Shown here: one piece after another, positions 1 to 64,000 of the stretch | Layout: the number at the start of each line of letters is the position of its first letter | Position numbering within the stretch: the stretch's first letter is position 1 | DNA from: an uncultured Clostridium sp. | GTDB lineage: Bacteria > Bacillota > Clostridia > TANB77 > CAG-508 | DNA: 64,000 bases | Reading direction: 5' to 3' | Assembly: GCA_930990645.1 (NCBI GenBank) | Contig: CAKNQJ010000001.1 | Span: forward strand, 22,260-86,259 | The notes under the pieces: generated by a model | Seen by the model: only the letters and a program-made list of their open reading frames with translations | Database searches by the model: none | Told to the model about the DNA's origin: nothing | Program-made: the position numbers and the translations under genes

Positions 1-1
1 G

Positions 2-1453
2 AATGTTGTAACAGAGCCAACAGTATCGTATACATCAGAAAATCTAGCATCACATGTACTAGGCTATGTTGGAGCAATAAATGAAGATGAGTACGAAACA
101 AGAAAAGATACATATAGAAATGATGATATAATAGGAAAAACAGGAATTCAAAGAGTTTTTGAGGAATATTTAAAAGGCACTGATGGAGTAAAACAAGTTG
201 ATATGACAGTCGATGGAGCAATAACTAGTGAATATATATCTGAAGAAGCGGTAGCAGGATCAGACTTGGTGCTTACAATTGATGCTAACTTGCAAAAAGT
301 GGCAGAAGATGCCTTAGAACAAAACATTAAAGATATTGCTGCAGGAAAGTATGGAGGAGAAGCGCATGATGCAGATGCAGGAGCAGTAGTAGTAATGGAA
401 GTAGATACAGGAGAAGTCCTAGCAATGGCAAGTTATCCAGACTATAATCCTGAAAGATATTCTGAAGAATATTCTGCAGATGATACTTCAGGTAGATATA
501 CAAACAGAGCAATATCAAGTGCACAGCCACCAGGCTCTACATTTAAAATGGCAGTGGCAACAGCGGCGCTTGCAGAAGGGACAATAACCACTTCAACAAG
601 AATAAATGATACAGGAGTATACCCATATGGACACCATCCAGCGTGTTGGTATTATAGGAGTTATAGAACAGGACATGGATACTTAAATGTAACACAAGCA
701 ATAAAATATTCTTGTAACTATTTTTTCTATGAAATGGGATATAGATTAGGAATAGATAAAATAGCAGAATATGCACAAAAATTTGGATTAGGGAAAAGAA
801 CAGGTATAGAACTAGAAGGAGAAGCAACTGGAAGTGTTGCTAGTACAGCATATGCTGAAAGCCAAGGATATGATTGGTATTTATCAGATACATTATCAGC
901 AGCAATAGGACAATCGTTCAACAACTTCACACCAATCCAAATGGCAAGATATGTAAGTATGATAGCAAATGGCGGAAAAGCAGTAGATGTAAGTATAATA
1001 AAATCTATTATAAAACCAGACGGCTCAGAAGTATCTCAAGAAGAAATAGATAATTTTGTTAATGGAAAATTAGAAACAGAAGATACAAATTTAGAAGATG
1101 TTGAAATTTCAAAAGAAAATCTCGATGCAATTAGAAAAGGAATGAGAGGCGTTACTAGTGAAGCTGGAGGTACTGCATACTCTACTTTTGCAGACTTTGA
1201 TATAGATATTGCAGGAAAAACAGGATCTGCACAAGTTATAGTGGACGGAAAAGAAGAAGCACATGGATGGTTTGTAGGATTTGCGCCATATGATGACCCA
1301 GAAATTGCAGTAGTTGTATTAATAGAAAAAGCAAGTTCTGGAGGATATACTGCGGCAACAGCAAAAGCTATCATGGAAGAATATTTTGGAATGAACTCGG
1401 AAGAAGTTACAGAGGACAAGACGGCACAGCCTGGCAGCGAAAGTGTAAGATAA
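2..1453 (+). CDS. mrdA: Penicillin-binding protein 2 (elongation transpeptidase), 5'-truncated by window edge
   Basis: The frame stays open from nt 2 (NVVTEPTV...SHVLGYVG), so the track start at 203 is internal. Transpeptidase motifs STFK (~nt 533-547), SCN (KYSCNYFF) and KTGS (AGKTGSAQ) are present. minC lies immediately downstream, as in mre/min clusters. Confidence 0.85.
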   Translation, partial: NVVTEPTVSYTSENLASHVLGYVGAINEDEYETRKDTYRNDDIIGKTGIQRVFEEYLKGTDGVKQVDMTVDGAITSEYISEEAVAGSDLVLTIDANLQKVAEDALEQNIKDIAAGKYGGEAHDADAGAVVVMEVDTGEVLAMASYPDYNPERYSEEYSADDTSGRYTNRAISSAQPPGSTFKMAVATAALAEGTITTSTRINDTGVYPYGHHPACWYYRSYRTGHGYLNVTQAIKYSCNYFFYEMGYRLGIDKIAEYAQKFGLGKRTGIELEGEATGSVASTAYAESQGYDWYLSDTLSAAIGQSFNNFTPIQMARYVSMIANGGKAVDVSIIKSIIKPDGSEVSQEEIDNFVNGKLETEDTNLEDVEISKENLDAIRKGMRGVTSEAGGTAYSTFADFDIDIAGKTGSAQVIVDGKEEAHGWFVGFAPYDDPEIAVVVLIEKASSGGYTAATAKAIMEEYFGMNSEEVTEDKTAQPGSESVR

Positions 1454-1576
1454 GCTTGGAAAATAATTGCATTTTAGCGTTGTTAAACTTCGCTGCGAAA
1501 ATCCTCGACGTACACAAAGTACGCCTCCGGTTTTCTTGCTTGTTTGCCTAGCCAAAATAACAATTCTTTTCCAAGC
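1454..1576 (+). repeat. Family A palindromic intergenic element, copy 1 (~123 bp)
   Basis: Termini GCTTGGAAAATAATTG ... CAATTCTTTTCCAAGC are self-complementary. The core TTAGCGTTGTTAAACTTCGC..GCGAAAATCCTC..ACGCCTCCGGTTTTCTTGC..GTTTGCCTAGCCAAAA is shared with copies at 22204, 22745 and 30876. It starts directly after the PBP2 stop codon. Confidence 0.8.
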
Positions 1577-1629
1577 TATAGAAAATTGTTATTCAGCAAA
1601 ATATAAATTAATAAAGGGAGTAAAAGCCT

Positions 1630-2250
1630 ATGAGTAATAATAGTATTAGTATAAGTATTAAAAAAAATCAAGTAGTGATTAAAGTTGATGAAAATGCAGA
1701 ACAGAGAGAAATTGTAACAGACTTAAAAAAGAAAATGTTAGAACTTAAAAATTTGTACCAAGATGACAAAACACCAATACTAATAACTGGAAAAATCCTT
1801 AAAAATAGAGAAATGGATGAAATACAAAATTTAATAAAAAAATTCCTAAATGTCCAAATTGACTTTGATAGTCCAAAAGTATTAGGATTACATGGAATAA
1901 AAAGAACTTTTTATAAAGAAATAGCAACATCAGAAACAAAATTTCATAAAGGCTCTTTAAGATCTGGACAAAGAATTGAATTTGAAGGGAGTCTAGTAAT
2001 AATTGGTGATGTCAATGCTGGCGCAGAAGTAATTGCAGGGGAAAATATAGTTGTACTTGGAATATTAAGAGGACTAGCTCACGCAGGAGCAAAAGGAAAC
2101 AAAGATGCAGTAATAGAAGCATCTGAAATAGAAGCGGCACAAATTAGAATTGCTGATAAAGTAAAAGAAATAGAAAAAGATACTAATACTATACGCAAAG
2201 TAAAAACATCAGCATACATAAATGATAAGGATGAGCTTATACTGGAATAA
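1630..2250 (+). CDS. minC: Septum site-determining protein MinC
   Basis: 206 aa. The C-terminal beta-helix motif region GSLRSGQRIEFEGSLVIIGDVNAGAEVIAGENIVVLGILRGLAHAGAKG is typical of MinC. RBS AAGGGAG lies upstream. Confidence 0.85.
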   Translation: MSNNSISISIKKNQVVIKVDENAEQREIVTDLKKKMLELKNLYQDDKTPILITGKILKNREMDEIQNLIKKFLNVQIDFDSPKVLGLHGIKRTFYKEIATSETKFHKGSLRSGQRIEFEGSLVIIGDVNAGAEVIAGENIVVLGILRGLAHAGAKGNKDAVIEASEIEAAQIRIADKVKEIEKDTNTIRKVKTSAYINDKDELILE

Positions 2251-2388
2251 GCAAAATTAAGTGGTATGCCAACTGTAAAAAATTGAAAAAACTATTGACA
2301 TAATGAATAATAAAATTAGATAGGGGCACATTCTTAAAGTGTACCCCTATACTTGAAGAAAATATATGTATATATTAATTCTTTAAGC

Positions 2389-3306
2389 TTATAATTTTTT
2401 AATTTCTTCCTTAGACAAACCAGTTAATTTTATTATTAAATCTATAGCCAAATTTTCTTCTTTCATCTTCTTGGCTATTTCTTTTTTACTGGCAGTATTA
2501 CCTTGTTCAATGCCTTGTTCAATGCCCTGCTCAATACCCTGTTTAATTCCATCCTCTACTCCATTGCAATACCCTGTATATTCTGCCTCTTTTTCATCTA
2601 ACAAAGCCTTTTCTCTTAATTCAGCTAATCTTCTAATCTTTTCATCTTGGCTTATTACATCTAACTTATCTTTAGCTTTTTTCATATTTTCATTATTTTT
2701 CATATAATCTGACACCTCTTTACTTTCTGGGTTATCAAAAAAATTTAGCCACTCTTTAAGCTTTTTTTCTTTCTCGGTTGGTTTTATTAACCTATGAACT
2801 TTTGGTATCTCTATTATATTTAATTCAAAATCGTCTGTCAAGATTATTTTCCTTTCTTTTTCTTCAATTATCTTCCACCTGGAGTGAAAACCTAGTTCTT
2901 TCAGACTACCTATTTCAAAATTGGCTAGTAAAATTAGAATTGTCCTTTGCAAATCGTTATAATCTTCGCTTTTCTTAATATTTCTAATATATTGCTTAGA
3001 CCAATAAAACAGCAATCTTTTAATTAAATTCTTTTTGTCAGTCATTTGCATTTCAATGTTACAGTATTCATTGCCATTGATTTTAGCTAAGACATCAACA
3101 ACGCCCATTTTATCTTCAGGCAATTCTCTTCTAAGGACAATATTTTGATTCAAATCAACACTATCTATTTCTTCATCAAGAATGCAATTTAGTAAATCCT
3201 TAGTAATTTTTTCGCTACCCACTTCACCAAAAAGAATTTGAAAAACAACGTCAACTTTTGGTGAAAGAATAGAATTATTTTTTTTCATATTCTCACGACC
3301 TTTCAA
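2389..3306 (-). mobile_element. Rpn/YhgA-like PD-(D/E)XK nuclease family putative transposase (PDDEXK_2 type)
   Basis: The N-terminal SPKVDVVFQILFG...VVDVLAKINGNEYCNIEMQ pattern is characteristic of the family. The C-terminus has a (GIEQ)x4 repeat encoded by a 12-nt tandem repeat (~2497-2545). It sits where minD/minE would be expected. Confidence 0.7.
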
Positions 3307-3636
3307 TTAAATTAATAATTAAAGTACATATTATTTAATTCTAAAATGGAATAAAGGATGAAATGATTGTGATACAGGGAAAAATATAAAGTTAGAACAA
3401 AAAATATGTGAAAGAATTTAAATAGAATTCAAAAAATAAAAGAATATTTTGAAAGAAATATAAAAATTCTCTTTAACTATTGGAAAATAATATAGCATGT
3501 AAATACATAAAAGTCAAGAAAAACTCATCGACAAAATTCGACAAAGTTATATACAATGAAATAAACGGCTGTCGCTTACGACGCCGTGCGTTCTAAATAT
3601 CCAATTGGCAATTGGAAAAATAATATAATTTTACAA

Positions 3637-4050
3637 CTAAGTCAATAGCAATAAAATCAACGCAATAAATAAAAACTCGTCTTTTACACCTTCTTGATAA
3701 AGAAAGAAAATTAGACATATGAGTATGATGTCATCTTGATGCAGCTTTATTCCCAATATTTCAATAATTTCATTGTCGTAATCATCATTTTTTGAAATCT
3801 TAGAAAATTCCTTATTGTATTCTTTATAATTCTTATTTTTACTATCAGAGACAGTTTTCATAACATTATTATGAAAGCTACTTTTGGTGTTTTTATGATG
3901 ACTATTGTTATCACTTTTTCGATTATTTACATCTTGATAAAACTCATCTTTGTAATTTTGAGACCTTTGTGTAGGGCGAGCATTCGCATTTTGTGGATAA
4001 CTATAGTAAGGTCTTGGATAAAAATGTGGAAAAAACGGAAAATTATACAT
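3637..4050 (-). CDS. Hypothetical protein, Tyr/Pro-rich N-terminus (MYNFPFFPHFYPRPYYSYPQ), hydrophobic C-terminus
   Basis: ORF track entry 3637..4068. I prefer ATG at 4050 because ATGTATAA overlaps the upstream stop (translational coupling) and GGTGGTGAG lies upstream. No family recognised. Confidence 0.5.
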   Translation of the reverse strand: MYNFPFFPHFYPRPYYSYPQNANARPTQRSQNYKDEFYQDVNNRKSDNNSHHKNTKSSFHNNVMKTVSDSKNKNYKEYNKEFSKISKNDDYDNEIIEILGIKLHQDDIILICLIFFLYQEGVKDEFLFIALILLLLT

Positions 4051-4471
4051 TTTTCTTATTCTCACCACCTAGGGCGCCAAATATTTGAAAGGCTTTTTCA
4101 AGACCGAATAATTGTACATATTGATCCACTTTTTCTTTTCTACTTTCTTTCAAATATGGCTTTAAAGATAACAAGAGATTAGCTCTAGGGTCATCTTTTT
4201 TAGTATTCATTGCATCCATAACCTGTTTCATTTTCAAAATAGTATTAATATCTATATCTGGTGAAAAAGAGCTTTCTTCATTATTTGAATTATTATTATT
4301 CGAATAGGAAGTATTGCTGTCGTTTGAATCAGAAGAATTGTTATTAGAATTACTATTACTAGCAGAATTACTAAAATTATTAATCATATTCTTGATATCA
4401 TCAGGAATTTGATTATTTTTAATCATATTATTTATTTGATCCATTATATTATTCATATCTGTATCGTTCAT
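4043..4471 (-). CDS. Hypothetical Asn/Ser-rich protein with conserved-looking C-terminal helix region (DPRANLLLSLKPYLKESRKEKVDQYVQL)
   Basis: 142-aa ORF with a strong RBS (AGGAGG, reverse complement of 4478-4483). The central part is low complexity. Confidence 0.55.
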   Translation of the reverse strand: MNDTDMNNIMDQINNMIKNNQIPDDIKNMINNFSNSASNSNSNNNSSDSNDSNTSYSNNNNSNNEESSFSPDIDINTILKMKQVMDAMNTKKDDPRANLLLSLKPYLKESRKEKVDQYVQLFGLEKAFQIFGALGGENKKNV

Positions 4472-4493
4472 ACAAACCTCCTATTTTAAAAAT

Positions 4494-4649
4494 TTAATTA
4501 TTATTCTTATTTTTAATCTGATTTATAATCGCATCAGCATCTTTGGAATTTAACATTTTACTTACTTGAGATAAACCTTGTTCTAATTGCCTTTTATCCA
4601 TTTTGGCAAGCATGCTCATAAGTTCACCCATATTCATATTATTATTCAT
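4494..4649 (-). CDS. Small hypothetical protein, 51 aa (MNNNMNMGELMSMLAKMDKRQLEQGLSQVSKMLNSKDADAIINQIKNKNNN), below ORF-track cutoff
   Basis: Hand translation of the minus strand. It is the first gene of an apparent three-gene minus-strand cluster with the same Asn-rich style. Confidence 0.35.
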   Translation of the reverse strand: MNNNMNMGELMSMLAKMDKRQLEQGLSQVSKMLNSKDADAIINQIKNKNNN

Positions 4650-4811
4650 AAACAACTATCAATCCTTCCTAAGGCAAAATTAGTATTAGCCTTAATATAA
4701 TATATGTTGGAAAACTATAATATAATATTCAAAAATGTAAAAAATGTTACGAATAATAATAAATAACTTTAAGCTTAGGGAACTGAATAACTACTATAAT
4801 TAAACAAGTTA

Positions 4812-4840
4812 ATGTAACAAAAATGTCTTGAAAATGTAAT
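4812..4840 (+). promoter_or_regulatory. Triple 11-bp-phased direct repeat, site A (ATGTAACAAAA ATGTCTTGAAA ATGTAAT)
   Basis: ATGT starts at 4812, 4823 and 4834. It can also be read as TGTAAC-N16-TGTAAT. The third repeat ends 224 nt before ATG 5064. Near-identical sites occur at 33358 and 43061. Confidence 0.55.
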
Positions 4841-5002
4841 ATAAATTTAATATTTAATATGTAACTGCTATTTCCGTAAATTAATAGCATAATTTCTGTA
4901 TAGAATGTAAAGATTTAAGTTATTGAAATTATAAATTAAAATGTTAAAATAGTTGTGAATAAATATATTATAAAAAATTATGTAATTTATTATCGATAAC
5001 CA

Positions 5003-5031
5003 TTGAAATGTGGGCGAAAAAGTAGTATAAT
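5003..5031 (+). promoter_or_regulatory. Sigma-A-type promoter candidate for the 5064-15808 operon
   Basis: TTGAAA (5003-5008), 17-nt spacer, TATAAT (5026-5031). AGGAGG RBS at 5053-5058. Confidence 0.5.
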
Positions 5032-5063
5032 TAATGTTATGATATTATGTTTAGGAGGTAGCA

Positions 5064-8000
5064 ATGAGCAGAGTATTAAACAAACTAATTGCAGTAATGA
5101 TTGTCATACTATTGATAGGGACAAACTTGATATTTCTAGCAACAGAGAGTATAGCAGCATCAAGTGCATATGATTCACAAAATAGTAGGACAAACAATTC
5201 GAATGTGGAATTTAATGCATACTTAGAGGGAGGAGTACATGAAACAAGTATAGATATGTCTTCACAAGATATGAAGATATATTTAAATATTTCTGTGCAA
5301 AATATAGGATACTTAAAAAGTGCAGAAATTAGTTTCGAAAATGCCAACTTTAGCATAAATCCAAACGAAGAGAATAGCTACATAAAAAGCGTAGATAAAG
5401 GAAATAACAAAATACAATTAAACCAAATAAATAAAGGCGAAAATGTAGTAATAGAAATACCAATTCAATTTCTTGCTAAAGATGATGTCGCATCAGACTA
5501 TCTAAATAAAGAATTTGGCACACATTTAGTAGCAGAATATATAGATGAAGATGGAAAAAGTATTTCAATAGATAAAACAATATTAAATAAGCTAACTTGG
5601 ACAGCAGAAACAGAAATAGAAAACACAATGAAAATTAATAAATACATACCATATAAACAAGGAGAAAAATATGGTGTGTTATTACAGATGCTTGTAAATA
5701 ACAAAGTAAAGGATAATAAAGTACCAGTAAAAACGAGCAAAACAACAATAACTGTACCAGAATTAAATGGAACTAAACCAAGTAGCGTATCAGTAATGGC
5801 AAATAACACAAAAGCAACAAATGGACAAGAAGATGGAATAAACTTTAATAATAATAATTATGCATATGATGCAGAAAACAATACATTAACAATAACAGTA
5901 GGAAATGCAGCAGACGGAAACAACATGATAAAATGGAAAAAAGATGCGACAGATGAATATATAGTTACATTTATATATGAAGGACAGGATATATATAACA
6001 AAGTAGTAGAATTACAAAATAGAACTGAACAAGAAAACACACAAAGAGAAATAACAAATAGATCAGACATAAATAGAAATGCAGTAGTTAATGAAGAAAG
6101 TGTAAATGCTAATATTGAGACAGATGAAGAGACTATAAATACAAATCAAGAAAGTACAAATAATGCAGTAATAAATACACAAGTTGATGAAAATGATATA
6201 CAAACTAGTGCACCAGTAACAGAAGAAATTGTAACAGAATTAAAAATAGAAACAAATATAAAAGTAGAAGATACATTATATACATTTGATGGACAAACAA
6301 TAACAAAAGATTTTAATTATAGCAATGAACTAAAAGAAAAAATAGGAGAATTAACGACAGCAGAAATATCTGCAACAAACGAAATAAGTAAAGGATACAT
6401 ATATGCAAACTATGATATAGAAAAAGAAGAAGACAAAAAAGAGACAACATATGGTGTAAAATATGTAGCAAATGTAGAAAATATAAACATAGTAGATAGA
6501 GTAGAGTTTAAAGAACAGATAGATAAATTTAAAGGAGAAGAAAAAGAAGGAGAGGAACAACTAGAAGGAGCAACAACTGTAGGAGACAAAAATTATACAT
6601 ATAATAAAGAAATAAAAATATCTAAAACTATATTTGACAAAATGTTAGGTGAAGAAGGAAAAATAGAAGTATTTGATAATACAAATAACAAAATAGGCGA
6701 AATAAATAAAGACACAGAAGTAAATAGCTCAAATGAATATGCAATAGATATATCAGAAGCAAACAAAAATCAAATAGTTATTAGGACAAGCAAACCAATA
6801 ACAGAAGGAAAAATAGAAATAAACATAACAAAAGCAATAGCAAAAAATATAGACTATTCAATAGAACAAATGAGAGAATTTAAAACAATAGAAACATCTA
6901 TGATAGGAAATGTAATAGAAGACTCAAGTGCCAAAACAGCAAAAATAAATATGCTAGAACCAAAAAGTGAAGCTAGTATAGCAATAAACAAAGAACAATT
7001 ATCAACAGTAACAGAAAATAGTAATGTAGAGTTAAGAGCAACACTAGACACATCATCAGTATATAACTCACTATACAAAGACCCTACTATAAAAATAGAG
7101 TTGCCAGAAGTAATTGAAAACGTAGAAGTAAACAGTATAAAAATGCTTTATGCAGATGGACTAAAAATAAAAGAAGCAACACTATCAGAGGAAGATGGAA
7201 AGAAAGTTATAGACATCAGTATTGAAGGAACACAAACAGAATACTCTACGGAAAACCAAGATGTAAAAGGACCAAACATTATAGTAAATACAAATATGGA
7301 ATTAGACAAACTAGGAACAAATCAAGATGCAGAAATAAAAATGCAATATACAAATAATGCAAACACAGAAAGTGAAGATGAAGCAGAAGAGAAAGAAGCA
7401 AAAACAGACATACCAATAATAGCACCAACAGGAGTAATAGCAACAAATGAAGTATCAAACTACAAAGAAGGAGCAGAAGATGTATTAGAAATAGAAGACG
7501 GAACAAAAGAATTAACAATAGATACATATTCAGATGCAAGAGATGTAGTATTTGGGGGACAAGTAATAAACAACTATGATAATGCAATATCAGATGTAGT
7601 AGTACTAGGAAGACTACCAGTACAAGGAAATAAAAATGTAGATACAAATGCAGACTTAGGCTCAAATATGAACATGACATTAAAACAGGGAATAAGCATA
7701 CAAGGAATGGACACAAGCAATATAAAAGTGTACTATTCATCAAATGTAGATGCTACTAATGATTTAAGTGGTCAAGCAAATGGCTGGACAGAAAACCCAA
7801 GCAACTTAGCAGAAGTGAAATCATACTTAATAGTAGTACAAAATATACAATTAGCAACAGGAGAAGGTTTCCAATTTAACTACACAGCAGAACTAGCAGG
7901 AAACATAGCATACAACAATACAACAAATACAATGTACAAAGTATTCTATAACAACATTTCAGATATAGGAACAATAGCAGAAACAAAAGTGTCACCTATA

Positions 8001-10298
8001 ATAAAACTAACAACAGGAGAAGGTCCAGAGATAGAAGTAACATTAAGCTCAAGCATACCAGAGGGAACAACAGTAGGAAATGGACAATATGTAAGATTCT
8101 ATGTTACAGTAAAGAATAATGGAGATATTGAGGCAGAAAATGTGAAATTAAATATTCCTATACCAGAACATATGAGATATGTAGAGTTCGAAGAAATAAT
8201 TAATGAGTACAATTTAGATGAAGATGCAACGAATTATGAAATAGATTTAGGAAATATTAAGTCTGGTGAAAGTAAAGAAGTTGATTATGAATTAGTTGCA
8301 TACATATCAGGTGTGGGAGGTACAATTGATACTATGAACTATGCTGAATTAACAGCAGGAAACATATCAGGAAAAGTAAGGTCTAATGAATATAAAATTG
8401 TACTTGATGCACAACTTCCTCATATGAAAATAGTAAATGAAGTAAATACTGAAGAATCAAGAACTTATTCAGAAGGCTCAACTATAAGATATAATTTGCA
8501 AATAACTTCTAATACTTCTACAGAGTTTAAGAATATTACAGCGACTATACCATTACCAGATGATGTAGAAGTAACAAATGCATATATTGAAAGTGATAGT
8601 GGTAATATTACTGATGGGGTTCAAATTAGTTCTGATAAGGTAATAGTTAATATACCAACACTTGAAAGTTCTGGAACAAAAAATGTAGTAGTAGAATTTA
8701 CTATAGGAGAAAATACTCCAGCAAGTTTTTCTTCGATGGTAACAGTTGCGTCAGATGATATAGGAACTAGATATTCAAATGAAAGAATAATTTATACAGG
8801 AAGAGAAAGCATGACTGGTGAACAATTAGCACCATCAAAAGAATATGTAAAAGAAAATGAAGAATTTAAATATACATTTAAAATTAATACAGAAGGTACT
8901 GCTGATATATTTGGATTTGTACTCGAAGATCAATTACCTAGTGAATTAGACTTAATAAGTTCTTCTGTAGAATTAACAAATTTAGATGGTAGTGAATCAG
9001 AATATAGTGTTGTGGGGAAAGCATTAGAAAATGAGGAGGGAATAGTAACCTTAAAAATATCTAGGCTACCAAAAAATTCAATCCTAACTATTACATTAAC
9101 AGTATCAGGAAGATTACAATCAGAAGCAGATGACGGAAAAGAGTTAGTAAATAGAGCGTATATATATGGGGACAAAGTAGACAGGATAGAATTAAATAGT
9201 ACAACTGTATATTTAGAATATGAACCATTATTACATGATAATCCTACAGGTTCAGGAGCAGGTAATAGATTTAGCATATCTGGAACAGCATGGCTTGACG
9301 AAAATCAAGATGGTATGAGAGACGGAGAGGAGACAACAATTTCAGGAGTACAAGCATTATTATTATATAAATCAAATGGACAACTTGTTACTGATGCAGA
9401 TACAGGAGAAAACAAAATATCAACAACAGGGGAAGATGGAAGATATCAATTTACAAACTTAACTCCAAATCAATATTTAGTAGTATTTGTATATGATGCA
9501 GGTTTATACAGTATAACAACATATCAAAAAGAAGGAGTAAACGAAAGTAGAAACTCAGATGCAATAGAAACAAATATAAACCTAAACGGAACAAGACAAA
9601 TAGCAGGTGTAACAGATACATTACAAGTTTCAAATGACAGCATAAGAAATATAGACTTAGGACTATATCAAGATGAAAAATTTGACTTAAGTGTAGAAAA
9701 ATATATTACTAAGATTTCATTAACAACACCAACAATAGGAACAGCACAATACGAATATGGAGATTCAGTATTTGAGAAAGTTGAAATTCTAGGGCAAAAC
9801 GCAGGAAGAAGTAGCATGGTAATGGAATACAAAATAGTAATAAGAAATGAAGGTGGAGTAGCAGGATATGCAAGAAAAATAGTAGACTACTTACCAGAAG
9901 GAGTTGGATTTAGTACAGACTTAAATAAAGATTGGTATTTATCAGAGACAAATGGAAACATATATAATACAAGCTTAGAAAATACAATAATACAACCAGG
10001 AGAGACAAAAGAATTGACATTGATATTAACAAAACAAATAACAGAAGATACAATAGGAACAACATTAAGTAACCAAGCAGAGATATACGAAAGCTATAAT
10101 GAAGAAGGACTAAAAGACATAGACTCAACAGAAGCAAATAGAGAAACAGAAGAAGACGATTTGGGACAAGCTGATGTACTAGTATCACTAGTAACAGGTA
10201 AAATAATAATGTACACAGGAATAGTAATAGTAGTACTAGCAATGATTACAACAGGGATAATAGTAATCAAGAAAAAAGTACTAACTAAAAATAAGTAA
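5064..10298 (+). CDS. Giant surface protein (1744 aa) with signal peptide, DUF11-type repeats, SdrD B-like/Cna-B-type domain and C-terminal TM anchor
   Basis: Signal peptide MSRVLNKLIAVMIVILLIGTNLIFLATESIAASS. DUF11-like segments run ~7986-9264 (e.g. GQYVRFYVTVKNNGDIEAENVKLNIPIPEHMRYV). An SdrD-B-like segment at ~9279-9654 reads SGTAWLDENQDGMRDGEE...GEDGRYQFTNLTPNQYLVVFVYD. The C-terminal TM plus KKKVLTKNK lies at ~10179-10295. No LPXTG motif. Confidence 0.9.
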   Translation: MSRVLNKLIAVMIVILLIGTNLIFLATESIAASSAYDSQNSRTNNSNVEFNAYLEGGVHETSIDMSSQDMKIYLNISVQNIGYLKSAEISFENANFSINPNEENSYIKSVDKGNNKIQLNQINKGENVVIEIPIQFLAKDDVASDYLNKEFGTHLVAEYIDEDGKSISIDKTILNKLTWTAETEIENTMKINKYIPYKQGEKYGVLLQMLVNNKVKDNKVPVKTSKTTITVPELNGTKPSSVSVMANNTKATNGQEDGINFNNNNYAYDAENNTLTITVGNAADGNNMIKWKKDATDEYIVTFIYEGQDIYNKVVELQNRTEQENTQREITNRSDINRNAVVNEESVNANIETDEETINTNQESTNNAVINTQVDENDIQTSAPVTEEIVTELKIETNIKVEDTLYTFDGQTITKDFNYSNELKEKIGELTTAEISATNEISKGYIYANYDIEKEEDKKETTYGVKYVANVENINIVDRVEFKEQIDKFKGEEKEGEEQLEGATTVGDKNYTYNKEIKISKTIFDKMLGEEGKIEVFDNTNNKIGEINKDTEVNSSNEYAIDISEANKNQIVIRTSKPITEGKIEINITKAIAKNIDYSIEQMREFKTIETSMIGNVIEDSSAKTAKINMLEPKSEASIAINKEQLSTVTENSNVELRATLDTSSVYNSLYKDPTIKIELPEVIENVEVNSIKMLYADGLKIKEATLSEEDGKKVIDISIEGTQTEYSTENQDVKGPNIIVNTNMELDKLGTNQDAEIKMQYTNNANTESEDEAEEKEAKTDIPIIAPTGVIATNEVSNYKEGAEDVLEIEDGTKELTIDTYSDARDVVFGGQVINNYDNAISDVVVLGRLPVQGNKNVDTNADLGSNMNMTLKQGISIQGMDTSNIKVYYSSNVDATNDLSGQANGWTENPSNLAEVKSYLIVVQNIQLATGEGFQFNYTAELAGNIAYNNTTNTMYKVFYNNISDIGTIAETKVSPIIKLTTGEGPEIEVTLSSSIPEGTTVGNGQYVRFYVTVKNNGDIEAENVKLNIPIPEHMRYVEFEEIINEYNLDEDATNYEIDLGNIKSGESKEVDYELVAYISGVGGTIDTMNYAELTAGNISGKVRSNEYKIVLDAQLPHMKIVNEVNTEESRTYSEGSTIRYNLQITSNTSTEFKNITATIPLPDDVEVTNAYIESDSGNITDGVQISSDKVIVNIPTLESSGTKNVVVEFTIGENTPASFSSMVTVASDDIGTRYSNERIIYTGRESMTGEQLAPSKEYVKENEEFKYTFKINTEGTADIFGFVLEDQLPSELDLISSSVELTNLDGSESEYSVVGKALENEEGIVTLKISRLPKNSILTITLTVSGRLQSEADDGKELVNRAYIYGDKVDRIELNSTTVYLEYEPLLHDNPTGSGAGNRFSISGTAWLDENQDGMRDGEETTISGVQALLLYKSNGQLVTDADTGENKISTTGEDGRYQFTNLTPNQYLVVFVYDAGLYSITTYQKEGVNESRNSDAIETNINLNGTRQIAGVTDTLQVSNDSIRNIDLGLYQDEKFDLSVEKYITKISLTTPTIGTAQYEYGDSVFEKVEILGQNAGRSSMVMEYKIVIRNEGGVAGYARKIVDYLPEGVGFSTDLNKDWYLSETNGNIYNTSLENTIIQPGETKELTLILTKQITEDTIGTTLSNQAEIYESYNEEGLKDIDSTEANRETEEDDLGQADVLVSLVTGKIIMYTGIVIVVLAMITTGIIVIKKKVLTKNK

Positions 10299-10312
10299 GA
10301 AAGGAGGACAAT

Positions 10313-13300
10313 ATGAAGAAAATATTAAAATGGTTTCTAATATTAATAGGAACTGTAGCAGTATCAGTAGGAATTTCTCTAACTATTTCTACAAATCTTT
10401 CAACAGAAACTATAGCACAAATAGAAGAGAATACTACAAAACAAGCATCAGGACAATGTAGCCCAAACCCAATAATCCTAATTAGAGAAAACCTAGAGGG
10501 TTATGGAGCAGATGGCTCAAAACTATTTAGACCAATTGCTGCAGATTCGGATTTGGAACTTTATTGTGTTGAACCTGGGGCGGCTCTAGGAACAAGTGGC
10601 TCAGTTGATTATTCTGAATTGCAGGAATATGTTAGTAGTTATCATACTTCAAGTGCACATGGATGCGCTACACCACCTAGAGAAATGAAAACTTTGCCAT
10701 ACTATTATTGTCATGGAGAGCATTACACTGAAAGTTCAACAACGGTATATGGAAGGTATGTTGGGAATTTATATGATGCTGGATATGCTGCATCTTTCTT
10801 CCCAGACGGAGCACAAACACTTAACTGGGATGATAATCAATGGAGTGGAGGTAAGCAACAAGCTATTTGGATGTTGTATGGATTAAATAAACGTGATGAT
10901 CCAAACAGAGGAACCTATAGAACTGAAGGAGAATTAATAGTAGAAGAAGCAACTGCTTATAGAGAGTTTTATGAAAAAATAATGGAAAAAGACCAAAATG
11001 GGAATATAGGTATGAAACCTAAGGATATTACTAACTACGAAAATGTAAGTGTTAGCACAGATACTAATAATCAAACACACATAATAGGGCCATTTACTAT
11101 TGACTATGTAAAAGGAAGATATCGTATAGAAGGACCTTATGGAACTTATAATATGGCATTTGGTGGAATTTCAGATATGTGGTTAGTAGATGAGGACGGA
11201 AGAAGAATAGAAATTCAAAAATTTATAAGACCAGAAATAGGAAGTTATAAAGAGCCAAGTTATTTTGATACCTTTGACACTGAGGAAGGAAAACCTAACC
11301 CAAACTGCGTAGACTACTATGATAATGGAAGAAATTATCCAGATCCAAATGAACCATTTTATGTGGAAATTGCATATACTGGAGAAGAATCAACATCATA
11401 TACATTAAATGCAGAGTTTCAATATATGAAATCAACAGCAAAATTTTGTGTAAGAGAGGGTATTAGGTATGTTTCAGCGCCAAGCGATCGTGATACTCCA
11501 CATACAGATCCCGGAGACCCACCTACACCTTGTCATAGTTGTGACATGAGGGCAAAAATAGACACTATCGATCAACAAGATTTAGTTTATGTTGTAGAGT
11601 CTAATAGGGAAATAATAACTGAGTCATTTACTGGAGGACCAGATGATAATGGACCACCAGCAAAAACAATGAAACTTGGTGGATATGTATTTGAAGATAC
11701 ACCATCAGGAAAAGAGCAAGATGTTGATGGAGTAATGAATGAAGGAGAAAGAATAATACCAGGAGCAAAAGTAACATTATATGAAGTAGATGATAATGGA
11801 AATAGAGAACTAGCACAGCTAAGAACATTAAGAGATGAAAATCCAAATATATCAGATGCAGAAGTAAATGATCCTGATGATTATACAAGAAGAATAAATC
11901 CAACTCTATCAGATGCATATGGATATTATGAATTTAGAGGATTGGACACAGAGAAAAACTATATTGTTGAGTTTGAATACAATGGTCAAATATATATGCC
12001 AACAGAATATTTAGCAGGAACAGGACACGATTCTGTATCGGACATGGTAGATGCAAATCAATATGATACAGCAGGTACAAAGAGTGAACAATGGAGACAA
12101 ACTTCAAAAGCATTAGAAGTTGCAAGCGAGAGAACAACATATGACCAAAGATTTGCTGAAATACGTTCATATCCTGAAAACTATACAATGAATCCAGATG
12201 GATTAAGTTTAATTAGTGGAAGTAATGGATATAATGTAGCATTCTCAATATATGATTTGATGGGATTTAATTTAACAGCAGATGGAACATATGAACAAAA
12301 ATTAGATACTCCTTTAATTGATACATATTACTATTTAGATAATGGAGTAATAATGATAGGTGAAGATATCAAAGAAGGTTTAATTACAACAAGGATAAGA
12401 GAGTTTATAGACCAGAATAAGAAATATCCATCTGATCAAGAAATGAGAAATATATATACTGGAATTGTTAATGAAATAGCAGGAGACTTGGATGGAGGAC
12501 AACAAGAAGCATGGCAAATGATACAATTTGTAGAAGATAGCAAAATAAGTGCATATACAATTAATAACATGAATAATGCAAATTCATATGATATATATCC
12601 AGTATACAATGATCAAAAAGCAGATATAAAAAATCGCAGGATGACAACAAATGTAGAAAGTGGAAATGAGTATCCATATAACAGTTATAATAGAGATACA
12701 CATACACATGATTCTAGTAAGAGTGTATATACAAATAAAGTGTATCCGATGAATGGTGAATTACGAGAATTCAAAAATATCTACGAAGGACAATTATTTG
12801 TAAACTGTGGATTGTGGAGAAGACAAGAAGCTGATATGGCTATTAACAAAGACGTATACAAAGCGGCATTAAAGATTAATGACAAAACAATAGTATATAA
12901 CTATGATAAGAGAAGTGCTACCGTAGATGAACAAGATGGAGATAATGATGGCAAGAACAATGAAGATGGAAATCAAGACAATCAAACATATTGGGATATA
13001 TACCTAAGAATGTCTGATTATGATAACTACTATGGAAAGTCATATAGTGAAGATGGTCAAGCTGGATACATGAGAGAAATATATCCTACAGATTACTTAT
13101 TTGATACGCCAGGGGAAGGTGGCATAGCACCAGGTCATCCAGGTGATCCACTAGAAGTATATATAACGTATAAAATTACTGTAAGAAACCAATCAATGAG
13201 TATATTAACAGAAATAGAGGAAGTTGTAGATTATTATGACCAAGACTATACATTTAAACCAAACTTATCATGGGTAATGTATAGAGGAAGTAACACAGAG

Positions 13301-15808
13301 GAGCCTCCTAGAGTAAATGAAGATGAATATTACAGTGTAATGGCTAGCAATCAAGAAGATATGAATAATGTTTCTGTAATAGGAAAAATAACTGGAGCTC
13401 GTGATGTTAAAAATAATAACACAAAATACCCAGGAACAGAGGAAAATCTAGGAAACGGATATCAGAATGTATATATAAATGGTCTAGATGGCAAAAAATT
13501 AGAATCAGGTGAAAGTGCATATATTTACTTGACATTCCAAGTAAATAAAGAGAATGAAAGAGTTATATTAGATGGTGGAGAATATTCAACTACGGACACT
13601 CCAAAAGAGAATATAGCTGAGATTAATGGATTTACAACATATTATAAAGACGGAACAACATTACCAAACTACGGAGGTAAAGGACAAAATGATATTGCCG
13701 GACTAGTAGACAGAGACTCAACACCAGGTAACTTAGTGGCAGAAGACTTAGAAGGAGAAAGATATGAACAGAACTTTGAAGATGATACAGATAGAGCACC
13801 TAGTCTAAGAGTAAGAATAGATGCAGAGGCAATAAGAAGAGCAAATGGTATTGTATGGGAAGATGAAAGAACTGAAAATGTAGATGGTGCATTAATAGGT
13901 GACGGTATTAGACAAGAAGGTGAGACACCAGTAGCAGGAGTTACAGTTGAATTAATTGAAAAATGTGTTGATGGATCAGAATACCGTTGGGGTGAACCAG
14001 TATCTACAAATGAAAATGGAGAATATCTATTTGAGAACTATATACCAGGTGACTACATAATAAGATTTAAGTATGGCAATACAGATGCTACAGCACTTTC
14101 AACAGAGTCTAAGGGCTCACAAGGAAGCAATATAGTATCATACAATGGCCAAGACTTTAAATCAACAACATATCAAGATGGTATAGAACAATCTGAATAT
14201 ACAGACATATCACGCAGATACCAAGGCTATAGAAATACAGCTACGCAGAATGTTACAGCAACATATAATGGTAATGAAAATGCTGGAAATACTACAGATA
14301 ATACATTTGGATATGACATATATGCATCAGATGCGGCAACAGCAGAAAATGAAAACTACTCAGATGCAAAAGACTTGTGGACAGCAGGAGACAGAAGTGA
14401 TTTACACGGTAGAGATAATGTAATAAGCTATAGTCAAAGCAATGTTACAAACCATAAAGCAGAAGTTTTAGCATCACCATATGTAGTTCCAACATATGAT
14501 GGAACTGAATATAGCGATGATGAAATGAGAGCGTTATATGATGAATTAATCGACAATACTCAAATGACAGCAGAAACAGGTATGATAGTAGTAGAATTTG
14601 AGTATGACAGACAGCAATCAGATGGATTGAACTCAACAATAAATGATGAGACAAATTCAAGTCACAGCTATATTGTTTTGGATGGAATAGAAGATAACAG
14701 ACAGAACAGTAACTACACATTAAAAAACATAGACTTCGGATTAACAGAAAGACCAAAAGCACAGCTTGAAATTGACAAATCTGTAGCAAATGTGAAAGTA
14801 ACACTCGCAAATGGAACACCATTATTTGATATAGTAGAAGCTGCAAACAATGCATTATGGCAAGATCACAAGGAATATAGTATAGACGAAATTAAAGAGG
14901 ATTATGAAGGAATTTATCCAACATATTATAGTAATGATACTACATATCCAAAGAATCAAGATCATACACAATATCACAGATATTCATATAGGACAGTTGC
15001 CAATGGTATAAATGACATTGTACAAAGCACAGATAAAGGTTTAATACAACTTACAATGGACGAAGAATTAATGCATGGTGCAACAATTCAAATAACATAC
15101 ACTGTAAAAATTACAAACGTTGGTGAGACAGACTACTACGACACAGGAGATGCTAAAAATTACTATTACTTAGGAAATAGAGATGGTTCAGAAGTAGTAA
15201 CAACAGTAGCAAACCAAGTAGTAGATTATGTACAAAACAACTTACAGTTTGACGAAAATAATGAGGCAAACATGGATGACAGCGGACAAGGAGTTAATGC
15301 AAGAGACGGTTGGAAACTAATTACTGTAGAAAACTTAACAAAACATGATGAGGTAAATGAAGATCTAGTTAATAGGAAACTTGAACCTGAAGGAGAAGAC
15401 TTTGATAAGAAAAAATTATCAGCATTCAACACAATAGTACAAACAGAAAGTTTCGGAAGTGATAATTTGGTACCAGGTCAAGAAACAACAAGAACAATAG
15501 TATTATCACAATTGATTACACCACAAAATACAGATGATGATTTAACATATGGAAACATGGTTGAAATTGTTAAGACATCAAATACGGTAGGAAGAAGAAT
15601 GGCATACTCAGTAGTTGGTAACCAAGACCCATCACTTTCAGATGCATCAGAAGTTGACGCAAACGTAGCCGAAAGAATAGTTATATTACCACCATTTGGT
15701 GAGGTACGTATTTACTATATCTTAGGAGCAGTAGTAGCAGTAATGCTAATAGGAGGAATTATACTAATAAGAAGAAAAGTACTTAAAGGAAAAGATAAGA
15801 CAGAGTAA
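10313..15808 (+). CDS. Giant surface adhesin (1831 aa) with putative N-terminal thioester domain (TED/TQXA-type), two SdrD B-like domains, DUF11-like C-terminal domain and TM anchor
   Basis: RBS AAGGAGG lies 14 nt after the upstream stop, indicating an operon. LYCVE (Cys85, nt 10565-10567) and KQQAIW (Gln182, nt 10856-10858) match the published TED motifs [YFL]C-psi-[DE] and phi-Q-x-phi-phi-W. SdrD-B-like segments lie at ~11669-12000 and ~13842-14100. C-terminal TM plus RRKVLKGKDKTE. Confidence 0.9.
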   Translation: MKKILKWFLILIGTVAVSVGISLTISTNLSTETIAQIEENTTKQASGQCSPNPIILIRENLEGYGADGSKLFRPIAADSDLELYCVEPGAALGTSGSVDYSELQEYVSSYHTSSAHGCATPPREMKTLPYYYCHGEHYTESSTTVYGRYVGNLYDAGYAASFFPDGAQTLNWDDNQWSGGKQQAIWMLYGLNKRDDPNRGTYRTEGELIVEEATAYREFYEKIMEKDQNGNIGMKPKDITNYENVSVSTDTNNQTHIIGPFTIDYVKGRYRIEGPYGTYNMAFGGISDMWLVDEDGRRIEIQKFIRPEIGSYKEPSYFDTFDTEEGKPNPNCVDYYDNGRNYPDPNEPFYVEIAYTGEESTSYTLNAEFQYMKSTAKFCVREGIRYVSAPSDRDTPHTDPGDPPTPCHSCDMRAKIDTIDQQDLVYVVESNREIITESFTGGPDDNGPPAKTMKLGGYVFEDTPSGKEQDVDGVMNEGERIIPGAKVTLYEVDDNGNRELAQLRTLRDENPNISDAEVNDPDDYTRRINPTLSDAYGYYEFRGLDTEKNYIVEFEYNGQIYMPTEYLAGTGHDSVSDMVDANQYDTAGTKSEQWRQTSKALEVASERTTYDQRFAEIRSYPENYTMNPDGLSLISGSNGYNVAFSIYDLMGFNLTADGTYEQKLDTPLIDTYYYLDNGVIMIGEDIKEGLITTRIREFIDQNKKYPSDQEMRNIYTGIVNEIAGDLDGGQQEAWQMIQFVEDSKISAYTINNMNNANSYDIYPVYNDQKADIKNRRMTTNVESGNEYPYNSYNRDTHTHDSSKSVYTNKVYPMNGELREFKNIYEGQLFVNCGLWRRQEADMAINKDVYKAALKINDKTIVYNYDKRSATVDEQDGDNDGKNNEDGNQDNQTYWDIYLRMSDYDNYYGKSYSEDGQAGYMREIYPTDYLFDTPGEGGIAPGHPGDPLEVYITYKITVRNQSMSILTEIEEVVDYYDQDYTFKPNLSWVMYRGSNTEEPPRVNEDEYYSVMASNQEDMNNVSVIGKITGARDVKNNNTKYPGTEENLGNGYQNVYINGLDGKKLESGESAYIYLTFQVNKENERVILDGGEYSTTDTPKENIAEINGFTTYYKDGTTLPNYGGKGQNDIAGLVDRDSTPGNLVAEDLEGERYEQNFEDDTDRAPSLRVRIDAEAIRRANGIVWEDERTENVDGALIGDGIRQEGETPVAGVTVELIEKCVDGSEYRWGEPVSTNENGEYLFENYIPGDYIIRFKYGNTDATALSTESKGSQGSNIVSYNGQDFKSTTYQDGIEQSEYTDISRRYQGYRNTATQNVTATYNGNENAGNTTDNTFGYDIYASDAATAENENYSDAKDLWTAGDRSDLHGRDNVISYSQSNVTNHKAEVLASPYVVPTYDGTEYSDDEMRALYDELIDNTQMTAETGMIVVEFEYDRQQSDGLNSTINDETNSSHSYIVLDGIEDNRQNSNYTLKNIDFGLTERPKAQLEIDKSVANVKVTLANGTPLFDIVEAANNALWQDHKEYSIDEIKEDYEGIYPTYYSNDTTYPKNQDHTQYHRYSYRTVANGINDIVQSTDKGLIQLTMDEELMHGATIQITYTVKITNVGETDYYDTGDAKNYYYLGNRDGSEVVTTVANQVVDYVQNNLQFDENNEANMDDSGQGVNARDGWKLITVENLTKHDEVNEDLVNRKLEPEGEDFDKKKLSAFNTIVQTESFGSDNLVPGQETTRTIVLSQLITPQNTDDDLTYGNMVEIVKTSNTVGRRMAYSVVGNQDPSLSDASEVDANVAERIVILPPFGEVRIYYILGAVVAVMLIGGIILIRRKVLKGKDKTE

Positions 15809-15836
15809 GATTAGATTAGTATAATTATAAAAGAGG

Positions 15837-15868
15837 AAGATACTTTGAATAGTATCTTTCTTTTTTTG
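15837..15868 (+). terminator. Rho-independent terminator of the 5064-15808 operon
   Basis: Stem AAGATACT / AGTATCTT with loop TTGAAT, followed by TCTTTTTTTG. Confidence 0.6.
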
Positions 15869-16202
15869 TTACTATTTAGATGTTTTTCACCTCAAAATCT
15901 TGAAAAAAACGCTATTTTGCGATAAAATAGTAAAAACAAATTGTTAGAAAAGAAAATAAAAGAAAAGAACACATCACATTTTGTAAAAAACTTTTTTATA
16001 TTATGGATTAAATGTGACAAAAAAGTATTTTCAAATGAACTATAATTAAGTAGCATTAAGTTATGCTATTTGCACGAAAGAAAAACACGAAGAAAGACAT
16101 TAATGCATAAATAAAGGGATGATACAAAAAGGACTAAGGCATTTTAAGGAATACATTGTTAGGTATGCTTTGTATTACTACCTAAGAAAGGTGAGTGTGA
16201 TT

Positions 16203-18692
16203 ATGTTTCAAAATATAAGTAGGGATGGGCTAAATAATCAATACGATTATGAAGAAGAAAATAAAAAAGTTAGTACAAAAGATGTGTTAAAAAGATTATT
16301 TGCAAAGCAAAATATATTCTTATATATTGTGACCTTCATGGTATCTATGGTAGGGCTTGATGATAGTAGCCTTATGTTTACAATAGCGCCATTTGGACTA
16401 GCTATAATTGCAGCAGCGCTGAGCAACAATAGGCCGATAGGTATAATGTATGTTTTAACACTTATAGGTGCATTTATTAGATTTGGATTTAATGACCTTC
16501 TTGTATATTTTATAACTTCACTTGTGTTTTTTGTAGCAGTACTTGTTATTAGGCCAAGATTGCAAGAAGGAGGAAACGAGCAAAAGAAGATTGGTGCACA
16601 TTTATTCTTTGCAGTATTAATTGTTCAAATAGTACCTAAGATTTTTGGAACACTACTAGTATTTGATGTGTTGACAAGTATAATGCTTGGAATGACATCA
16701 TACATATTCTATAAAATCTTCGTAAATGCAATAACATTGATAATAGATTTTGGAACTAGAAGAGCATTTACTATAGAGGAAGTAATTGGTACAAGCCTTT
16801 TGCTATCAATTGCAGTTACAGTATTTGGAGATCTAAATATATTTGGATATAATATAAAAAATATACTTAGCATATTAATTGTTCTAGTGTTAGGATGGAA
16901 AAACGGTATGCTAGTTGGTGCAACTGGAGGAATAACAATAGGAGTTGTGCTTGGAGTAATTACAGGTTCAGAGCCTGTGATGATTGCAGCATACGCTATA
17001 TCTGGATTGATTGCAGGACTTTTAAATAGATTTGGAAGAATAGGTGTAATAGTAGGATTTGCCATTGGAAATGTAGTATTTGCATATGCTACAAATGGAA
17101 ATTCAGCACAATTAATAATGTTTCAAGAAATATTAATAGCATCATTAGGACTACTTGCAATGCCTAAAAACATTGAGATTAACATAGAAGATTTGGTAGG
17201 AAGTACAAAACTTTTACCAGAAACAACAGAAAGAGATTTGGAAGACAACAAAGATACAATATACAAGCTAAACAGTATATCAGAAACAATATTTGACATG
17301 GCAGAAAGCTATAGAGAAGCAGCTGCAACAATACTTACAGAAAAGGAATTAAAAGAGCAAGAAAAGAATAATATAGATATTTTTGTGGAAGAACTTAAAA
17401 AGAACATAGAAAATTTAGAAGATAATATGCTTTATGATGAAATGTATTATCCTACGGAACAAATAGTTACAGACCTTTTTAACTATTTATTAGAGAATGA
17501 TATTATAACAGAAAGAGAATTTATAAAAATACTAGAAAAGAATAACAATTACATAGTTGGATTTGATAACACAAAAACACAGGCAAAAGAAGATGTATAT
17601 CAAATTGTAAAAGCTATTAACTATTCATATAGAGTAAGCAAAATCAACTTTATATGGAAAAAGAAACTAGATGAGAGCAAAAAGAATGTGTCAGAACAAT
17701 TAAAAGGAGTTTCACAAGTAATATCAAAGGTTGCAGAAGATATAAATAAAGAAGAGGAGCAATTCCTTGATAAAAAGAAAGAAATCATGAAATTGCTTGA
17801 GCAAAAAGAAATAGAAATAAAAAATATTGAAATAGAGCAAAAAGATTCTGGAAGATATATAGTAGAAGTATATACTGACAAATGCGGTAATCCAGATGGT
17901 ACAGAGTGTGATATAAAGAAAATATGCAAGATACTTAGTAAAGCATTAGAACAAAAAATGGTAATGCAAAAACAAGAATGCGGAATAAGATTAAATAAAG
18001 ATATCTGCAAATTTACATATATATCTGATGATAATTACAATATACAAATAGGAACAGCAAAATCAACAAAATCTGGCTCATCAGTATCAGGAGATAGCAT
18101 ATTACAAATAAAATTAGAAGATGGAAAATACTTGTTAGCATTAAGTGATGGAATGGGCTCAGGACCAGAAGCAATGAAAAGCAGTAAGATAGCAGTAAAA
18201 ATGTTAGAAAGACTATTAACAGCAGGATTTGATAAAGATGTATCTTTAAAACTAATAAACTCTACACTATCAGCAAATACAGAAGATGACATGTTTGCTA
18301 CACTAGATATAGAAATACTAGACTTATACAATGGCAACATGGAATTTATAAAAAATAGTGCTTGTCCTACATATGTAAAAAGAGGAAGAGACATACAATT
18401 ACTAAAATCAATGTCGCTACCAACAGGAATTTTAAATGACGTAGACTTAGTTGTATATGACTATGACTTGCAAGACGGAGACATATTAGTAATGTGTACA
18501 GACGGAGTAATAGACTCAAATAAAGAATTTGTAAATAAACAATTATGGCTAAGATATTTGTTAGAAGACATAGAATCAAACGACGCACAAAAAATAGCAG
18601 ATATCATTATAGGAGAAGCAATAGACAACGACTTTGGCAACCAAAAAGATGACATGAGTGTAATAGTTGCTAAGATAACGAAAAAAAATTGA
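16203..18692 (+). CDS. spoIIE: Stage II sporulation protein E (membrane PP2C phosphatase)
   Basis: The N-terminal half is polytopic membrane. The C-terminal PP2C/SpoIIE domain contains SGDSILQIKLEDGKYLLALSDGMGSG, ATLDIEILD, VMCTDGV and DDMSVIVAKI. I prefer ATG 16203 (RBS AAAGGTGAG) over the track start 16119. Confidence 0.9.
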   Translation: MFQNISRDGLNNQYDYEEENKKVSTKDVLKRLFAKQNIFLYIVTFMVSMVGLDDSSLMFTIAPFGLAIIAAALSNNRPIGIMYVLTLIGAFIRFGFNDLLVYFITSLVFFVAVLVIRPRLQEGGNEQKKIGAHLFFAVLIVQIVPKIFGTLLVFDVLTSIMLGMTSYIFYKIFVNAITLIIDFGTRRAFTIEEVIGTSLLLSIAVTVFGDLNIFGYNIKNILSILIVLVLGWKNGMLVGATGGITIGVVLGVITGSEPVMIAAYAISGLIAGLLNRFGRIGVIVGFAIGNVVFAYATNGNSAQLIMFQEILIASLGLLAMPKNIEINIEDLVGSTKLLPETTERDLEDNKDTIYKLNSISETIFDMAESYREAAATILTEKELKEQEKNNIDIFVEELKKNIENLEDNMLYDEMYYPTEQIVTDLFNYLLENDIITEREFIKILEKNNNYIVGFDNTKTQAKEDVYQIVKAINYSYRVSKINFIWKKKLDESKKNVSEQLKGVSQVISKVAEDINKEEEQFLDKKKEIMKLLEQKEIEIKNIEIEQKDSGRYIVEVYTDKCGNPDGTECDIKKICKILSKALEQKMVMQKQECGIRLNKDICKFTYISDDNYNIQIGTAKSTKSGSSVSGDSILQIKLEDGKYLLALSDGMGSGPEAMKSSKIAVKMLERLLTAGFDKDVSLKLINSTLSANTEDDMFATLDIEILDLYNGNMEFIKNSACPTYVKRGRDIQLLKSMSLPTGILNDVDLVVYDYDLQDGDILVMCTDGVIDSNKEFVNKQLWLRYLLEDIESNDAQKIADIIIGEAIDNDFGNQKDDMSVIVAKITKKN

Positions 18693-18790
18693 CAAAAGGG
18701 ACACTCCTTTTTGTCAAATTTTTTTTACGCTTGGGGACACTTCTTTTTGTCAATCTTTTTTTACACTTGGGGACACTTCTAGAAGGTGGG
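18689..18790 (+). repeat. Family B repeat cluster (GGGACACT[CT]C units), first unit = terminator hairpin 18689-18726
   Basis: TTGACAAAAGG-GACACT-CCTTTTTGTCAA plus a T8 run is followed by two degenerate ~37-nt units (TTGGGGACACTTC...). The first ~42 nt are identical to 33201-33242. The spoIIE stop TGA (18690-18692) lies inside the stem. Confidence 0.75.
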
Positions 18791-18863
18791 AGAGCATTTT
18801 AGGTGTGTTTTTTTATCTAATAGGAAATTACAACAAAATGTTATAAAAAAATCATCAATACTA

Positions 18864-18892
18864 TTGCGAAAATGTGTTTGCTATGATATAAT
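18864..18892 (+). promoter_or_regulatory. Sigma-A-type promoter candidate with extended -10
   Basis: TTGCGA (18864-18869), 17-nt spacer ending in TGA, TATAAT (18887-18892). It lies upstream of the TnpB-like fragment. Confidence 0.45.
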
Positions 18893-18918
18893 ATAGAGCA
18901 TAGATTGGTGGTGAGAAA

Positions 18919-19056
18919 ATGAGATTAACATTTCCATATATATTTAAACCAAATTGCATAAAAAAAGAAATAATAGAGGATATAATATGGCACTGTGAAA
19001 AAGTATATAACACAATAAATTATGACATATATCAAGGAAAAGAAAAAATATATTAA
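18919..19056 (+). pseudogene. N-terminal fragment (45 aa) of an IS200/IS605-family TnpB-like (OrfB) protein
   Basis: MRLTFPYIFKPNCIKKEIIEDIIWHCEKVYNTINYDIY fits the usual TnpB N-terminus pattern (F/Y-x-Y/F-x-I/F-x-PN, then 17 residues, then YN, as in ...YRIYPN...CRFVYN). It is truncated by TAA after 45 codons. Confidence 0.4.
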
Positions 19057-19335
19057 GAAAATATATAAAAAGCTTTAGTCCAAACCTAGAAATAGCGATG
19101 GATATTGGTCGAGAACAACGACCATTAAAGAAAAGGGTTGCCTAGAAATAGGTGGAAACTTAAAAACAACATCTTTATAAAAATGAGTACTAATTTTGAA
19201 TCAGTGCTCAGGGTGAAAATTTTTAATTTTCACTTTTGTTCTGAAAATTGCATGTTTTTGTTGTAATTAGTCCAAAAAAATGATATAGTATATATGCAAG
19301 ATACTAACTTTTGAAGGAAGGAATGATGTTATAGC

Positions 19336-20868
19336 ATGAGTAGAGGCAGAAGGTATGATGGTGAACAAAAGCTAAACTTAAAAAAAGTATTTGCAGTAAT
19401 TATAGCAATCGCAGTAATAATTATGTTTTTCATAGGAATTAGTAGATTGTTTAGTTCGGATGGAAATACAACAGAAAAAACAGTGGCATTAAGGTATTTT
19501 CCTGTTTATACACAAGGAAAATGGGGAGTTATAGATTCAAGAGGAAATACAATAATTAATCCAGAATATGATGAATACATAGTTATTCCAGATAATACTA
19601 AAGGCTTATTTGTATGTACGACTGATGTGAATTATGATGATGGTACATATAGCACAAAAGTACTTAATGAAAGAAACGAAGAATTATTTACCGATTATGA
19701 TACAGTAGAAGCTATAGAAAATTACGATAGTAGTAATAACTTATGGTATGAATCAGGTATACTTAAGGTGTCTAAGGACGGAAAATACGGAATAATAGAT
19801 ACAAACGGAGGACAAATAGTAAATTGTGAATATGATTCAATAACTACATTGAAAGGTGTTACGAACAGCTTGTTGACACAAAAAGACGGAAAGTATGGAT
19901 TGGTTGACAATGTTGGAACTGTAATAATAAATAACGAATATGCAGCCATAGAGCCAGTTTCAACTCAGTTCGAAAATGGATATATAGTTAGAAATGATGA
20001 TGGAAAATATGGTGTTATAAACTATACAAGAACAGTTGCAGTTGAGATAAATTATGATGATATAAAAAATGTATATGGAAATGGAAAATATTACGTTGTA
20101 AAAGAAGGCGACAATTGGGAAGTTATTGACACAGACGGAAATAAATATTTATCAGGACAATACGATGATATCGTGTCTATAAACGGAGAAAATGCAGTAG
20201 TAGTAAATGATAATAAATATGGTGTTGTGGGAATAACTGATGGTAAAAATATTATAGATATAAACTATAATAGCATAACTTATGCTGCAGGCAACAATTA
20301 TATAGTAAATAACAATGGAAAATACGGCATAATGAATTCTGATGGAAATACACCTGTTGATTTTAATTATTCTAATATAGTTTATAGAAGCTCAGGAAAC
20401 TTTTACGAGGCAACAAATGATGATTATACTTCAGATTTAATAGATTCGGATTTAGCTGTTAAGTTAACAAAAGTAATTGTTTCTGAAGTAAATGAAGAAA
20501 AAGGATATATTAAAGTTAGAGCAGATGACACTAATAAATACTATAATTTTAGATTTGAGGAAAGAACAGCTCAAGATGTATTTTCAAACAACACAATTTT
20601 CCTAAGCAGAAATGAAGAAGGAAAATATGGATTTGTAGACAGAAATGGAAATGTTGTTGTAAATTATATATATGATGATGCAAAAGAGCAAAATGATTAT
20701 GGATATGCTAGTGTAAAACAAAATGGATTATGGGGAGCAGTAGATTCAAATGGTCAAGTTGCAATATCACCAACATACAATTTGGATAACAATATTTTAA
20801 TTGAGTTTATAGGAAAGTGGCATCTAGGAGAAGACTTGAATTTATATTACTTTACAGATAGTGAATAA
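19336..20868 (+). CDS. WG-repeat (KWG-type beta-repeat) protein with N-terminal membrane anchor
   Basis: More than 10 repeats of G(K/L)(W/Y)G(V/I/L)(I/V)D..G..(I/V)(I/V)...YD. N-terminal TM VFAVIIAIAVIIMFFIGI. Confidence 0.85.
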   Translation: MSRGRRYDGEQKLNLKKVFAVIIAIAVIIMFFIGISRLFSSDGNTTEKTVALRYFPVYTQGKWGVIDSRGNTIINPEYDEYIVIPDNTKGLFVCTTDVNYDDGTYSTKVLNERNEELFTDYDTVEAIENYDSSNNLWYESGILKVSKDGKYGIIDTNGGQIVNCEYDSITTLKGVTNSLLTQKDGKYGLVDNVGTVIINNEYAAIEPVSTQFENGYIVRNDDGKYGVINYTRTVAVEINYDDIKNVYGNGKYYVVKEGDNWEVIDTDGNKYLSGQYDDIVSINGENAVVVNDNKYGVVGITDGKNIIDINYNSITYAAGNNYIVNNNGKYGIMNSDGNTPVDFNYSNIVYRSSGNFYEATNDDYTSDLIDSDLAVKLTKVIVSEVNEEKGYIKVRADDTNKYYNFRFEERTAQDVFSNNTIFLSRNEEGKYGFVDRNGNVVVNYIYDDAKEQNDYGYASVKQNGLWGAVDSNGQVAISPTYNLDNNILIEFIGKWHLGEDLNLYYFTDSE

Positions 20869-20883
20869 TATGGAATTATACAT

Positions 20884-20940
20884 GAAATCCGTTCCAACTT
20901 GCTGGCAGACATATTTTGTCTGTCACATGGAACTACTTAG
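20884..20940 (+). repeat. Family C structured element, short form (C1)
   Basis: GAAATCCGTTCCAACTTGCTGGCAGACATATTTTGTCTGTCACATGGAACTACTTAG. GTTCCA pairs with TGGAAC and CAGAC with GTCTG. It ends 13 nt before the AGGAGG of the 20968 gene. Confidence 0.65.
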
Positions 20941-20967
20941 TGAATAATTTTCTTAGGAGGAATTAAA

Positions 20968-22215
20968 TTGGAACTTATGACAAAGTATCAATATACATAT
21001 TTTATTTATCCATATGTAATTGATGAAAAAGAATACAAAAAATATTTGCAAGGATTACTTAGGAATAAAAAGTGCAAGATAAGATTTTTTGATAAACAAA
21101 AGGATATACATTTGTATACATATTTTTTACCTAGTATAAGAGAGTACGTGTTTTGGTCATTTGGCTTGAATAAAGCAGGAATACGTGACTTTGAAAAAAT
21201 GGATTCTACACTTAAAGCTACAATGCTTTCAGAACATGATTGCAATATTTTTAATTATGAATTGCCAGAAAATTTACAGGGAAAAGTTGATGTAGAGAAT
21301 GGAATATTTTTTGAGATATCTGAAATAAAAATAATATGTTTTAAATCAGGTATATCTTTTTTAATATTTAAGACAAACATAGAAGGAAATGGTAGCTTTT
21401 CAGATTTATTAAATTTTAATTATAAATTTAGAGAAATAAATTCTGTATCATATAATTTAAAAGATTACGAAAACATAAAGATACAGTCAAATAATTTTAA
21501 AGACGTGAAAGATATATCGATGTTGATAAAAGAATTAACAGGTAGATGTAATATTTCTAGGAAGGCCAATATAGGAAATGATAAATTTTTTGTGTATTCA
21601 TATGCATGTCTAGACCAAAAGGACTGGAATGAAAATACAGAAAGCGATGCATTAAACAATTTGTTTGAAAAGTATAGAAGTGTGCAACCAGCAAATTCAC
21701 AGATGATAGATGATGAGTATGCAACTAAAAATAGTAATATAGAAGAAATAAAGAGTATATATAAAAATCAATATATACGATATGGATTTACGATGTCTAG
21801 TACAGTATTATTTACATCAAATATAAACACTACTAATTTCACAGTAGTACCTCAAAAATTTGAAAGTGAATACTTGTATATGTATATCTTGATTTTATAC
21901 AAAAAGATGACTTTAAATAAATTAAATTATCAATTTAAAAATGGATTTAAAGAAGCAGAAAAGGGATTCCTTGACTTTACAAAAAGATTATGGATACAAG
22001 ACATCACAAATGAGGAATTTGGAAAAAGACTAGAAAAAGTATGGAATGAGAAACTAGATATAGAAAATACTTTTGCAAAGTTAAAAAGCGAATATGATGT
22101 GACATATAAGAAGTACAATGTAGAGGAATTAAATAAGAATAATATAGTCACTTTAGTAATTGTGGCAGTGATACTTGTTATTAATGTGCTTGCAATTTGG
22201 ATAGCTCAAAAATAA
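20968..22215 (+). CDS. Hypothetical protein (415 aa) with single extreme C-terminal TM helix
   Basis: TTG start 8 nt after AGGAGG (alternative ATG at 20977). C-terminal IVTLVIVAVILVINVLAIWIA. No family recognised by eye. Confidence 0.65.
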   Translation: MELMTKYQYTYFIYPYVIDEKEYKKYLQGLLRNKKCKIRFFDKQKDIHLYTYFLPSIREYVFWSFGLNKAGIRDFEKMDSTLKATMLSEHDCNIFNYELPENLQGKVDVENGIFFEISEIKIICFKSGISFLIFKTNIEGNGSFSDLLNFNYKFREINSVSYNLKDYENIKIQSNNFKDVKDISMLIKELTGRCNISRKANIGNDKFFVYSYACLDQKDWNENTESDALNNLFEKYRSVQPANSQMIDDEYATKNSNIEEIKSIYKNQYIRYGFTMSSTVLFTSNINTTNFTVVPQKFESEYLYMYILILYKKMTLNKLNYQFKNGFKEAEKGFLDFTKRLWIQDITNEEFGKRLEKVWNEKLDIENTFAKLKSEYDVTYKKYNVEELNKNNIVTLVIVAVILVINVLAIWIAQK

Positions 22216-22327
22216 TTGGGTTTTGGCGTTGTTGAACTTCACATGCGAAAATCCTCAGCGTACTACATACGTACGCCCCCGGTTTTCTTGTTTGTTCGCC
22301 TAGCCAAAACACCAATTATTTTTGAAC
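22204..22327 (+). repeat. Family A palindromic element, copy 2
   Basis: GCTCAAAAATAATTGG...CCAATTATTTTTGAAC termini with the shared core. It contains the last three codons and TAA stop (22213-22215) of the upstream gene. Confidence 0.8.
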
Positions 22328-22357
22328 ATATGAATAAAAGAATTGGAGGAAGAGGTT

Positions 22358-22759
22358 TTGAAAGTCACAACAGGCATTGATGTAATTGAAGTAGAGAGGA
22401 TAAAAAAAGCTATTGAGGATTTAGGAGATAGCTTTTTAAATCGAATATATACAGAAAAGGAAATACAATATTGTGAAGCTTCAAAGACAATGAAATACCA
22501 GCATTATGCAGCTAGGTTTGCAGCAAAAGAAGCGGTGTTTAAAGCAATGTCTGAGTTTATTATTGGAAGAGAAGATGCTTTGTGGAAAAATATTGAAGTT
22601 TTAAACAAAGAGTGTGGAAAACCTTACATTAATGTGGATAAGTTAAGAGAAAATATTAGTAAAGCTGTGGATGATTTTACTTTGGAGAGCATAGATGTGA
22701 GTCTTTCACATATAGCGGAGTTTGCTGTGGCAAGCGCAGTTATACTGGTTGAAAAATAA
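22358..22759 (+). CDS. acpS: Holo-[acyl-carrier-protein] synthase
   Basis: GIDVIEVERI start, ARFAAKEAVFKA and the LSHIAEFAVASAVIL motifs. I prefer TTG 22358 after GGAGGAAGAGG. The track start 22343 is in frame 15 nt upstream. Confidence 0.85.
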   Translation: MKVTTGIDVIEVERIKKAIEDLGDSFLNRIYTEKEIQYCEASKTMKYQHYAARFAAKEAVFKAMSEFIIGREDALWKNIEVLNKECGKPYINVDKLRENISKAVDDFTLESIDVSLSHIAEFAVASAVILVEK

Positions 22760-22871
22760 TTGGATTTTGGCGTTGTTAAACTTCGCATGCGAAAATCCTC
22801 AACGTGCAAAAAGCACGCCTCCGGTTTTCTTGCTCGTTTGCCTAGCCAAAATGCCAATTCTTTTACAACAG
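22745..22871 (+). repeat. Family A palindromic element, copy 3
   Basis: CTGGTTGAAAAATAATTGG...CCAATTCTTTTACAACAG termini with the shared core. It contains the last codons and TAA stop (22757-22759) of acpS. Confidence 0.8.
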
Positions 22872-22953
22872 GGAGAATGAATAAATAAATAGCAAAATTT
22901 AATTCTTTCACAACAGTAAATGTGTAATAAAGAAAAAAGGGGTGAAAATAAAG

Positions 22954-23751
22954 ATGGAGCTTTTTGATTCGCATGCTCATTATAATGATGAGAAATTTGA
23001 TGAGGATAGAGAAGAGTTAATTCAAAAAATTTACAAATCTGGGGTAAATAGATTAATCAATGCTGGATATAGTTTAGAGTCTTCAAAATACGCTTTAGAA
23101 ATTGCAAAAAAGTATGATTGGATGTATACGATTTCTGGAATTTCTCCAAATGACATTCCAGAAGAAAAAAGCAATCTTGAAAAGCAATTAGATGAACTAG
23201 AAGAGTTTATAAATAAAGAATTGAATACTCATAAAATAGTAGCAATTGGAGAAATAGGACTAGATTATTATTGGGAAAAGGACGAAGACAAAAGAAGCCT
23301 TCAAAAAGAAGCATTTATAAAGCAAATAGAGTTAGCAAATAAATTTAATTTGCCAATCGTAATTCACACAAGAGAAGCAGTGATGGATACTCTGCAAATA
23401 GTAAAAGAGCATAATGTAAAAAAGAAAGGAGTATTTCATTGCTGCCCATTAAATAGAGAATTAGTAAAAGAGGCAATAAAGTTGGGATTTTATATATCTT
23501 TTGCAGGACCTGTTACATTTAAAAATTCCAAAAATGCAAATGAAATAATAGAAATGGTGCCATTAGATAAGATTTTAATTGAGACAGATAGCCCATACTT
23601 ATCACCTGAACCACATAGAGGAAAACGAAATGATTCTAGAAATGTGAGGTATGTTGCAGAGAAAATTGCAGAAGTTAAGCAATTGAGCATAGAGGAAGTA
23701 GCAAAGTGCACTTATGAAAATGCTAATAGAATTTTTGGCATAAACTATTAA
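22954..23751 (+). CDS. TatD-family metal-dependent hydrolase/DNase
   Basis: MELFDSHAHYND start (HxH motif), GEIGLDYYW, VIHTREA and ETDSPYLSP motifs. The track start 22942 (GTG) is also possible. Confidence 0.85.
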   Translation: MELFDSHAHYNDEKFDEDREELIQKIYKSGVNRLINAGYSLESSKYALEIAKKYDWMYTISGISPNDIPEEKSNLEKQLDELEEFINKELNTHKIVAIGEIGLDYYWEKDEDKRSLQKEAFIKQIELANKFNLPIVIHTREAVMDTLQIVKEHNVKKKGVFHCCPLNRELVKEAIKLGFYISFAGPVTFKNSKNANEIIEMVPLDKILIETDSPYLSPEPHRGKRNDSRNVRYVAEKIAEVKQLSIEEVAKCTYENANRIFGINY

Positions 23752-23771
23752 AGAAAACGGAAAATAAAATT

Positions 23772-23803
23772 AAAAGCAGTATAAAAAATGCTATACTGCT
23801 TTT
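23772..23803. terminator. Bidirectional terminator hairpin between the TatD-family gene and htpX
   Basis: 12-bp perfect stem AAAAGCAGTATA / TATACTGCTTTT with A/T runs on both sides. Confidence 0.6.
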
Positions 23804-23819
23804 TGTATTAACTTAAAAC

Positions 23820-24713
23820 TTACTTCAAATTCCTTATTGCCTCAATCCTATCATCTATAGAAGGGTGAGTTGAAAATAAACTTGTTTTTCTTTTCTTTCC
23901 ATCTTTTGCTTTAAATGGACTTACTATATACATATATGCAGTAGCATTATTTGCAGTTCTTAATTCATTTGGGTCGCTATCTAATTTTTGGAGTGCTGAT
24001 ATCAAACCATCTGGATTTCTTGTAAGTTCTACTGCACTAGCATCAGCTAAATATTCTCTACGTCTAGATAAAGCAAGTTGCATTAATTGCCCAAAGATTG
24101 GTGCTAATATTAAGCAAATTAATCCAATTAGCATTAATATTGGATTTCCACCTTTCTCGTTATTATCTCTTCCACCACCCCAGAAAAGTGCACGGCTCAC
24201 TGTATCAGCTAGTATTACTATAAAACCAACCATTACACTAACCACTGCGGAAAGTCTAATATCATAGTTCTTTATATGTGATAATTCGTGTGCAACTACA
24301 CCCTCTAATTCATAATAATCCATTTTATCTAATAGTCCAGTCGTAACGCATATAACTGAGTTTTCTGGATTCCTACCTGTTGCAAAAGCATTAGGTTGAG
24401 GGTCATCCACAACATACAACCTTGGTCTGTGTTCTAGTCCAGATGCGACCATCAGCCCATCTAAAATATTATTTAATTTTTCATATTGCTCTTGATCTGC
24501 TGGATGTGCTCTATTGACGGAAAGAACGATTTTATCACTATAGTAATATGATGCCCAGGATGTTGCAATGGCAAATACCATGGCTATAACAATTGAAAGC
24601 TCACCTAAATCAAATGCCATACATACATAGTAAACGATAAGTGTAATTACTAGTAAAAAAATTGCTATAATAACACCTGTTTTTATTTTATTATTTCTTA
24701 TATCTTCATACAT
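23820..24713 (-). CDS. htpX: M48-family zinc metalloprotease HtpX-like
   Basis: HEXXH motif (AHELSHIKNYD), N-terminal TM helices, and the FSTHPSIDDRI C-terminal motif. Confidence 0.85.
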   Translation of the reverse strand: MYEDIRNNKIKTGVIIAIFLLVITLIVYYVCMAFDLGELSIVIAMVFAIATSWASYYYSDKIVLSVNRAHPADQEQYEKLNNILDGLMVASGLEHRPRLYVVDDPQPNAFATGRNPENSVICVTTGLLDKMDYYELEGVVAHELSHIKNYDIRLSAVVSVMVGFIVILADTVSRALFWGGGRDNNEKGGNPILMLIGLICLILAPIFGQLMQLALSRRREYLADASAVELTRNPDGLISALQKLDSDPNELRTANNATAYMYIVSPFKAKDGKKRKTSLFSTHPSIDDRIEAIRNLK

Positions 24714-24797
24714 AATTTATCATTCCTTTTTGGTATTGTGTAGATAACAATTTTTTGGCGATGAAAAATTCCATCGCCATGTAGTTATCAATAAATC

Positions 24798-25352
24798 CTA
24801 TTTACTAAAACTAACTTTTACATTCTTTTTTGCTTCTTCATTATCTACTTCAAATAATGCTTCGGCTGTGAAGTGGAACATTGATGCAACAAGATTTGAA
24901 GGGAAAACCTCCAATTTTGTGTTGTATCTAGTTACAGTATCATTGTAGAATTGTCTTGAATATGAAATCTTATTCTCAGTGTTTGTAAGCTCTGTTTGTA
25001 ATTCTGAAAAGTTTTGATTTGCTTTTAAATCTGGATAATTTTCAGCAACAGCCATAATTGTTTTTAAAGTGTCTGATAATTCATTATCAAGTTTAGCTTT
25101 TTCATCAACAGTTTTAGCATCATTCCAAGAAGAACGTAAATCTGTAACTTTAGTAAGTACTTCAGACTCATGTGTCATATATCCTTTTACAGTTTCAACA
25201 AGGTTTGGTATTAAATCAAATCTTCTTTGTAATTGGACATCAATCTGACTCCAAGCGTTCTTTACTCTAAGTCTCATTGTAACTAAACTGTTATAAATTG
25301 CTATGAAAGCTATAATTATAACTGCTAGTATTATAAGTATAATCCACCACAT
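24798..25352 (-). CDS. lemA: LemA family protein
   Basis: N-terminal TM followed by [39 protein letters not shown], a typical LemA sequence. The pairing upstream of htpX is a common arrangement. Confidence 0.85.
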
Positions 25353-25511
25353 AACTTGTTTCCTCCTTTTTTCAATATAATATTATAATAACATAATTAT
25401 TAATATTATACAACGATTTTGTGAAAAGTATGTGAAAATTAAATTTGAAAAAATTAGTAATATTTTTGGTACAAGCAACATATAATATAATATGGCCATT
25501 AATTTGAATAT

Positions 25512-25597
25512 AAAGTCCGTTCCATCTTGCTGGTAAACATATTTTGTATTCTCCATGTATTCGAATAAAAAATATGTTTACCACGTGGAACTACTTT
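25512..25597 (+). repeat. Family C structured element, long form (C2)
   Basis: AAAGTCCGTTCCATCTTGCTGG-TAAACATATTTT-[GTATTCTCCATGTATTCGAATAA]-AAAATATGTTTA-CCACGTGGAACTACTTT forms a long imperfect hairpin with a 14-bp perfect inner stem. Confidence 0.7.
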
Positions 25598-25717
25598 ATG
25601 GAAAAAAATTAAATCATAAAGTAAATTACTGCAATTAAGTAGCTTTAATGAATAGGTAACATAAATACAAATTATCAAATTCAACAGGGGCAATTAAAAG
25701 CGGATTTCGTCCAAAAT

Positions 25718-25746
25718 TTGACAGGAAAGAATATATATGGTATAAT
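25718..25746 (+). promoter_or_regulatory. Consensus sigma-A promoter for the 25783 gene
   Basis: TTGACA (25718-25723), 17-nt spacer, TATAAT (25741-25746). RBS AAAGGAGGG lies downstream. Confidence 0.6.
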
Positions 25747-25782
25747 AACTTTGTTGCTTTTAAAGGAGGGAACAAATTAATT

Positions 25783-26790
25783 ATGAAAGGTAATGATAAA
25801 GCGTCCATATCGCTGAGAAAAATAGTATGTATTAGTATAATATTTATTTTTATACTAAGTGTAGGCGTAATGGCAGGCAATGTCAGCTTAAAAAATGTTA
25901 AAATAGTACTTTCAAGTGGTTACGAAATGGATATTTTAACAACTAAAACAAGTGTAAAAGAAATTTTAGAAGAAAATCATATTGTATTATTAGAAGATGA
26001 AAAGGTAACACCAGACACAAGTGAAGAACTTTCAGATAATAATACTATTATAATATCTAAGGAGTCAGAAGATGTAGAGGTAAGTGATAAAGTAGAAAAA
26101 TCTTCTGAAGTTACAACTGAAGATATATTAGATAATTATTCTAAAATAACAGAAAAGATAGTTGTTGAAGAAGAAGTAATACCTTACGAAACAATTACAA
26201 AAGATGTTACGACAGGAAGTGGAACTAAACAAGATAGAGTCGTTCAACAAGGAAAAAATGGATTAAGAGAAATTACTTATAAAGTAAAATATCAAAATGA
26301 TGAAGAAATAGAAAAAACAAAAATTTCATCTAAGGTTGTAAAAAAACCAGTTGATAAAATTATAGAAGTTAGAACAAAGCAAGTTACAACAAGAAGTAGC
26401 AGTACTTCAAGAACAACATATAGTGGGGGAAAATGGTCATATTCTTCAAGTGAATTAGATTTATTATGTGCTATAACTGCACAAGAATGTAGCTCAAGCT
26501 ATACAGGTGCTCTAGCAGTTATAACTACAGCATGTAACAGAACACAAAGTAGTAGTTGGAGAAGATATGGGTCTGACCCACTAAGTCAATATAAAGCTCC
26601 AAGTCAGTTCTGCTATTCAATAGATAGCCATTGGAGAAAAAGATTAAATGGAAATTATCCATCATATGTTAAACAAGCAGTTTTAGATGCATTAAATGGC
26701 AAGAGAAATCACAGTTATTTATCATTTAGAGCAGCTGGTAGCCACTCTGGTGAAATAATAGGTGGAAATGTATATTTCAATTCATTATAA
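25783..26790 (+). CDS. Secreted DUF348 + G5 domain protein with SleB-like cell-wall hydrolase-type C-terminal domain (tentative)
   Basis: DUF348-like VKIVLSSGYEMDILTTKTSVKEILEENHIVL. G5-like ETITKDVTTGSGTKQDRVVQQGKNGLREITYKVKYQNDEEI. The C-terminal LLCAITAQEC...ALAVITTACNR...SQF resembles the Hydrolase_2 family. Confidence 0.7.
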   Translation: MKGNDKASISLRKIVCISIIFIFILSVGVMAGNVSLKNVKIVLSSGYEMDILTTKTSVKEILEENHIVLLEDEKVTPDTSEELSDNNTIIISKESEDVEVSDKVEKSSEVTTEDILDNYSKITEKIVVEEEVIPYETITKDVTTGSGTKQDRVVQQGKNGLREITYKVKYQNDEEIEKTKISSKVVKKPVDKIIEVRTKQVTTRSSSTSRTTYSGGKWSYSSSELDLLCAITAQECSSSYTGALAVITTACNRTQSSSWRRYGSDPLSQYKAPSQFCYSIDSHWRKRLNGNYPSYVKQAVLDALNGKRNHSYLSFRAAGSHSGEIIGGNVYFNSL

Positions 26791-26817
26791 TATAGATTAA
26801 AAGCAATAAGTTGGTGG

Positions 26818-26845
26818 AAGGAGATGGGAGACCATCTCCTTTTAG
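26818..26845 (+). terminator. Terminator hairpin
   Basis: AAGGAGATGG-GAGA-CCATCTCCTT followed by TTT. Confidence 0.5.
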
Positions 26846-26907
26846 TTGAAAAATAATTATAATTTACTAATAAAAATTTAAATAAATTTTGAAAAAGGAG
26901 TAAATAG

Positions 26908-27675
26908 ATGAAGTTAGTATCATGGAATGTAAATGGATTAAGGGCAGTAGTAACTAAAGGATTTGAAGATTTTTTTAAAGAGATAAATGCGGATGTATTT
27001 TGTATTCAAGAAACAAAAATGCATGAAGAGCAATTGGATGATAATATAAGAAAGATTTTTGGTGGGTATCATTGTTATTGGAATAGTGCGGAGAAGAAGG
27101 GATATTCAGGTACTGCAGTTTTTTCTAAGGTAAAGCCATTAAATGTTACATATGGTCTTGGAATAGAAGAACATGATAAAGAAGGAAGAGTAATCACAGT
27201 TGAATATGAAAAATTTTATTTAGTAAATTGTTATACTCCTAATGCAAAAAGAGAATTGGAAAGATTAGACTATAGGATGATATGGGAAGATGAATTTAGG
27301 AAGTATTTGTTAAAACTAAATCAGACAAAACCAGTTGTACTTTGTGGAGATTTAAATGTAGCACATGAGGAGATAGATTTAAAAAATCCGAAAACTAATA
27401 GAGGTAATGCTGGATTTACCGACGAAGAAAGAGGCAAGATGACAGAGCTTCTTGCCTCTGGATTTACTGATAGCTTTAGATATCTATATCCAGATAAAAC
27501 AGATAGTTATTCATGGTGGTCATATATGTTTAAAGCAAGAGAAAAAAATGCAGGATGGAGAATTGATTATTTTATAGTATCTAAGTCAATAGAAGATAAG
27601 ATACAAGAAAGCTATATTTTCTCTGAGGTCATGGGAAGCGACCACTGCCCTGTGGGATTAGATTTGGAGTTATAA
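26908..27675 (+). CDS. xth: Exodeoxyribonuclease III
   Basis: MKLVSWNVNGLRA start, the CIQETK, GDLNVAH and SDHCPV motifs, 255 aa. Confidence 0.9.
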   Translation: MKLVSWNVNGLRAVVTKGFEDFFKEINADVFCIQETKMHEEQLDDNIRKIFGGYHCYWNSAEKKGYSGTAVFSKVKPLNVTYGLGIEEHDKEGRVITVEYEKFYLVNCYTPNAKRELERLDYRMIWEDEFRKYLLKLNQTKPVVLCGDLNVAHEEIDLKNPKTNRGNAGFTDEERGKMTELLASGFTDSFRYLYPDKTDSYSWWSYMFKAREKNAGWRIDYFIVSKSIEDKIQESYIFSEVMGSDHCPVGLDLEL

Positions 27676-27685
27676 AAGAAAGGAA

Positions 27686-28840
27686 ATGCGAATGGAAAAT
27701 AACAAGAAAAAACTAACTAAATGGCTGTATTGGTTTTTGTTTGCTGTAGCTATAATATTAGTCTATAAGACATTAGATAATTTTACTGCTATAGGTAACT
27801 GGATCAAGAATTTTTTGGTTGCGCTTATGCCATTTATCATAGGTTTGCTTATAGCATATTTATTTTACATACCATGCAGAAAAATAGAGAGTGTATATAA
27901 AAAAAGCAAGAAAATAAAATTTATTAGTAAACGAGCAAGAGGGCTTTCGATTTTAACAATATATTTAATTGCTTTGTTAATTTTAGTAATAGCAACAAAT
28001 TACTTGTTGCCAATAATTTCAAGCAGTATTATTGATTTGGCTACTAATATACAAGGATACTATAGCTCATTAATGAATAATATTGATTATTTGCCGGAAG
28101 ATTCAATATTAAAAAACGAATTATTCTTAGATATCATTAATAGTGTAAGAAATATAGACTTAAAACAATTTTTTAATATGAACAAACTTGCAGAATATGC
28201 ACAAGGAGTAATAAATGTTGCAGGAGGAATATTTGATTTCTTTGTCGCAATTATAGTGTCAGTATATTTGCTATTACAAAGAAAAGAAATATTGGAATTT
28301 TTAAAGAAATTAGGAAGAGCATTATTTAAAGAAAAGACATATAGGAATTTTGGAAAATATTTTGATAGAACAAATAACATATTTTTCAATTTCTTAGCAG
28401 GACAATTGCTAGATGGATTTGTAATAGGAGTAATCTCATCAATTGCAATGTCAATCTTAGGAGTAAAATATGCAGTATTGTTAGGATTTATGATAGGCAT
28501 ATTTAATTTAATACCATACTTTGGAGCAATAATCGCAGTAATAATCTCAGCTTTAATAACGCTATTAACAGGAGGATTTTGGCAAGCGCTTATCATGGTT
28601 ATAGTTGTAACAATATTACAGCAAATAGATGCAAATATAATTAATCCAAAAATAATAGGAGATAAGTTAAAAATTAGTCCACTACTTGTAATATTTGCAG
28701 TATCATTAGGAGGAACATACTTTGGAGTATGGGGAATGTTTTTATCAGTTCCAATAGCAGCTGTCATAAAAGTATTAATTACAGACTATATTGAATGTAA
28801 AAATAGGGGAAAGGCAGTAAAATCCAATAACGAAAAATGA
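27686..28840 (+). CDS. AI-2E family transporter (PerM/YhhT-like, UPF0118)
   Basis: Polytopic membrane protein with the typical NLIPYFGAIIAVIISALITLL and PLLVIFAVSLGGTYFGVWGMFLSVP segments. Confidence 0.85.
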   Translation: MRMENNKKKLTKWLYWFLFAVAIILVYKTLDNFTAIGNWIKNFLVALMPFIIGLLIAYLFYIPCRKIESVYKKSKKIKFISKRARGLSILTIYLIALLILVIATNYLLPIISSSIIDLATNIQGYYSSLMNNIDYLPEDSILKNELFLDIINSVRNIDLKQFFNMNKLAEYAQGVINVAGGIFDFFVAIIVSVYLLLQRKEILEFLKKLGRALFKEKTYRNFGKYFDRTNNIFFNFLAGQLLDGFVIGVISSIAMSILGVKYAVLLGFMIGIFNLIPYFGAIIAVIISALITLLTGGFWQALIMVIVVTILQQIDANIINPKIIGDKLKISPLLVIFAVSLGGTYFGVWGMFLSVPIAAVIKVLITDYIECKNRGKAVKSNNEK

Positions 28841-28931
28841 CAAATTGTGCAATAGTAGGAACATCACTAACTGATAGACGTTATGGATACACTTTTTGAC
28901 TTAAAATGTTAAAAAGTGCTGTCTGAAGAAC

Positions 28932-28990
28932 ACAAAAGTGGCTTATAGATATAATTAGAAGTACTAATTACATTTATAAGCCACTTTTGT
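28932..28990. terminator. Bidirectional hairpin between convergent genes
   Basis: 16-bp perfect stem ACAAAAGTGGCTTATA / TATAAGCCACTTTTGT with a 27-nt loop. Confidence 0.5.
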
Positions 28991-29005
28991 ATGAAATGGA
29001 TAATA

Positions 29006-29545
29006 TTAAGAATCATTATCACTCAAGTAAGAATAATGAGTATTGACATACTTTTGAAGAGATTCCATTGATTTTGATAATTTCTGAGATTCCATTTTGA
29101 TTTTCATATCTAATGTGTATGAAGCATCATCGATTCTATAATCCATCCTCTCTGTTAAAGATTTAACTGCATCGTCAATCTTAGTATTAAGCCTGTCTTC
29201 AACTTCTTGAAGTTTAGCATCAAATCTATCGCTTAAATCTTGAATTCTAGCATCAAGTTTCCTATCAAATTCATCGCTTAAGTTTTGAAGTTTAGTATCA
29301 AACCTGTCACTAAGTTCTTGAATTTTAGTGTCGATCTTCTTATTAAGAGATTCATTGACATCATCGATTTTTTGATTAAGAGATAAATAAACGTTATCTA
29401 TTCTTTCATTTAGAACATTAAAAACATTGTCTATTTTATCATTTAAAGTTTTATGATAAACATCGACTTTAGTATTGAGATTATCAAATTTTGTATCCAT
29501 TTCATTTAATTTAGATAATATTAGAGCTACTGCATCTTGATCCAT
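29006..29545 (-). CDS. Hypothetical coiled-coil protein made of 11-residue (hendecad) repeats
   Basis: About 11 consecutive 11-mers, e.g. LNERIDNVYLS LNQKIDDVNES LNKKIDTKIQE LSDRFDTKLQN LSDEFDRKLDA RIQDLSDRFDA KLQEVEDRLNT. RBS GGAGGTGAG. No TM or signal peptide. Confidence 0.6.
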   Translation of the reverse strand: MDQDAVALILSKLNEMDTKFDNLNTKVDVYHKTLNDKIDNVFNVLNERIDNVYLSLNQKIDDVNESLNKKIDTKIQELSDRFDTKLQNLSDEFDRKLDARIQDLSDRFDAKLQEVEDRLNTKIDDAVKSLTERMDYRIDDASYTLDMKIKMESQKLSKSMESLQKYVNTHYSYLSDNDS

Positions 29546-29869
29546 TTTCTCACCTCCAATCTTTTAACTTAATAATAAAAGTATAACACAATATAAAAAG
29601 AGATGCAAGGAAAATATTTCGACAAAAACTGACAAAAATAGGTAAAACGCTTCATAAATCTACGTTTCTCTTTGCTTATCTAAAACAAAATTTTTTAAAA
29701 ATTTTATTTTATGAAAAATATTTTAGAAAAAAATAAAATGTGTTGGGGCAATAAATTTGAACACTAAAAAACTTAATAAAAACTTAATAAAAAATTAATA
29801 AATTTTCACTTTTGTTCTTAATAATAGTTTGCTATACTAGTTACAATGCATATTTTAAATATATTTATT

Positions 29870-30027
29870 AAAGTCCGTTCCATCTTGCTGGTAGATATAT
29901 TAAGCATCTAAAGTCCGCCTCTATCAAAGCTGTCACATATATTTTGTACTCTCCATGTTTTCGAGTAAAAAATATATGTGACACGTGAGGCTATATAGTA
30001 AAATATATATCTACCACGTGGGACTAC
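29870..30027 (+). repeat. Family C element carrying a second family C element nested inside it (C3 outer 29870-30027, inner ~29910-29996)
   Basis: The outer arms are AAAGTCCGTTCCATCTTGCTGGTAGATATATT ... AAATATATATCTACCACGTGGGACTAC. The inner copy is AAAGTCCGCCTC...CTGTCACATATATTTT-[GTACTCTCCATGTTTTCGAGTAA]-AAAATATATGTGACACGTGAGGC. Confidence 0.7.
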
Positions 30028-30181
30028 CATGTCAAAATAAAATGACAACGCATACTTTGAAAATGCAAAGTCATGAATTGTAATAATGATATAATTCATG
30101 CTATAATAGATGCAGGACAGGACAAAACAAGCCCGTCCCCAATTGTCCTAAAATTTTAAGATTAGAAAGGGATGTAATTTA

Positions 30182-30889
30182 ATGTACAACATACTCGTAT
30201 GTGATGATGATAAAGAAATAGTAAAGGCAATAGAAATATATTTAAGTAAAGAAGGATATAACATTTTAAAAGCATATGACGGAATGGAAGCTTTAGAAAT
30301 ATTAAAAAAGAATAATGATATTCAATTAATAATTTTAGATATTATGATGCCAAAGTTAGATGGAATTGAAACAGCAAATATAATTAGAAAAGATAAATCA
30401 ATCCCAATTATTATGTTATCTGCAAAGTCAGAAGATTACGATAAAATTTCTGGTTTAAATAATGGCGCAGATGACTATGTAACAAAGCCTTTCAATCCAC
30501 TAGAATTGATAGCTAGAGTGAATTCACAAATTAGAAGATATACTAGCTTAGGCTCTATGGTAAAAAAAGAAGAGGATACCAATATTTATAGATCTGGAGA
30601 TTTAGTTATAAATGATTCTACCAAGGTTGTTGAAGTAGATGGAAAAGAAGTAAAATTAACTCCTACAGAGTACAATATTTTAAAATTTCTTACAAAGAAC
30701 AAAGGCATTGTATATTCTATAGAACAAATTTATGAAAATGTATGGGAAGAAGAAAGTTATGGGGCAGAAAATATAATAGCCGTACATATAAGACACATTA
30801 GAGAAAAAATAGAAATAAACCCAAGAGAGCCTAAGTATCTTAAGGTTATTTGGGGGATTGGGTACAAAATCGAGAAATTCGAAAGATAA
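30182..30889 (+). CDS. OmpR/PhoB-family response regulator
   Basis: Receiver domain (DDD...ILDIMMPKLDG...LSAK) and winged-helix domain (LTPTEYNILKFL...VWGIGYKI). The last codons plus TAA lie inside Family A copy 4. Confidence 0.9.
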   Translation: MYNILVCDDDKEIVKAIEIYLSKEGYNILKAYDGMEALEILKKNNDIQLIILDIMMPKLDGIETANIIRKDKSIPIIMLSAKSEDYDKISGLNNGADDYVTKPFNPLELIARVNSQIRRYTSLGSMVKKEEDTNIYRSGDLVINDSTKVVEVDGKEVKLTPTEYNILKFLTKNKGIVYSIEQIYENVWEEESYGAENIIAVHIRHIREKIEINPREPKYLKVIWGIGYKIEKFER

Positions 30890-31074
30890 TTGTTTTTGGC
30901 GTTGTTGCACTTCGTTTGAAATTTAATGGGCGTAGCAAAGAGTACGCCTCATAAATTTCAAACTCGTGCGCTTAGCCAAAAAGCAATTCTTTTTCGAATT
31001 AAATAAGAAGAAAGATTAGATGGAGAAAAAGTTCGAACTATTGTGTCTAGCCAAAAACAATTATCTTTCGAATT
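30876..31074 (+). repeat. Family A element, copy 4 (30876-31000) plus an extra right-end fragment (31045-31074)
   Basis: Left end AATTCGAAAGATAATTG (30876-30892) is imperfectly complementary to 30984-31000. It is perfectly complementary to CAATTATCTTTCGAATT at 31058-31074. The central stem has variant but still complementary sequence (TTTGAAATTTAATGGGCGTA...TACGCCTCATAAATTTCAAA). Confidence 0.7.
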
Positions 31075-31095
31075 AAAAAAGAAAGGAGAGATTGA

Positions 31096-33204
31096 ATGGA
31101 GAAAAAGATTTGCATGCCACGAGTATTAAAAAACATAGCATATGTTCTATTTCCGATATTTGCTACAATACTGGTACTTTTAATATTCTGCTTATCATAT
31201 CCACTTGAAAGAGAATCAATAAAAGCGGGAGTGGATTTCTATGATACTAACACATTTGCAGAAGATTATGCAAATGAGATATTTGGAAGTCTAACAACAG
31301 TTGATGTATTAAAAGATAATTATCAAACTGATGCATATAGTTACTATTATTCACATACAGAAACCGTGGAAAATAATGAAGAAGTAAATAGCATAAATTA
31401 TTATATTGACTACTATGGAAGCAATGTAATGTGGCTTATAATAGATAATGATACAAAAATTGCTTATACAAATTTGAGTTACTCATTAGATACAAGTACT
31501 CTTGAGAACATAAAAAATAAAATAATGGCAAATAGCGAAAACTGGAAATACCAAGATGGAAATATTGAGACAACAATAGATAAACTAAGTAATGAAAATA
31601 TTGAGTATATAGACAGTACCTTAAATCAAGAAGGAATAGAGACAATTGGAAATATGGAGCAGAGTAGTGAGGTTAGTAATGAAACAACAGAAGAGAGTAG
31701 CATTGATCTCACAACAGAAAATGCTAGAACAAAAAACAATTATACTATTTATACCGCACTTCTAGATGATATGGAATATGTTGATAGTATCTATAGAGAC
31801 AGACTTTTGTATAACACATTATCTATAGTTAATCAAAATTTAGTATTTTTAATACCATTTTTAATTGGATTAATAATTGCATTAGTTCCTATAATAGTGA
31901 TAGGAATTGGAAGAACAAGAAAGCAAGAAGGTATCAACTTAAATTGGTTTGACAAGATATTAATTGAATTAGCAGCCTTGATTTCAATATTTATAGGGTG
32001 TATAGGAGCAGTATTTACTGTAAGTATTGGTGGAGCTTCTACGATAGTCACATTTACACTCGCTATTTCAATTATGGCTGTTGGCTTACTTATTATGTAC
32101 CTAGCGTGTATTTTCTTCTTTGAAACACTTGTAAAGAGACTAAAAACACATACATTTGTTAAGACAACATTTGCTTATTGGTTGTATATAAAAATAAAAG
32201 GAGTTATATCAGACTTAAAAATAACAAAAAGATTTGTACTATTTTTTATATTATTCATAATAGCTAATTTATTTACATTTGCAATAATGTGGTCTGATGG
32301 ATTTCCTGGAGTAGTATTAACTATTATTTTATATGTAATAACATTTAGCTACCTAACAAAAAGGATAAAGTCATATTCAAAAATAAAAGATGCTATTAAT
32401 GAATTATATAAAGGCGATACTGACATGTACTTGGAAGAAAATGAATTATGCAAAGAAATGCAGGAAACAGGAAAAGAGCTAAACGATATTGCCGGAGGAT
32501 TGTCTAATGCAATAGATGAGAAACTAAAAAGTGAGAGATTAAAGACAGAGCTTATTACAAACGTATCACACGATATAAAAACACCACTTACATCTATAAT
32601 TAACTATGTAGATTTATTGAAGAAAGAAGATGTACAAGGAGAAAAGGCAAAAGAATATTTAGATATATTAGATAGTAAATCACAAAGACTAAAAAAACTT
32701 ACGGAAGATTTAGTTGAGGCATCAAAAGCATCATCAGGAGCAATAAAATTAAACATGGAAAGATTAAATGTAAATGAACTTATAAAACAAATATCTGGAG
32801 AGTTTGAAGATAAATTTAAATCTCATAATTTACAAGAGATAATTACATTTCCGGAGAGCGATTTATACATTAATGCAGACAGTAGATACATGTATAGAGT
32901 ACTAGAAAATATGTATTCAAATATATCAAAATATGCAATGGAAGGAACGAGAGTATATACAGATATAGCAGAAAAAGATGGAGATGTTATAATACAGCTA
33001 AAAAATGTATCAAAACGAAAACTTAACATTAGTGTAGACGAGCTAATGCAGAGATTTGTAAGAGGAGAAGCATCAAGAAATACAGAAGGAAGCGGACTTG
33101 GACTCTCAATAGCAAGAAGCCTAACAGAACTCCAACAAGGTAAGTTTAATATATACTTAGATGGAGATTTATTTAAAGTAACAATAGAACTTAATAAAAA
33201 TTGA
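31096..33204 (+). CDS. Sensor histidine kinase with ~220-aa extracytoplasmic domain and multi-TM region
   Basis: H-box ITNVSHDIKTPLTSI, an HATPase region (ENMYSNISKYA, GSGLGLSIARSL), TM1 near the N-terminus and a cluster of TMs at ~31850-32350. Confidence 0.9.
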   Translation: MEKKICMPRVLKNIAYVLFPIFATILVLLIFCLSYPLERESIKAGVDFYDTNTFAEDYANEIFGSLTTVDVLKDNYQTDAYSYYYSHTETVENNEEVNSINYYIDYYGSNVMWLIIDNDTKIAYTNLSYSLDTSTLENIKNKIMANSENWKYQDGNIETTIDKLSNENIEYIDSTLNQEGIETIGNMEQSSEVSNETTEESSIDLTTENARTKNNYTIYTALLDDMEYVDSIYRDRLLYNTLSIVNQNLVFLIPFLIGLIIALVPIIVIGIGRTRKQEGINLNWFDKILIELAALISIFIGCIGAVFTVSIGGASTIVTFTLAISIMAVGLLIMYLACIFFFETLVKRLKTHTFVKTTFAYWLYIKIKGVISDLKITKRFVLFFILFIIANLFTFAIMWSDGFPGVVLTIILYVITFSYLTKRIKSYSKIKDAINELYKGDTDMYLEENELCKEMQETGKELNDIAGGLSNAIDEKLKSERLKTELITNVSHDIKTPLTSIINYVDLLKKEDVQGEKAKEYLDILDSKSQRLKKLTEDLVEASKASSGAIKLNMERLNVNELIKQISGEFEDKFKSHNLQEIITFPESDLYINADSRYMYRVLENMYSNISKYAMEGTRVYTDIAEKDGDVIIQLKNVSKRKLNISVDELMQRFVRGEASRNTEGSGLGLSIARSLTELQQGKFNIYLDGDLFKVTIELNKN

Positions 33205-33350
33205 CAAAAGGGACACTCCTTTTTGTCAAATTTTTTTTACACTTAGGGACACTCCTTCTTGTCCAAGTTTTTGGATGTTTAGGAGTGTCCCTTTTGTCCA
33301 AGTTTTTGGGCGTTTTGGAGTGTCCCTTTTGTCCCTTTTGTCAATTTTGT
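33201..33350 (+). repeat. Family B repeat cluster, second locus (terminator hairpin 33201-33238 plus GGGACACTCC / GGAGTGTCCC units in both orientations)
   Basis: The first ~42 nt are identical to 18689-18730, and the kinase stop TGA (33202-33204) lies inside the stem. Downstream come GGGACACTCC (33246-33255), then AGGAGTGTCCC (33281-33291) and GGAGTGTCCC (33318-33327). Confidence 0.75.
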
Positions 33351-33357
33351 CACAAAC

Positions 33358-33386
33358 TTGTAACAAAAATGTAAAGAAAATGTAAT
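33358..33386 (+). promoter_or_regulatory. Triple 11-bp-phased direct repeat, site B (TTGTAACAAAA ATGTAAAGAAA ATGTAAT)
   Basis: Repeat starts at 33358, 33369 and 33380. Site B matches site A at 25 of 29 positions. It lies 200 nt upstream of TTG 33586 and directly after the two-component system. Confidence 0.55.
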
Positions 33387-33585
33387 GTTTTTTGCTTTCA
33401 TGAAAATCCGTAACTATAACTGCTTTTTTCCAAAAAGATAATGTATTGACGAAAAAAAACAAATAATATAATATCAAAACGTTAGAGTGGATTAATGTAT
33501 AATTTATAAACTATATGTTAAACAAACAATGGTCTTTATTATTAAGATAAAGGTAAGAGAAATTTTAAAATCTGGAGGTGAGATT

Positions 33586-34881
33586 TTGAAGAACTTACAT
33601 TATAACAGAAATGTTAGTAACAATACGTACAATGTTGTGATTACAAGGAAGCACAAGACTAGTTGTATAAGAAGAATGTTTATGTTGTTAATAGCTATAA
33701 TTGTTTTCCTTACAAGTGCTTTTATTCTAAATGTAAACTATTCAAAAGCTGCCACCTTAGAGCCACAGGAAAATCAAAAAGTAGAATATAGAGCAACAGA
33801 ATTAAATAAAACAGATAATGGAAATCAGCTTATTATAGAAATATGGATACATAATCTTAACTTTAAAGGTATGGATTTAAGATTAGAGTATGATGAAAAT
33901 ATTTTAAAACCTTCAAATTTATCCACAAATGAAATCATTGATGTGAATAGTGAGCTTACAATTCCAAGCTGCTTTGAATTTACAAATGGATTTGGAGGAT
34001 ATCTTGACTACTTTGCTATGGAAATGTCAGATAATGAATATAGAGGCATTTTATCAATGGTAGGAAAAGATGACAGGACAGGTACTAACGAATATTTAGT
34101 AGAAGATGACGACATAGGAGATTATGTTTCAATAAATGGAGATGTGCTTCTTGCTAAATTAAGCTTTAATGTGGGAGATAGTACAAGAGAAAATATAAGT
34201 ACTCAAAGTTTAAGACTAAAAGAAGCTTCTACTTCACCACAAACAGGTATAAAGGTAAATGTAAATGGAACAGATTCGTACGAAGCACAAAAATTATTTG
34301 AATTTACACTCGATTTAGAGCCAGAAGTAGGGACAATAACAGGAAGCATACAACTTGGTGATGGCTTAAGAGAAAACATAGATGCATCATATGGGATTTA
34401 TGTGGAATATATAGCAAATGCTACTTTATATAAATCTGGACAATTTAACTGGGATGGAGTAGTCGAAGGAGAAACTTCACTTGAAGAATTGGACGGATTA
34501 GAGAAAATAGCACAAGTACAGACAAATAAAGATGATGGAAGTTTTAAAATAGAAGCTCCACCAGGAGAATATGATTTGCTATTAGAAAGAGAAGGATTTT
34601 TGGCATATATAATTACTGGAATCCAAGTAGAAATAAACGGAGACATTAATATAGGCAATAAAGTCTTATTAGAGGGAGATGTCGACAGAAGCGGAATAAT
34701 AGATCTAGACGATATAGTAGAAGTTACAAATGTTAGAGACGCAGTAGAAGGAAGCATTACATATAATGAAAAATATGACTTCGGACAAAAGGGCTTTATA
34801 TCTCTTGATGATATAGTTTCTACTACAAATAATAGAGATGAATTAATAAAAATTGAAAAATATGAGAAAGGGGAGGAATAG
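33586..34881 (+). CDS. Secreted protein with cohesin-like N-terminal domain, carboxypeptidase-regulatory-like beta-sandwich and C-terminal dockerin-like module
   Basis: I prefer TTG 33586 after GGAGGTGAG; the track start is 33529. Signal/TM MFMLLIAIIVFLTSAFILNVNYSKA. Cohesin-like features are IEIWIHNLNFKGMDLRLEYDENILKP and LLAKLSFNVGD. The dockerin-like part has EF-hand loops GDVDRSGIIDLDDIVEV and a degenerate DFGQKGFISLDDIVST. Confidence 0.7.
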   Translation: MKNLHYNRNVSNNTYNVVITRKHKTSCIRRMFMLLIAIIVFLTSAFILNVNYSKAATLEPQENQKVEYRATELNKTDNGNQLIIEIWIHNLNFKGMDLRLEYDENILKPSNLSTNEIIDVNSELTIPSCFEFTNGFGGYLDYFAMEMSDNEYRGILSMVGKDDRTGTNEYLVEDDDIGDYVSINGDVLLAKLSFNVGDSTRENISTQSLRLKEASTSPQTGIKVNVNGTDSYEAQKLFEFTLDLEPEVGTITGSIQLGDGLRENIDASYGIYVEYIANATLYKSGQFNWDGVVEGETSLEELDGLEKIAQVQTNKDDGSFKIEAPPGEYDLLLEREGFLAYIITGIQVEINGDINIGNKVLLEGDVDRSGIIDLDDIVEVTNVRDAVEGSITYNEKYDFGQKGFISLDDIVSTTNNRDELIKIEKYEKGEE

Positions 34882-34884
34882 AAG

Positions 34885-37800
34885 GTGAAAGGTCAGAAAA
34901 GAATTGCTTTAATAACAGTAATAATTATGTTAGTAAGTATGTTTTCACCATACACAGCATTAATTAATACAGTAAAAGCAGCAACAGGAACAATTGAAGA
35001 GAAGCCAGTAGTATTTAATAATCTTGGAATAACAACAAAAGGCAATAACAGAATACTTAAAGTACAGGTGGCAATTGCTTCCGAGGAAATAATAAACGGA
35101 TTGGATTTGAAATTTACAATTGATACAGATAGAATAGTTCCATGTAATAAAAATACAGGAACAGAAACAACAAACATGGCTATGGCTGCAGCACAAAATG
35201 CATATTATGCTGGTATGCTAACTAAAGAATATAATAATGGCATATATAGACTTACTGCAGTCGAAAACAAAGGTGGATTTAATATTATAGGAGAAGGATA
35301 TATACCAGGTGAAATGGGAGACCCAGAATTTGATGACCCAGGAGAAGGATTCGCAGGATATTATCCAATAATTGATTATTACTTTAAAGTCTTAGATGAC
35401 GATATTACAGAAGAAAATTTGCCAACAGATATATTTACATTAACATCTCAAACAGGAAGTTTACCAACAGGTTGTAAAATTGCATATATGGGACCAAGTG
35501 GTACAGAACAATTAAGTAAAGACCTTACAGAAATGTATTTCAAAGGTTTTGCAGAGCCTGACAAAGTAATAGAGTCAATAGCAGTTTCAATTAACCCAAA
35601 CGAAACAACATATGAGCATGGAGATACAGTTGACTTGACAGGTGGAAAAATAGAAATTACTTATGCAGATAAATCAACAGAAGAAATAGACATGATAAAT
35701 CCAGATGTAAAAATTGTATCTGGCTCACCAGCAGATGTAAATAATCCAAAAGTTACATTGGAATACAAAGGAAAAACATGTAGTTTTAATATTACAGTAA
35801 ATGATCCAATAGTCTCTTTAGAGGTTTCGAAACCTATGTCAGACTTAGAATATGACCATGGGGAAAACTTTGATTTTTCTGGTTTAGAGCTAACTGCAAC
35901 AAAATTAAGTGGAGCAACTGAAAAGCTAACTTTTGAAAGCGAAGGTGTTAGCATAAGCGAAACACAAGCAGATGTAAATTCACCAAACTTTACACAAACA
36001 TCGGACGAAGGAGATTTACCAGTAAAGGGTACACAAAAAATAACATTTACATATGAAGGCAAAACAGCATCCCAAACAGTTGTAGTAAATGATACAATTA
36101 CAGGAATAAACTTAATAAGTCAGCCAAATAAAAAAGTATATAAGTATGGCGAAAGTTTAGAGTTAGATGGAGCAAGTGTAAGAATCACTTTAGGAAGTGG
36201 AGCAAGTGCAAACATAGATTTACCAGATGGAAGTATTGAAGTTTCAGAGTACAATCCGACAATGACAGGTGCAAAGCAAAATCTAACCGTTAGCCTAAAT
36301 GGTATGCAAGCTGCAGATACAATAGATGTAGAAGCATATAACTATATAAAAGAAACTAAATTAACAGAGCCAAATAAAGCAGAATATAAATATGGAGAAG
36401 ATTTAAATTTAGCAGGAGGAAGATTAGCTCTTATCTGGGCAGATGGAAGGGTTACAAATGTAAATCTTTCAGAAGATATGGTTACAGGATATGATAAAAC
36501 ACAAATAAAATTGCAAGAGCTTACTGTAACATATGAAGCAAATTATGAATTATCAGATGGAAGTAGCATAAAAGATACTTTTAAACATACTTTTGAGGTT
36601 GAAGTTATAAATCAAATAGAGAGCATTGAAATTACACCACCAACTAAGACTATATTTAATCATGGAGAAAGTTTAAATTTAGAAGGTGGCTCAATAAAAG
36701 TTATTTATGCAGATGCAAGCTCAAGTACAGTAGATATTAACCAAGCTACAATAGCAGAAAGTGATGGCTCACCAGTAAATATGAGTCCAGACAGTTATGA
36801 TGCTACTAATAAAGTAAGCAAAACATTAAAAATAAAATATACAGAGGATGAAGTAACAGAAGAAATAGATTTCCCAATAGAAATAATAAATGATGTAAAA
36901 TCTATTGAAATGAAAACTCTTCCTCAAACACAGTATAATGTAAATGAAGCATTAAACTTAGAAAATGGAGAAATTTTAGTAACTAGAGCTCAAGGAGAGC
37001 CAGAAGTCATTAAACTATCTGACAGTAGAGTACAAGTTACAGGATTTGATAGTAGTACAGAAACAGACAATTTACTACTTACAGTAAAATTCACGGAAAA
37101 CGGAATTTCAAAAACAACAACATATAATGTAAGTATCAAAGATACTATAACAGGAATAGAGTTAATTTCGCAACCTAATAAAAAAGATTATAAATATGGA
37201 GAAAGCATCGATCTTGATGGAGCAATGATAGAAATTACAAAAGGAAGCGGAAAAACACAAATTGCAGTAGACAAAGGAATGATATCTTCATATAATCCAA
37301 ATCAATTAGGAGAACAACAATTAACAGTAACATATGAAGGACATGAAGCAGCAGACAAAATTATAGTAAATGTAAATGATTATGTAATAGGAATTAAAGT
37401 TACACCACCAACAAAAACAAACTACGAAAAAGATGAACAATTAGACCTATCAGGTGGTCTAGTAACAAGCATAATGGCAAGTGGAGAGCCAGGAGAAACT
37501 GTAGACTTAGAAGAAGATATGATTACAACAGAATTTGATTCTACAAAAGCTGGTCCACAAGAACTTACAGTAGAATATGGAGGCTTTACAGATACATTTA
37601 CAGTAACAGTAGCAGACTATATAACAGAAATTACTATAAATCAATCTCCAAAAACAGAATATAAATACGGAGAAGAATTAGGAACACCAGGAGGAAGCAT
37701 AACAATTCATTATCAATCAGGTGCAACGCAAGATGTAAATATCACACCAGATATGATTACAGATGCAGATGGAACACCATTTGATACAACAGATGTAACA

Positions 37801-40800
37801 TTTGAAGAAGGGGAGACTACAGCAAAGAAAGATGTAAAAGTAACATATGAAGGATTTGAAACAACATATGAAATTACAATTAAAGACTATATTGCAAAAG
37901 TGGAAATCATACCTCCAAGTAAAACAGAATACAAATATAATGAAGACCTAGATTTATCAGACGCAAAAGTAACAATTACAATGGCAAGTACCCCAGACGA
38001 GCCAATAGAAATACCAGTTACAAGCAATATGATAACAGGTTATGACAAAACACAATTAGAAGAGCAATCAGTAACAATAAAATATACAGATGATGAGGGA
38101 ACAGAACATACAAAACAGTTTGAAGTAAACGTGGTAGATGAAATATTAAGTATGGAACTAGAAGGAACTCCAAAAACAGACTATATTATAGGAGAAGATT
38201 TAGAACTATCTGGACTAAATGTATTAATACATAAATTATCTGGAGATGAAAGAGCTCCAGTAACAGAAGAAATGATATCTGGATATAACAAAGATGAAGA
38301 AGGCTCACAAACAGTAATAGTTACATACAATGAACAAGAAGTAGGAAGATTTGAAGTAAATGTGGCAAATCCAGTAGAAAGACTAGAATGGATTACGAAG
38401 CCAAAAACATCATATGTTATAGGTGATTTATTAGATGTTACAGGTGGAAAGTTTAAGGCAATTAAGAAAAATGGAGACGAAGAAGAAATCGACTTAACAG
38501 AGGGAATGGTATCTGGATTTAATTCATCAACAACAGGAGATAAAACCATAACAGTAACTTATGAAGAAAAAGAATTGACATATCAAATAACTGTAGTAGA
38601 TGTTATAACAGAAATAGAGATAAATGAAACACCAAAAAATAGATACAATTATGGAGAAGAACTAGGAACACCTGGTGGTTCAATTACAGTAAAATATCTA
38701 TCAGGAGCAAATAAAGTAGTAAATATTACACCTGATATGATTACAGACACAGATGGAACACCATTTGATACAACAGATATAACATTTGGAGAAGGACAAA
38801 CTACAGCAAACAAAATGCAAAAAGTAACATATGAAGAATTTGAAACAACATACGAAATTACAATAGTAAACAGTATAAAAGATATAAGACCAACAGAAGA
38901 ACCAAAGAAAAATTATGTAATAGGAGAAGAGTTCCAAGATGACTTAGTGCTAGAGGTAGAAAGAGAAGATGGAACTAAGGTAGAAATACCTGTAACAGAC
39001 GAAATGGTATCTGGATTTGATACAGATACAGAGGGTCCAAAAGAAATAACAATTACATATGAAGAAAACGGAATAGAAAAAGAATACACATATGAAATAA
39101 CTGTAACAGACAGAGTAAACAAAATAGAAATAACAAAAGACCCTAAAAAAGATTACAAATATGGTGAGGACCTAGTAGCAGGAGGAGAAATTACAGTAGA
39201 AAAAGCAAGTGGAGAAAGCGAAGTTATCACAATCACCCCAGAGATGATAACAGGATATGATAAAACACAGCTAGGATCACAAAATGTAACCATAAACTAT
39301 GGCGGACAAACAGTAGACTTTGAAATAACAGTATCTGACTATATTACGGGAGTAGTAATCACACCACCAAGTAAAGTAGAGTATGAGTATGGAGAAGACC
39401 TAGATTTATCAGACGCAAAAGTAACAATTACAATGGCAAGTACCTCAGACGAGCCAAAAGAAGTACCAGTTACAAGTGATATGATATCAGGCTATGATAA
39501 AACTAAAGTAGAATCTCAAACAGTAACAATAACATATAGAGATGATGAAGGAAAAGACCATACAAAAGAATTTGGTGTAACTGTAAAAGATAAAATAAAA
39601 TCAATCACTTTAGAAACAACAGGAGCTAAAACAGAATATAAATATGGAGAAAATATAGATTTAACAAATGTTAAAATGAATGTAGTATATGAAAGTGGTA
39701 ATATAGATGAAATACCAGTAAATACTGGAATGATTAGTGGTTACGATAGTGAAAAGTTAGGAAACCAAACTATTACAGTAGAATATGAAGACTTTACAGG
39801 AACTTTTGAAGTAACAGTAAAAGATTATTTGAAAGATATTAATTTAATACCACCTACAAAAAATGAATATAAAATAGGTGAAAGCTTAGATTTGACAGGT
39901 GGAAAGATTACTGAAATAATGGCTAGTGGAGCAAGTGGAATTTCTCTAGATTTAGCCCTAGATATGGTATCAGGATTTGATAGTAGCACCCCAGGCACTA
40001 AGAAAATTACTGTAACATATACAAAAGATGGAGAAACATATACAAAATATTTTGAAGTTTCAGTAATAAATTCTACTAACAAAATAGAAGTTATAGCACC
40101 TAATAAAACAGATTACAAATATGGTGAAGATTTAGACTTAACAGGTGGAAAAATAGTAATATCAAAAGTTGATGGAACAGAAGAAGAAAAAGAAATAACA
40201 AAAGATATGATTTCTGGATATGATAAAACAAGTCCAGGACAACAGGTAATTACTGTAACATATACAGACGAAAATAATGAAAAATTCACGGGCTCATTTA
40301 TTGTAAATGTAGGAGAAGACTATGTTGTAGGCTATGATTTTACTGCCCCAAGTAAAACAGACTACAAATATGGCGAAGAATTAGATCTAACAGGTGGAAA
40401 AATTACAGAAATAATGGCTAGTGGAAACAAAGGTAAAGTAACAGAAATAACAAAAGACATGGTATCTGGATATAACCCAGAAAAAGAGGGAACACAAGAG
40501 ATTACAGTTAAATATAATGGAAATACATATACTTATACTGTAACAGTAAAAGACGAAATCAAAGGTATTTCGATTAAGGAATACCCAGACAAATTAGAAT
40601 ACAAAAAAGGAGAAACATTAGATGTAACAGGAGGTATTCTAAATGTTGTAAAAGAAAGTGGAATTTACGAAGTAGAAATAACAAAAGATATGGTATCAGG
40701 ATATAATCCTAACAAAACAGGAATTCAAGTAATAACAGTTACTTATGAAGGATTTACAGCAGAATATATGGTGTATGTTGAAAAAGATGAAGAAATAACT

Positions 40801-41640
40801 CCTCCAATAGATACCCCAGACGATGGAGAAGATGATGACAACATTCCACCAACAGATAATCCTGATGATAATAACGGAAATAATAACAACAGCAACGATA
40901 ATAACAACAATAGTGGAAATAATAACAACAGCAACGATAATAACAACAATAGTGGAAATAATAACAACAGCAATGATAATAACAACAATAGTGGAAATAA
41001 TAACAACAGCAATGATAATAACAATAACAACAACAATGGAAACCATGGTACAACCCCAGGTACTAATGGCAACAATAGTAACAATAATAACAGCAATAGT
41101 AACAACATAAATAATAATGCAAATAACAATCAAACTAATAGCAATACAAATGAAAACGATAACAATGAAAACACAGAAGATAAAGAAGAGCAAAACAATC
41201 AAAATAGTCAAAATAATAATGAAAATATTCCTCCAATAATAGGAAATGTTGATGATAATACCCCACCATCAAACAATGCACAAGATTCTTTTAACGAAGG
41301 ATTTATAAGAGGAATAATGGCTGGTATAACAGGTTTAATAACCTTAGCCGGAATATTACTATTAATAATACTATTTATAAAAGACAGAAAGAATGTAAAA
41401 GTATACATTGAAGAAGGAAACGAAAGAGTTTTAGTAGGTAAAGAAAAAGTTACAAATGGTAACAGAAACATAGATTTAAATAAATACTATGACAAGTACA
41501 AAGAAGATGAATACAAAATTGTATTATCTAAGAATATTAGTAAAAAACTTGATAATAAAATAATAAATATTACGGTACATGATAAACATGAAAGAGTAAT
41601 AGTTGATTATCAAGACAAAGAATTTATAGTTAAAACTTAG
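34885..41640 (+). CDS. Giant surface protein (2251 aa): signal peptide, cohesin-like domain, 21 Big_3-type Ig-like domains, Asn-rich stalk, TM helix, 86-aa cytoplasmic tail
   Basis: GTG start 4 nt after the upstream stop, with RBS GGGAGGAA. There are 21 repeats of the pattern P.K..Y.YGE.LDL.GG.I...YA.G (~35550-40790). The N-rich region is 40800-41290, the TM GIMAGITGLITLAGILLLIILFI ~41311-41379 and the tail 41380-41637. Confidence 0.9.
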   Translation: MKGQKRIALITVIIMLVSMFSPYTALINTVKAATGTIEEKPVVFNNLGITTKGNNRILKVQVAIASEEIINGLDLKFTIDTDRIVPCNKNTGTETTNMAMAAAQNAYYAGMLTKEYNNGIYRLTAVENKGGFNIIGEGYIPGEMGDPEFDDPGEGFAGYYPIIDYYFKVLDDDITEENLPTDIFTLTSQTGSLPTGCKIAYMGPSGTEQLSKDLTEMYFKGFAEPDKVIESIAVSINPNETTYEHGDTVDLTGGKIEITYADKSTEEIDMINPDVKIVSGSPADVNNPKVTLEYKGKTCSFNITVNDPIVSLEVSKPMSDLEYDHGENFDFSGLELTATKLSGATEKLTFESEGVSISETQADVNSPNFTQTSDEGDLPVKGTQKITFTYEGKTASQTVVVNDTITGINLISQPNKKVYKYGESLELDGASVRITLGSGASANIDLPDGSIEVSEYNPTMTGAKQNLTVSLNGMQAADTIDVEAYNYIKETKLTEPNKAEYKYGEDLNLAGGRLALIWADGRVTNVNLSEDMVTGYDKTQIKLQELTVTYEANYELSDGSSIKDTFKHTFEVEVINQIESIEITPPTKTIFNHGESLNLEGGSIKVIYADASSSTVDINQATIAESDGSPVNMSPDSYDATNKVSKTLKIKYTEDEVTEEIDFPIEIINDVKSIEMKTLPQTQYNVNEALNLENGEILVTRAQGEPEVIKLSDSRVQVTGFDSSTETDNLLLTVKFTENGISKTTTYNVSIKDTITGIELISQPNKKDYKYGESIDLDGAMIEITKGSGKTQIAVDKGMISSYNPNQLGEQQLTVTYEGHEAADKIIVNVNDYVIGIKVTPPTKTNYEKDEQLDLSGGLVTSIMASGEPGETVDLEEDMITTEFDSTKAGPQELTVEYGGFTDTFTVTVADYITEITINQSPKTEYKYGEELGTPGGSITIHYQSGATQDVNITPDMITDADGTPFDTTDVTFEEGETTAKKDVKVTYEGFETTYEITIKDYIAKVEIIPPSKTEYKYNEDLDLSDAKVTITMASTPDEPIEIPVTSNMITGYDKTQLEEQSVTIKYTDDEGTEHTKQFEVNVVDEILSMELEGTPKTDYIIGEDLELSGLNVLIHKLSGDERAPVTEEMISGYNKDEEGSQTVIVTYNEQEVGRFEVNVANPVERLEWITKPKTSYVIGDLLDVTGGKFKAIKKNGDEEEIDLTEGMVSGFNSSTTGDKTITVTYEEKELTYQITVVDVITEIEINETPKNRYNYGEELGTPGGSITVKYLSGANKVVNITPDMITDTDGTPFDTTDITFGEGQTTANKMQKVTYEEFETTYEITIVNSIKDIRPTEEPKKNYVIGEEFQDDLVLEVEREDGTKVEIPVTDEMVSGFDTDTEGPKEITITYEENGIEKEYTYEITVTDRVNKIEITKDPKKDYKYGEDLVAGGEITVEKASGESEVITITPEMITGYDKTQLGSQNVTINYGGQTVDFEITVSDYITGVVITPPSKVEYEYGEDLDLSDAKVTITMASTSDEPKEVPVTSDMISGYDKTKVESQTVTITYRDDEGKDHTKEFGVTVKDKIKSITLETTGAKTEYKYGENIDLTNVKMNVVYESGNIDEIPVNTGMISGYDSEKLGNQTITVEYEDFTGTFEVTVKDYLKDINLIPPTKNEYKIGESLDLTGGKITEIMASGASGISLDLALDMVSGFDSSTPGTKKITVTYTKDGETYTKYFEVSVINSTNKIEVIAPNKTDYKYGEDLDLTGGKIVISKVDGTEEEKEITKDMISGYDKTSPGQQVITVTYTDENNEKFTGSFIVNVGEDYVVGYDFTAPSKTDYKYGEELDLTGGKITEIMASGNKGKVTEITKDMVSGYNPEKEGTQEITVKYNGNTYTYTVTVKDEIKGISIKEYPDKLEYKKGETLDVTGGILNVVKESGIYEVEITKDMVSGYNPNKTGIQVITVTYEGFTAEYMVYVEKDEEITPPIDTPDDGEDDDNIPPTDNPDDNNGNNNNSNDNNNNSGNNNNSNDNNNNSGNNNNSNDNNNNSGNNNNSNDNNNNNNNGNHGTTPGTNGNNSNNNNSNSNNINNNANNNQTNSNTNENDNNENTEDKEEQNNQNSQNNNENIPPIIGNVDDNTPPSNNAQDSFNEGFIRGIMAGITGLITLAGILLLIILFIKDRKNVKVYIEEGNERVLVGKEKVTNGNRNIDLNKYYDKYKEDEYKIVLSKNISKKLDNKIINITVHDKHERVIVDYQDKEFIVKT
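40876..41031 (+). repeat. 39-nt tandem repeat x4 inside the CDS (encodes GNNNNSNDNNNNS)
   Basis: The unit GGAAATAATAACAACAGCAA(C/T)GATAATAACAACAATAGT starts at 40876, 40915, 40954 and 40993 (the last is diverged). Confidence 0.8.
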
Positions 41641-41793
41641 AACAATTTATAACGCATTATAAATATTTTAAATGAATAAAGCAACGCATAAAATTAGACA
41701 TAATTTGTAACATTGAAGAATAAAAAAAAGCTAAAAATCGATTTTAAAGCAAATTACATCAATCTAGATTTGGGATGGAATGATGTAGCTGTA

Positions 41794-41905
41794 CAAGAAG
41801 AGTAGCCCCAAAAATACTCTTCTTGCATAGGAAATAGATAATCTTAAGTTAGGGATAGGATTATCTATCTAATGATAAAATCAGCCCCAAAATGATTTTA
41901 TCATT
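41794..41905 (+). other. Three consecutive perfect hairpins, two sharing the loop GCCCCAAAA
   Basis: Hairpin 1: CAAGAAGAGTA-GCCCCAAAAA-TACTCTTCTTG (41794-41825). Hairpin 2: ATAGATAATC...GATTATCTAT (41835-41868). Hairpin 3: AATGATAAAATCA-GCCCCAAAA-TGATTTTATCATT (41871-41905). Confidence 0.5.
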
Positions 41906-42048
41906 AGATTTATTAATTATGACCTAGAGAACTGTTTAGGTCTATTAAGAGACAATTGATAAGAAAAAAGACACAGCAAAAAACTAAAAATGTAATGTTT
42001 TAGTTTTATTTGCCGTGTCTTAATATAATTATAACGCTATTTTATAGT

Positions 42049-42300
42049 TTAAGTATTTAAGCTGGATAATTTATATAATTCAGATTCATAATAATTATAA
42101 GTATGTTTACCTATAATGTCAGAATAGTTTTTCATCTGTTTATCTTTACAGTATATGTCAACATTTTGACCATCTAAACTTATTGTAACATATCCCATAT
42201 ACTTTTTTTCATGTGATTTTCCAAATAATTTGCCTTGCATTGGACATAATTTAAAAATATCATAATGGTGCAAGTCAGTTTTATTAATAGAAAATTGCAT
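42049..42300 (-). CDS. Hypothetical small protein (83 aa)
   Basis: ORF with a weak RBS. A hairpin lies downstream (AAGACACAGCAAA...TTTGCCGTGTCTT, ~41968-42021). No family recognised. Confidence 0.4.
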   Translation of the reverse strand: MQFSINKTDLHHYDIFKLCPMQGKLFGKSHEKKYMGYVTISLDGQNVDIYCKDKQMKNYSDIIGKHTYNYYESELYKLSSLNT

Positions 42301-42474
42301 AAAAAATAAATCCTTTCAATAATTTTTTTAATTAGTTATGTTTAAAATAACTTGTAAATACTATATTATTATACCATACTTTACATAAAAAATGAAAACT
42401 ATTGAATTAATTAAAAAAATATAGTAAAATGCAAAAAGTTAGAACAAAATTTGAGGAAAGGAACGAAGGATAAA

Positions 42475-42882
42475 ATGGAAGATAAAGATGTAAAAACAAA
42501 AAAATTAAATAAAATAAATGAAATAAGAAAGATAAAAAGCAAGAAAATTATTATTATATCAATAATTTCAGTGATAATAATTGCATTTATAGCATTAATT
42601 TGTGTATATGCGTTAGATGCAACAAGAAATACTTTTGGAGGAAAAATATCATCTATATTCGAACAGGATAAAGACATAACTGAAGAAAAGGCTGTTACAA
42701 AGGCATTAGATAGATTTACTGAAATGGGAGAAGAAAATCTAATAACAAATGATTTAGAAGTTTTAAAAATAAATAGAAAAGGTGAGTATTACTACTATAT
42801 CTCATCGCCTCAGAATTCACTGGAAATACGTATTTCAGATGGGAAAATAGTAAGAGAAAATAGTGTGCTAGTAGAAGAATGA
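42475..42882 (+). CDS. Membrane-anchored PepSY-like domain protein
   Basis: I prefer ATG 42475; the track start is TTG 42451. It has a Lys-rich N-terminus, [25 protein letters not shown] and a PepSY-like ITEEKAVTKALD...YYYYISSPQNSLEIRISDGKIV. Confidence 0.6.
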   Translation: MEDKDVKTKKLNKINEIRKIKSKKIIIISIISVIIIAFIALICVYALDATRNTFGGKISSIFEQDKDITEEKAVTKALDRFTEMGEENLITNDLEVLKINRKGEYYYYISSPQNSLEIRISDGKIVRENSVLVEE

Positions 42883-43060
42883 CGCTCAAATCTTACGTAA
42901 ATAAGCAAGAGAGCCAATTTCTAACAACAAAAAACATACAAAAAAGGAACTTTACTAAAAAAATAAAGTTTCTTTTTTTGTGCGGAAAATCAAGGGTTTC
43001 AAAAATTATCCACAAAGTACATGAAAAATGTGAATAACTCCAACTTCAAAATATTACAAA

Positions 43061-43089
43061 ATGTAACAAAAATGACAAAAAAATATAAT
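43061..43089 (+). promoter_or_regulatory. Triple 11-bp-phased direct repeat, site C (ATGTAACAAAA ATGACAAAAAA ATATAAT)
   Basis: Repeat starts at 43061, 43072 and 43083. It reads as TGTAAC-N16-TATAAT. The third repeat ends 223 nt before ATG 43312, versus 224 nt at site A. Confidence 0.5.
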
Positions 43090-43220
43090 ATTTTGAAACA
43101 AAACTTTAAAACATAATTATCCGTATATATTATTTATATAATACTATAAAAAGTAGGCATACAGTAATATTGACTTAAAAAATTAAATAATTAAAATATA
43201 TATATTAATTATAAAAGCTA

Positions 43221-43280
43221 CAAAGTCAGTTATGTGTTGATGGCATGTGAAAGCAAATATTTGATACATAGAACTACTTA
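43221..43280 (+). repeat. Degenerate Family C element (C4) in the leader of the giant ORF
   Basis: AAAGTCAGTTATGTGTTGATGG...ATACATAGAACTACTTA compares with the family consensus AAAGTCCGTTCCATCTTGCTGG...CACATGGAACTACTTA. It ends 20 nt before AGGAGG 43301. Confidence 0.45.
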
Positions 43281-43311
43281 AGCAAAACATAAGACTAATT
43301 AGGAGGAGCAA

Positions 43312-46300
43312 ATGAAAGAAACAGGGAATATGGCAAAATTAGAAAAAATAAAAAGCATCAAAAAAACTAGAATGAGAAAAAGACTTAGAGTAGTTGCTAT
43401 TTGTTTAATAATAGTGGCAGCTCTTGCTGTAAAAAATTCTGGTGAAATTCTTAGAGTTTTGAATAATGGAGCTAGTGTGCTCGATTTAAACTCAGCTTTA
43501 ACTGAAAATGACTCAAATACAAGCTTGGCAAGTTCTCAACCTTCTTTAAGCGGTAGTGTTAAACCAATGGTATCAGCTGGACAACACCATTCGCTTATTT
43601 TAAAAGCGGATGGCACTGTATTTGCAATGGGATACAATGCTTATGGACAACTAGGCAATATTACTCTAGCAAATAAAGCCACATATAGTACAGAAATTGT
43701 GCCAGTTTGGATTAAAGAAGGACAGGAACAATTATCTAATATAAAGAAAATTGCTGCAGGATATAACCACAATGTAGCTCTTTCTAATGATGGAGAAGTG
43801 TATACATGGGGATATAATGGATATGGACAGCTTGGAAATGGAAACACAAAAGATACTTCTATTCCAACTAAAATTACGACAAATGCGAAAATAGTCGATA
43901 TTTGTGGTTGGGTAAATAATACACTATTGTTAGACGAAAATGGAGTAGCATATGTTGTAGGACAAAATTATACTGATACCTTAACAAAAGTGGATATAGA
44001 TGAAAAAATAACACAGATATCAGGAAATTTAATACTTACAGAAAATCAAAATGTATACGAAATTAAAAATTTAGCAACTCCTATATCTGGACTTAAAAAT
44101 GTTGAAAAAGTGTATACAGGGTATTTAGGAACATCGACTACAAGTAGAACTGGTTTATATATGGCATTAACAAGTGAAGGTAAGATATATACATGGGGAA
44201 AATCATCTTATGGAGAAGCAGGAACAGGAGCAAATGGCACTATATCCACACCAACATTTGTAAAAATGCCTGACAAAACTGAAGATATGACAGGAATTGT
44301 AGAAGTGGTTGTTGGTAGATATAATGTTATGGCATTGGATAAAAACGGGAAAATATATACCTGGGGATATAATAACTATAGTCAACTTGGTAATGGAAAT
44401 GCAACAAACCAAAGTCTACCAGTTGAAATAACTGATTTGCCACAAATAGCAAGTTTAGGCTCATCACAATATTATCATAGTATAATTCTCGATAAAAATG
44501 GTTTTGTATGGACTACAGGATATAATGGATATGGGCAACTTGGAATAGGTAATACAACAACCAGAACTACTTTTACTAAATTGGGAAATTCATATTTAGA
44601 ATTTACTGATAGACAGAAATATATTAAAGTTGGAGAAACATCGCCAACTACAATAACTGCAAAAGAAGGATTTAATGTATATGATGCTAGTATTTCGCTA
44701 GCTGGAATGAGTTATCAAAGTAGTAATGAAAATGTTGCAACTGTAGACAGTAATGGAAATATTACAGCAAAAGCAAGAGGAAAAGCTACAATAACTGCTA
44801 CAAACCAAGAAGGAGATCAAGCAAGATGTATAGTATATGTAATTTCTAACAAAAATAATACTATTACGCTTCCAAGTGTAACAGTAACGCTAGGAGGAAC
44901 AACAGCAATTTTAAGAGAAGATGGAACAGTATGGACAGCAGGAAATAATGCAAATTATACATTGGGAATAGGAACAGAAATAGGAGCAACTAATCCTGAA
45001 TTTACGCAAGTAAAAATATCTGAAGACGAATATTTAACAGATATAGTAAAAATTGCTGAGTTTGGAAATGCAAGTTTATTAGCATTAACAAAAAATGGAG
45101 AGGTATATTCTTGGGGATCTGGTGCCAATAAAGTATTAGGATTGGGAAATGATACCAAAAATAAAGAATATGCTACAAAAATACCAAATTTAAACAACAT
45201 TATTGATATTGAAATGACAGAATTTGATAATGCAAAAGCACTTACTAAAGATGGGGAAGTATATACTTGGGGGTCTAACCCAAGCTATGATTATCAAGTA
45301 GGTGATACATTTGGAATAAGTGGAACACCTCAAAAGTTAACTACAATAGACAATGTTGTTGATATTTCAACTGGAAATTTCCATATTTTATACTTAAAAA
45401 GTGATGGAACTGTATGGGCAAATGGACATGGTACATATGGACAATTGGGAGTGGGCAGTACATCAAGTTCAACAGTACCAGTACAAGTAAAAATGACTAA
45501 TGGATATTTGAAAAATGTATCAACAATACTTGCAAATGATGATACAAGTGCAATTATAAATAGTGATGGAGATTTATGGGCTTGGGGAGATAATGATTAT
45601 CGCCAATTAGGAAATAACTCTACAACAGATGCAACATTACCTATAAAAGTTAATTTAGTATCAGGTACAAAGGCAGTAACAATAGGAGGAGCTAATGATG
45701 CAATATCATATATTGCAAATGATGGAAAAGTTTATGTTATTGGTTATAACAATAAAGGCCAATTAGCACAAGGAAATGCTAATAATGTAACAACTTGGAA
45801 AACAGCAAAAACAAGTGATGGACAAGACATAACAGGAGCATTTAGCTTAACTAAAGGAGAAGTAACATCTTCATTTATCATAAAACAAGATGGCAGTATA
45901 TGGAGCTGTGGATATAATGCCAATGGACAGCTAGGTACAGGAGACAAGACAGATATTTATTATTATGAACAAATAGGAAAAGCATTTACTGAGTTTAAGG
46001 ATAGAAACAAATTTATTAAAGTAGGAGAAACAGTAAATACAAGTGTAGAAGCAAATGAAGGATTAAATGCTTTTAGAGATTTATTATCAACAAATGGAAT
46101 GACATATAAAAGTGCTAATACTAATGTTGCAAAAGTAGATAATAGTGGAAATATTACTGGTGTAGCAACAGGAGAAACAACAATAATTGCAACAAATGAA
46201 AATGGAGAGCAAGCGAGATGTATTGTATATGTAATAAGGAATAATGATAAAGCAATAACAATTCCAAGTGTTTCAACTACAAATAATGGTGCTGTAGCGA

Positions 46301-49300
46301 TACTAAAGGAAGATGGAACAGTATGGACAGCAGGAAATAATGCAAACTATACATTAGGAAGAGGAAAAGAAGTAAGTGATAATAAAGAGTTTAAACAAGT
46401 AAAAGTATCAGAAAATGAATATTTAACTAATATAATAAAAATCTCAGAAAGTGGAAATGGAAGCTTTTTAGCATTAACTAAAACAGGAGAAGTGTATGCA
46501 TGGGGGTATGGAAGTAATTTTACTTTAGGCTTAGGAACAGATAAAACAAATAAAGAATATGCAACTAAAATACCAAATTTAAAAAATATTATAGATGTAG
46601 AGACCACTTCAAATTATAATGCAAAAGCACTTACTAAAGATGGAGAAGTATATACATGGGGAGGAACTAATACAACTACATTTCAGACAGGAGATAATCT
46701 AATTGGTATAAGTGGAACACCACAAAAGGTAAAAGTTATAAATAATGTTATAGATATTTCGAGCGGATATGCTAGTATTCTATACCTAAAAGGTGATGGA
46801 ACAGTATGGGCGAATGGATTAAATTCTAATGGACAATTAGGAGTAGGAAATACTACAGACTCACAATTCCCTGTACAAGTAAAGATAAATTCAACAAGTT
46901 ATTTGGAAAACATATCTACAATAAAATCAATTGACAGAATAGGCACTGCAATTGATGAAAACGGAAATTTATATTTCTGGGGAGCAAATAACTATTATCA
47001 ATTAGGGACAGGAAATTCAACTGATGTAAAATATGCAACAAAAGCTACTTTAGTAGATGGAACAAAAGCAATAGATGTAGGAGGAGGATACTACTCTACA
47101 TCTTATGTAGCTGATAATGGACTAGTATATACTATCGGATGTAATAATTACGGACAATTGGGCCAGAACAATGAAGCAAATGTTACTAAATGGGCTACAG
47201 CAAAAAATAAATATGGAGAAAACATAACAGGTGCAATGTCTATTAGCAAAGGCTCATACTATTCTAACTTTATAATAAAACAAGATGGAAGTATATGGAC
47301 TGCTGGATATAATGGCTATGGACAGTTAGGTTTGTTAGATACTACAAGTAGAAACTATTTTCAAGAAGTAGGAGAAGCATATTTAGAATTTGAAAACAGA
47401 CAAACTTATGTAAAAGCAGGAGAAAAAATCCAAAATAAAGTAAAAGTACATGCAGGATTTAATGTTTATGATAATCTCTTATCGTTAGATGGAATAAAAT
47501 ATAAAAGCAATGATGAAAATATTGTAAAAATAGATGAAAATGGATATATAACTGGTATTCAAAGAGGAGAAACTTCAATAACTGTAACAAATAGTAATGG
47601 AAATCAAGCAAGAGCTATTGTATATGTAATTTCAAATAACAAAAATGCAATAACAATGCCAGATGTATCTCAAACATTGGATGGAACAACAGCAATACTA
47701 AAAGAAGATGGAACAGTATGGACAGCTGGAAACAATGCAAATTACGCATTAGGAAGAGGAACAACAGTATCTGATAATACAGAGTTTGCTCAAGTAAAAA
47801 TATCAGAAACAGAATATTTAACAAATGTAATAAAAATATCAGAAGAAGGAGAAGCAAGCTTTCTAGCTCTAACCAAAAATGGAGAAGTATATTCTTGGGG
47901 ATATGGTGCAGCAAAAACATTAGGATTTGGAGCAGACACAAAAAATAAAGAGTATGCAACTAAAATACCAAATCTAAAAGATATAATTGATGTAGATGTT
48001 ACAGCATATAACAATGCAAAGGCATTAACAAAAAATGGAGAAGTATACACATGGGGCTCAAATAGTAACTATGAATATCAATTGGGGGATTCTATTACTA
48101 ATGATGGTACACCACAAAAAATAACATTAATAAATAATGTTATTGATATTTCAAATGGATGTGGACATATTCTATATCTAAAAGGTGATGGAACAGTATG
48201 GGCAAATGGATATAATGCACAGGGACAATTAGGAAATGGAACAAAGAGCAACTCAAATGCTCCAGTACAAGTAAAGACCGGAAGTGGTACAGACTATTTA
48301 AAGAATATTAGTAAAATAGCGACTGCATATCATAATTCTGGAGCAATTGATGATAATGGAAATTTATATTTATGGGGAATAAACAATTATTATCAATTGG
48401 GAAATAATAATACAACTGATGCAACTATAGCAACAAAAGTAACACCTAAATCAGGTACGAAAGTATTAAAAGTAGGTGGAGGATATAGATTTTTACTATA
48501 TGAAACAGATGATGGAAAAATATATGGCTCTGGATATAATGCAAACGGAGAACTATCACAAAATAATACAACAAATGTAAAAACATGGACTACACTAAAA
48601 ACAAAAGAAGGAGAAGATTTTACAGGTGCATTTAAATTAGTTAATGGTACAGGAGCTTCAAACATTATTATAAGACAAGACGGAAGTGTATGGGCAGCAG
48701 GAAATAATGACCATGGACAATTAGGATTATATGACACAATTAATAGAAGTTATTTCCAAGAAGTAGGAGAAGCATATTTAGAATTTGAAAATAGACAAGA
48801 TTATGTAAAAATTGGGACAACTGTGCCAAATAAAGTAAAATCTCATATGGGATTCAATGTATTTAATAGTTCAGTAGCAGCTACTGGAATTACATATAAA
48901 AGTAGTAATGAAGATATAGCAACAGTAGATCAAAATGGAAATGTCAAAGGAATAAAAAGAGGAGAAGCTACAATAATTGCAACAAATCAAGAAGGAAAAC
49001 AAGCAAGAGCTATTATATATGTAATATCAAATAACAAGGATGCAATAACTATTCCTAGCGTTTCAACTACATATAATGGAGTAACAGCAATATTAAAAGA
49101 AGACGGAACAGTATGGACAGCCGGAAATAATGCAAATTATGCACTAGGAAGAGGAAAAGAAGTAACTAACAATAGTGAATTTGAACAAGTAAAAATATCG
49201 GAAGATACATATTTAACAAATATAATAAAAATTTCAGAAAATGGGAATGGAAGCTTTTTAGCATTAACTCAAACAGGAGAAGTGTATACTTGGGGAAATG

Positions 49301-52300
49301 GAAGTAATTTTACTTTAGGCTTAGGAACAGATAAAACAAATAAAGAATATGCAACTAAAATACCAAATTTAAAAAATATTATAGATGTAGAGACTACTTC
49401 AAATTATAATGCAAAAGCACTAACTGAAGATGGAGAAGTATATACATGGGGTGGAACTAATACAACCACTTATCAAATAGGTGATAATGCTGTTGAAATT
49501 AGTGGAACTCCAGAGAAGATTAATTCCATAAAAAATGTAGTAGACATTTCTGGTGGTTATGCAAGCATATTATACTTAAAAGGAGATGGAACAGTCTGGG
49601 CAAATGGATATAATGATGATGGACAATTAGGAGTAGGAAATACTACTGAATCAAGAGTACCTGTACAAGTAAAAATAGATAATAAAACTAGCTACTTAAA
49701 GAATATTACTAGTATAGAAACAACGCATAAAGTAGGTGCAGCTATAGACGAAAACGGAAATTTATATTTATGGGGAGCTAATAATTATTATCAATTAGGA
49801 ACAGGAAATACAAATAGTGTAAATATTGCAACTAAAGTGAATTTGGTTGAAGGAACAAAAGCTGTAGAAGTCGGAGGAGGAACATATTTTACTACATATA
49901 TAGCAGATAATGGAAAATTATATGTTCAAGGATATAACGGAAATGGACAGCTATCTCAGGGAGATACTACAACACTAAAAACTTGGACAATAGCTAAAAA
50001 CAAATATGGCGAAGAATTTACAGAAGCATTTAGATTAAGTAATGGTACTTTACAATCAAATGTGGTAATAAAACAAGACGGAAGTGTATGGGCATGTGGA
50101 TATAATGTCCATGGAGAATTAGGCTTAGTAGATACTACAAATAGAAACTATTTGGAAGAAGTTGGAGAGGCATATTTAGAATTTGAGAACAGACAGGAGT
50201 TTATAAAAATAGATGAAACTGTAGCGAATAAAGTAAGTTCACACTTAGGATTTAATGTATTTGACAATTTATTACCAGTGGAAGGAATAGAATACAAAAG
50301 TAGTAATGAAAATATTGCAAAAGTAGATGAAAATGGAAATATTACAGGAGTTGCAAGAGGAGAAGCTACTATTATTGCAACAACTAAAACTGGGGAAAAA
50401 GCTAGTTGCATAATATATGTAATATCAAACAATCCAAAAGCAATAACAATGCCAACAGTATCAATAACAAGAAATGGAGCAATTGCAATATTAAAAGAAG
50501 ATGGAACAGTATGGACAGCAGGAAATAACGCAAATTATGCATTAGGAAGAGGAAAAACAGTAACTGATAATACAGAGTTTGCTCAAGTAAAAATATCAGA
50601 AAGCGAATATCTAACAGGTGTAGTTAAAATATCTGAAAATGGACAGGATAATTTCTTGGCTTTAACAGAAAAAGGAGAAGTATATTCATGGGGATATGGA
50701 GCAGCAAAAGCATTAGGATTTGGTGATGATACAAAAAATAAAGAATATGCAACAAAAATACCAAATTTAAAAGATATAATAGATGTTGAAATAACAGGAT
50801 TTAATAATGCAAAAGCTTTAACAAAAGATGGTGATGTATATACTTGGGGCTCTAATGTGAATTATGAATATCAGATTGGTGATAATTTTGAAATAAGTGG
50901 AACACCGCAAAAAGTAAGACTTATTCATAATGTAATAGATATTTCTGTTGGATATGCAGGCATATTATACTTAAAAGGAGATGGAACAGTCTGGGCAAAT
51001 GGATTAAATGATAGTGGACAACTAGGAAATGGAGCAACATCAAACTCAAAAGTTCCTGTACAAGTAAAAACAAAAGATGGATACTTAGAAAACATAGTAA
51101 AAATAGAAAAAGTAGACGAGGTAGGAGCAGCAATAGATGAAACAGGAGCACTTTACTTATGGGGTAATAATGAATATTATCAATTAGGAACAGGAAACAA
51201 AACAAACTTAACAGTAGCAACAAAAGCAAATATCCCAGAAGGAGTAAAGGCAGTAGAAGTAGGTGGATCAAGATGTGCTATTATGTATAGTGCAAGTGAT
51301 GGAAAAGTATATACTGTAGGATATAACAATTATGGACAACTTGCACAAAATAATACAACTAATGTAACTTCTTGGACAACGGTTAAAACCAAAGAAGGAG
51401 AGGACTTTACAGGAGCATATAGACTAGGAAAGAACTCATATTATTCAAATGTGATAATTAAAGAAGAAGGAAGCGTATGGGGAGTAGGACATAATAACTA
51501 TGGACAACTTGGATTAATTGATACTACAAGTAGATCTTATTTACAAGAAGTAGGAGAATCTTATATAGAGTTTGAAAATAGACAAGCTTATATAAAAATA
51601 GGAGATACAGTAACTAATAAAGTACAATCACATTTGGGATTCAATGTGTTTGATGAAGCTTTATCAGTAACTGGTATAACATACAAAAGCAGTAATGAAA
51701 ATATTGCAAAAGTAGATGAAAATGGAAATATTACTGGAATTGCAAGAGGAGAAGTTACAATAACAGCAACAAGTACAAGCGGTGATGTAGCAAAAGCTAT
51801 TATCAATGTAATTTCAAATAATGAAAATGCAATAACAATACCAACAGTATCTACGACTAGAACAGGAACAATAGCAATATTAAAAGAAGATGGAACAGTA
51901 TGGACAGCAGGAAATAATTCAAACTATGCATTAGGAAGAGGAGAAACTGTAACAAATACATTTGAATTTGATAGAGTAAAAGTATCAGAAGATACATACT
52001 TATCTAATGTAGTCAAAATATCGGAAAATGGATATGGAAACTTTTTAGCTTTAACCAAAGATGGAGAGGTATATTCATGGGGATATGGAGCAGCAAAAGC
52101 ATTAGGATTTGGTGATGATACAAAAAATAAAGCTTATGCAAGCAAAATTCCAGATTTAAAAGATGTTATTGACATTGATATGACAGGATTTAATAATGCA
52201 AAAGCATTAACAAAAGATGGGCAAGTATATACCTGGGGCTCTAATGCAAATAACGAATATCAAATTGGTGATAATTTTGAAATAAGTGGTGTACCACAAA

Positions 52301-55300
52301 GAGTAAGACTTATCAAGAATGTAATAGATATTTCTGGTGGATATGCAGGCATATTATACTTAAAAGGAGATGGGACAGTTTGGGCAAATGGATTAAATGA
52401 TAATGGACAGCTAGGAAATGGAGTAACAACAAACTCAAAAGTTCCTGTACAAGTAAAAGTAGCTGATGGATACTTAGATAAAATAGTAGAAATTGAATAT
52501 GTTGATGATGTAGGATCAGCAATAGATGAAGAAGGAAACTTATATTTATGGGGAAATAATGAATATTATCAATTAGGAAATGGAAACAAAACAAATCTAA
52601 AAGTAGCTACAAAAGCAAATTTACCAGAAGGAGTAAAAGCAACAGAAGTAGGTGGCTCAAGACGTGCATTAGAATTTATATCTAATGATGGAAAAGTATA
52701 TGTTGTTGGATATAACAATTATGGACAATTATCACAAGGAAGCACTAGTACAATAACATCATGGACAACAGCTAAAACAGCAGATGGAGCAGAAGTTACA
52801 GAAGCATATAGACTAAGCAAAGGGTCATATTATTCAAATGCAGTAATAAAACAAGATGGAAGTGTATGGACAGTCGGATATAATGCTTATGGACAGTTAG
52901 GACTACTAGATACAACTTCTAGAAACTATTTAGAACAAGTAGGAGAAGCAGAGTTTACACCAAAGAAATATGAACATACTATCAAAGTAAATGAAAGCAT
53001 TTTGTTAGATAAAGATGATTTTGAATATGCTAAAGATTTTAATGTTTTTGTAGAAGAAATAAGAGAAATCGGAAACCTAAGTTTCGAGTCTCAAAATACA
53101 GATATTGCAACTGTAGACACAAAAGGAAACATTATAGGCATCAAACAAGGACTAGCAAGAATAAAAGTTACAAATCAATTAAATGGGGATATAACCTATG
53201 TAGTAGTTAAGGTAACAGATGGAAAAGTTGAGCCAATGTTAGCGCAAGGACAAAATCATACAATTGCACTAAAATCAGATGGTAGTGTATGGGGATTTGG
53301 AAATAATTCATATGGACAAATAGGAAATATTAATCTAAATGAAAGTAAATATGTAGCAGATCCAGTTCCTGTATGGATAACAGAAGGCAAAGAGCAATTG
53401 ACTAACATAAAGAAAATAGCAGTAGGATATAATCATTCAGTAGCACTATCTAATGATGGAGAAGTGTACACATGGGGGTATAACCAATATAAGCAATTAG
53501 GATATAGTGGTACAAGTAGTAATAAACCAACAAAACTAAGTTTTGACGCAAAAATAATAGATATTAGTGGATGGCAAAATAATACAATTGTATTAGATGA
53601 AAATGGAAATGTATATGCATGGGGATATAATTTTACAACAAGCATTAGTAAGATAGAATTACCAGAAAAAGCAATACAAATTTCAGGAAATTTAATACTA
53701 ACAGAAAACAAAAAAGTATATCAAGCAAATAAACCTCAAACTCCAATATCAGGTTTAAAAAATGTTATAAAAGTATTTTCAGGTTATTTTAATGGAAGCA
53801 ATGGAGATTTTGCAGCTTTAACAGATGAAGGAAAAATATATGCTTGGGGAATAAATTCATATGGAGAAGCTGGAAATGGTGCAACAGGAAGTGTATCAAA
53901 ACCTGCATATGTAAAAACATCTGACGGATTAGCAGATTTAACAGGTATCATTGATATGAATCTAACAAGATATGGTGTTATAGCATTAGATTATGAAGGA
54001 ACATTATATGGATGGGGATATAATGGATATGGACAAATTGGCAATAATGATAAAACAACACAAAAATTACCTGTTGTAATAGATGATATGCCAGAGATTG
54101 AAGTATTAGGCAACGCAGGATATTATCATAATGCATTTATGGATGTAAATGGTTTTGTATGGACAGTAGGATATAATGCAAATGGACAATTGGGAAATGG
54201 AACTAATACTAATAGTGCAGTTTATAATATGATTGGCGACTTAAAAATACAGGCAAGCGAGTCTAAAGTAAGGATACATATAGGAGACAAAAAAGCTATA
54301 ACAGCTGAAGCCAGAAATACATTTAATCTAAAATATGATACAGTTAATACACAATTAACATATCATATGCAAGATGAAAATATCGCAACATATGAAAATG
54401 GAGAAATAGTAGCAAAAAGTGTAGGAAGTACATACTTAATAATAGAAAGTGAACAATTAGATGTAAGCACTGCAGTAAAAGTTGAAGTATTACCAGATGA
54501 AAAACAAGCTATTCCAAGTGTGCAGTCAGGAATTGATTTTTCAGTAGCATTAAAAGCAGACGGAAGTGTTTGGACATGGGGTAACAACACTTATGGACAA
54601 CTAGGTAATGGTACTAAAATAGCACAAAATGAGCCAGTGGAGACAGATATTAAAGATATAGTTACAGAAATATCTGTTGGAGAGTATCATGTATTAGCAT
54701 TAACAGGAAATGGAGAAGTATACAGCTTTGGATATAATGGTAATGGCAGATGTGGAAATGGTACAACTTCAGCAGTTGCTACACCAGTTCAAGTAAAAAC
54801 TTTGGAAAACAGTAAAGAAACAGTATTAAAAGACATAATTAAAGTAAAAGCTGGAAAAACAGTAAGTTTTGCAATAGACAAAGACCTTAATCTATGGGCA
54901 TGGGGTAAAGGATACACAAAATATGCAGAAAAGGTTGCAAACCTAGAAAATATAATAGATGTTACACAAGATTATGTATTAACAGCAGAAGGAAAAGTGT
55001 ATAAATTATCTGACAACAGCAAAGTTTTAACAGTAGATAAAGTAAGAAAACTAGAAGAAGGTTATGACCATACAGTAATGGTAACAGAAAAAGGCGGAGC
55101 TTACGCAATAGGTAAGAACACATATGGTCAATTAGGAACAGGAAATACTACAGATAGTTTAGATTCTGTTGTGGGAGTAAGACAATCTGATGGAGAAACA
55201 TTATTTACAAATGTAAAAGATGTACAAGCAGGAAATGGAAATACAGCAATATTTACATATGATAATAAAGTATATTTCTTAGGCTCAAATGCAAATAGTA

Positions 55301-58300
55301 AATTAGGACAAGCAGTAGAAGTTACAAATAACGTACTTCCAGTAGAATATACAAATGTAGAAAATCCAATGCTTGTTTCACTTGGATATAATCATACCGT
55401 AATTGCAAATGGAGAAGGCTTTGTATATGACTTTGGAGCTGGAACATTAGGTCAATTAGGTAATTTAAAGAACGAAGATAGTATAAATCCTGTATTAGTA
55501 GGAACATATAATATATCTTTAAGCAGCATGGTAGTAAGAATGCATGTGAATGAGCAAGAAGATATACAAGCTAAAATGGACTTCTTCAACTTATTATTAG
55601 AAGATACTGAAGGGCTTGAATATGAATCATATGACGATACAGTAGCAAAAGTAGATGATGAAGGAATAATAACAGGTGTAGGAGCAGGAACTACATATAT
55701 AGAATTTAGACAAGCAGGAACAGATAACAGGAAAGTAATAATTGTAGAAGTATTGGCAGAAAATCAAGTGGCTAAACCACAAGTAGAAACAAACGGAAGT
55801 CATACTATTATACTAAAAGCGAATGGTACAGTATGGAGCTTTGGACAAAACGCAAATGGAGAATTAGGAGATGGAAGTTATACTACAAAAGATGGTACAG
55901 TTAAAGTTCAATTTGATAAAAATACTAAAATAGTACAAATTGATGCTGGCACATCACACAATATAGCATTAGATATAGATGGTAATGTTTGGACATGGGG
56001 AAGTAACAGTTACTATCAATTAGGAAGAAGCAGTACAAATGCTAATATACCAGGAAAAGTAACAATGCCAGAAGAAATAGTAAAAGTAGCAGCAGGAAAT
56101 AATTACAGCTTGGCAATAGGAAAAAGTGGTAAAGCATATGCATGGGGATACAATGCAAATGGAGAGCTAGGAGTAGGAACATATAAAACAGTAACAAGGC
56201 CAGCGGAGATAGTTGGAATAGAAAATGTAATAGATATTTCTGGTGGAAATAATCATTCTATTCTAGCAACAACAACAGGAGAAGTATATACAACAGGAGA
56301 TAATACTTATGGCCAATTAGGAAGCACAGGAAGTAAAATAAATCTATTTACTAAAGTGTCAGGAGTAGAAAATGTAATAGATGTAGAGGCAGGAGAAGTA
56401 CATAATATTGTGCGTACATTGGAAGAAAATGTTTATACATGGGGAAGCAATATATATGGTCAATTAGGTTTAAATGATAGACAAAATAGATATGTTCCAA
56501 CTTTAATAGATGGAAAAACCAATATAGCAGAAATAGCAGCAGGAAAAGCTAATACTATGTTATTAGATAGAAGCGGAAAAGTATATATTACAGGTTTAAA
56601 TAGTTGTGGTGAAATTGGAGATGGAACTACAGACACAAAGCAAGAATATGTACAAGTAGAAAAAATACCTGCTGGAATAGGAATTACAACAGGTGAAACA
56701 TATTCATTAGCTATAAGAGCAGACGGCACAGTATGGGCATGGGGAGACTATAACCATGGAGCAGAAGATGCAAATAGCAAAACAAAAAGTAAAGTGCCTG
56801 TAATGATAGGAACATTCTCAGCATTAGAAACTAGCTCAGAAATAGTATTAAAAACTAGTGAGACAACAAATATTGGTATAAGTGCAAAAGAAAAATTCAA
56901 TGTATTCTATGATTATGATAAAGAACCAGAAGATTATACATATGAATCTTTAAATCCAGAGATAGCAGATATAAATGCAGAAGGAACAATCATAGGAGTA
57001 CAAATAGGAAAAACTAGAGTAATAGCAACAGATAAAGAAACTGGAGAAAAATTCTCTGTAATTGTAACAGTAATTGAAAATACAAAAGTTGCAGTTCCTC
57101 AAATAGATGGTGGAAATGGATTCGCAGTAACATTAAAAGCTGATGGTACAATTTGGACATGGGGATATAACCCAGAAGGAGCATTAGGAGACGGAACTTA
57201 TGAAACAGCATTAATACCAAGAAGAGCAAATGTAGTATCAACATACTCTGACATAGCAGTAGGAAAAGACTTTGCAATAGCAAGAAGAGCAGATGGAACA
57301 GTATGGGCATGGGGCTCAAACGCTCATGGACAACTTGGAATAGGAAGTCATAAAAATGCACCAAAATTAGTACAAACATATAATATACAAAATGTAAAAA
57401 TGATAGCAGCAGGAGCTGAACATACGGTTGCAGTAGACCAATATGGAATATTATATGGTTGGGGTTCAAATACTCGTGGTCAATTAGGATTAGGCAGCAA
57501 AGATGATGTAATAACACCTACCATTATTGCTACACCAGAGGACTCAATAATTAGTTTAGCAGCTGGTGGAGACCAAACAGCATATGTGACAATTCAAGGA
57601 GAAGTATATGGATTAGGAAATATACTAAATGGTAAATTAGACGGAATAGAAAATGTAATACAAGTAGAAGTCGGGGATAACTATTTATTATTACTAGATG
57701 CAAATGGAGATATCTATGAATACAGTAACAGTAGTATAAGCAAAATACAAGGAACAAGCAATGTAGTAGATATAGTAGCAAAGAAACATATAAGAATGTA
57801 CCAAGATAAAGACGGAATAACGTATAATTGGGGAGAAAATACATATGGTGAATTAGGAACAAACGATACAGAGACTAAAACAGTTCCTACGAAAGTTTCT
57901 GAAAATGGAGAAAATACATTTAATATAGGAGCTGGATATGAAAATTCATACATAATTAAAACTGATGGATTTGCGTATGGAGCTGGTAGAAATAACCATG
58001 GACAATTAGGAAACAGTATGCAAGAAGATTCTAAAGTTCATACATTAGTTGGAGATAGAGACTTTGAATTAAATCCAGATAATATGATATTAACTGTAAA
58101 TGATGTAAAAAACATAAAAATTGCATGTAACACATTTAATGTATTTAATGAAGTTGAAAGAAATGCTAATGATTATGACTGGATTTCTTCTGAAACTGAA
58201 GTTGCATCAGTTTCAAATGGAATGGTAGTTGCAAAAGATATGGGAACAACAACTATAACTGCAAGAGACAAAGTTACGAATGTTGAAAAACAGGCATTAG

Positions 58301-61300
58301 TAGTTGTAATGCCAGTAGATGAACATAGAATAGACGAAATTACAGTAAATGGTGAGCTTGCAAAAGTTGCAGGAGATAAAAAATATAGTGTAACAATAGC
58401 AAGTGATAAAGAAACAGCAACTATAAGAATAGAAACACTAGATAAAACAGATAAAATAAGCATAGATGGAGGACAAAGTTATATTGAAGGTGGAGTTCTA
58501 GTTCAAGAGATTGCGGTACCAGATAAAGTAACAAACTTACCAATAAAAATACAAACATCAAATGGTACAATAATAGACTATACACTAGAAATAACAAGAA
58601 CATCTAAAAATACAAATATACAAAGCATAAAAGTAAATGATATAGATGCAACACCAATTAATGCAACAGAATATCAAGTAGTAGTTGAAGAAGATGTAAA
58701 TGAGATTAATATTGAAGCTATAGCAGAAAATGCAGATGCAACGGTAAGCATAAATGGGGAAACTTATCAAAAAGCAAAAGCAGAGTATCAAACATCAATG
58801 GATGAATTAATACTTACAATTCCTATTTCGGTAAAATCTGAGAGCGAAACAGTTGCAACATACATGCTTACAATATACAAAAAATCAACATTAGTAGATT
58901 TAGATAGTTTAGTAGTAAATGGACAAGAAGCAAAAAGAATATCTGAGACAGCATTTAATAGCGTAATTGAAAGAGATGCAGACATGTCTACCATAATTGC
59001 TACAACTACATATAATTTATCAAGAGTATCTATTGCAGGAAATGAAGCATTGGTACATACTGCAACAAATATAGTAGAAACAACAGAAGAAGCAACAGAA
59101 GTATTAATAACAGTAACAGCAGATTATGAGAACGAAGTACTATCGCGTGAATATACATTAACAATATACAAAGAAAGGGAAAATGCAAAAATTGACTTGT
59201 TAATAGTAAATAACACAACCATAATCCCAGAAGGAAATACATATGTTGCAAACTTACCAAATAGTAGTGAAGAAGCAGAAGTAAGAGTAGTAACTGCGCT
59301 AGAAAGTGACAAAGTACAAATTGCGGATACAGAAGAAGGAATTTATGATGTAACAAGAACTGTAAAAACACCAGAAGAAGAAAATACATATACAATAGTA
59401 GTTACAGATGGTGAAACTGGTGAGAAACAACAGTATACATTAATAATAACAAAACCAAGTGCAGACACATCTATAAAAGAAATAATAGGGGAAAATATAG
59501 AGGAAAATTACCAAGAAAAAGCAGAGTTAGTAGAGCCTAACACATATGAACTAAAAGTGCTAGATACAATGGAAGAAGTGGATTTAAAAGTTACAGCAGG
59601 AAGTAAGAGTGCAAAAGTAAGCATAGATGGGGGAGCTTACCAAGAAGAAAAGGCAGAAAGTACAATAAAATTAAATCCAGATGAGCAAGTAGATGGAGTA
59701 GTAAAACAAGTTCATATAACTGTAGAAGCAGAAAATGGATCTCAAAAAGAGTATGTGTTAAATATAATAATAATTGATAATGATACAGCATTAAAACAAG
59801 TTACAGTAAATGGAATACAAGCAGAACTATCAAGTACAGAAGAAAACACATATAATTTAACCCTAGATGCTGAACTGGATAAAGTAGATGTAACTGCCGA
59901 GACAGTAAGTCCAAAATCACAAGTATCTATAAATAATGGAAGTGGTAAATTAAATATTTCTACAGAGACTATTGTTATGGATAGCAAAAACAAACAAGTA
60001 AAAATAGTAGTGAAAGCAGAAAGTGGAAGAATACAAGATTATTACTTAAATATTTATGGATTACCAAATAACACAAATGCAGTATTTACAGTAGATGGCG
60101 AAGAAGGAACATTTGTGCCAGAGGAGAATAAATATGTATTTAGAGTAAATACAAAAAATAATTCTCATACATTATCTGCTATATTAGAGGATAATTTAGC
60201 AAAAGTGAAATTAGCAGACCAAGAGGAAAAATTATCACAAGACACATTAACATTTACAAATGATTTGATAGGACAAGAAATAACCGCTATTATTACAGCA
60301 CAAGACGGAACACAAGAAACAATTACAATAGAATTCCAAGCAAAATCTAGTGATGCAGAAATTGCAAAATTAGCAGTAAATAACGAAATACTAGAGGCAG
60401 ATGAAAGTGGAAATTATAATGCAAAAGTAGCACAAAGTGCTGGTATAGCCAATATTGAAATTGAATTAAGTGACGAAAATGCAAGTGTTCTATTAAAGAA
60501 TGGAGAAGAAGAATTACAAACAGGTAAAGCAGGTTTAAGCTATGACCTATCAATAGCAGAAATTACAGATAAAGAAATAGTATTAAATATAGTTGTAACT
60601 GCAGAAGATGGAACTACAAAAACATCTACACTAACACTAACTATTTTAAGAGGAAACACAAATATAGCAAATATTACTGTAGATGGGAATACAGTTAGTC
60701 AAAGTGAAGATGGAACATATTACTATGTAATGGAAAGAAAAGATACAGCAGAAATTTCTGTAACAGCTGAAGATACATCTTCAAAAATAGAAATAGATGA
60801 AGAAGTTTCTTCTAATAACATATTAACAAAAACAATAGAAACACCAGAAGAAGAAAATAGAATAGGAATAACAATAACAGCAGAAGATGGAACAGAAGAA
60901 ACATATATATTGGTAATAAGAAAAATCTCAAATGACAACTATCTTCAAACTATAATGGCAGAAGGAATAGACCCAAGTATGATAACATCAACAGGCGTGG
61001 ATGCATATGAAATTAAAGTTCCATTAAGCCAAAAAACATTAAGAATTACAGCTATAACTAGACATGATGCAGCATCCGTAAAATTAAGTACAGAAGATGA
61101 CACTTTATATAATCTAAAAGAAATGACAAGAGATGTAACATTATCAGGAGGAGGCGCTTCAGAACAATTTAAAATTACTGTAAAAGCAGAAAATGGAGAG
61201 CTAAGAGAATATACAATAACAGTATCAAAACAAAATGTATTAGATATAGAAAGTGTAGAAGCAAGTGGTGAAGAGGCAGTATTTGATGCGGAGAAAAATG

Positions 61301-64000
61301 CATATGTAGGGAGAATAGACAGAAATGACAGGACGACTGTATCAGTTTCTACAGTCGATAAAACAACAAAAATAGAAATACTAGTAGGTGGCAAAACAGT
61401 AAGAGAATCTACTGGAAGTGTAACTACAGATATTGATACATTAGAAGAGACAACAAAAATTCAATTTAGAGTAACATTACAAGATAATTCAGAAAGTAAA
61501 ACATATGACTTAATACTTAACAAAAAATCTGAAGAAGCAGGAATTGAAATTGTTTCATTAGATAATACGGTATTACAGCCTGATGAGTTTGGGGTATATA
61601 GGGCTACAGTACCAGATAGTAAAGATAGTGTAAGTGTATATGTAAAAGCAATAAGTGAATATGCAAAAATACAAATTAATAGTGACTCTAATATTAAAAC
61701 TGGAGAAAATACTATACCAGTACAATTAAACAAAAATGAGGACACACAAACTGTTAGAATAGTTGTAACTGCAGAAGATGGAACTTATGAAACATATTAT
61801 TTAGTATTAACAATATTGGGGGATAATAATGCTTTAGAATATGTAAAAGTAAATAACATTGATGCAGAAAAGCTAGATGATAGTGTTTATGAGTATAGAA
61901 TTGCTCCAACAATACAAAACTCTGAAGTTGCAATAAGAACAGAAGATGAAAATGCTACAATAGTATTAGGAGAACAAAGCGAAAAAGGATTATTAGAATT
62001 AAATGTAGATACAATAGAAGAAACTACAGAAATACCATTTGAAGTAGTATCTGAATATGGAACTAGAAAATCATATACTTTAAGAATAGTAAAACAATCA
62101 ACAGATAATAGCATAAAAGAAATTAAAGTAAATGATGTAGCCGCAACAAAACAGGAAGATGGAAGTTACTATATTTCAGTTCCAGAAACATTAGAAAATG
62201 CAGATGTTACAGTAACTACAAACCATGAAAGAGCTATGGTACAGATTGAGAGTGGAGAGACAAAATTAAATACAGTAACAGAAAATGTAATATTGGAAAA
62301 CAAGATTACAGAAGTTACTATAAAGACAATATCTGAATCAGGAATAGCATTGGAAACAAGACTAGTAATAGAAAAACAATCTGATGAAACTGGAGTGGAA
62401 ATAGTAACTGTAGATGATGTGGCTGTAACTGACTATAATCCAGATACTCACACATTTACAACCACAATAATGGATAGAAGAGACCAAAGTAATATATTAA
62501 TCAGGGCAAAATCTAATATTGCTACAATAGAGTTAGGAGATGTAACTAATACAGGAACATTAACTACACAAATAGCATTAGAAGAGACTAATACAGAAGT
62601 GAAGTTCACAGTAACAGCTGAAAATGGTAATAAACAAGAATATACATTAATAATAAACCGTTTATTAAATAATACAGATTTAGAGCTTGTAGAATTAAAT
62701 GATATACAGATAAATCCTTCAAACGAAGAATTAGGATTATATGAAGAAATAATAGCTAAAAAAGCCGAAAGTGCAAAAATAAGAGTAAAAACAGTAGATA
62801 AGTATGCAAACATTAAAATAGGTGATGAGGAAGCGGCAGAAGGTGATTGTACAGTAAATCTAAGCTTAGACTTAAGCGAAGAGGTATTTACAATACCAGT
62901 AGTAGTAACATCACAAGATGGAACAACAATAAAAACATATACTATAATTCTAAGAAGAGGAAATGACAATACAGATATAAGCAAGCTTACTGTAGATAGC
63001 ACAGAAATACCATGTATTACAGATATTTTTACAGCTTCTGTAAGTAGTAATCAAGAGAATGCAGAAGTAACAATAAAATTAGCAGACGAAAATGCTACTG
63101 TAATGCTAAATGAGCAGTCTGGTAAGGGAAGTCTTACTGTAGCAGTTCCAATAGAAGGCAAAACTACAACAAAAGAAATAACAGTAATTGCAGAAGATGG
63201 AACTACAAAAACATATACTTTAGTATTAAATGTCCTAAGTGATAATAATGCTCTAGAATATGTAAAAGTTAATAATATAGAAGCAGAAATGGTAGAAGAT
63301 GGTGTTTATGAAAGTTTAATTAATCCTACATTACAAGAAACACCAGTAGAAATAAAAACAGAAGATGAAAATGCTATTATAGTAATTGGAGAAACAGGTA
63401 AAAAACAATTATTACAAATAGATGTAGAAACTATAGAAGAAGAGACAGAATTCACATTTGACGTAATATCTGAATATGGAACTAGAAAAACATATACTCT
63501 AAGAATAAGGAAACAATCAAATGATAATAGTATAAAAGAAATAAAAGTAAATAATGTTGTTGCAACAAAACAAGATGATGGAAGCTATTATGTATCGGTT
63601 ACAGAAACATTAGAAAATGCAAATGTAACGGTCGTGACAAATGATGACAAATGTAAGGTGAAAATAGGAGAAGGAGAAGAAGGCATAAATACTGCAACAG
63701 AGAAAATAGCATTAGAAGAAAAATTAACAGAAGTTATAATTAAAACAACATCAGAATCAGGAATTCCATTGGAGACAAAATTAGTAATAGAAAAACAATC
63801 AGCCGAAACTGGTGTACAAATTGTAACAGTAGATGACAAAGAAGTAACAGACTATAATGAAGATACTCATACCTATACAATTACCATAACAGAGGCAAAA
63901 GATGAAAGTAATGTTATCATTATGCCAAAATCAAATGTAGCAACTGTTGAATTGGGAGAAGCAAGTGCTACTGGAACATTAAATACTAAAGTGGCATTAG
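43312..64000 (+). CDS. Open-ended giant surface protein (>=6896 aa visible): N-terminal signal anchor, ~11 RCC1-type 7-bladed propellers alternating with Big_2 domains, then >=19 cadherin-like beta-sandwich domains; 3' end outside window
   Basis: ATG 43312 follows AGGAGG 43301-43306 and an in-frame TAG at 43300-43302. No frame-1 stop occurs to nt 64000. The ORF track shows no + ORF after 42882, which is consistent with a caller that needs a stop. My translation gives MKETGNMAKLEKIKSIKKTRMRKRLRVVAICLIIVAALAV..., many blades of type DG.V(W/Y).(W/A)G.N.YGQLG, Big_2 motifs (SSNENVATVDSNGNITAKARGKATITAT), and cadherin-like repeats ending AEDGT..TY.L. Confidence 0.92.
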   Translation, partial: MKETGNMAKLEKIKSIKKTRMRKRLRVVAICLIIVAALAVKNSGEILRVLNNGASVLDLNSALTENDSNTSLASSQPSLSGSVKPMVSAGQHHSLILKADGTVFAMGYNAYGQLGNITLANKATYSTEIVPVWIKEGQEQLSNIKKIAAGYNHNVALSNDGEVYTWGYNGYGQLGNGNTKDTSIPTKITTNAKIVDICGWVNNTLLLDENGVAYVVGQNYTDTLTKVDIDEKITQISGNLILTENQNVYEIKNLATPISGLKNVEKVYTGYLGTSTTSRTGLYMALTSEGKIYTWGKSSYGEAGTGANGTISTPTFVKMPDKTEDMTGIVEVVVGRYNVMALDKNGKIYTWGYNNYSQLGNGNATNQSLPVEITDLPQIASLGSSQYYHSIILDKNGFVWTTGYNGYGQLGIGNTTTRTTFTKLGNSYLEFTDRQKYIKVGETSPTTITAKEGFNVYDASISLAGMSYQSSNENVATVDSNGNITAKARGKATITATNQEGDQARCIVYVISNKNNTITLPSVTVTLGGTTAILREDGTVWTAGNNANYTLGIGTEIGATNPEFTQVKISEDEYLTDIVKIAEFGNASLLALTKNGEVYSWGSGANKVLGLGNDTKNKEYATKIPNLNNIIDIEMTEFDNAKALTKDGEVYTWGSNPSYDYQVGDTFGISGTPQKLTTIDNVVDISTGNFHILYLKSDGTVWANGHGTYGQLGVGSTSSSTVPVQVKMTNGYLKNVSTILANDDTSAIINSDGDLWAWGDNDYRQLGNNSTTDATLPIKVNLVSGTKAVTIGGANDAISYIANDGKVYVIGYNNKGQLAQGNANNVTTWKTAKTSDGQDITGAFSLTKGEVTSSFIIKQDGSIWSCGYNANGQLGTGDKTDIYYYEQIGKAFTEFKDRNKFIKVGETVNTSVEANEGLNAFRDLLSTNGMTYKSANTNVAKVDNSGNITGVATGETTIIATNENGEQARCIVYVIRNNDKAITIPSVSTTNNGAVAILKEDGTVWTAGNNANYTLGRGKEVSDNKEFKQVKVSENEYLTNIIKISESGNGSFLALTKTGEVYAWGYGSNFTLGLGTDKTNKEYATKIPNLKNIIDVETTSNYNAKALTKDGEVYTWGGTNTTTFQTGDNLIGISGTPQKVKVINNVIDISSGYASILYLKGDGTVWANGLNSNGQLGVGNTTDSQFPVQVKINSTSYLENISTIKSIDRIGTAIDENGNLYFWGANNYYQLGTGNSTDVKYATKATLVDGTKAIDVGGGYYSTSYVADNGLVYTIGCNNYGQLGQNNEANVTKWATAKNKYGENITGAMSISKGSYYSNFIIKQDGSIWTAGYNGYGQLGLLDTTSRNYFQEVGEAYLEFENRQTYVKAGEKIQNKVKVHAGFNVYDNLLSLDGIKYKSNDENIVKIDENGYITGIQRGETSITVTNSNGNQARAIVYVISNNKNAITMPDVSQTLDGTTAILKEDGTVWTAGNNANYALGRGTTVSDNTEFAQVKISETEYLTNVIKISEEGEASFLALTKNGEVYSWGYGAAKTLGFGADTKNKEYATKIPNLKDIIDVDVTAYNNAKALTKNGEVYTWGSNSNYEYQLGDSITNDGTPQKITLINNVIDISNGCGHILYLKGDGTVWANGYNAQGQLGNGTKSNSNAPVQVKTGSGTDYLKNISKIATAYHNSGAIDDNGNLYLWGINNYYQLGNNNTTDATIATKVTPKSGTKVLKVGGGYRFLLYETDDGKIYGSGYNANGELSQNNTTNVKTWTTLKTKEGEDFTGAFKLVNGTGASNIIIRQDGSVWAAGNNDHGQLGLYDTINRSYFQEVGEAYLEFENRQDYVKIGTTVPNKVKSHMGFNVFNSSVAATGITYKSSNEDIATVDQNGNVKGIKRGEATIIATNQEGKQARAIIYVISNNKDAITIPSVSTTYNGVTAILKEDGTVWTAGNNANYALGRGKEVTNNSEFEQVKISEDTYLTNIIKISENGNGSFLALTQTGEVYTWGNGSNFTLGLGTDKTNKEYATKIPNLKNIIDVETTSNYNAKALTEDGEVYTWGGTNTTTYQIGDNAVEISGTPEKINSIKNVVDISGGYASILYLKGDGTVWANGYNDDGQLGVGNTTESRVPVQVKIDNKTSYLKNITSIETTHKVGAAIDENGNLYLWGANNYYQLGTGNTNSVNIATKVNLVEGTKAVEVGGGTYFTTYIADNGKLYVQGYNGNGQLSQGDTTTLKTWTIAKNKYGEEFTEAFRLSNGTLQSNVVIKQDGSVWACGYNVHGELGLVDTTNRNYLEEVGEAYLEFENRQEFIKIDETVANKVSSHLGFNVFDNLLPVEGIEYKSSNENIAKVDENGNITGVARGEATIIATTKTGEKASCIIYVISNNPKAITMPTVSITRNGAIAILKEDGTVWTAGNNANYALGRGKTVTDNTEFAQVKISESEYLTGVVKISENGQDNFLALTEKGEVYSWGYGAAKALGFGDDTKNKEYATKIPNLKDIIDVEITGFNNAKALTKDGDVYTWGSNVNYEYQIGDNFEISGTPQKVRLIHNVIDISVGYAGILYLKGDGTVWANGLNDSGQLGNGATSNSKVPVQVKTKDGYLENIVKIEKVDEVGAAIDETGALYLWGNNEYYQLGTGNKTNLTVATKANIPEGVKAVEVGGSRCAIMYSASDGKVYTVGYNNYGQLAQNNTTNVTSWTTVKTKEGEDFTGAYRLGKNSYYSNVIIKEEGSVWGVGHNNYGQLGLIDTTSRSYLQEVGESYIEFENRQAYIKIGDTVTNKVQSHLGFNVFDEALSVTGITYKSSNENIAKVDENGNITGIARGEVTITATSTSGDVAKAIINVISNNENAITIPTVSTTRTGTIAILKEDGTVWTAGNNSNYALGRGETVTNTFEFDRVKVSEDTYLSNVVKISENGYGNFLALTKDGEVYSWGYGAAKALGFGDDTKNKAYASKIPDLKDVIDIDMTGFNNAKALTKDGQVYTWGSNANNEYQIGDNFEISGVPQRVRLIKNVIDISGGYAGILYLKGDGTVWANGLNDNGQLGNGVTTNSKVPVQVKVADGYLDKIVEIEYVDDVGSAIDEEGNLYLWGNNEYYQLGNGNKTNLKVATKANLPEGVKATEVGGSRRALEFISNDGKVYVVGYNNYGQLSQGSTSTITSWTTAKTADGAEVTEAYRLSKGSYYSNAVIKQDGSVWTVGYNAYGQLGLLDTTSRNYLEQVGEAEFTPKKYEHTIKVNESILLDKDDFEYAKDFNVFVEEIREIGNLSFESQNTDIATVDTKGNIIGIKQGLARIKVTNQLNGDITYVVVKVTDGKVEPMLAQGQNHTIALKSDGSVWGFGNNSYGQIGNINLNESKYVADPVPVWITEGKEQLTNIKKIAVGYNHSVALSNDGEVYTWGYNQYKQLGYSGTSSNKPTKLSFDAKIIDISGWQNNTIVLDENGNVYAWGYNFTTSISKIELPEKAIQISGNLILTENKKVYQANKPQTPISGLKNVIKVFSGYFNGSNGDFAALTDEGKIYAWGINSYGEAGNGATGSVSKPAYVKTSDGLADLTGIIDMNLTRYGVIALDYEGTLYGWGYNGYGQIGNNDKTTQKLPVVIDDMPEIEVLGNAGYYHNAFMDVNGFVWTVGYNANGQLGNGTNTNSAVYNMIGDLKIQASESKVRIHIGDKKAITAEARNTFNLKYDTVNTQLTYHMQDENIATYENGEIVAKSVGSTYLIIESEQLDVSTAVKVEVLPDEKQAIPSVQSGIDFSVALKADGSVWTWGNNTYGQLGNGTKIAQNEPVETDIKDIVTEISVGEYHVLALTGNGEVYSFGYNGNGRCGNGTTSAVATPVQVKTLENSKETVLKDIIKVKAGKTVSFAIDKDLNLWAWGKGYTKYAEKVANLENIIDVTQDYVLTAEGKVYKLSDNSKVLTVDKVRKLEEGYDHTVMVTEKGGAYAIGKNTYGQLGTGNTTDSLDSVVGVRQSDGETLFTNVKDVQAGNGNTAIFTYDNKVYFLGSNANSKLGQAVEVTNNVLPVEYTNVENPMLVSLGYNHTVIANGEGFVYDFGAGTLGQLGNLKNEDSINPVLVGTYNISLSSMVVRMHVNEQEDIQAKMDFFNLLLEDTEGLEYESYDDTVAKVDDEGIITGVGAGTTYIEFRQAGTDNRKVIIVEVLAENQVAKPQVETNGSHTIILKANGTVWSFGQNANGELGDGSYTTKDGTVKVQFDKNTKIVQIDAGTSHNIALDIDGNVWTWGSNSYYQLGRSSTNANIPGKVTMPEEIVKVAAGNNYSLAIGKSGKAYAWGYNANGELGVGTYKTVTRPAEIVGIENVIDISGGNNHSILATTTGEVYTTGDNTYGQLGSTGSKINLFTKVSGVENVIDVEAGEVHNIVRTLEENVYTWGSNIYGQLGLNDRQNRYVPTLIDGKTNIAEIAAGKANTMLLDRSGKVYITGLNSCGEIGDGTTDTKQEYVQVEKIPAGIGITTGETYSLAIRADGTVWAWGDYNHGAEDANSKTKSKVPVMIGTFSALETSSEIVLKTSETTNIGISAKEKFNVFYDYDKEPEDYTYESLNPEIADINAEGTIIGVQIGKTRVIATDKETGEKFSVIVTVIENTKVAVPQIDGGNGFAVTLKADGTIWTWGYNPEGALGDGTYETALIPRRANVVSTYSDIAVGKDFAIARRADGTVWAWGSNAHGQLGIGSHKNAPKLVQTYNIQNVKMIAAGAEHTVAVDQYGILYGWGSNTRGQLGLGSKDDVITPTIIATPEDSIISLAAGGDQTAYVTIQGEVYGLGNILNGKLDGIENVIQVEVGDNYLLLLDANGDIYEYSNSSISKIQGTSNVVDIVAKKHIRMYQDKDGITYNWGENTYGELGTNDTETKTVPTKVSENGENTFNIGAGYENSYIIKTDGFAYGAGRNNHGQLGNSMQEDSKVHTLVGDRDFELNPDNMILTVNDVKNIKIACNTFNVFNEVERNANDYDWISSETEVASVSNGMVVAKDMGTTTITARDKVTNVEKQALVVVMPVDEHRIDEITVNGELAKVAGDKKYSVTIASDKETATIRIETLDKTDKISIDGGQSYIEGGVLVQEIAVPDKVTNLPIKIQTSNGTIIDYTLEITRTSKNTNIQSIKVNDIDATPINATEYQVVVEEDVNEINIEAIAENADATVSINGETYQKAKAEYQTSMDELILTIPISVKSESETVATYMLTIYKKSTLVDLDSLVVNGQEAKRISETAFNSVIERDADMSTIIATTTYNLSRVSIAGNEALVHTATNIVETTEEATEVLITVTADYENEVLSREYTLTIYKERENAKIDLLIVNNTTIIPEGNTYVANLPNSSEEAEVRVVTALESDKVQIADTEEGIYDVTRTVKTPEEENTYTIVVTDGETGEKQQYTLIITKPSADTSIKEIIGENIEENYQEKAELVEPNTYELKVLDTMEEVDLKVTAGSKSAKVSIDGGAYQEEKAESTIKLNPDEQVDGVVKQVHITVEAENGSQKEYVLNIIIIDNDTALKQVTVNGIQAELSSTEENTYNLTLDAELDKVDVTAETVSPKSQVSINNGSGKLNISTETIVMDSKNKQVKIVVKAESGRIQDYYLNIYGLPNNTNAVFTVDGEEGTFVPEENKYVFRVNTKNNSHTLSAILEDNLAKVKLADQEEKLSQDTLTFTNDLIGQEITAIITAQDGTQETITIEFQAKSSDAEIAKLAVNNEILEADESGNYNAKVAQSAGIANIEIELSDENASVLLKNGEEELQTGKAGLSYDLSIAEITDKEIVLNIVVTAEDGTTKTSTLTLTILRGNTNIANITVDGNTVSQSEDGTYYYVMERKDTAEISVTAEDTSSKIEIDEEVSSNNILTKTIETPEEENRIGITITAEDGTEETYILVIRKISNDNYLQTIMAEGIDPSMITSTGVDAYEIKVPLSQKTLRITAITRHDAASVKLSTEDDTLYNLKEMTRDVTLSGGGASEQFKITVKAENGELREYTITVSKQNVLDIESVEASGEEAVFDAEKNAYVGRIDRNDRTTVSVSTVDKTTKIEILVGGKTVRESTGSVTTDIDTLEETTKIQFRVTLQDNSESKTYDLILNKKSEEAGIEIVSLDNTVLQPDEFGVYRATVPDSKDSVSVYVKAISEYAKIQINSDSNIKTGENTIPVQLNKNEDTQTVRIVVTAEDGTYETYYLVLTILGDNNALEYVKVNNIDAEKLDDSVYEYRIAPTIQNSEVAIRTEDENATIVLGEQSEKGLLELNVDTIEETTEIPFEVVSEYGTRKSYTLRIVKQSTDNSIKEIKVNDVAATKQEDGSYYISVPETLENADVTVTTNHERAMVQIESGETKLNTVTENVILENKITEVTIKTISESGIALETRLVIEKQSDETGVEIVTVDDVAVTDYNPDTHTFTTTIMDRRDQSNILIRAKSNIATIELGDVTNTGTLTTQIALEETNTEVKFTVTAENGNKQEYTLIINRLLNNTDLELVELNDIQINPSNEELGLYEEIIAKKAESAKIRVKTVDKYANIKIGDEEAAEGDCTVNLSLDLSEEVFTIPVVVTSQDGTTIKTYTIILRRGNDNTDISKLTVDSTEIPCITDIFTASVSSNQENAEVTIKLADENATVMLNEQSGKGSLTVAVPIEGKTTTKEITVIAEDGTTKTYTLVLNVLSDNNALEYVKVNNIEAEMVEDGVYESLINPTLQETPVEIKTEDENAIIVIGETGKKQLLQIDVETIEEETEFTFDVISEYGTRKTYTLRIRKQSNDNSIKEIKVNNVVATKQDDGSYYVSVTETLENANVTVVTNDDKCKVKIGEGEEGINTATEKIALEEKLTEVIIKTTSESGIPLETKLVIEKQSAETGVQIVTVDDKEVTDYNEDTHTYTITITEAKDESNVIIMPKSNVATVELGEASATGTLNTKVAL
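44590..52940 (+). repeat. Six tandem ~1.39-kb coding modules (Big_2 + 7-bladed RCC1 propeller, 463-466 aa each)
   Basis: The marker GAAGA(T/C)GGAACAGTATGGACAGC recurs at 44917, 46309, 47704, 49099, 50497 and 51886, with spacings of 1392, 1395, 1395, 1398 and 1389 nt. Confidence 0.9.
58320..64000 (+). repeat. Array of >=19 cadherin-like (PF12733-type) ~95-aa domains, period ~285 nt, with a 1419-nt five-domain super-repeat at the 3' end
   Basis: Domain ends of the form (A/S)E(D/N/S)G....Y.L.I recur about every 285 nt. GATAATAATGCT(T/C)TAGAATATGTAAAAGT occurs at both 61822 and 63241. Confidence 0.8.

Follow-up and report, generated by a model that had tools for sequence, protein, structure and literature searches.

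The 64-kb window (the whole stretch of DNA analysed here) carries four imperfect palindromes of about 125 bp, all on the + strand and next to functionally unrelated genes. These elements, which we call Family A, had been predicted from the sequence and were all verified at the positions given below, where partial elements are also included (L numbers designate loci in other genomes). A search with the left-arm 20-mer, allowing at most one mismatch, gave 4 matches in the window, against 0 expected from 100 shuffles.

1454..1576, + strand: copy 1, full element, with the PBP transpeptidase gene (stop 1451-1453) on the left and minC (start 1630) on the right
3612..3637, + strand: mini hairpin TTGGAAAAATAATATAATTTTACAAC, like the outer arms alone (compare the L103 deletion derivative); a tentative Family A member
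22204..22327, + strand: copy 2, full element; a 415-aa membrane protein ORF closes at its TAA (22213-22215)
22745..22871, + strand: copy 3, full element; its TAA (22757-22759) is the stop of acpS (C-terminus ...LVEK*), and tatD is next
26846..26865, + strand: left-arm remnant TTGAAAAATAATTATAATTT; a full copy lies at the same site in the close relative L024
30876..31000, + strand: copy 4, of a sub-family distinguished by its central stem and by the ends AATTCGAAAG/CTTTTTCGAATT
31041..31075, + strand: solo right arm GTCTAGCCAAAAACAATTATCTTTCGAATT, within a diverged tandem duplication of about 75 bp

The ORFs upstream of copies 1 to 4 end at 1453, 22215, 22759 and 30889, respectively. As proposed originally, the left arms of copies 2 to 4 contain the last codons and the TAA of the upstream gene (...CAA AAA TAA, ...GAA AAA TAA and ...GAA AGA TAA), so that the response-regulator ORF at copy 4 terminates as ...KFER* with the TAA of the element (30887-30889). 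Copy 1 was described as lying directly after the stop codon, and indeed its first base is the one next to the TAA, since the upstream ORF ends at 1453; the first base of its hairpin is the last base of the PBP transpeptidase stop codon. On the other side, acpS starts about 31 nt 3' of the copy 2 hairpin. The two units of the tandem duplication next to copy 4 (30962-31036 and 31036-31110) comprise the right arm, a Shine-Dalgarno (SD) sequence and the kinase gene up to its fourth codon.

A hairpin family of gut Clostridia

The search for further copies in other genomes supported the idea of a multi-copy palindromic family of the MITE/REP type. A genome scan combined with nhmmer found at least 107 copies in about 44 Clostridia MAG species, and a pattern scan returned at least 112 loci; one MAG, CAMOBD01, has at least 16 copies. 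The copy statistics presented here refer to copies among the matches listed, that is, the genome-scan loci plus the window. More diverged elements were found in single MAGs of Bacillota and Legionellales and in two of Gammaproteobacteria, and the core architecture is maintained across phyla. No Rfam family matched Family A at the gathering threshold when the whole window was searched. A permissive Rfam search of 22150-22950 (copies 2 and 3) gave a single weak match to the elements, mir-548 (19.8 bits against 90, E 0.62), a family that derives from the Made1 MITE. No counterpart was found in plasmids, phages or the literature. Family A is a large family of uncultured low-GC gut Clostridia that had apparently not been described before.

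Each window copy folds on either strand as a hairpin with about 60 bp (z-scores between -3.2 and -7.8). The outer stem has the consensus R-N-TTGAAAAA-TAATTG ... CAATTCTTTTCCAA-N'-Y and is followed by a conserved asymmetric internal loop (TTTTGGC-GTTGTT ... CTA-GCCAAAA), by middle helices that covary and by a conserved apical hairpin (ACGTRC-loop-GYACGCCTCC). The two arms differ from each other in a conserved manner, the left one reading GGCGTTGTT and the reverse complement of the right one GGCTAGGC. The left arm holds stop codons in two frames, TGA (in TTGA) and TAA (in ATAATT), and one sub-family has a right-hand tail with the SD sequence TGTGCCTTnAGAAAGGAATG, located outside the variable pairs; by motif, this tail is present in 17 of 102 copies, against 2% in the background. 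A terminal inverted repeat is present, as the 9-13 bp of outer stem beyond TAATTG/CAATT are complementary in nearly all copies, and the element has the size and character of a MITE (about 125 bp, non-coding, multi-copy).

The hairpin is strongly supported by the alignment of copies. Paired cells make up 95.6% of it, against 84.2% after shuffling, compensatory changes are seen at 28 of 33 pairs, and the covariation score is 0.339 (shuffles, 0.126; slid partners, about 0.07). The closing pair (columns 6/142) is UA in 33 copies, GC in 25, AU in 13 and CG in 12. The central stem of copy 4, which had been noted as different from the others and still complementary, proved to be so. G-T mismatches outnumber A-C mismatches overall (189 vs 97), but the counts are equal (97 vs 97) once one fixed T-G pair is removed; there is thus no clear strand signal, and a role at the RNA level is not favoured over one at the DNA level.

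It had also been proposed that the outermost bases differ between copies and remain complementary within each copy. This was borne out for GCTTGG/CCAAGC, CTG(G)TTG/CAACAG and AATTCG/CGAATT, whereas the G(C)TC/GAAC pair of copy 2 is weak. Immediately outside TTG/CAA, the first three positions are paired in 90%, 77% and 56% of 97 copies (29-41% with shuffled partners), and pairing further out is at background level. The accompanying suggestion of an inverted duplication of the flank is not supported in that form. The same end variants recur at non-orthologous loci, AATTCGAAAG...CTTTTTCGAATT being found in window copy 4, in L005/L015 and in L024; moreover, the long, tail-bearing variant has its conserved tail to the right of the variable right-hand bases, which are thereby inside the repeated unit, so that the "flank" is, at least in part, element sequence. 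Target duplications, whether direct or palindromic, were not found at Family A copies: direct repeats between the flanks show no excess (7.1 observed, 6.9 in the null), the left 9-mer of a copy is not repeated on its right side, and the hairpin is bordered by TA...TA in no more than about 20% of copies. We infer that the "copy-specific" ends correspond to covarying base pairs at the outer limit of the element's own hairpin. On the other hand, cores that are 96% identical may bear quite different outer arms, and simple inheritance of the ends is therefore insufficient; the element seems to bring part of its end sequence with it, the rest being re-matched at the site. The outer pairs would be kept matched by compensatory change, through either selection on the hairpin or arm-to-arm template switching.

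Placement at stop codons

The constant orientation of the window copies at the 3' end of the upstream gene is nearly general in the family, whose copies lie almost exclusively at, or immediately 3' of, the stop codon of a co-oriented gene. With gene context taken from stop-to-stop ORFs (100 codons or longer) on MAG fragments rather than from curated annotation, the upstream ORF is co-oriented with the element in 71 of 75 cases, and tandem gene pairs around it are ++ in 50 cases vs -- in 1. In 57 of 71 copies the upstream stop lies 0 to -20 nt from the TAA of the element. From the stop to the hairpin base the median distance is -1 nt (IQR -3.5 to 4.5), and from the hairpin to the next ATG it is 61 nt; the left gap is the smaller one in 54 copies vs 9. 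Most copies are within operons, such as response regulator-histidine kinase and PBP-minC.

The stops of the element are themselves used by upstream genes, the TAA in 7-10 copies and the TGA in about 5-6. Comparison of orthologues agrees with the proposal that the element re-creates gene ends. The response regulator ends in ...KF* (TAG) in the relative L024 and in ...KFER* in the window, where the element supplies GAA AGA TAA, and acpS orthologues without a full element have other ends: VFE* (L115), VYEKM* (L117) and ILN* (L118). Some C-termini are thus derived from the element.

Mobility and alternative origins

The mobility suggested originally is sustained by the distribution of copies. Recent copying is shown by L011 and L020, 100% identical copies with the same ends that lie at unrelated loci with unrelated flanks in one MAG, and presence or absence varies between close relatives, as in L103 (filled) and L035 (empty), with 98% flank identity. 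Deletion derivatives and decayed remnants are also seen. The "empty" sites may all be secondary deletions, in which case a true insertion junction was not observed. No transposase or parent IS was found in the loci examined, and no target duplication, so mobility is deduced from copy distribution alone. Likewise, tblastn with an IS200 TnpA query gave no match in the 8-kb loci, and there were no split left-arm/right-arm pairs around an ORF in 1.1 Mb of loci; in L064 the gene between inverted copies encodes an isochorismatase. Conservation is higher in orthologous copies than in the adjacent CDS, with 92-100% identity in 10 of 15 comparisons and 77-86% in the other five, as opposed to 70-90% in the upstream CDS. 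It could, however, reflect gene conversion instead of function.

Hairpins placed immediately 3' of stop codons in constant orientation recall intrinsic (Rho-independent) terminators or integron attC-like sites, and attC sites are similarly imperfect palindromes (57-141 bp) of conserved structure and variable sequence, with unpaired bases. Both identifications are nevertheless highly improbable. The earlier suggestion of a terminator is not supported, as the stem has no U-tract behind it, the right flanks are not rich in T, a terminator and promoter scan of 22000-23100 (copies 2 and 3) found neither in the elements, and copies are located inside operons. As for attC, the flanking genes are syntenic housekeeping genes rather than cassettes, the variable ends (R-N-TTG...CAA-N'-Y) are without RYYYAAC/GTTRRRY boxes, and no integrase was detected among the Pfam-scanned ORFs of the first 33 kb of the window. 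Family A could also be a vertically inherited cis-regulatory RNA of the host, selected gene by gene as a signal for inter-cistron processing, stability or translation termination and with marginal mobility. The strong covariation, the extreme co-orientation and fixed placement at stop codons and the core architecture common to several phyla speak for such an RNA, as do the persistence of orthologous copies between species that have only 70-83% identity in the flanking genes, less than in the copies, and the stronger conservation of stems (5.8% divergence) than of loops (13.1%). We regard this origin as quite doubtful, however, given the 100% identical copies at unrelated loci of one genome, the presence/absence differences at 98% flank identity, the many decayed remnants, the four copies per 64 kb beside functionally unrelated genes, the absence of a strand-specific wobble signal, and the inverted element found at the response regulator-kinase locus of a close relative.

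A further possibility concerns how the locus-specific ends arise: during insertion or later replication, the right arm would snap back with its 3' end on the left arm and be extended on upstream coding sequence (a hairpin-primed or template-switch event), so that the left flank, with the gene end, would be copied in inverted form. This corresponds to the inverted flank duplication suggested originally. The closing pairs are in line with it, being of all four Watson-Crick types and unlinked to core sub-family, as are cores 92-96% identical with different self-complementary outer arms (L059/L036, L012/L038 and two copies of L015). The native stop codon is inside the stem in L008, L049, L010, L031 and L104, and TAAAAT, the left flank of L049, is also present in the empty orthologue L114. 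Concerted double changes occur at orthologous sites, for instance C-G vs G-C in L035/L103 with 96-97% flank identity, and overall 18 double changes are seen vs 2.1 expected. Even so, this route seems unlikely, though somewhat less so than a host RNA. De novo templating would not yield the fixed A-C mismatch (TTGAAAAA/TTTTCCAA) or the T-C mismatch at the TAA that the most frequent outer arms have in common; identical end variants stand at unrelated loci, L011 and L020 among them; the tail-bearing variant keeps its variable right-hand bases inside the unit; and a true pre-insertion site was not seen among the sites compared.

According to these data it is rather probable that Family A is a non-autonomous mobile hairpin that has become adapted to, or is retained at, gene junctions in operons, where it is probably transcribed as an RNA hairpin. 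Such an element would behave like MITE, REPIN and ERIC elements and would have been disseminated within a clade of low-GC, uncultured gut Clostridia by means of a putative enzyme that recognises single strands or hairpins and leaves no duplication (RAYT/IS200-like or similar). An ORF entering the element is closed within a few codons, and there is space for the ribosome-binding site of the next gene. The element would be co-transcribed as an intercistronic RNA hairpin that a terminating ribosome would need to melt, as in the case of REPs within 15 nt of a stop and of ERIC in Yersinia; alternatively, the hairpin could block 3' exonucleases or undergo RNase III cleavage. The asymmetric GTTGTT/CTA loop is conserved in Clostridia, Legionellales and other Gammaproteobacteria, and the maintenance of such an asymmetric core in different phyla suggests a protein partner. 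A bolder version, which we consider quite improbable, is a mobile "intercistronic cassette" with its own stops on the left and, in one lineage, an SD on the right, its base re-matched to the coding end of the preceding gene by hairpin-templated synthesis; an enzyme recognising its GTTGTT/CTA loop would move or read it.

Family A among bacterial palindromic repeats

Rickettsia palindromic elements (RPE) are inserted in frame within genes and translated. Family A resembles them as a palindromic repeat incorporated into protein-coding sequence, but it closes the ORF within 1-3 codons. The ERIC/IRU elements of enterobacteria and Yersinia (PMC2229807) are likewise imperfect palindromes (about 125-127 bp); they occupy intergenic regions that are transcribed as part of operons and are highly conserved between species. 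ERIC exerts orientation-dependent effects on flanking mRNAs, with ribosome-induced opening of the hairpin, and RNA effects depend on orientation for Correia elements as well (PMC2229807). Family A differs from ERIC in its unrelated sequence, its Clostridia MAG hosts, the absence of an observed TA duplication, the built-in stops actually used by upstream genes and the SD tail of one sub-family. Correia/NEMIS, RUP and other TIR-type MITEs share with it a size of about 100-150 bp, end-to-end folding and multiple copies; these MITEs are co-transcribed, are substrates of the RNase III type and are occasionally fused to ORF ends (PMC2229807). In contrast, they duplicate a TA target and, for RUP, an IS partner is known; neither a duplication nor a parent IS was found for Family A, and the two ends of Family A are functionally asymmetric.

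REP/REPIN elements and their RAYT (TnpA-REP) systems (PMC3116915, PMC8266576, PMC3733652) are similar in being short, high-copy, non-coding intergenic hairpin repeats without target duplication, maintained by compensatory change and persisting for long at orthologous sites. Many REPs lie within 15 nt of a stop codon and are able to affect translation (PMC12306157), and those less than 16 nt away reduce it, as stated in a passage of that paper citing Liang 2015. Unlike a REPIN, Family A is not a simple pair of inverted REPs: its halves are set apart by a conserved asymmetric loop (GTTGTT against CTA), the consensus is without a GTAG or CGTC tag, and no RAYT gene was seen in the 8-kb loci searched. 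Moreover, its hosts are Clostridia and not mainly Proteobacteria, and co-orientation with the upstream gene is far stricter. The placement of Family A at stop codons is unusually strict for REP-, ERIC- or MITE-like elements.

If this interpretation is true, genomes of this gut Clostridia clade would each hold on the order of a hundred copies, as extrapolated from four in 64 kb, and hairpin repeats would set many gene ends and add one to three residues to some proteins, which matters for the annotation of MAG proteomes. The near-absolute co-orientation and the contact with stop codons would make Family A a natural system for the study of how selfish hairpin repeats are tolerated or domesticated in operons, and the same data bear on the tuning of termination, mRNA decay or translational coupling by hairpins at stop codons in Firmicutes.

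Family A in the window and in other genomes

All four plus-strand palindromic copies of Family A, a repeat of about 125 bp found at gene ends, were recovered where the original prediction had placed them. The flanking genes are housekeeping genes in operon arrangement, with the order membrane protein, copy 2, acpS, copy 3, tatD around the two middle copies. The window itself belongs to a metagenome contig of gut type.

Family A copies and fragments in the window
1454-1576, + strand: copy 1, between a PBP transpeptidase gene and minC
22204-22327, + strand: copy 2, between a membrane protein gene and acpS
22745-22871, + strand: copy 3, between acpS and tatD
26846-26865: left-arm remnant of 20 nt, an "empty" site
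30876-31000, + strand: copy 4, between a response regulator and a histidine kinase gene
30962-31110: unit of ~75 bp duplicated in tandem and diverged, 60/82 columns invariant
31041-31075: solo right arm (fifth fragment), part of this duplication

Aligned, the four copies have a mean column identity of 77%, with TTTTGGCGTTGTT and TAGCCAAAA almost without variation, and a 20-mer from the left arm matched the window four times with at most one mismatch, whereas 100 shuffles gave no match. When either strand is folded, every copy forms an imperfect hairpin about 60 bp long (z-scores -3.2 to -7.8). The duplicated unit at 30962-31110 comprises the right arm of the element, a Shine-Dalgarno sequence and codons 1-4 of the histidine kinase (ATGGAGAAAAAG); the matching intergenic region of L024, a locus from a close relative, has one element in reverse orientation. 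The window also encodes giant repeat proteins (34885-41640 and about 42450-58000). In a 2251-aa ORF, coding repeats of some 75 nt return with a period of ~246 bp, and at 40.83-41.16 kb there is a low-complexity stretch rich in Asn (NNNS-type). Dozens of RCC1-like GDGxVW..GxNxxGQLG repeats follow, with six super-repeats of ~1392-1398 bp.

The prediction of a multi-copy family was borne out. The pattern TTGGCGTTGTT-N55-80-TAGCCAAAA, scanned in one genome per species and favouring intact copies, matched at least 112 loci, and a profile built from these matches recognised at least 107 copies in the loci listed and the window, with strong strand discrimination (~118 bits, against ~20 bits on the opposite strand). 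Among the matches listed, about 44 different Clostridia MAG assemblies contribute copies, a single MAG supplying at least 16. Diverged relatives occur in one MAG each of Bacillota (L077) and Legionellales (L047:2895-3005 and L069:6563-6690) and in two MAGs of Gammaproteobacteria (L061 and L064, the latter at 2998-4923), L-numbers denoting database loci of about 8 kb. All five loci retain the architecture of the family, which runs from an outer stem through TTTTGGC-GTTGTT-GC, covarying helices and CAYGTAC-loop-GTACRC(C)TCC to GC-GCCTA-GCCAAAA. Three copies in L064 flank an isochorismatase gene and a gene for an M17-peptidase N-terminal domain, whose ORF terminates within a copy. The element in L047 and L069 is traversed by long stop-to-stop ORFs and may therefore lie in frame within genes. 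Four cyanobacterial (Dolichospermum/Anabaena) loci (L007, L021, L043 and L060) were rejected as members, since their conserved 80-nt stretch has no palindrome; it looks like an unrelated sequence picked up as a false positive of the pattern.

Searches of Rfam (the whole window at the gathering threshold, and 22150-22950 permissively) returned 0 families at that threshold, the plasmid and phage collections gave no match to Family A, and literature searches with the core motifs produced chance matches only and no description of the family.

Contact with stop codons

Placement was counted with stop-to-stop ORFs of at least 100 codons on MAG fragments. The upstream gene is co-oriented with the element in 71 of 75 cases, and tandem arrangements about it are almost all in its own sense (++ 50, -- 1). 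In 57 of these 71 the upstream stop lies 0 to -20 nt from the element's TAA. The gap between stop and hairpin base has both its mode and its median at -1 nt (IQR -3.5 to 4.5), a value at which hairpin pairing starts on the final base of the stop, while the next ATG is a median of 61 nt away (IQR 32-94); the left gap is the shorter one in 54 copies and the longer in 9. The left arm carries stops in two frames, each used by upstream genes: the element's own TAA serves as gene stop in 7-10 copies and the TGA of TTGA in about 5-6. On the other side, the tail TGTGCCTTnAGAAAGGAATG is present in ~13-17 of 102 copies, against a background of 2%, and has an ATG 9-12 nt downstream; thus, it supplies a Shine-Dalgarno sequence. 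Family A is a repeated hairpin with built-in stops, fixed in sense orientation to stop codons.

In the window, the upstream ORFs end at 1453, 22215, 22759 and 30889, so that copy 1 begins directly after a TAA and copies 2-4 hold the last codons and TAA of the upstream gene, as predicted. The original prediction had also proposed, as one option, that the elements target or re-create gene ends, with element-free orthologues as its own test, and in these the termini do differ. The window response regulator runs through TTC GAA AGA TAA into the element and ends ...KFER*, while that of L024 ends GYKIEKF-TAG with an inverted element 33 nt downstream. Likewise, where acpS orthologues lack a full element, their termini are VFE*, VYEKM* and ILN*, and the one in L116 ends VFER* on a 23-nt left-arm remnant.

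At the remnant 26846-26865, the element formerly followed a terminator and was not on a stop codon. A terminator-like hairpin (26820-26843, GGAGATGG-GAGA-CCATCTCC and then TTTT) lies directly upstream of it, after a G5-domain gene.

The hairpin, its variable ends and its turnover

Aligned with MAFFT, 92 distinct copies yield a consensus structure of 33 pairs, 28 of which show compensatory changes. Paired cells reach 95.6%, against 84.2% in shuffles, and the covariation score is 0.339, against 0.126 in shuffles and ~0.07 with slid partners; in 500 shuffles the observed values were never attained. The Family A hairpin is real and maintained. As a criterion for RNA over DNA, mismatches were uninformative: G-T outnumber A-C by 189 to 97, and the counts are equal (97 and 97) without one fixed T-G pair, so that neither the strand nor RNA or DNA can be told apart as the selected form. 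Of 15 comparisons between loci taken as orthologous by flank similarity, 10 gave copy identities of 92-100% and five of 77-86%, and the 300 nt of upstream coding sequence are 70-90% identical. Divergence is 5.8% in stems and 13.1% at unpaired positions. This pattern argues for selection on structure or for homogenisation, two processes it does not separate.

The stem extends 9-13 bp (mode 11) past the invariant TAATTG/CAATT. Eight pairs of this extension usually read TTGAAAAA/TTTTCCAA, in which an A-C mismatch is fixed, and the next two or three vary freely with pairing kept (columns 6/142: UA 33, GC 25, AU 13, CG 12; columns 5/143: GC 39, AU 28). Three outer positions are paired in 90%, 77% and 56% of copies, against 29-41% with shuffled partners, and outside them pairing is at background. 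Copy-specific complementary ends, as originally predicted, are present as outermost pairs complementary within each copy, but the inverted flank duplication that had been read into them was not demonstrated. Evidence that the ends travel with the element comes from unrelated loci with the same variants (window copy 4, L005/L015 and L024 share AATTCGAAAG...CTTTTTCGAATT; L078, L025 and L099 share GGTTG...CAACCAGATT) and from a long variant whose variable bases on the right sit between hairpin and conserved tail. Other comparisons indicate that they are remodelled in place as well: L059/L036 and L012/L038 have cores 92-96% identical with quite different yet self-complementary outer arms; in L059 a change of AAA to TAA created a stop in the sole frame left open by the consensus, and the right arm changed to match; and double changes in stem pairs number 18 among orthologous copies, where 2.1 are expected, 12 of the 18 being compensatory. 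On this evidence, the ends are taken to be part of the element's own hairpin, as its outermost pairs, with pairing kept after insertion. Inverted copying of the left flank by snap-back or template switching is a live rival to this reading. Insertion into a small pre-existing hairpin was rejected, solo outer hairpins being rare (~1-2 in 1.1 Mb).

Family A has been copied recently and is lost by deletion. Loci L011 and L020 carry 100% identical copies in one MAG with unrelated flanks, and L103 is filled where L035 is empty, with flanks 98% identical. However, "empty" sites often retain the left end, as in L059 (TTGAAAAAT) and at 26846-26865 in the window, and a second site in L103 retains both outer arms joined at one AATT, which is better read as a deletion between two AATT motifs. 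Loss by deletion is thus common. No certain virgin target site was found among the sites compared, and exact look-ups of the MinC and response-regulator proteins for strain-level empty sites gave filled sites only.

Target duplication, in turn, found no support: direct duplications, long or short, were not found, the right flank does not repeat the left 9-mer of the same copy, and RBS-like "duplications" are present at two sites and are not general. The permissive cmscan of 22150-22950 had weakly aligned the outer stem at 22194-22336 (- strand) with mir-548 (19.8 bits, E 0.62; AAAAGTAATTGCGGTTTTTGC against AAAAATAATTGGTGTTTTGGC), a family of microRNAs that descends from Made1, a mariner MITE of humans. 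This similarity is probably due to chance; a TA duplication was looked for because of it, and there is no regular TA flank, TA...TA at the stem edge occurring in only ~20% of copies.

The searches for a mobilising enzyme (parent IS, PD-(D/E)XK homologues, TnpA query, gene flanked in L064) found none: in 1.1 Mb of loci no split arms flanking an ORF were seen, and an IS200-type TnpA query had no match in the loci. The PD-(D/E)XK "transposase" gene adjoining copy 1 showed no clear link to Family A, its homologues lying near elements at only two other loci (L102 and L029). This gene (PF12784, 2389-3306, - strand) is within a strain-variable 1.39-kb insertion (2252-3637) absent from the otherwise near-identical contigs L195 and L196, and a mini hairpin at its right edge (3612-3637) is similar to Family A's outer arms. 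The absence of duplication and the conservation of an asymmetric loop point to a single-strand or hairpin-specific enzyme as a possible mobiliser.

Possible function and relation to known elements

The element would be cotranscribed with its flanking genes, and any ribosome that terminates at the base of the stem or within it would have to melt 10-15 bp. In E. coli, a REP closer than 16 nt to the stop lowers translation, according to the statement in PMC12306157 that cites Liang et al. 2015, and in Yersinia ERIC melting by the ribosome exposes an RNase site in an orientation-dependent manner (PMC2229807). The long stem of Family A could, in addition, act as a barrier to 3' exonucleases or serve as a substrate for RNase III, whose cutting has been proposed for Correia elements (PMC2229807).

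In its mode of action Family A resembles REP/REPIN, ERIC and Correia-type elements. From REPINs it differs in having asymmetric arms and no GTAG or CGTC tag, and from TIR-MITEs in having no duplication, with no parent IS seen. It also fails the defining tests of attC sites and of terminators; a scan of 22000-23100 showed neither a terminator nor a promoter consensus within copies 2 and 3. Family A is an apparently undescribed family, distinguished by an unusually strict contact with stop codons and orientation, by stops in actual use by upstream genes, by a sub-family bearing a Shine-Dalgarno sequence and by a core preserved across phyla.

Follow-up and report, generated by a model that had tools for sequence, protein, structure and literature searches.

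A phased hexamer array with a downstream box as a candidate OmpR/PhoB-family operator of three giant surface-protein loci in an uncultured gut Clostridium

How might a bacterium with a small genome coordinate the production of several enormous surface proteins? The host of the sequence studied here belongs to the uncultured gut Clostridia, whose small, AT-rich genomes devote much of what they can encode to giant surface proteins. Three such loci lie in the 64,000-nucleotide stretch that we analysed (the window), and all features described below are on its + strand. Locus A (5064..15808, ATG at 5064) encodes surface proteins of 1744 and 1831 amino acids with SdrD_B and DUF11 domains and a C-terminal membrane anchor. 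Locus B (33586..41640) encodes a 431-aa protein, whose start codon is TTG (33586), and a 2251-aa protein that contains 16 Big_3 domains. Locus C (43312..64000, ATG at 43312) is, as a correction to the earlier note, one ORF that extends beyond the window and is longer than 6,896 codons; it has RCC1-like, Big_2, and cadherin-like repeats. The earlier note had found similar direct repeats upstream of all three loci, and it read them either as an operator or as a promoter. We think it probable that these sites are the distal part of an upstream regulatory region that acts at the DNA level and is phased with a sigma-A promoter, which makes them a candidate OmpR/PhoB-family operator that controls the three loci together.

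The repeats are where the earlier note placed them, and each is an array of hexamers with an 11-bp period. Site A (4813..4851) has four units, TGTAAC at 4813, TGTCTT at 4824, TGTAAT at 4835, and TTTAAT at 4846, with the spacers AAAAA, GAAAA, and ATAAA. Site B (33348..33386) has TGTCAC at 33348, TGTAAC at 33359, TGTAAA at 33370, and TGTAAT at 33381, separated by AAACT, AAAAA, and GAAAA. Site C (43062..43089) has TGTAAC at 43062, TGACAA at 43073, and TATAAT at 43084, with AAAAA as both spacers. Direct-repeat half-sites every 10-11 bp, with an A/T-rich segment (AAAAA or GAAAA) after each hexamer, are what is expected of an OmpR/PhoB-family operator. From the end of unit 3 to the start codon we count 223, 199, and 222 nt, one less in each case than was first reported. 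Only site A has a divergent gene as its neighbor, while sites B and C follow co-directional genes with terminators, so we rejected the idea that the array serves a divergent gene.

The impression, originally gained by eye, that the composite occurs only at these places is borne out. The 28-nt pattern TGTAACAAAAATG-N5-AAAAT-N-TAAT has exactly three matches in the window, each 5' of a giant surface-protein unit, where 0.03 are expected; there are still three if up to three mismatches are allowed, and 0 of 100 shuffled windows reached three. As sites A, B, and C themselves supplied the pattern, this statistic is circular. Three other observations are independent of it: within the window, the exact 13-mer TGTAACAAAAATG is found only at these sites; a relaxed three-unit score over the window gave no other intergenic site; and the element is conserved across species.

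In other genomes, the composite pattern has 64 exact matches in about 50 species, almost all of them metagenome-assembled genomes (MAGs) of uncultured gut Clostridia, although the search used a pattern that came from the window itself, and many of the loci are orthologous. We counted bases in 52 non-redundant arrays from other species at the positions that the search pattern leaves free. Unit 2 is TGTAAY in 48/52 arrays (T in 48, A in 50, A in 52, and Y in 50), position 2 of unit 3 is G in 44/52, and the one spacer position left free has A in 42/52 arrays and G in 7. The 52 arrays also show a partial fourth unit upstream, and some have 4-6 units. The canonical array in the relatives is (TGTAAY-AAAAA)3-6, so this is a true repeat and not a pair of hexamers. 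Conservation between orthologous regions is confined to the array, box, and promoter blocks: at site A, a 46-nt block is identical in L054 and L009, and the upstream flank is unrelated. As a test that was not ascertained on the motif, we considered 18 metagenome loci that were collected solely by protein similarity to the first giant protein (28-38% identity), and all 18 have the array, a box 31-32 nt (or about 20-22 nt) 3' of it, and a predicted promoter 38, 46-49, or 56-58 nt past the box. Searches of viral contigs for an association with phage gave no match, and when we searched the literature for TTCCGTAA-type motifs, we found nothing but primers.

The box in question is TTCCGTAAA, which the earlier note recognized as a CCGTA motif downstream of all three sites. 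TCCGTAWMT has exactly three matches in the window, and these start 33, 21, and 31 nt after unit 3 of sites A, B, and C, a distance of three turns of the helix or, at site B, two. At site A, the box is TTTCCGTAAAT (4871..4881), which starts 22 nt past unit 4; at site B it is AAATCCGTAACT (33404..33415), which starts 21 nt past the last unit, or one helical turn less than at site C, where it is TATCCGTATAT (43118..43128). Over all composites, the gap from the last array unit to the box is 30-33 or 20-22 nt. The box 8-mer occurs about 40 times in the 1.09 Mb that we scanned, and 8 of these occurrences are exactly 28-30 nt after an array. The box is thus tied to the array. Its hexamer lies roughly half a turn off the lattice of the array, which fits poorly with a simple extension of one oligomer.

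Beyond each box we predict a sigma-A promoter (all promoters discussed here are consensus predictions). At locus A, P1 (4923..4950, TTGAAA-16-(TG)-TAAAAT) has its -35 element 49 nt after the C of CCGTA and would give a leader of about 106 nt; its position is kept in L009 (49) and L054 (48). A predicted second promoter, P2 (5003..5031, TTGAAA-17-TATAAT, 11/12), is near the start codon, and its block is nearly invariant in L054 and L009. At locus B, the predicted promoter (33446..33474, TTGACG-17-TAATAT) starts 38 nt after the C and implies a leader of about 105 nt; at locus C (43170..43197, TTGACT-16-TAAAAT) the corresponding values are 49 nt and about 108 nt. Tentatively, we read a single proximal TGTAAA unit (4906..4911) between the box and P1 at site A, 11 nt 5' of the -35, and comparable single TGTAAT or CGTAAT units stand 20-21 nt past the box in L086, L088, L089, L008, L016, and L017.

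Across the composites, the promoter consensus is TTGAMA for the -35 and TAtAAT for the -10, at 38, 46-49, or 56-58 nt past the box. The individual distances are 38 (twice), 46 (twice), 47 (twice), 48, 49 (three times), 56 (twice), 57 (twice), and 58 nt (four times). These are phased with a period of 10-10.5 (Rayleigh R 0.8, p about 1e-5), although this p value and the locus counts overstate independence because many of the loci are orthologous. Because the spacings step by about 10 bp, or one helical turn, the element looks like a helically phased upstream regulatory region rather than a promoter. Its placement on a face of the helix 5' of a sigma-70-type -35 is that of an OmpR/PhoB-family operator, given the predicted promoters. 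Counted from the predicted start, the box lies between about -70 and -95 and the array between about -95 and -150. A point against our main reading is that distal arrays (about -100 to -150) lie farther upstream than typical class I sites.

The same evidence bears on the other proposal of the earlier note, a promoter formed by the array, with TGTAAC as the -35, a 16-nt spacer, and TRTAAT as the -10. Sigma-A or an alternative sigma factor might use it. Leaders would then be about 200 nt, and CCGTA could be a signal in the RNA or for pausing, such as an ops-like site for a NusG paralogue that helps with very long genes. The 16-nt spacing and the TATAAT of site C do look promoter-like, the array is mostly co-directional with the downstream gene, and the array of L059 ends 18 nt 5' of the start codon. 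Processive antitermination, by RfaH or LoaP, is also common in very long operons. However, a sigma-70-type promoter should have a TTGACA-like -35 and a -10 with A at position 2, its most critical base, and the array has neither: the putative -10 is TGTAAT at sites A and B and has G at that position in the same 44/52 arrays. The supposed spacer is the conserved TGTAAY hexamer, arrays run to 4-6 units, and good predicted sigma-A promoters lie downstream at phased distances. A promoter scan of the three upstream regions did not list the array. With a separate sigma-A-type promoter downstream, leaders would be about 105 nt instead of about 200 nt. We also rejected an ECF-type promoter (TGTAAC ... 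CGTA), as its two parts are spaced by either 9 nt or over 50 nt and never by 16-17.

Nor does the box behave like part of a leader RNA, such as a riboswitch or an ops/LoaP-type signal, as the element is 5' of the predicted promoters. The box is 10 nt closer to the array at site B, and there is no conserved RNA structure 3' of the array: fold z-scores in the window were -0.5, +0.9, and +0.4, and six folded regions had no common structure, so we rejected a conserved hairpin around CCGTA. Rfam at gathering thresholds gave no match in the window or in nine array loci, which led us to reject the idea that the leaders contain a riboswitch or another known RNA. L030 and L054 do have strong hairpins, each particular to its locus. 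Altogether, we consider it highly improbable that the array is a promoter with long leaders.

Another possibility is that the array works without a dedicated protein and strengthens nearby promoters through its phased A5 tracts, which would either curve the DNA or offer the alpha subunit of RNA polymerase an UP-element-like contact. Repeating A5 tracts at 11 bp is a textbook way to curve DNA, in-phase A-tracts often continue between array and box (L078, L088, and L042), and several arrays are directly 5' of strong predicted -35 elements. Phased A-tracts upstream of Gram-positive promoters stimulate transcription, as at C. perfringens plc and at Bacillus phage promoters. But the TGTAAY hexamer is as invariant as the A-tract, which curvature alone would not need; distal arrays at -100 to -150 are beyond the reach of the alpha subunit; and the presence, at a fixed distance, of a box with G/C in it implies that a specific sequence is recognized. 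A purely architectural role seems very unlikely to us.

If the array is an operator, then the hexamers themselves indicate what kind of protein would bind it. In Firmicutes, the operators of WalR (YycF/VicR) are also direct hexamer repeats with an 11-bp period, with the consensus TGTWAH-N5-TGTWAH (bioRxiv 10.1101/2022.04.01.486798). Units 2-4 of site B form two perfect pairs of this kind, and most arrays in other genomes fit exactly (unit 2 is TGTAAY in 48/52 and unit 3 is TGTAAT in 44/52). The middle unit is degenerate at site A (TGTCTT) and at site C (TGACAA), and so only units 1 and 3, which are 22 bp apart, fit the consensus there. The array's targets resemble those of WalR in being enriched in cell-envelope or secreted proteins, including a peptidoglycan glucosaminidase. 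On the other hand, WalR operators have two units rather than 3-6, and they lack the almost invariant AAAAA spacer and the extra CCGTA box of the giant genes.

On the other strand, the array unit reads GTTACATT, which is the half-site of the cyanobacterial HLR1 element bound by RpaB. The RpaB half-site is (G/T)TTACA(T/A)(T/A), and activating sites are centered at about -50, with function depending on position (PMC6525291); proximal arrays in our clade put the last pair of units at about -54. HLR1 is from another phylum, has a 10-bp period, and is paired, whereas the array has an 11-bp period and 3-6 units. The match to both WalR and RpaB sites, which supports the OmpR/PhoB-type architecture suggested in the earlier note, makes a regulator of this family the best candidate binder. 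In layout, the array recalls promoters such as E. coli ompF (F1-F4) and the TT(A/T/C)ACA arrays of B. subtilis PhoP, where the 100 bp or so in front of a sigma-70-type promoter contain several half-sites, phased at 10-11 bp, which are occupied cooperatively, with bending. The sequences and the organisms differ, and here the array is almost invariant over about 50 species and is accompanied by a distinct box. We also considered motifs of the Spo0A, CodY, SaeR, LytTR, and H-NS-like kinds and set them aside for lack of fit or of any test.

A candidate binder is next to site B: an OmpR-family, VanR-like response regulator (30182-30889) and a 702-aa histidine kinase (31096-33204), together at 30182..33204. 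The regulator, with its kinase, might bind the array, the box, or both and so control the three loci, a specific form of the earlier note's proposal. The regulator is the sole DNA-binding regulator that we saw in the window. It is 91-100% identical across more than 120 clusters, versus 60-87% for neighboring genes, which parallels the near-invariance of the array across the clade. Between its first and later hydrophobic stretches, the kinase has a segment of about 220 residues (by eye), as expected of an environmental sensor. The regulator's best NCBIfam matches are VanR models, at 264 bits, and RpaB is among the better ones, at 200 bits; VanR and VanS models are the closest for the pair, yet both proteins are below family cut-offs. 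For the regulator, the curated cut-offs are 350 for VanR and 340 for YycF, where it scores 202 bits, and the kinase scores 117 bits on the WalK model (cut-off 725). We saw no WalRK orthologue in the window.

VanR and VanRG bind (T/C)CGTANGAAA(T/A)T at positions from about -100 to -43, which are upstream of the -35 (PMC4405338). This consensus shares its YCGTA core with the CCGTA of our box, which is also upstream of the -35. Yet VanR-type operators are 12-bp sites that are usually in direct repeats, and the box is single, does not match the 3' half of the 12-mer, and is not accompanied by van genes. We found no further VanR 12-mers near the regulator or sites A, B, and C.

Nor is the position of this pair conserved in the relatives. 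Where the regulator is 92-94% identical, the kinase gene is followed by yraN/dprA or rpoB/rpoC and not by giant genes, and none of the other array loci has this regulator nearby. Because the adjacency to site B is not conserved, the specific link is unproven. The regulator gene has no array or box in its own upstream region, in the window or in relatives, so we rejected autoregulation. Also, this is not the only OmpR-type pair in the clade: L034 has one whose kinase is WalK/PhoR-like. We consider control by the adjacent pair to be possible but unlikely.

The array is not limited to giant genes. Without the box, it sits 0, 10, or 20 nt 5' of the -35 at many other promoters in the clade for exported or cell-envelope proteins; for arrays in general, six independent promoter families have a strong predicted -35 (score of at least 11) that starts after a gap of 9, 10, or 20 nt. 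In L004, the -35 overlaps the last base of the array (this was read by eye and is below the scan threshold). The downstream products include glucosaminidase, C1 proteases, a cohesin-like protein, and pilin-like proteins, and 31 of 43 non-redundant products (72%) have an N-terminal hydrophobic segment, versus 42% in the background. The array also precedes cytoplasmic genes such as veg (in 7 species), so a "surface regulon" is a tendency only. By the earlier note's own standard, many copies scattered without relation to surface genes would count against its proposal. Outside the window this is partly the case, with arrays before veg and others in the relatives, although 72% of products look exported or membrane-bound. 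In L015 and its relatives, the nearest strong predicted promoter is divergent from the array; we rejected an rRNA or tRNA promoter there, as we found no RNA genes.

How would such an operator work? We suspect that an OmpR/PhoB-family winged-helix response regulator, which dimerizes or oligomerizes and has a hexamer specificity like that of WalR, RpaB, or PhoP, occupies the array cooperatively on one helical face. Arrays 0, 10, or 20 nt from the -35 elsewhere in the clade would have the geometry of an activator that contacts RNA polymerase, and because of this proximal geometry we favor activation over repression. At the promoters of giant adhesins, the box may recruit a further copy of the array binder or a second factor, and A-tract bending could bring the distal array to the promoter. 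The three loci (at least 39 kb) would then respond together to one signal, within a clade-wide "cell surface" regulon. The earlier note's view of the element as a shared cis-regulatory element of the three giant loci is thus supported.

A more elaborate version, which we think is quite unlikely, is a two-factor, enhancer-like switch: a clade-wide "surface" regulator on the TGTAAY/A5 array and, as the factor specific to giant adhesins, the highly conserved VanR-like regulator on the CCGTA box would form a wrapped complex 5' of the promoter by means of phasing and A-tract bending. The kinase, with a large extracellular sensor, would drive the VanR-like regulator. If so, the deployment of over 39 kb of giant adhesin genes, one of them for a protein of more than 6,900 residues, would depend on one signal, from the host or the envelope, in a widespread group of uncultured gut bacteria.

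The module of array, box, and promoter involves no new principle of regulation, and its phasing is a clean natural example of face-of-helix constraints. For these bacteria, a conserved and easily recognized operator offers a handle on when giant surface proteins are made. It predicts that the giant loci are co-expressed and that they belong to a regulon whose members could be collected from MAGs by a scan, and it yields a short list of candidate regulators.

Each of sites A, B, and C in the window consists of an array of TGTAAY-type hexamers with an 11-bp period, followed by a box containing CCGTA. The earlier note's coordinates for the three sites agreed exactly with our re-reading of the sequence, and its claim that this composite occurs at only three places, each before a giant-protein unit, is confirmed and extended to other species. 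A 28-nt pattern derived from the sites has 3 matches in the window, even if 3 mismatches are allowed, versus 0.03 expected. Because this pattern was built from the three sites themselves, we give more weight to the exact 13-mer TGTAACAAAAATG, which occurs in the window only at sites A, B, and C; to a relaxed three-unit score, which found no other intergenic sites in the 64 kb; and to conservation between species. Also, TCCGTAWMT is confined to these sites within the window. There is a fourth unit at site A (TTTAAT at 4846) and at site B (TGTCAC at 33348). If the three sites are compared with each other, the array and the box alone align.

Downstream of site A are genes for two SdrD_B/DUF11 proteins (1744 and 1831 aa), and downstream of site B are genes for a 431-aa protein and a 2251-aa protein with 16 Big_3 domains. 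Locus C (43312-64000) consists of one RCC1-like/Big_2 ORF, which is >6,896 codons long and continues beyond the window. It has long internal repeats of RCC1-like and Big_2 modules and then cadherin-like repeats of ~90 residues, and its repeat copies are near-identical in DNA (for example, at 48189 and 49587). A single perfect DnaA-box sequence (TTATCCACA, 43006-43014) lies ~48 nt upstream of site C. Near locus A, three small ORFs on the minus strand (3637-4655) encode Asn-rich and Tyr/Pro-rich products of 53, 142, and 143 aa that match nothing in Pfam or NCBIfam. This divergent operon, m53-m142-m143, is kept beside locus-A-type giant genes across distant species. A transposase-like gene of the PD-(D/E)XK nuclease family (2389-3306, minus strand), also near locus A, lies between minC and the small ORFs. 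The G+C content of the window is ~30%, and the stretch is known from gut metagenome assemblies only.

When one genome per species was searched with the 28-nt pattern, 64 loci matched, nearly all of them in MAGs of uncultured gut Clostridia (from human, rabbit, chicken, deer, and termite). In canonical form, the arrays at these loci repeat the 11-mer TGTAAY AAAAA in tandem, 3-6 times. Across 52 non-redundant arrays, the informative positions are those that the search pattern left free. They show unit 2 to be TGTAAY (T in 48/52, A in 50/52, A in 52/52, and C or T in 50/52), with G at the second position of unit 3 in 44/52 arrays and a partial fourth unit upstream. Since the free positions are conserved as units, the element is a repeat array. 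This counts against reading the array itself as a -35/-10 pair, since such a pair would leave the spacer unconstrained and require an A at position 2 of the -10.

Every composite is followed by a predicted TTGAMA-16/17-TAnAAT promoter. For the best-scoring promoter downstream of each non-redundant box, the -35 lies at these distances from the C of CCGTA: 38, 38, 46, 46, 47, 47, 48, 49, 49, 49, 56, 56, 57, 57, 58, 58, 58, and 58 nt. These fall into three classes ~10 bp apart (Rayleigh R 0.8 at 10-10.5 bp; p ~1e-5, with shared ancestry inflating the significance), and the array-to-box gap has two classes, one helical turn apart. At site A, the box is 22 nt from the last unit (33 from unit 3) and 49 nt from the -35, which starts at 4923; the predicted leader is ~106 nt, with the box at ~-82 and the array at ~-145 to -107. 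At site B, the corresponding gaps are 21 and 38 nt (-35 start 33446; leader ~105 nt; box ~-71; array ~-133 to -95), and at site C, they are 31 and 49 nt (-35 start 43170; leader ~108 nt; box ~-81; array ~-142 to -115). Where the box is missing, arrays are close to strong predicted promoters in six independent families, with gaps of 9, 10, or 20 nt to the -35. At one more locus (L004), the array shares its last base with the -35 (by eye; it is below the scan threshold), and at the veg loci the array-to-(-35) gap is fixed at 68-70 nt. From these spacings we infer that the element acts as an upstream site on one helix face and not as a promoter. The repeat array and the phased downstream promoters, with predicted leaders of ~105-108 nt, speak against the alternative in the earlier note of a promoter giving ~200-nt leaders. 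At L033, L034, and L057, (TA)n microsatellites of 20-30 nt lie ~25 nt after the arrays and before the downstream genes, which are pilin-like in L033 and L034. It is possible that changes in (TA)n length alter the array-to-promoter phasing, giving phase variation.

A subset of the arrays is followed by TTTCCGTAAA, and the genes downstream of this subset encode giant surface proteins. Homologues of locus A lie behind array and box at L007, L008, L009, L016, L017, L048, and L054, as does a homologue of locus C at L042. The box 8-mer occurs ~40 times in the 1.09 Mb scanned, and 8 of these occurrences are 28-30 nt after an array. To avoid ascertainment on the motif, we gathered relatives of the locus-A protein from metagenomes by protein similarity. 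This search gave 18 loci (28-38% identity). In 18/18, the array reads TGTAAY-N5-TGTAAT-N5-TTTAAT; it is separated by 31-32 nt (or ~20-22 nt) from cTTCCGTAAA, which precedes a sigma-A-like promoter. In close orthologues, conservation is limited to the array block (46 identical nt), the box, and the promoter blocks. At one veg locus, L055, unit 3 is followed at exactly 31 nt by CCGTA, perhaps by chance; the other six veg-associated arrays lack this.

Could the element act as RNA? We rejected a riboswitch or leader element, and we rate an ops-like signal as unlikely, because the window has no Rfam match, the regions after its three arrays fold no better than shuffles (z = -0.5, +0.9, and +0.4), and the element is upstream of the predicted promoters. 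A long-hairpin element lies upstream of a G5-domain gene (25509-25596) and, as a nested pair (29868-30030; inner copy 29908-29998), upstream of the response-regulator gene 30182. The copies have in common a 5' AAAGTCCG, the loop TTTTGTAyTCTCCATGTwTTCGArTAAAAA, and a CACGTG junction, while their 12-bp stems vary in sequence but keep complementarity. Folded as RNA, the element reaches -33.4 and -30.9 kcal/mol (z -6.3 and -6.8). This element has no Rfam match even at E <= 1, and the exact loop was found in the same organism only. Tandem, decaying copies of a terminator-like module (TTGACAAAAGGGACACTCCTTTTTGTCAA and a T-run) recur with a ~36-nt period after spoIIE (18690-18790) and after the kinase gene (33201-33345), and also at L044 and L071-L074. 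The second cluster, directly upstream of site B, has two forward and two inverted copies.

The regulators of the OmpR/PhoB branch to which both WalR and RpaB belong recognize direct repeats spaced 10-11 bp, followed by A/T-rich minor-groove segments. The array unit fits the WalR consensus, TGTWAH-N5-TGTWAH (bioRxiv 10.1101/2022.04.01.486798), and its reverse complement, GTTACATT, is the HLR1 half-site of RpaB (PMC6525291). The OmpR-type architecture that the earlier note proposed is supported.

The earlier note also linked the sites to the adjacent regulator 30182 (30182-30889, plus strand; partner histidine kinase at 31096-33204). It does belong to the OmpR family, it is adjacent to site B, and its best model matches are to VanR (264 bits, under the cut-off of 350). 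Nevertheless, we consider it unlikely, a minority hypothesis, that 30182 is the binder. Against YycF it reaches 202 (cut-off 340), and against WalK its kinase reaches 117 (cut-off 725); its DNA-binding domain is generically close to VicR/WalR, SaeR, and CovR. There is no array or box upstream of the 30182 gene, and another OmpR-type pair, with a WalK/PhoR-like kinase, is present in the clade (L034). Furthermore, the genes after the kinase differ in relatives (yraN/dprA or rpoB/rpoC), so loci B and C resemble insertions specific to the species, placed beside a core two-component system. The regulator is strikingly well conserved, with >120 90%-identity clusters at 91-100% identity to it, as compared to 60-87% for flanking core genes and 60-68% for the kinase. 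The VanR-type consensus, (T/C)CGTANGAAA(T/A)T (PMC4405338), has a YCGTA core in common with the box, which gives a hint that 30182 may bind the box, and nothing more.

The array-linked genes include a G5/SH3 glucosaminidase, C1 proteases, a cohesin-like protein, pilin-like proteins, and a penicillin-binding-protein-like gene, and veg is behind an array in seven species. An N-terminal hydrophobic segment is present in 31/43 products behind arrays, versus a background of 42%. The idea that the giant loci are co-regulated is supported. The element is probably a new member, spread across the clade, of a known class, the phased response-regulator operators, and it has a distinctive composite form at the promoters of giant adhesins.

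Follow-up and report, generated by a model that had tools for sequence, protein, structure and literature searches.

Family C, a covarying hairpin repeat in an uncultured gut Clostridium, is probably a structure-dependent mobile repeat

Family C copies in the window

The DNA analysed here (hereafter the window, a single stretch of 64,000 nt) carries five copies of a hairpin repeat, family C, all on the + strand and designated A, B, C, Cin and D. All five were found where a preliminary description of this DNA had placed them, and the conserved and paired segments quoted there are read in the sequence as quoted. L-numbered loci denote DNA of relatives that was compared with the window, L039 being from the same species. 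The copies are arranged as follows:

20884–20940, + strand: copy A, internally deleted, between a WG-repeat gene and a 415-aa gene; covariance model score 45 bits
25512–25597, + strand: copy B, intact long form, between the divergent LemA and G5 genes; covariance model score 111.6 bits
29870–29901, + strand: outer copy C, 5' part, subfamily GGTAGATATAT; 31 of 32 positions shared with the orthologous L001 copy, which is intact
29910–29997, + strand: inner copy Cin, intact, nested in C in the same orientation; covariance model score 94.6 bits
29998–30030, + strand: outer copy C, 3' part; 30 of 32 positions identical to L001
43221–43280, + strand: copy D, degenerate and internally deleted, 32 nt upstream of a giant RCC1-repeat ORF

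The subfamily of copy B reads GTTCCA / GGTAAACATATTTT / TATTC and that of Cin GCCTC / GTCACATATATTTT / TACTC; the apical 25 nt of outer copy C have been replaced by Cin. A search with the end motifs, allowing up to two mismatches, matched at A, B and outer C only. Copy D is weak in the covariance model (14.7 bits, E about 0.2–0.3) and folds no better than shuffled sequences (z = -1.2). None of 60 Markov-simulated windows produced both of its ends in the correct order and at the correct spacing, and we therefore regard it as a real degenerate copy.

Copy A had been described as a short form, a type of its own. It proved to be an internal deletion of the long form that is kept, with mismatches, at the same site in L043 (5063–5147), and approx. 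29 nt of the apical and 3' part are missing from the window; its stem, taken earlier for a compensatory variant, reflects a secondary pairing instead. Two copies were also said to end 13–20 nt before the Shine-Dalgarno sequence. Measured from the core end (CTAC), this distance is approx. 18 nt for A and 23 nt for D.

Anatomy, folding and covariation of the core

The conserved core of family C comprises approx. 83 nt, preceded by a weakly conserved A/T-rich leader of approx. 14 nt. It opens with an unpaired 5' tail, AAA(G/A)TCCG, and contains three helices, P1 (6 bp), P2 (14 bp) and P3 (5 bp), with an asymmetric internal loop between P1 and P2 (5' TCTTGCT, 3' ACG) and a conserved G.A mismatch between P2 and P3. 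The apical loop has 11 nt (TCCATGTWTTC), and the core finishes with CTAC. Folding was considerably more stable than that of shuffled sequences for A, B, inner C and whole C (z = -6.0, -8.1, -8.4 and -7.6, respectively), with copy B reaching -29.4 kcal/mol. Several functions were considered for this sequence and rejected: a small loop-encoded peptide (neither ATG is preceded by a ribosome-binding site), an internal promoter (TTGCTG and the hexamers downstream of it are wrongly spaced, and the -10-like TAnnnT of the leader has no usable -35) and a terminator read in reverse (no more than three U come after the stem).

In an alignment of 17 distinct copies from relatives, 97.2% of cells pair, as compared with 34–60% in slid-alignment controls, and 12 of the 25 pairs are changed on both sides, a number reached by none of 500 shuffles. 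Among the aligned copies the stems co-vary while no change is seen in the bulges, the G.A mismatch or the loop, a pattern of selection on the structure among lineages that are spreading. The preliminary claim of covariation alongside conserved unpaired bases is thus strengthened on the larger set. Such covariation fits a leader RNA, and a mobile element that depends on its structure would be expected to show it too.

Distribution and fate at the same sites in relatives

Family C copies were found in three species, with G5-protein identities of 94–96%. None was detected in relatives at 87–90% identity, of which 105 kb of syntenic DNA was covered, nor in 85 kb from a further related species. The element-free relatives (87–90% identity) keep the same genes and promoters, with sites A, B and C empty.

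Among close relatives, the sites differ in their state. At site A, L057 has a decayed 5' half with a foreign 130-nt insert at the apex, and in L052 the element is cleanly absent. Copy B is absent from the same-species contig L039, which is 99.9% identical over the adjoining 831 nt; elsewhere, site B holds a remnant in L043, a decayed copy in L057 and, in L052, a copy two-thirds over-written by another subfamily. Site C, nested in the window, holds an un-nested intact copy in L001 and L052 and a decayed one in L043. Between L001 and L043, this element differs at 12 of 86 positions (14%), its flanks differ by 12–15% plus indels, and third codon positions by 22%. At site C, where it can be measured, a same-site copy therefore diverges like the non-coding flanks and shows no extra constraint. 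L043 accounts for all 12 differences, and the L001 copy matches the consensus of its subfamily; some copies must therefore have been either refreshed by gene conversion or selected. For site H, an empty allele was sought through GH57 homologues; the nearest relatives obtained are of a species without family C, in which the 3' end of the upstream gene differs and the junctions are unreadable.

Searches beyond these relatives gave no hint of a described family. The preliminary description had proposed a scan of Rfam; the whole window gave no match there at gathering score, and positions 20000–44000 yielded nothing relevant up to E = 10. BLAST against phage and plasmid collections gave no match, two scans of viral contigs gave nothing or a chance match, and the searchable literature, with the end sequence also entered as text, contained nothing relevant. 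Pattern matches in genomes and metagenomes (L003, L005 and 26 of the 29 loci L008–L036) were recognised on reading as high-GC chance matches and discarded. Family C appears to be undescribed, in a lineage known from metagenomes only.

Spread, insertion signature and nesting

The first 82 nt of copy B are identical to L002:4981–5066, an unrelated locus in another species, and identical cores of 82–83 nt recur between loci that are not orthologous, in different species too (B and F; H, I and I2), a sign of recent spread. Direct repeats flank the element at two sites:

20859–20869, + strand: upstream 11-bp direct repeat TAGTGAATAAT, site A; 11 of 11 identical to the downstream copy, p about 0.01 or less
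20938–20948, + strand: downstream 11-bp direct repeat, site A
29843–29856, + strand: upstream direct repeat ACAATGCATATTTT, site C; 12 of 14 match in the window
30045–30058, + strand: downstream direct repeat ACAACGCATACTTT, site C

At site A, a 14-nt leader (20870–20883) follows directly on the upstream repeat, and L052 has the 11-bp sequence once and no element, i.e. a clean empty site. The site C repeat is exact in L001 (12 of 12, ACAACGCATATT, p about 0.01). At both sites the duplications are set off from the core by a leader of 14–15 nt, with trailers of 1 and 17 nt. Clear flanking duplications are confined to these two (A and C) of about 14 sites, none being significant at the others, and the youngest-looking copies have no flanking duplication. 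Site G is filled in one strain and empty in another with near-identical flanks, again with no duplication. The inserted unit at site A, as bounded by the duplication, begins ATGGAATTATAC and finishes GGAACTACT. Terminal inverted repeats are absent from the ends of the inserted units, the flanks of 15 copies share no common terminal sequence, and there is no fixed target tetranucleotide, the base before the core being mostly T.

The landing places are A/T-rich intergenic or intercistronic DNA and, strikingly often, the apical part of other hairpin repeats, family C itself included. Besides Cin within C, the copy within B in L052 belongs to subfamily iii, the same subfamily as Cin; copies E, I and I2, and probably G, lie inside another inverted-repeat family. 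Neither a partner enzyme nor an autonomous element was found in the DNA examined: a Pfam scan of the genes adjoining copies revealed no transposase, and no case of family C ends lying far apart around a gene was found in 434 kb of low-GC DNA (<36% G+C), which is a small sample.

Neighbouring genes, promoters and orientation

The neighbours of family C are unrelated housekeeping genes, 2–13 kb apart, among them the spoIIIA operon, HU, pfk, GH57 and a two-component system. Downstream of copy B in the window lies a feature of its context, which is not part of the element:

25718–25746, + strand: promoter of the G5 gene, TTGACA-17-TGgTATAAT, matching the consensus at 12 of 12 positions

This promoter is kept in all relatives, the element-free ones included, and as copy B lies approx. 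120 nt upstream of it, B is not in the G5 leader. Site C lies between two conserved promoter-like boxes and, being just downstream of a conserved -10 box, is probably transcribed. Site A is intercistronic, copy D lies downstream of a promoter-like site, and copy J is situated between spoIIIAE and spoIIIAF, co-directional with them.

Fourteen of 15 copies are co-oriented with the downstream gene, at 28–186 nt from its start codon; between same-direction genes, eight of nine are co-directional, and no copy lies between convergent genes. The shared orientation of copy and downstream gene holds in the window, but the copy at L004:4613–4698 in a relative is opposite to both neighbouring genes. It should be noted that the orientation of B and C is uninformative, as both lie between divergent genes. 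The position always upstream of + strand genes is thus a bias in orientation and toward intergenic DNA, not a rule, and replication direction explains it equally well: transcription and replication each have one exception as its cause, and the sole antisense copy is on what local GC skew suggests to be the leading strand.

A probable mobile repeat and alternative readings

Family C is probably (approx. 0.7) a mobile repeat that depends on its structure and is non-autonomous, of the same kind as MITE, REP, BOX and ERIC elements. This view is based on copies that are present, absent or decayed at orthologous sites, on the identity of copies between unrelated loci, on nesting, and on a target duplication with its empty site. 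Of the two readings offered by the preliminary description, a structured RNA or a hairpin-recognising mobile element, the second is thus favoured. The promoter downstream of B, genes that work without the element in sister species and the flank-like divergence speak against a conserved 5'-UTR regulator.

Family C would spread as DNA within a small clade of gut Clostridium that are uncultured, spore-forming and low in GC (about 29%). Most likely, a putative trans-acting enzyme recognises the single strand in its folded state, bulges and loop being fixed, and then copies or moves the element. Recognition of the fold would require that spreading lineages keep perfect stems through paired changes, with several subfamilies as the result. 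Once landed, copies are under no detectable host constraint, and they are seen deleted, mutated, over-written or lost. As they lie within or adjoining transcription units and are mostly co-directional, some are presumably transcribed, with possible incidental effects on the processing or stability of the mRNA.

A related reading, which overlaps with that of a mobile repeat, is that the host also uses the repeat as RNA in places, as happens with REP, BOX, ERIC or Correia elements; it would serve there as a stabiliser, processing site or translational occluder. The co-directional copies inside operons (site A and J) would suit such a use, as would the outer inverted repeat at site F, which pairs upstream DNA with the start-codon region, and the L001 copy at site C, which stands at the subfamily consensus despite diverged flanks and a diverged L043 counterpart. 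In addition, the wobble pairs of decayed copies lean toward the + strand (8 G.U versus 3 A.C), but this asymmetry is not significant and other mismatches are equally common. Given the decay at many sites, any host use would be local and dispensable, and the orientation bias is as well explained by replication; we regard this reading as unlikely.

That family C is instead a cis-regulatory structured RNA (leader or riboswitch-like), controlling the downstream genes, we hold to be quite improbable. Covariation alongside conserved unpaired bases, the co-orientation of 14 of 15 copies, which would fit a role at the RNA level, the location of C downstream of a conserved -10 box and the closeness of A and D to a ribosome-binding site would all be in keeping with it. 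However, B lies upstream of a promoter kept in every relative, sister species have the same genes without the element, and same-site copies are deleted or decay at a neutral rate. Furthermore, cores identical over 82–83 nt at unrelated loci do not resemble regulatory RNA families, no common function links the downstream genes, and the set includes a nested copy and another that runs antisense to the genes beside it.

Spread by copy-and-paste through RNA or a single strand (retro-element-like or by templated repair) would give variable 5' extensions and 11–12-bp duplications. It would accommodate the 11 and 12 bp duplications of unrelated sequence, the poorly conserved leader of 14–15 nt with trailers of 1 and 17 nt, the unit ends without terminal inverted repeats and the bias to the transcribed orientation. 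Against this, duplications occur at two sites only, with none at G, no reverse transcriptase was seen near the copies, and we know of no precedent in bacteria for such small non-coding elements; we therefore find this route very improbable. A palindromic DNA operator for a regulator, centred on CCACGTGG, can practically be dismissed: the CACGTG motif never varies and, at B and C, is found upstream of promoters, but the 5' tail, the one-sided bulges and the loop make the conserved features asymmetric and are needless in a duplex palindrome site, relatives have the same promoters without the element, and copies lie inside operons and other repeats.

The mobile-repeat reading carries a caution for genome scans. 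Covariation and conserved loops alone are not a marker of regulatory RNA: a structure-dependent mobile repeat yields the same signal, and only same-site comparison across relatives tells the two apart. The mechanism is tractable through the fixed bulges, co-varying stems, self-nesting and the filled and empty alleles.

Comparison with known systems

BOX, ERIC/IRU and Correia-type elements are small structured intergenic repeats of Streptococcus pneumoniae, enterobacteria and Neisseria. Like them, family C is non-coding, about 60–160 nt in size, folds into a long imperfect hairpin and has no gene of its own; it is dispersed in intergenic and intercistronic DNA, where those elements are often co-transcribed, has long and short forms produced by internal deletion or insertion, and varies in presence between close strains. 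Its sequence is unrelated and its host a Clostridium; it lacks the TA duplication and 26-bp terminal inverted repeats of Correia elements and the A-B-C modules of BOX. In contrast to all three, its stems strictly co-vary between subfamilies while bulges and loop are fixed, and it has landed repeatedly in hairpin tops.

REP sequences and REPINs are moved by RAYT (Y1 HUH) transposases; REPs are 20–40 nt long, with a conserved 5' tetranucleotide, and usually form inverted pairs. IS200/IS605-derived palindromic elements insert 3' of a fixed target of 4–5 nt with no duplication. As in these systems, a folded single strand with conserved unpaired bases beside the stem is probably recognised in family C, the orientation bias could follow replication, and the unit ends have no terminal inverted repeats. 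The reverse strand of family C opens with (N)TAG followed by a stem, resembling the GTAG of REP. Its core, however, is 83 nt with three helices, its copies stand alone or nest in one orientation and do not form inverted doublets, and the 11–12-bp duplications at A and C differ from the products of Y1 enzymes, which make none; the DNA examined showed no RAYT or TnpA gene.

MITEs moved by DDE enzymes, such as MIC231/IS231 (IS4 family), have duplications of 10–12 bp. Family C is likewise short, non-autonomous and hairpin-forming, with bursts of identical copies and an 11–12 bp duplication at two sites, but its unit ends are neither conserved nor inverted repeats and a duplication is undetectable at most copies; the DNA examined yielded no related insertion sequence. 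With integron attC sites, whose recognition is strand-specific, it shares the conservation of structure above sequence and the fixed extrahelical bases and bulges. An attC identity was nevertheless rejected, as the R''/R' core sites (RYYYAAC / GTTRRRY) are absent, and its neighbours are housekeeping genes, not cassette arrays beside an integrase.

The repeated nesting allows a further, speculative proposal, to which we assign a low likelihood: that the candidate enzyme reads the folded single strand and prefers to insert into exposed DNA hairpin tops, both of family C and of the unrelated inverted-repeat family. Were this so, hairpin repeats in these Clostridium genomes would grow by nesting, and such structure-to-structure homing would differ from the DDE, Y1 and integron routes known so far, pointing to an unknown way of moving DNA.

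Copies of family C and their shared structure

The window is chromosomal DNA from a low-GC, spore-forming clostridium (its genes include SpoIIE, MinC, a penicillin-binding protein, TatD and LemA). The five copies of the hairpin repeat family C listed in the preliminary description were present and read as described when the sequence was inspected at their coordinates.

Copies of family C in the window
20884-20940, + strand: copy A, short
25512-25597, + strand: copy B, long form, 86-88 nt
29870-30030, + strand: outer copy at C, encloses the inner copy
29910-29997, + strand: inner copy at C, long form, 86-88 nt, enclosed by the outer copy
43221-43280, + strand: copy D, degenerate

Predicted hairpin stability was far above that of shuffled sequences (z = -6 to -8.4) with the exception of D (z = -1.2); D passed the paired-ends test, against 0 of 60 simulated windows. 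No match to the end motifs at ≤2 mismatches was found elsewhere in the window, and an unfiltered covariance-model scan of its full length gave no additional convincing copy. The short form A is the long form minus approx. 29 nt, with a stem that represents a secondary pairing rather than a compensatory variant.

Two pattern scans, one of species-representative genomes and one of metagenomes, returned eight true family C matches among many high-GC chance ones. All eight are in DNA of low GC content; five come from genome records, in MAGs labelled uncultured Clostridium or Clostridia. Scanning this genome and related ones with a covariance model had been proposed earlier; such a model, trained on nine long copies, detected further copies in the true-match loci and in syntenic contigs. 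Across 17 distinct copies, the three-helix hairpin (P1-P3) is paired in 97.2% of cells, with changes on both sides in 12 of 25 pairs; none of 500 shuffles attained the observed pairing and covariation values, and pairing in slid registers was just 34-60%. The stems co-vary between subfamilies while the unpaired features stay fixed: the 5' AAA(G/A)TCCG, the one-sided bulge TCTTGCT facing ACG, the G.A mismatch between P2 and P3 and the loop TCCATGTWTTC are invariant. Together with the two controls, this confirms the original observation, covariation included.

The same sites in related genomes

Family C is mobile, spreading to new sites and decaying after landing. The syntenic region of relatives was retrieved via homologues of the G5 protein; in species at 87-90% identity, sites A, B and C are without any copy, though gene order and promoters are kept. 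In the three carrier species, the same site is found in different states. At site A, the copy is internally deleted in the window, long with mismatches in the related locus L043, and decayed in its 5' half in locus L057, where the apex has received a foreign insert (L057:4744-4988; approx. 130 nt, with a perfect hairpin of its own); in locus L052, site A is exactly element-free. The copy at site B, intact in the window, is absent from L039, a contig of the same species with 99.9% identity across the 831 nt next to the site; L043 retains a remnant and L057 a decayed copy, and in L052 two-thirds of it have given way to a copy from another subfamily. At site C, the window has the nested form, L001 and L052 a simple copy and L043 a decayed one. 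Comparison of L001 with L043 at this site gave 12 differences in the 86 positions of the element, against 12-15% in its flanks and 22% at third codon positions in the neighbouring gene.

Copies at distinct sites may be identical. The first 82 nt of B are those of copy F (L002:4981-5066) in another species, and the 83-nt cores of copies H, I and I2 are the same, I and I2 lying at unrelated loci in two species with immediate surroundings approx. 75% alike. Site A carries an exact 11-bp duplication on either side, and in L052 it is empty and unduplicated, base for base; a 12-bp direct repeat brackets site C. Site G is filled in one strain and empty in another with near-identical flanks. The alternative allele there is a simple hairpin from another repeat family, and the loop sequence of that hairpin stands on both sides of the family C core when the site is filled.

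The region also varies beyond small repeats, as extra genes in the syntenic block of L052 demonstrate: two large PemK-domain proteins and an AAA_14/DUF4143 ATPase (L052:5126-7718 and 11228-12532). A 179-aa coiled-coil-like gene (29006-29545, - strand), found in the window and near-identical strains, is missing at this place in L001 and L043, and an indel therefore adjoins site C. The giant ORF at 43312-64000 (+ strand; >6,800 codons, running beyond the window end), with RCC1-like and Big_2 domains in tandem modules of roughly 1.39 kb, and the preceding 2,251-aa Big_3 protein are missing from the corresponding position in the sister species (L043, L052).

Residence in hairpin tops and neighbouring repeats

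Family C frequently resides in the tops of hairpins. At C, the inner copy has taken the place of the outer copy's top; in L052, copy B contains an insert of the same subfamily as that inner copy; and an inverted-repeat family with arms GTTACTGTTCAG / CTGAACAGTAAC harbours copies E, I and I2, each at 13-16 nt from the left arm. This second palindromic family (L006:3829-3998, L007:1259-1432, L043:17933-18098 and L064:8892-8953) is solitary in L064 and hosts family C copies elsewhere, with just one weak candidate in the window (15862-15940). A form with arms GTTGCAATTCACGGCTA / TAGCCATGAATTGCAAC is possibly related to it. Weak flank motifs occur at about half of the family C copies, WAWAGY preceding the core by approx. 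6-11 nt and (T)AAGCA shortly after it (e.g. L014:645-655, L028:4987-4997 and the 3' flanks of sites D, F, I, J and L). At site G, they match the loop of the host hairpin (TTGTTT and TGCAAAA in L064), and they may reflect a target preference or host-loop sequence that was carried along.

Two further structures were noted in the window. At 33200-33345, 3' of a histidine-kinase gene, GACAAAAGGGACACTCC occurs three times, with copies inverted relative to one another and arms of 100% complementarity; in L048 and L049, similar AAGGGACACTCC units precede the response-regulator gene. These units are probably another repeat family. A 27-bp hairpin at 28932-28990 (93% complementary, 5-nt loop), between the convergent AI-2E transporter and 179-aa genes, is a possible two-way terminator; though unrelated to family C, it gave a weak score with that family's model on either strand (approx. 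15 bits).

Regulatory RNA and orientation

The preliminary description had left two readings, a functional structured RNA or a hairpin-recognising mobile element. The second is the better supported; a conserved regulatory RNA is opposed by the variability of sites in relatives, the identical copies at unrelated loci, the promoter position and the neighbouring genes. The perfect promoter of the G5 gene (25718-25746), kept in every relative, is downstream of B, which therefore lies outside the leader of this gene, and the genes adjoining copies show no common feature (spoIIIA operon, HU, phosphofructokinase, a GH57 enzyme, a two-component system). Mismatch types in decayed copies (8 G.U, 3 A.C and 9 other) did not point significantly to selection at the RNA level. 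Transcription is probable for some copies, namely A, within an operon, and C, immediately 3' of a conserved -10 box, and such copies might alter mRNA fate. At site F, an outer inverted repeat (L002:4929-5100, - strand; complementarity at 17 of 22 positions) has one arm 13-34 nt upstream of the core and the other at the start-codon region of the fn3 gene that follows; if transcribed, the repeat could occlude that start codon.

That all copies share the orientation of the downstream gene holds as a bias, not as a rule: between same-direction genes, 8 of 9 are co-directional and one is antisense, and no copy lies between convergent genes. Transcription and replication directions coincide in the carrier genomes, and local GC skew suggests that the single antisense copy is on the leading strand, so either direction could underlie the bias.

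Mobilisation and comparison with known families

The folded single strand of family C would be the substrate of a trans-acting enzyme, which would account for perfect stems being kept by spreading lineages only. Approx. 0.45 Mb of related DNA yielded no partner gene. A PD-(D/E)XK 'transposase' (Rpn/YhgA-like, PF12784) is encoded in the window at 2389-3306 (- strand), with no adjoining family C copy. Neither a DDE nor a Y1 route is a clean fit: a poorly conserved leader of 14-15 nt sets the duplications at A and C off from the core, the ends of the inserted unit are not inverted repeats, and most copies have no flanking duplication.

The suggested comparison with Rfam, by a scan of the window, gave no family C match; none was found in Rfam, phage or plasmid collections, nor in the searchable literature. 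In the way it works, family C resembles small structured repeats from other bacteria (BOX, ERIC, Correia, REP and MITEs), but it fits the definition of none; it is a clean example of covariation arising from mobility rather than from host function, and its possible preference for hairpin tops adds to its interest.

What the first reader, a model, noticed from the sequence alone, without database searches (positions are those of the whole stretch)
44590..52940. Six tandem 1.39-kb Big_2+propeller modules with two alternating subtypes and long identical DNA tracts
The marker for EDGTVWTAGNNANY recurs at 44917, 46309, 47704, 49099, 50497 and 51886, a period of 1389-1398 nt that is always a multiple of 3. 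Modules 2 and 4 carry the subtype GSNFTLGLGTDKTNKEYATKIPNLKNIIDVETTSNYNAKAL. They share a 94-nt perfectly identical tract (46510-46603 = 49300-49393, offset 2790 nt). Modules 3, 5 and 6 carry the subtype GAAK.LGFG.DTKNK.YA.KIP.LKD(I/V)IDV. Modules 5 and 6 share a 64-nt identical tract (50680-50743 = 52069-52132, offset 1389 nt). This suggests an ancestral two-module (2.79-kb) unit and ongoing gene conversion or unequal recombination. Module copy number is therefore likely to vary between strains.
Basis: seen in the sequence. Interest (0 to 1): 0.7.

Follow-up and report, generated by a model that had tools for sequence, protein, structure and literature searches.

The report
Six-propeller repeat in giant surface protein
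A giant cell-surface protein gene of an uncultured gut-type Clostridium relative carries six tandem copies of a 465-residue "Ig domain plus RCC1 propeller" unit; the copies are old, and two short stretches were recently copied between them, which is the ordinary way such repetitive surface proteins evolve.

Summary

The array lies inside one gene, from 43312 to beyond the window end. The same gene is 7,436 aa in a near-identical metagenome contig. It encodes an N-terminal signal or anchor, 11 RCC1-like seven-bladed propellers (10 of them preceded by a Big_2 Ig domain), and about 20 cadherin-like domains.

The six modules are 57-76% identical in protein. They form one clade, and the two closest available genomes have a single module in that position, so this is a lineage-specific expansion.

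Synonymous sites between modules are saturated everywhere except two patches: M2/M4 (about 240-365 nt) and M5/M6 (about 390 nt). Segment trees conflict with one another. That points to old duplicates patched by intragenic gene conversion. It does not support a young two-module duplication. The A/B subtypes exist only within about 90-200 residues.

Strain-level copy-number variation was not seen. The only other assembly covering the array is 100% identical.

RCC1-type giant extracellular proteins of gut Clostridia are already described. This is a new member of a known kind, of low to moderate interest.

The parts
43312..64000 (+). Giant surface-protein gene. The ATG at 43312 follows an AGGAGG ribosome-binding site at 43302-43307. 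The gene runs off the window end and is 7,436 aa in the near-identical contig L001.
   Evidence: Stop-free frame 43303-63999; start context; Pfam RCC1/WD40_RLD, Big_2 and Cadherin-like; gene length from L001.
43312..43569 (+). N-terminal region: a basic stretch, then the hydrophobic segment VVAICLIIVAALAV (Sec signal peptide or N-terminal membrane anchor), then a Ser-rich linker.
   Evidence: Read from the translation. No signal-peptide predictor was available, so this is an inference.
43570..44589 (+). P0: the first RCC1-like propeller. It has no preceding Big_2 domain. It is about 30% identical to the six modules and 55-57% identical to the propeller of U7.
44590..45981 (+). Module M1 (464 aa; Big_2 + seven-bladed RCC1-like propeller). 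The most divergent copy: 57-59% aa and 69% nt identity to the others.
45982..47376 (+). Module M2 (465 aa).
47377..48771 (+). Module M3 (465 aa).
48772..50169 (+). Module M4 (466 aa). Its structure was modelled: an Ig-like domain at residues 1-85, a linker, and a propeller at residues 96-463.
50170..51558 (+). Module M5 (463 aa).
51559..52947 (+). Module M6 (463 aa). Closest to M5 (76% aa, 81% nt).
46315..46676 (+). M2 side of the M2/M4 conversion patch: 362 nt at 92% identity, a core of about 240 nt (about 46429-46676) at 95%, and a perfect 97-nt sub-tract at 46508-46604. It encodes propeller blades 2-3.
49105..49466 (+). M4 side of the same patch, with the perfect sub-tract at 49298-49394. 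The offset is 2790 nt, which is in frame.
50680..51069 (+). M5 side of the M5/M6 low-divergence patch: 390 nt at 90% identity, with a perfect 64-nt sub-tract at 50680-50743.
52069..52458 (+). M6 side of the same patch, with the perfect sub-tract at 52069-52132. The offset is 1389 nt, which is in frame.
52948..58056 (+). Four further, mutually divergent Big_2 + propeller units, U7-U10 (26-30% identical to one another; 26-34% to M1-M6). They are colinear with their orthologues in L003/L004 at 41-61% identity.
58300..64000 (+). Stalk of about 20 cadherin-like beta-sandwich domains with a period of about 95 aa. It contains a higher-order repeat, 61765-62581 ~ 63184-64000 (76% nt identity).

Best explanation
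The region is the N-terminal half of one giant (7,436 aa) secreted or cell-surface protein of an uncultured, low-GC, spore-forming Clostridia bacterium.

Architecture: after a signal or anchor segment, the protein strings together 11 RCC1-like seven-bladed beta-propellers. Each except the first is preceded by a Big_2 Ig-like spacer. A stalk of about 20 cadherin-like domains follows. Six consecutive [Big_2 + propeller] units (M1-M6, 463-466 aa each) are paralogues produced by a lineage-specific tandem expansion of a single ancestral unit.

Age and patching (shown): the duplications are old, because synonymous sites are saturated. The copies have since exchanged short patches by non-reciprocal intragenic recombination, that is, gene conversion. 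One patch of about 240-365 nt is shared by M2 and M4. One of about 390 nt is shared by M5 and M6. A probable older patch links M3 and M5. Each of the first two patches contains a perfectly identical core (97 nt and 64 nt), which suggests repeated or recent events.

Inferred, not shown:
- The propellers are the ligand-binding (adhesive) parts. The Ig and cadherin-like domains act as spacers and stalk.
- The identical cores are long enough to allow RecA-dependent unequal crossing-over. That would delete or duplicate 930 aa or 463 aa in frame.
For: One gene and its domain content:
- Searches show a single frame. WD40_RLD scores 1346 bits against a cut-off of 150. RCC1, Big_2 and Cadherin-like all pass their gathering scores.
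- PDB sequence search: HERC2 RLD, UVR8 and RCC1 at E = 1e-45 to 1e-29.
- AF2 model (pLDDT 70.5): an Ig-like domain plus a seven-bladed propeller. Foldseek gives UVR8/HERC2/RCC1 at TM 0.69-0.79 and E = 1e-23.

Lineage-specific expansion:
- The six modules are monophyletic with 100% bootstrap against the single best-matching unit of L003/L004.
- All six have that one unit as best hit (43-49% identity). U7-U10 map one-to-one and colinearly at 41-61%.

Old duplicates:
- pS is 0.42-0.50 for every pair except M5-M6 (0.36).
- Codon identity at same-residue columns equals the codon-usage expectation outside the patches.

Conversion patches:
- pS is 0.16 for M2-M4 in alignment positions 450-702, and 0.21-0.33 for M5-M6 in positions 450-1050.
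- Codon identity is 69 of 77 against 47 expected, and 79 of 93 against 57 expected.
- Permutation tests give p < 0.0005 and p = 0.0005.
- Segment trees are incongruent.
- The perfect cores are themselves unlikely within their patches (p = 0.003-0.03).

Not an assembly artefact: an independent k=141 assembly is identical, and a k=87 assembly breaks exactly at the repeated 87-mer.

Precedent:
- RCC1-type giant extracellular proteins in gut Clostridia (bioRxiv 10.1101/2023.11.21.568195).
- Bifidobacterial wall-anchored proteins with a spacer domain before each of 2-4 RCC1 domains, the domain number varying between strains (PMC4449606).
Against: - No ligand, localisation or expression data exist. 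The C-terminus (about 540 aa, possibly the wall anchor) lies outside the window.
- The structure model is of moderate confidence and rests on a six-sequence alignment.
- Trees are neighbour-joining on BLOSUM distances from short segments.
- Monophyly of M1-M6 could also arise from ancient concerted evolution of units that were once orthologous to the divergent L003/L004 units, rather than from de novo duplication.
- The closest comparators are only 41-49% identical, so the timing of the expansion is crude.
- No polymorphism in module number or tract content was seen in the one other assembly that covers the array.
Confidence: 0.8

Rival explanations
1. A two-module (2.79 kb) unit [A-type, B-type] was duplicated fairly recently, giving alternating whole-module subtypes. 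The identical tracts are leftovers of that duplication plus ongoing homogenisation.
For: - In the segment at residues 150-234 the pattern along the array is B-like, A, B, A, B, B. There, M2+M4 has 100% bootstrap and M3+(M5,M6) has 88%.
- M2-M4 and M3-M5 have slightly lower non-synonymous divergence than the average pair.
- Syntenic relatives (L076-L082) do show a two-unit periodicity of about 950 aa, with M-like units alternating with divergent units.
Against: - Outside the patch, M2-M4 pS is 0.37-0.55 and M3-M5 pS is 0.42-0.61, the same as unrelated pairs and at the saturation level.
- M2+M4 loses support in the Big_2 segment and in the last blades, and falls to 24% once the patch is removed.
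- In the Big_2 segment the tree roughly follows positional order (M1, M2, then M3-M6) but with only 62-65% bootstrap support. It is not an alternation.
- The alternation seen in relatives is between unit types only about 30% identical. It is not the A/B patch.
Confidence: 0.1
2. The identical tracts are assembly or consensus artefacts of short-read metagenome assembly. The repeats were collapsed or mis-threaded, and the true module number or sequence differs.
For: - The sequence appears to be metagenome-derived.
- One assembly (L002, k=87) does break inside the 97-nt tract, so the region is hard to assemble.
- Repetitive giant genes are commonly fragmented.
Against: - An independent k=141 assembly from another sample reproduces 43312-52882 without a single difference.
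- The longest exact repeat (97 nt) is shorter than k=141 and shorter than typical reads.
- The modules are otherwise 19-31% divergent at nucleotide level, so reads place uniquely.
- The reading frame is intact across 20.7 kb.
Confidence: 0.04
3. The local nucleotide identity is maintained by selection on the DNA or mRNA itself (codon choice, mRNA structure or an embedded element), or by strong protein-level constraint. It is not due to recombination.
For: - The marker region (alignment positions 300-450) has somewhat reduced pS in all pairs (0.24-0.45).
- There is a modest excess of identical codons in alignment positions 0-450 for all pairs. Some site-specific codon constraint or old multi-way exchange therefore exists.
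Against: - The strong signal is pair-specific: M2 with M4 only, and M5 with M6 only. The other four modules encode similar peptides with different codons at the same positions.
- No ORF of 100 aa or more on the opposite strand lies under the tracts.
- Selection would not produce sharp patch boundaries or incongruent trees.
Confidence: 0.04

Closest known systems
RCC1-type giant extracellular proteins of gut Clostridia (West-Roberts et al., bioRxiv 10.1101/2023.11.21.568195)
   Same: Both are very large predicted extracellular proteins built from many RCC1-like seven-bladed propellers, from Clostridia of mammalian gut metagenomes (human, mouse, rabbit). The relatives found here come from the same kinds of samples.
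   Different: - The described class is reported from Oscillospiraceae, with a single repeating domain along the whole protein and no membrane anchor.
- This protein is smaller (7,436 aa). It has Big_2 spacers between propellers, an N-terminal hydrophobic segment and a long cadherin-like stalk.
- Its nearest genomes are labelled Clostridiaceae or Clostridium sp..
Cell-wall-anchored multi-RCC1-domain proteins of honeybee-gut Bifidobacterium (Ellegaard et al. 2015, PMC4449606)
   Same: Both are surface proteins in which each RCC1 propeller (about 7 repeats) is preceded by a small beta-rich spacer domain. Both have 2-4 or more propellers per protein. In both, the domain number differs between lineages, and evolution is by duplication and divergence.
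   Different: - The spacer there is Flg_new (Listeria-Bacteroides repeat), not Big_2.
- Those proteins are much shorter and LPxTG-anchored. The C-terminus here is not in the window.
- They occur as tandem gene families rather than one giant gene.
Fibrillar adhesins and repeat-rich surface proteins that evolve by intragenic recombination (e.g. Helicobacter pylori CagY, PMC2194252; fibrillar adhesin surveys PMC8286594, PMC9210967)
   Same: Both have a stalk of tandem Ig-like or cadherin-like domains plus putative binding domains. Both have in-frame direct DNA repeats whose recombination keeps the reading frame.
   Different: - CagY-type repeats are short and highly similar, and rearrangement has been observed directly.
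- Here the repeat unit is 1.39 kb, the copies are only 69-81% identical, just two short tracts are recombinogenic, and no rearranged variant has been seen.
Eukaryotic RCC1-like domains (RCC1, HERC2 RLDs, UVR8) and Streptomyces BLIP-II
   Same: The same seven-bladed propeller fold and sequence family. BLIP-II shows that a bacterial secreted RCC1-like propeller can be a pure protein-binding module.
   Different: Nothing here suggests Ran-GEF, UV-B sensing or beta-lactamase inhibition. Sequence identity is 20-24%. The context is an extracellular multi-propeller array.

Membership tests
RCC1-like domain (Pfam PF25390 WD40_RLD / PF00415 RCC1) | Sequence match above Pfam's curated gathering score | tested here: met
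   WD40_RLD scores 1346.6 bits (cut-off 150) and RCC1 891 bits (cut-off 21.7) for residues encoded by 43330-53301. A PDB profile search finds HERC2, UVR8 and RCC1 at E = 1e-45 to 1e-29.
RCC1-like domain (Pfam PF25390 WD40_RLD / PF00415 RCC1) | Seven-bladed beta-propeller fold | tested here: met
   The AF2 model of M4 (pLDDT 70.5, pTM 0.69) shows strand groups consistent with seven blades after an Ig-like domain. Foldseek gives UVR8 at TM 0.77-0.79 (normalised to the target) and E = 1e-23. Model confidence is moderate.
RCC1-like domain (Pfam PF25390 WD40_RLD / PF00415 RCC1) | Guanine-nucleotide exchange activity on Ran-type GTPases (RCC1 proper) | not testable with these tools
   This is a biochemical property. 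It is implausible for an extracellular bacterial protein, and no claim is made.
Big_2 bacterial Ig-like domain (PF02368) | Sequence match above the gathering score, one per module | tested here: met
   Big_2 scores 183.4 bits (cut-off 22.8) with 5 significant stretches in the first half of the protein. The model has a beta-sandwich at residues 1-85 of the module. Every module aligns over this domain.
RCC1-type giant genes of gut Clostridia (bioRxiv 10.1101/2023.11.21.568195) | Protein made of a single repeating domain type (RCC1) along its entire length | tested here: not met
   Big_2 spacers are present, and the last ~1,900 aa within the window are cadherin-like domains.
RCC1-type giant genes of gut Clostridia (bioRxiv 10.1101/2023.11.21.568195) | Clostridia from mammalian gut metagenomes; predicted extracellular | tested here: inconclusive
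   Relatives come from human, mouse, rabbit and goat gut MAGs labelled Clostridia, Clostridium or Clostridiaceae. The source organism and habitat of the window itself carry no name. Extracellular location is inferred only from the N-terminal hydrophobic segment.
Fibrillar adhesins (PMC8286594) | Stalk of tandem repeated Ig-like or cadherin-like domains | tested here: met
   Cadherin-like (PF12733) scores 216.6 bits with 8 or more significant stretches. The period is about 95 aa from about 58.3 kb to the window end.
Fibrillar adhesins (PMC8286594) | A surface anchor (LPxTG, SLH, cell-wall-binding repeats and so on) and a demonstrated adhesive domain | not testable with these tools
   The C-terminal ~540 aa lie beyond the window and could not be fetched. 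Adhesion needs an experiment.
Contingency / phase-variable repeat locus | Repeat copy number differs between strains or within populations | tested here: inconclusive
   One other assembly spans the array and is identical. Four contigs in total carry the flanking genes. No closer strains could be retrieved. By contrast, the neighbouring Big_3 gene's 39-nt repeat does vary.
Intragenic gene conversion between tandem paralogous modules | Pair-specific tracts with sharply reduced synonymous divergence, significant by permutation, and phylogenetic incongruence along the repeat | tested here: met

The most novel reading that the evidence does not exclude
The array is a functioning contingency locus. 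Gene conversion keeps short perfectly identical 'landing pads' (97 nt between M2 and M4, 64 nt between M5 and M6) inside otherwise diverged 1.39-kb modules. RecA-mediated unequal crossing-over at these pads then produces, at appreciable frequency, in-frame variants with 4, 5, 7 or 8 propellers and chimeric blades. That would vary the length, valency and antigenicity of a giant gut-bacterial adhesin within populations.
Probability: 0.12. Interest if true: 0.45.

Novelty: new member of a known kind. Interest (0 to 1): 0.25.

Why it matters
Giant repetitive surface proteins of uncultured gut Clostridia are abundant, mostly unannotated and often broken in assemblies. This locus is a clean, fully in-frame example. 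It shows how such proteins grow: lineage-specific tandem expansion of a whole Ig + propeller unit, from one copy to six. It also shows how old copies keep exchanging short patches.

Practically, it marks two exact repeats (97 nt and 64 nt) that break short-read assemblies and could seed in-frame deletions or duplications. That matters for anyone assembling or comparing these genes.

It does not reveal a new kind of system or mechanism.

Tried and rejected
- Whole-protein homology searches failed. The 6,890-aa query was over the length limit and the 4,998-aa query timed out.
- The N-terminal 430-aa query returned only generic RCC1 proteins of about 30% identity and 753 aa or shorter. It returned no orthologue and no self-hit.
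- The genome-contig scan with N-terminal peptides found nothing.
- An exact 46-nt tract pattern in metagenome contigs found nothing. The profile scan there gave no relative above 40% identity.
- Look-ups of the two small flanking ORFs returned the same four contigs each time. No additional strains could be compared.
- Homologues of the small ORF at 85% and 70% identity sit on contigs of 1.3-1.7 kb, too short to reach the array.
- The SpoIIE search and the cluster look-up gave no organism names.
- A self-BLASTP of the whole protein returned only the diagonal. It was replaced by unit-by-unit comparison.
- I considered and rejected a seventh M-type unit. The Big_2 of U7 gives only short, partial local matches to the M-type Big_2 domains (30-51% identity over 47-78 aa; no hit to M5 or M6), and its propeller is P0-like.
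- I considered and rejected an overlapping antisense gene under the tracts.

Full report
OBSERVATION

The finding lies inside one very long stop-free frame on the + strand, from 43303 to the window end. The likely start is the ATG at 43312, six bases after AGGAGG.

The marker EDGTVWTAGNN[A/S]NY is at 44917, 46309, 47704, 49099, 50497 and 51886. The sixth copy has S for A. Spacings are 1392, 1395, 1395, 1398 and 1389 nt, all divisible by 3. The repeat finder recovers six-copy families with the same spacing across the whole unit.

The first identical tract is exact and extends to 97 nt (46508-46604 = 49298-49394). The second is exact and maximal at 64 nt (50680-50743 = 52069-52132).

I set module boundaries at 44590, 45982, 47377, 48772, 50170 and 51559, with the array ending at 52947. 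This gives units of 463-466 aa.

WHAT THE UNITS ARE

Pfam assigns the region to RCC1-like domains (WD40_RLD 1346 bits, RCC1 891 bits) and Big_2 (183 bits). The second half of the protein has further RCC1 units and then Cadherin-like domains.

A profile of the six modules matches solved RCC1-like domains (HERC2, UVR8, RCC1) at E = 1e-45 to 1e-29.

An AlphaFold model of M4 (pLDDT 70.5) has a beta-sandwich at residues 1-85 and then a propeller. Foldseek places it with UVR8, HERC2 RLDs, RCC1 and, more distantly, the bacterial BLIP-II.

Scanning the whole protein with an HMM of the modules, then comparing units pairwise, gives this map:
- a signal or anchor segment;
- propeller P0;
- six modules M1-M6;
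- four divergent Big_2 + propeller units, U7-U10;
- about 20 cadherin-like domains.

M1-M6 are 57-76% identical to each other and about 30% identical to every other unit. P0 and the U7 propeller, which flank the array, are 55-57% identical to each other.

IS IT REAL, AND IS IT ONE ASSEMBLY'S ARTEFACT?

An exact look-up of the small ORF just upstream (42475-42882) found four contigs.
- L001 is a 157-kb contig from a k=141 assembly of another sample. It is colinear with window 32397-52882 and has no difference at all inside the giant gene. Its three apparent SNPs fall in a 39-nt tandem repeat of the upstream gene, where it has two fewer units. In L001 the giant gene is called at 7,436 aa.
- L002, from a k=87 assembly, is 100% identical but ends at window 46594. 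That is exactly 87 nt into the 97-nt tract, as expected at a de Bruijn branch point.

The six-module order and the M2/M4 tract therefore do not come from one assembly.

HOW DIVERGED ARE THE COPIES?

Nucleotide identity is 0.69 for M1 against all others, 0.70-0.73 for most pairs, 0.764 for M2-M4 and 0.806 for M5-M6.

Sliding windows show that M2-M4 reaches 95-97% only in alignment positions about 450-675. M5-M6 is raised (81-93%) only from about 450 to 1050.

Nei-Gojobori estimates give pS of 0.42-0.50 for every pair except M5-M6 (0.36).

As a control I counted identical codons at columns where two modules encode the same residue. I compared that count with the number expected if codons were drawn from the gene's own usage. 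Outside the two patches the observed count equals the expected one. M1-M3 in positions 450-702 gives 33 against 36, and M2-M4 in positions 702-1050 gives 49 against 48. Synonymous sites are therefore saturated and the duplications are old. The exceptions are:
- M2-M4 in positions 450-702: 69 of 77, against 47 expected;
- M5-M6 in positions 450-702: 54 of 67, against 42 expected;
- M5-M6 in positions 702-1050: 79 of 93, against 57 expected.

GENE CONVERSION

A GENECONV-style test permuted the order of the 771 polymorphic ungapped sites:
- M2-M4: a run of 44 concordant sites, never reached in 2000 permutations.
- M5-M6: 29 sites, global p = 0.0005.
- M3-M5: 19 sites, pairwise p = 0.0005 but global p = 0.08.

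Maximal-scoring low-divergence segments are:
- 46315-46676 = 49105-49466, at 92% identity with a core of about 240 nt at 95%;
- 50680-51069 = 52069-52458, at 90% identity.

The perfect cores are themselves unlikely gaps within these patches (p = 0.003-0.02 for the 97-nt core, p = 0.03 for the 64-nt core). This suggests nested or repeated events rather than one event.

Segment-wise bootstrapped NJ trees, with the L003/L004 module as outgroup, conflict with one another:
- M5+M6 is recovered everywhere.
- M2+M4 is recovered only for residues 150-350 (100% and 88%).
- M3+M4 (65%) is recovered for residues 350 to the end.
- In the Big_2 segment the tree tends to follow positional order (M1, M2, then M3-M6), but only at 62-65% bootstrap.
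- Without residues 150-234, M2+M4 falls to 24%.

This is the signature of patchy non-reciprocal exchange among old paralogues.

THE TWO-SUBTYPE, TWO-MODULE-UNIT IDEA

The quoted A peptides (M2, M4) and B peptides (M3, M5, M6) are real, and M1 is intermediate. They are confined to blades 2-3 and largely coincide with the converted patch.

A duplication of [M2 M3] into [M4 M5] predicts equal, reduced divergence for M2-M4 and M3-M5 along the whole unit. Instead both pairs are saturated outside the patch, and the trees disagree along the module. I consider this part of the interpretation unsupported.

COMPARATIVE EVIDENCE

A scan of one genome per species with the module profile returned 69 loci.
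- The best are two MAGs labelled uncultured Clostridiaceae and Clostridium sp. (L003 and L004, 46-49% identity over the full module).
- Next come many gut Clostridia MAGs from human, mouse, rabbit and goat, at 33-39%.
- Giant ORFs with tandem units of about 465 aa are common among them. Examples are five in a row in L007 and six full-length units in L016 and L017.

In a tree of 57 full-length modules, the six window modules form one clade, sister to the single unit of L003/L004. The L007 modules also cluster by genome. The mouse and rabbit group clusters by position.

Mapped unit by unit, U7-U10 have colinear one-to-one orthologues in L003/L004 at 41-61%. All six M modules best-hit the same single unit (43-49%). 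P0 best-hits the U7 orthologue. Copy number of this unit therefore differs between species, six against one, as a lineage-specific expansion.

Syntenic loci reached through homologues of the small upstream ORF carry a 10,373-aa orthologue. In it, M-like units alternate with divergent units at a period of about 950 aa.

No closer relative was found in the metagenome collection. Strain-level variation could not be assessed beyond the one identical assembly.

MECHANISM AND FUNCTION

Shown:
- the gene structure, domain identities and paralogy;
- old duplication with recent local conversion;
- interspecies copy-number difference.

Inferred:
- The protein is exported. It has an N-terminal basic region plus a hydrophobic segment with an ALA motif.
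- The cadherin-like domains act as a stalk, and the propellers are ligand-binding heads held apart by Ig spacers. This rests on analogy with fibrillar adhesins and with protein-binding RCC1-like propellers such as BLIP-II.
- The 97-nt and 64-nt identical cores are long enough for homologous recombination. Their offsets (2790 nt and 1389 nt) are in frame, so unequal exchange would yield 4-, 5-, 7- or 8-module proteins. No such variant has been observed.

RELATION TO WHAT IS KNOWN

RCC1-type giant extracellular proteins of gut Clostridia have been described (bioRxiv 10.1101/2023.11.21.568195). So have bifidobacterial wall-anchored proteins with a spacer domain before each of 2-4 RCC1 domains, whose domain number varies between strains (PMC4449606).

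In-frame recombination among intragenic repeats of surface proteins is classical; CagY is one example (PMC2194252).

This locus differs in detail: Big_2 spacers, a cadherin-like stalk, and six old copies with two short conversion patches. It does not differ in kind.

VERDICT

Gene conversion is supported. The two-module ancestry is not. Strain variation is untested. This is a new member of a known kind. Interest is about 0.25.

Noticed in passing
window 40876-41024 (inside the Big_3 gene 34885-41640): A 39-nt tandem repeat (3.8 copies, 99% identical) encodes an Asn-rich low-complexity stretch (residues inferred from the repeat consensus, not translated). The gene is 2,251 aa here and in L002, but 2,225 aa in L001, which has two units fewer. 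This is real repeat copy-number variation between assemblies of the same organism, right next to the finding. In related species the same gene ranges from 1,369 to 2,481 aa.
   Followed up: partly
window ~43570-44589 and ~53200-54260: The first propeller (P0) and the propeller of the unit just after the array (U7) are 55-57% identical paralogues that bracket the six modules. P0 has no orthologue of its own in L003/L004; its best hit there is the U7 orthologue. The N-terminal half of the gene has therefore been rearranged on a larger scale than the six-module array.
   Followed up: partly
window 61765-62581 and 63184-64000: The cadherin-like stalk has a higher-order repeat: about 820 nt at 76% identity with an offset of 1419 nt (about five domains). 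It runs to the window end.
   Followed up: partly
L002 (ENA ERZ1478606 k87_2245923), ending at window 46594: The k=87 contig ends exactly 87 nt into the 97-nt M2/M4 identical tract. This is a textbook de Bruijn branch point. It warns that short-k assemblies will fragment this gene family at conversion tracts.
   Followed up: yes
window 5064-10298 and 10313-15808: Two more adjacent giant ORFs (1,744 and 1,831 aa) carry SdrD_B, DUF11 or CarboxypepD_reg-like domains. Together with the Big_3 gene and the RCC1 gene, at least 38 kb of the 64-kb window encodes very large surface-type proteins, interspersed with housekeeping genes (a PBP transpeptidase, spoIIE at 16119-18692, a histidine kinase).
   Followed up: no
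L076-L082 (syntenic loci of related species), giant gene from about 10750: The orthologous gene is called at 10,373 aa. In its first 3,200 aa, M-like units (HMM score about 250-270) alternate regularly with divergent units at a period of about 950 aa. This is a two-unit super-repeat, unlike the homogeneous six-copy run in the window.
   Followed up: partly
L072 10806-12086: In one related MAG (GCA_944391785.1) a 426-aa AAA_14/DUF4143 ATPase gene sits between the small upstream ORF and the giant gene. The first 2,660 aa of that giant gene contain no full M-type module.
   Followed up: no
window 42049-42300 (-) and 42475-42882 (+): Two small ORFs without Pfam hits (83 aa and 135 aa; the latter has an N-terminal hydrophobic segment) are conserved in synteny immediately upstream of the giant RCC1 gene across several related species at 45-85% identity. 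They may be accessory or regulatory partners of the giant protein.
   Followed up: partly
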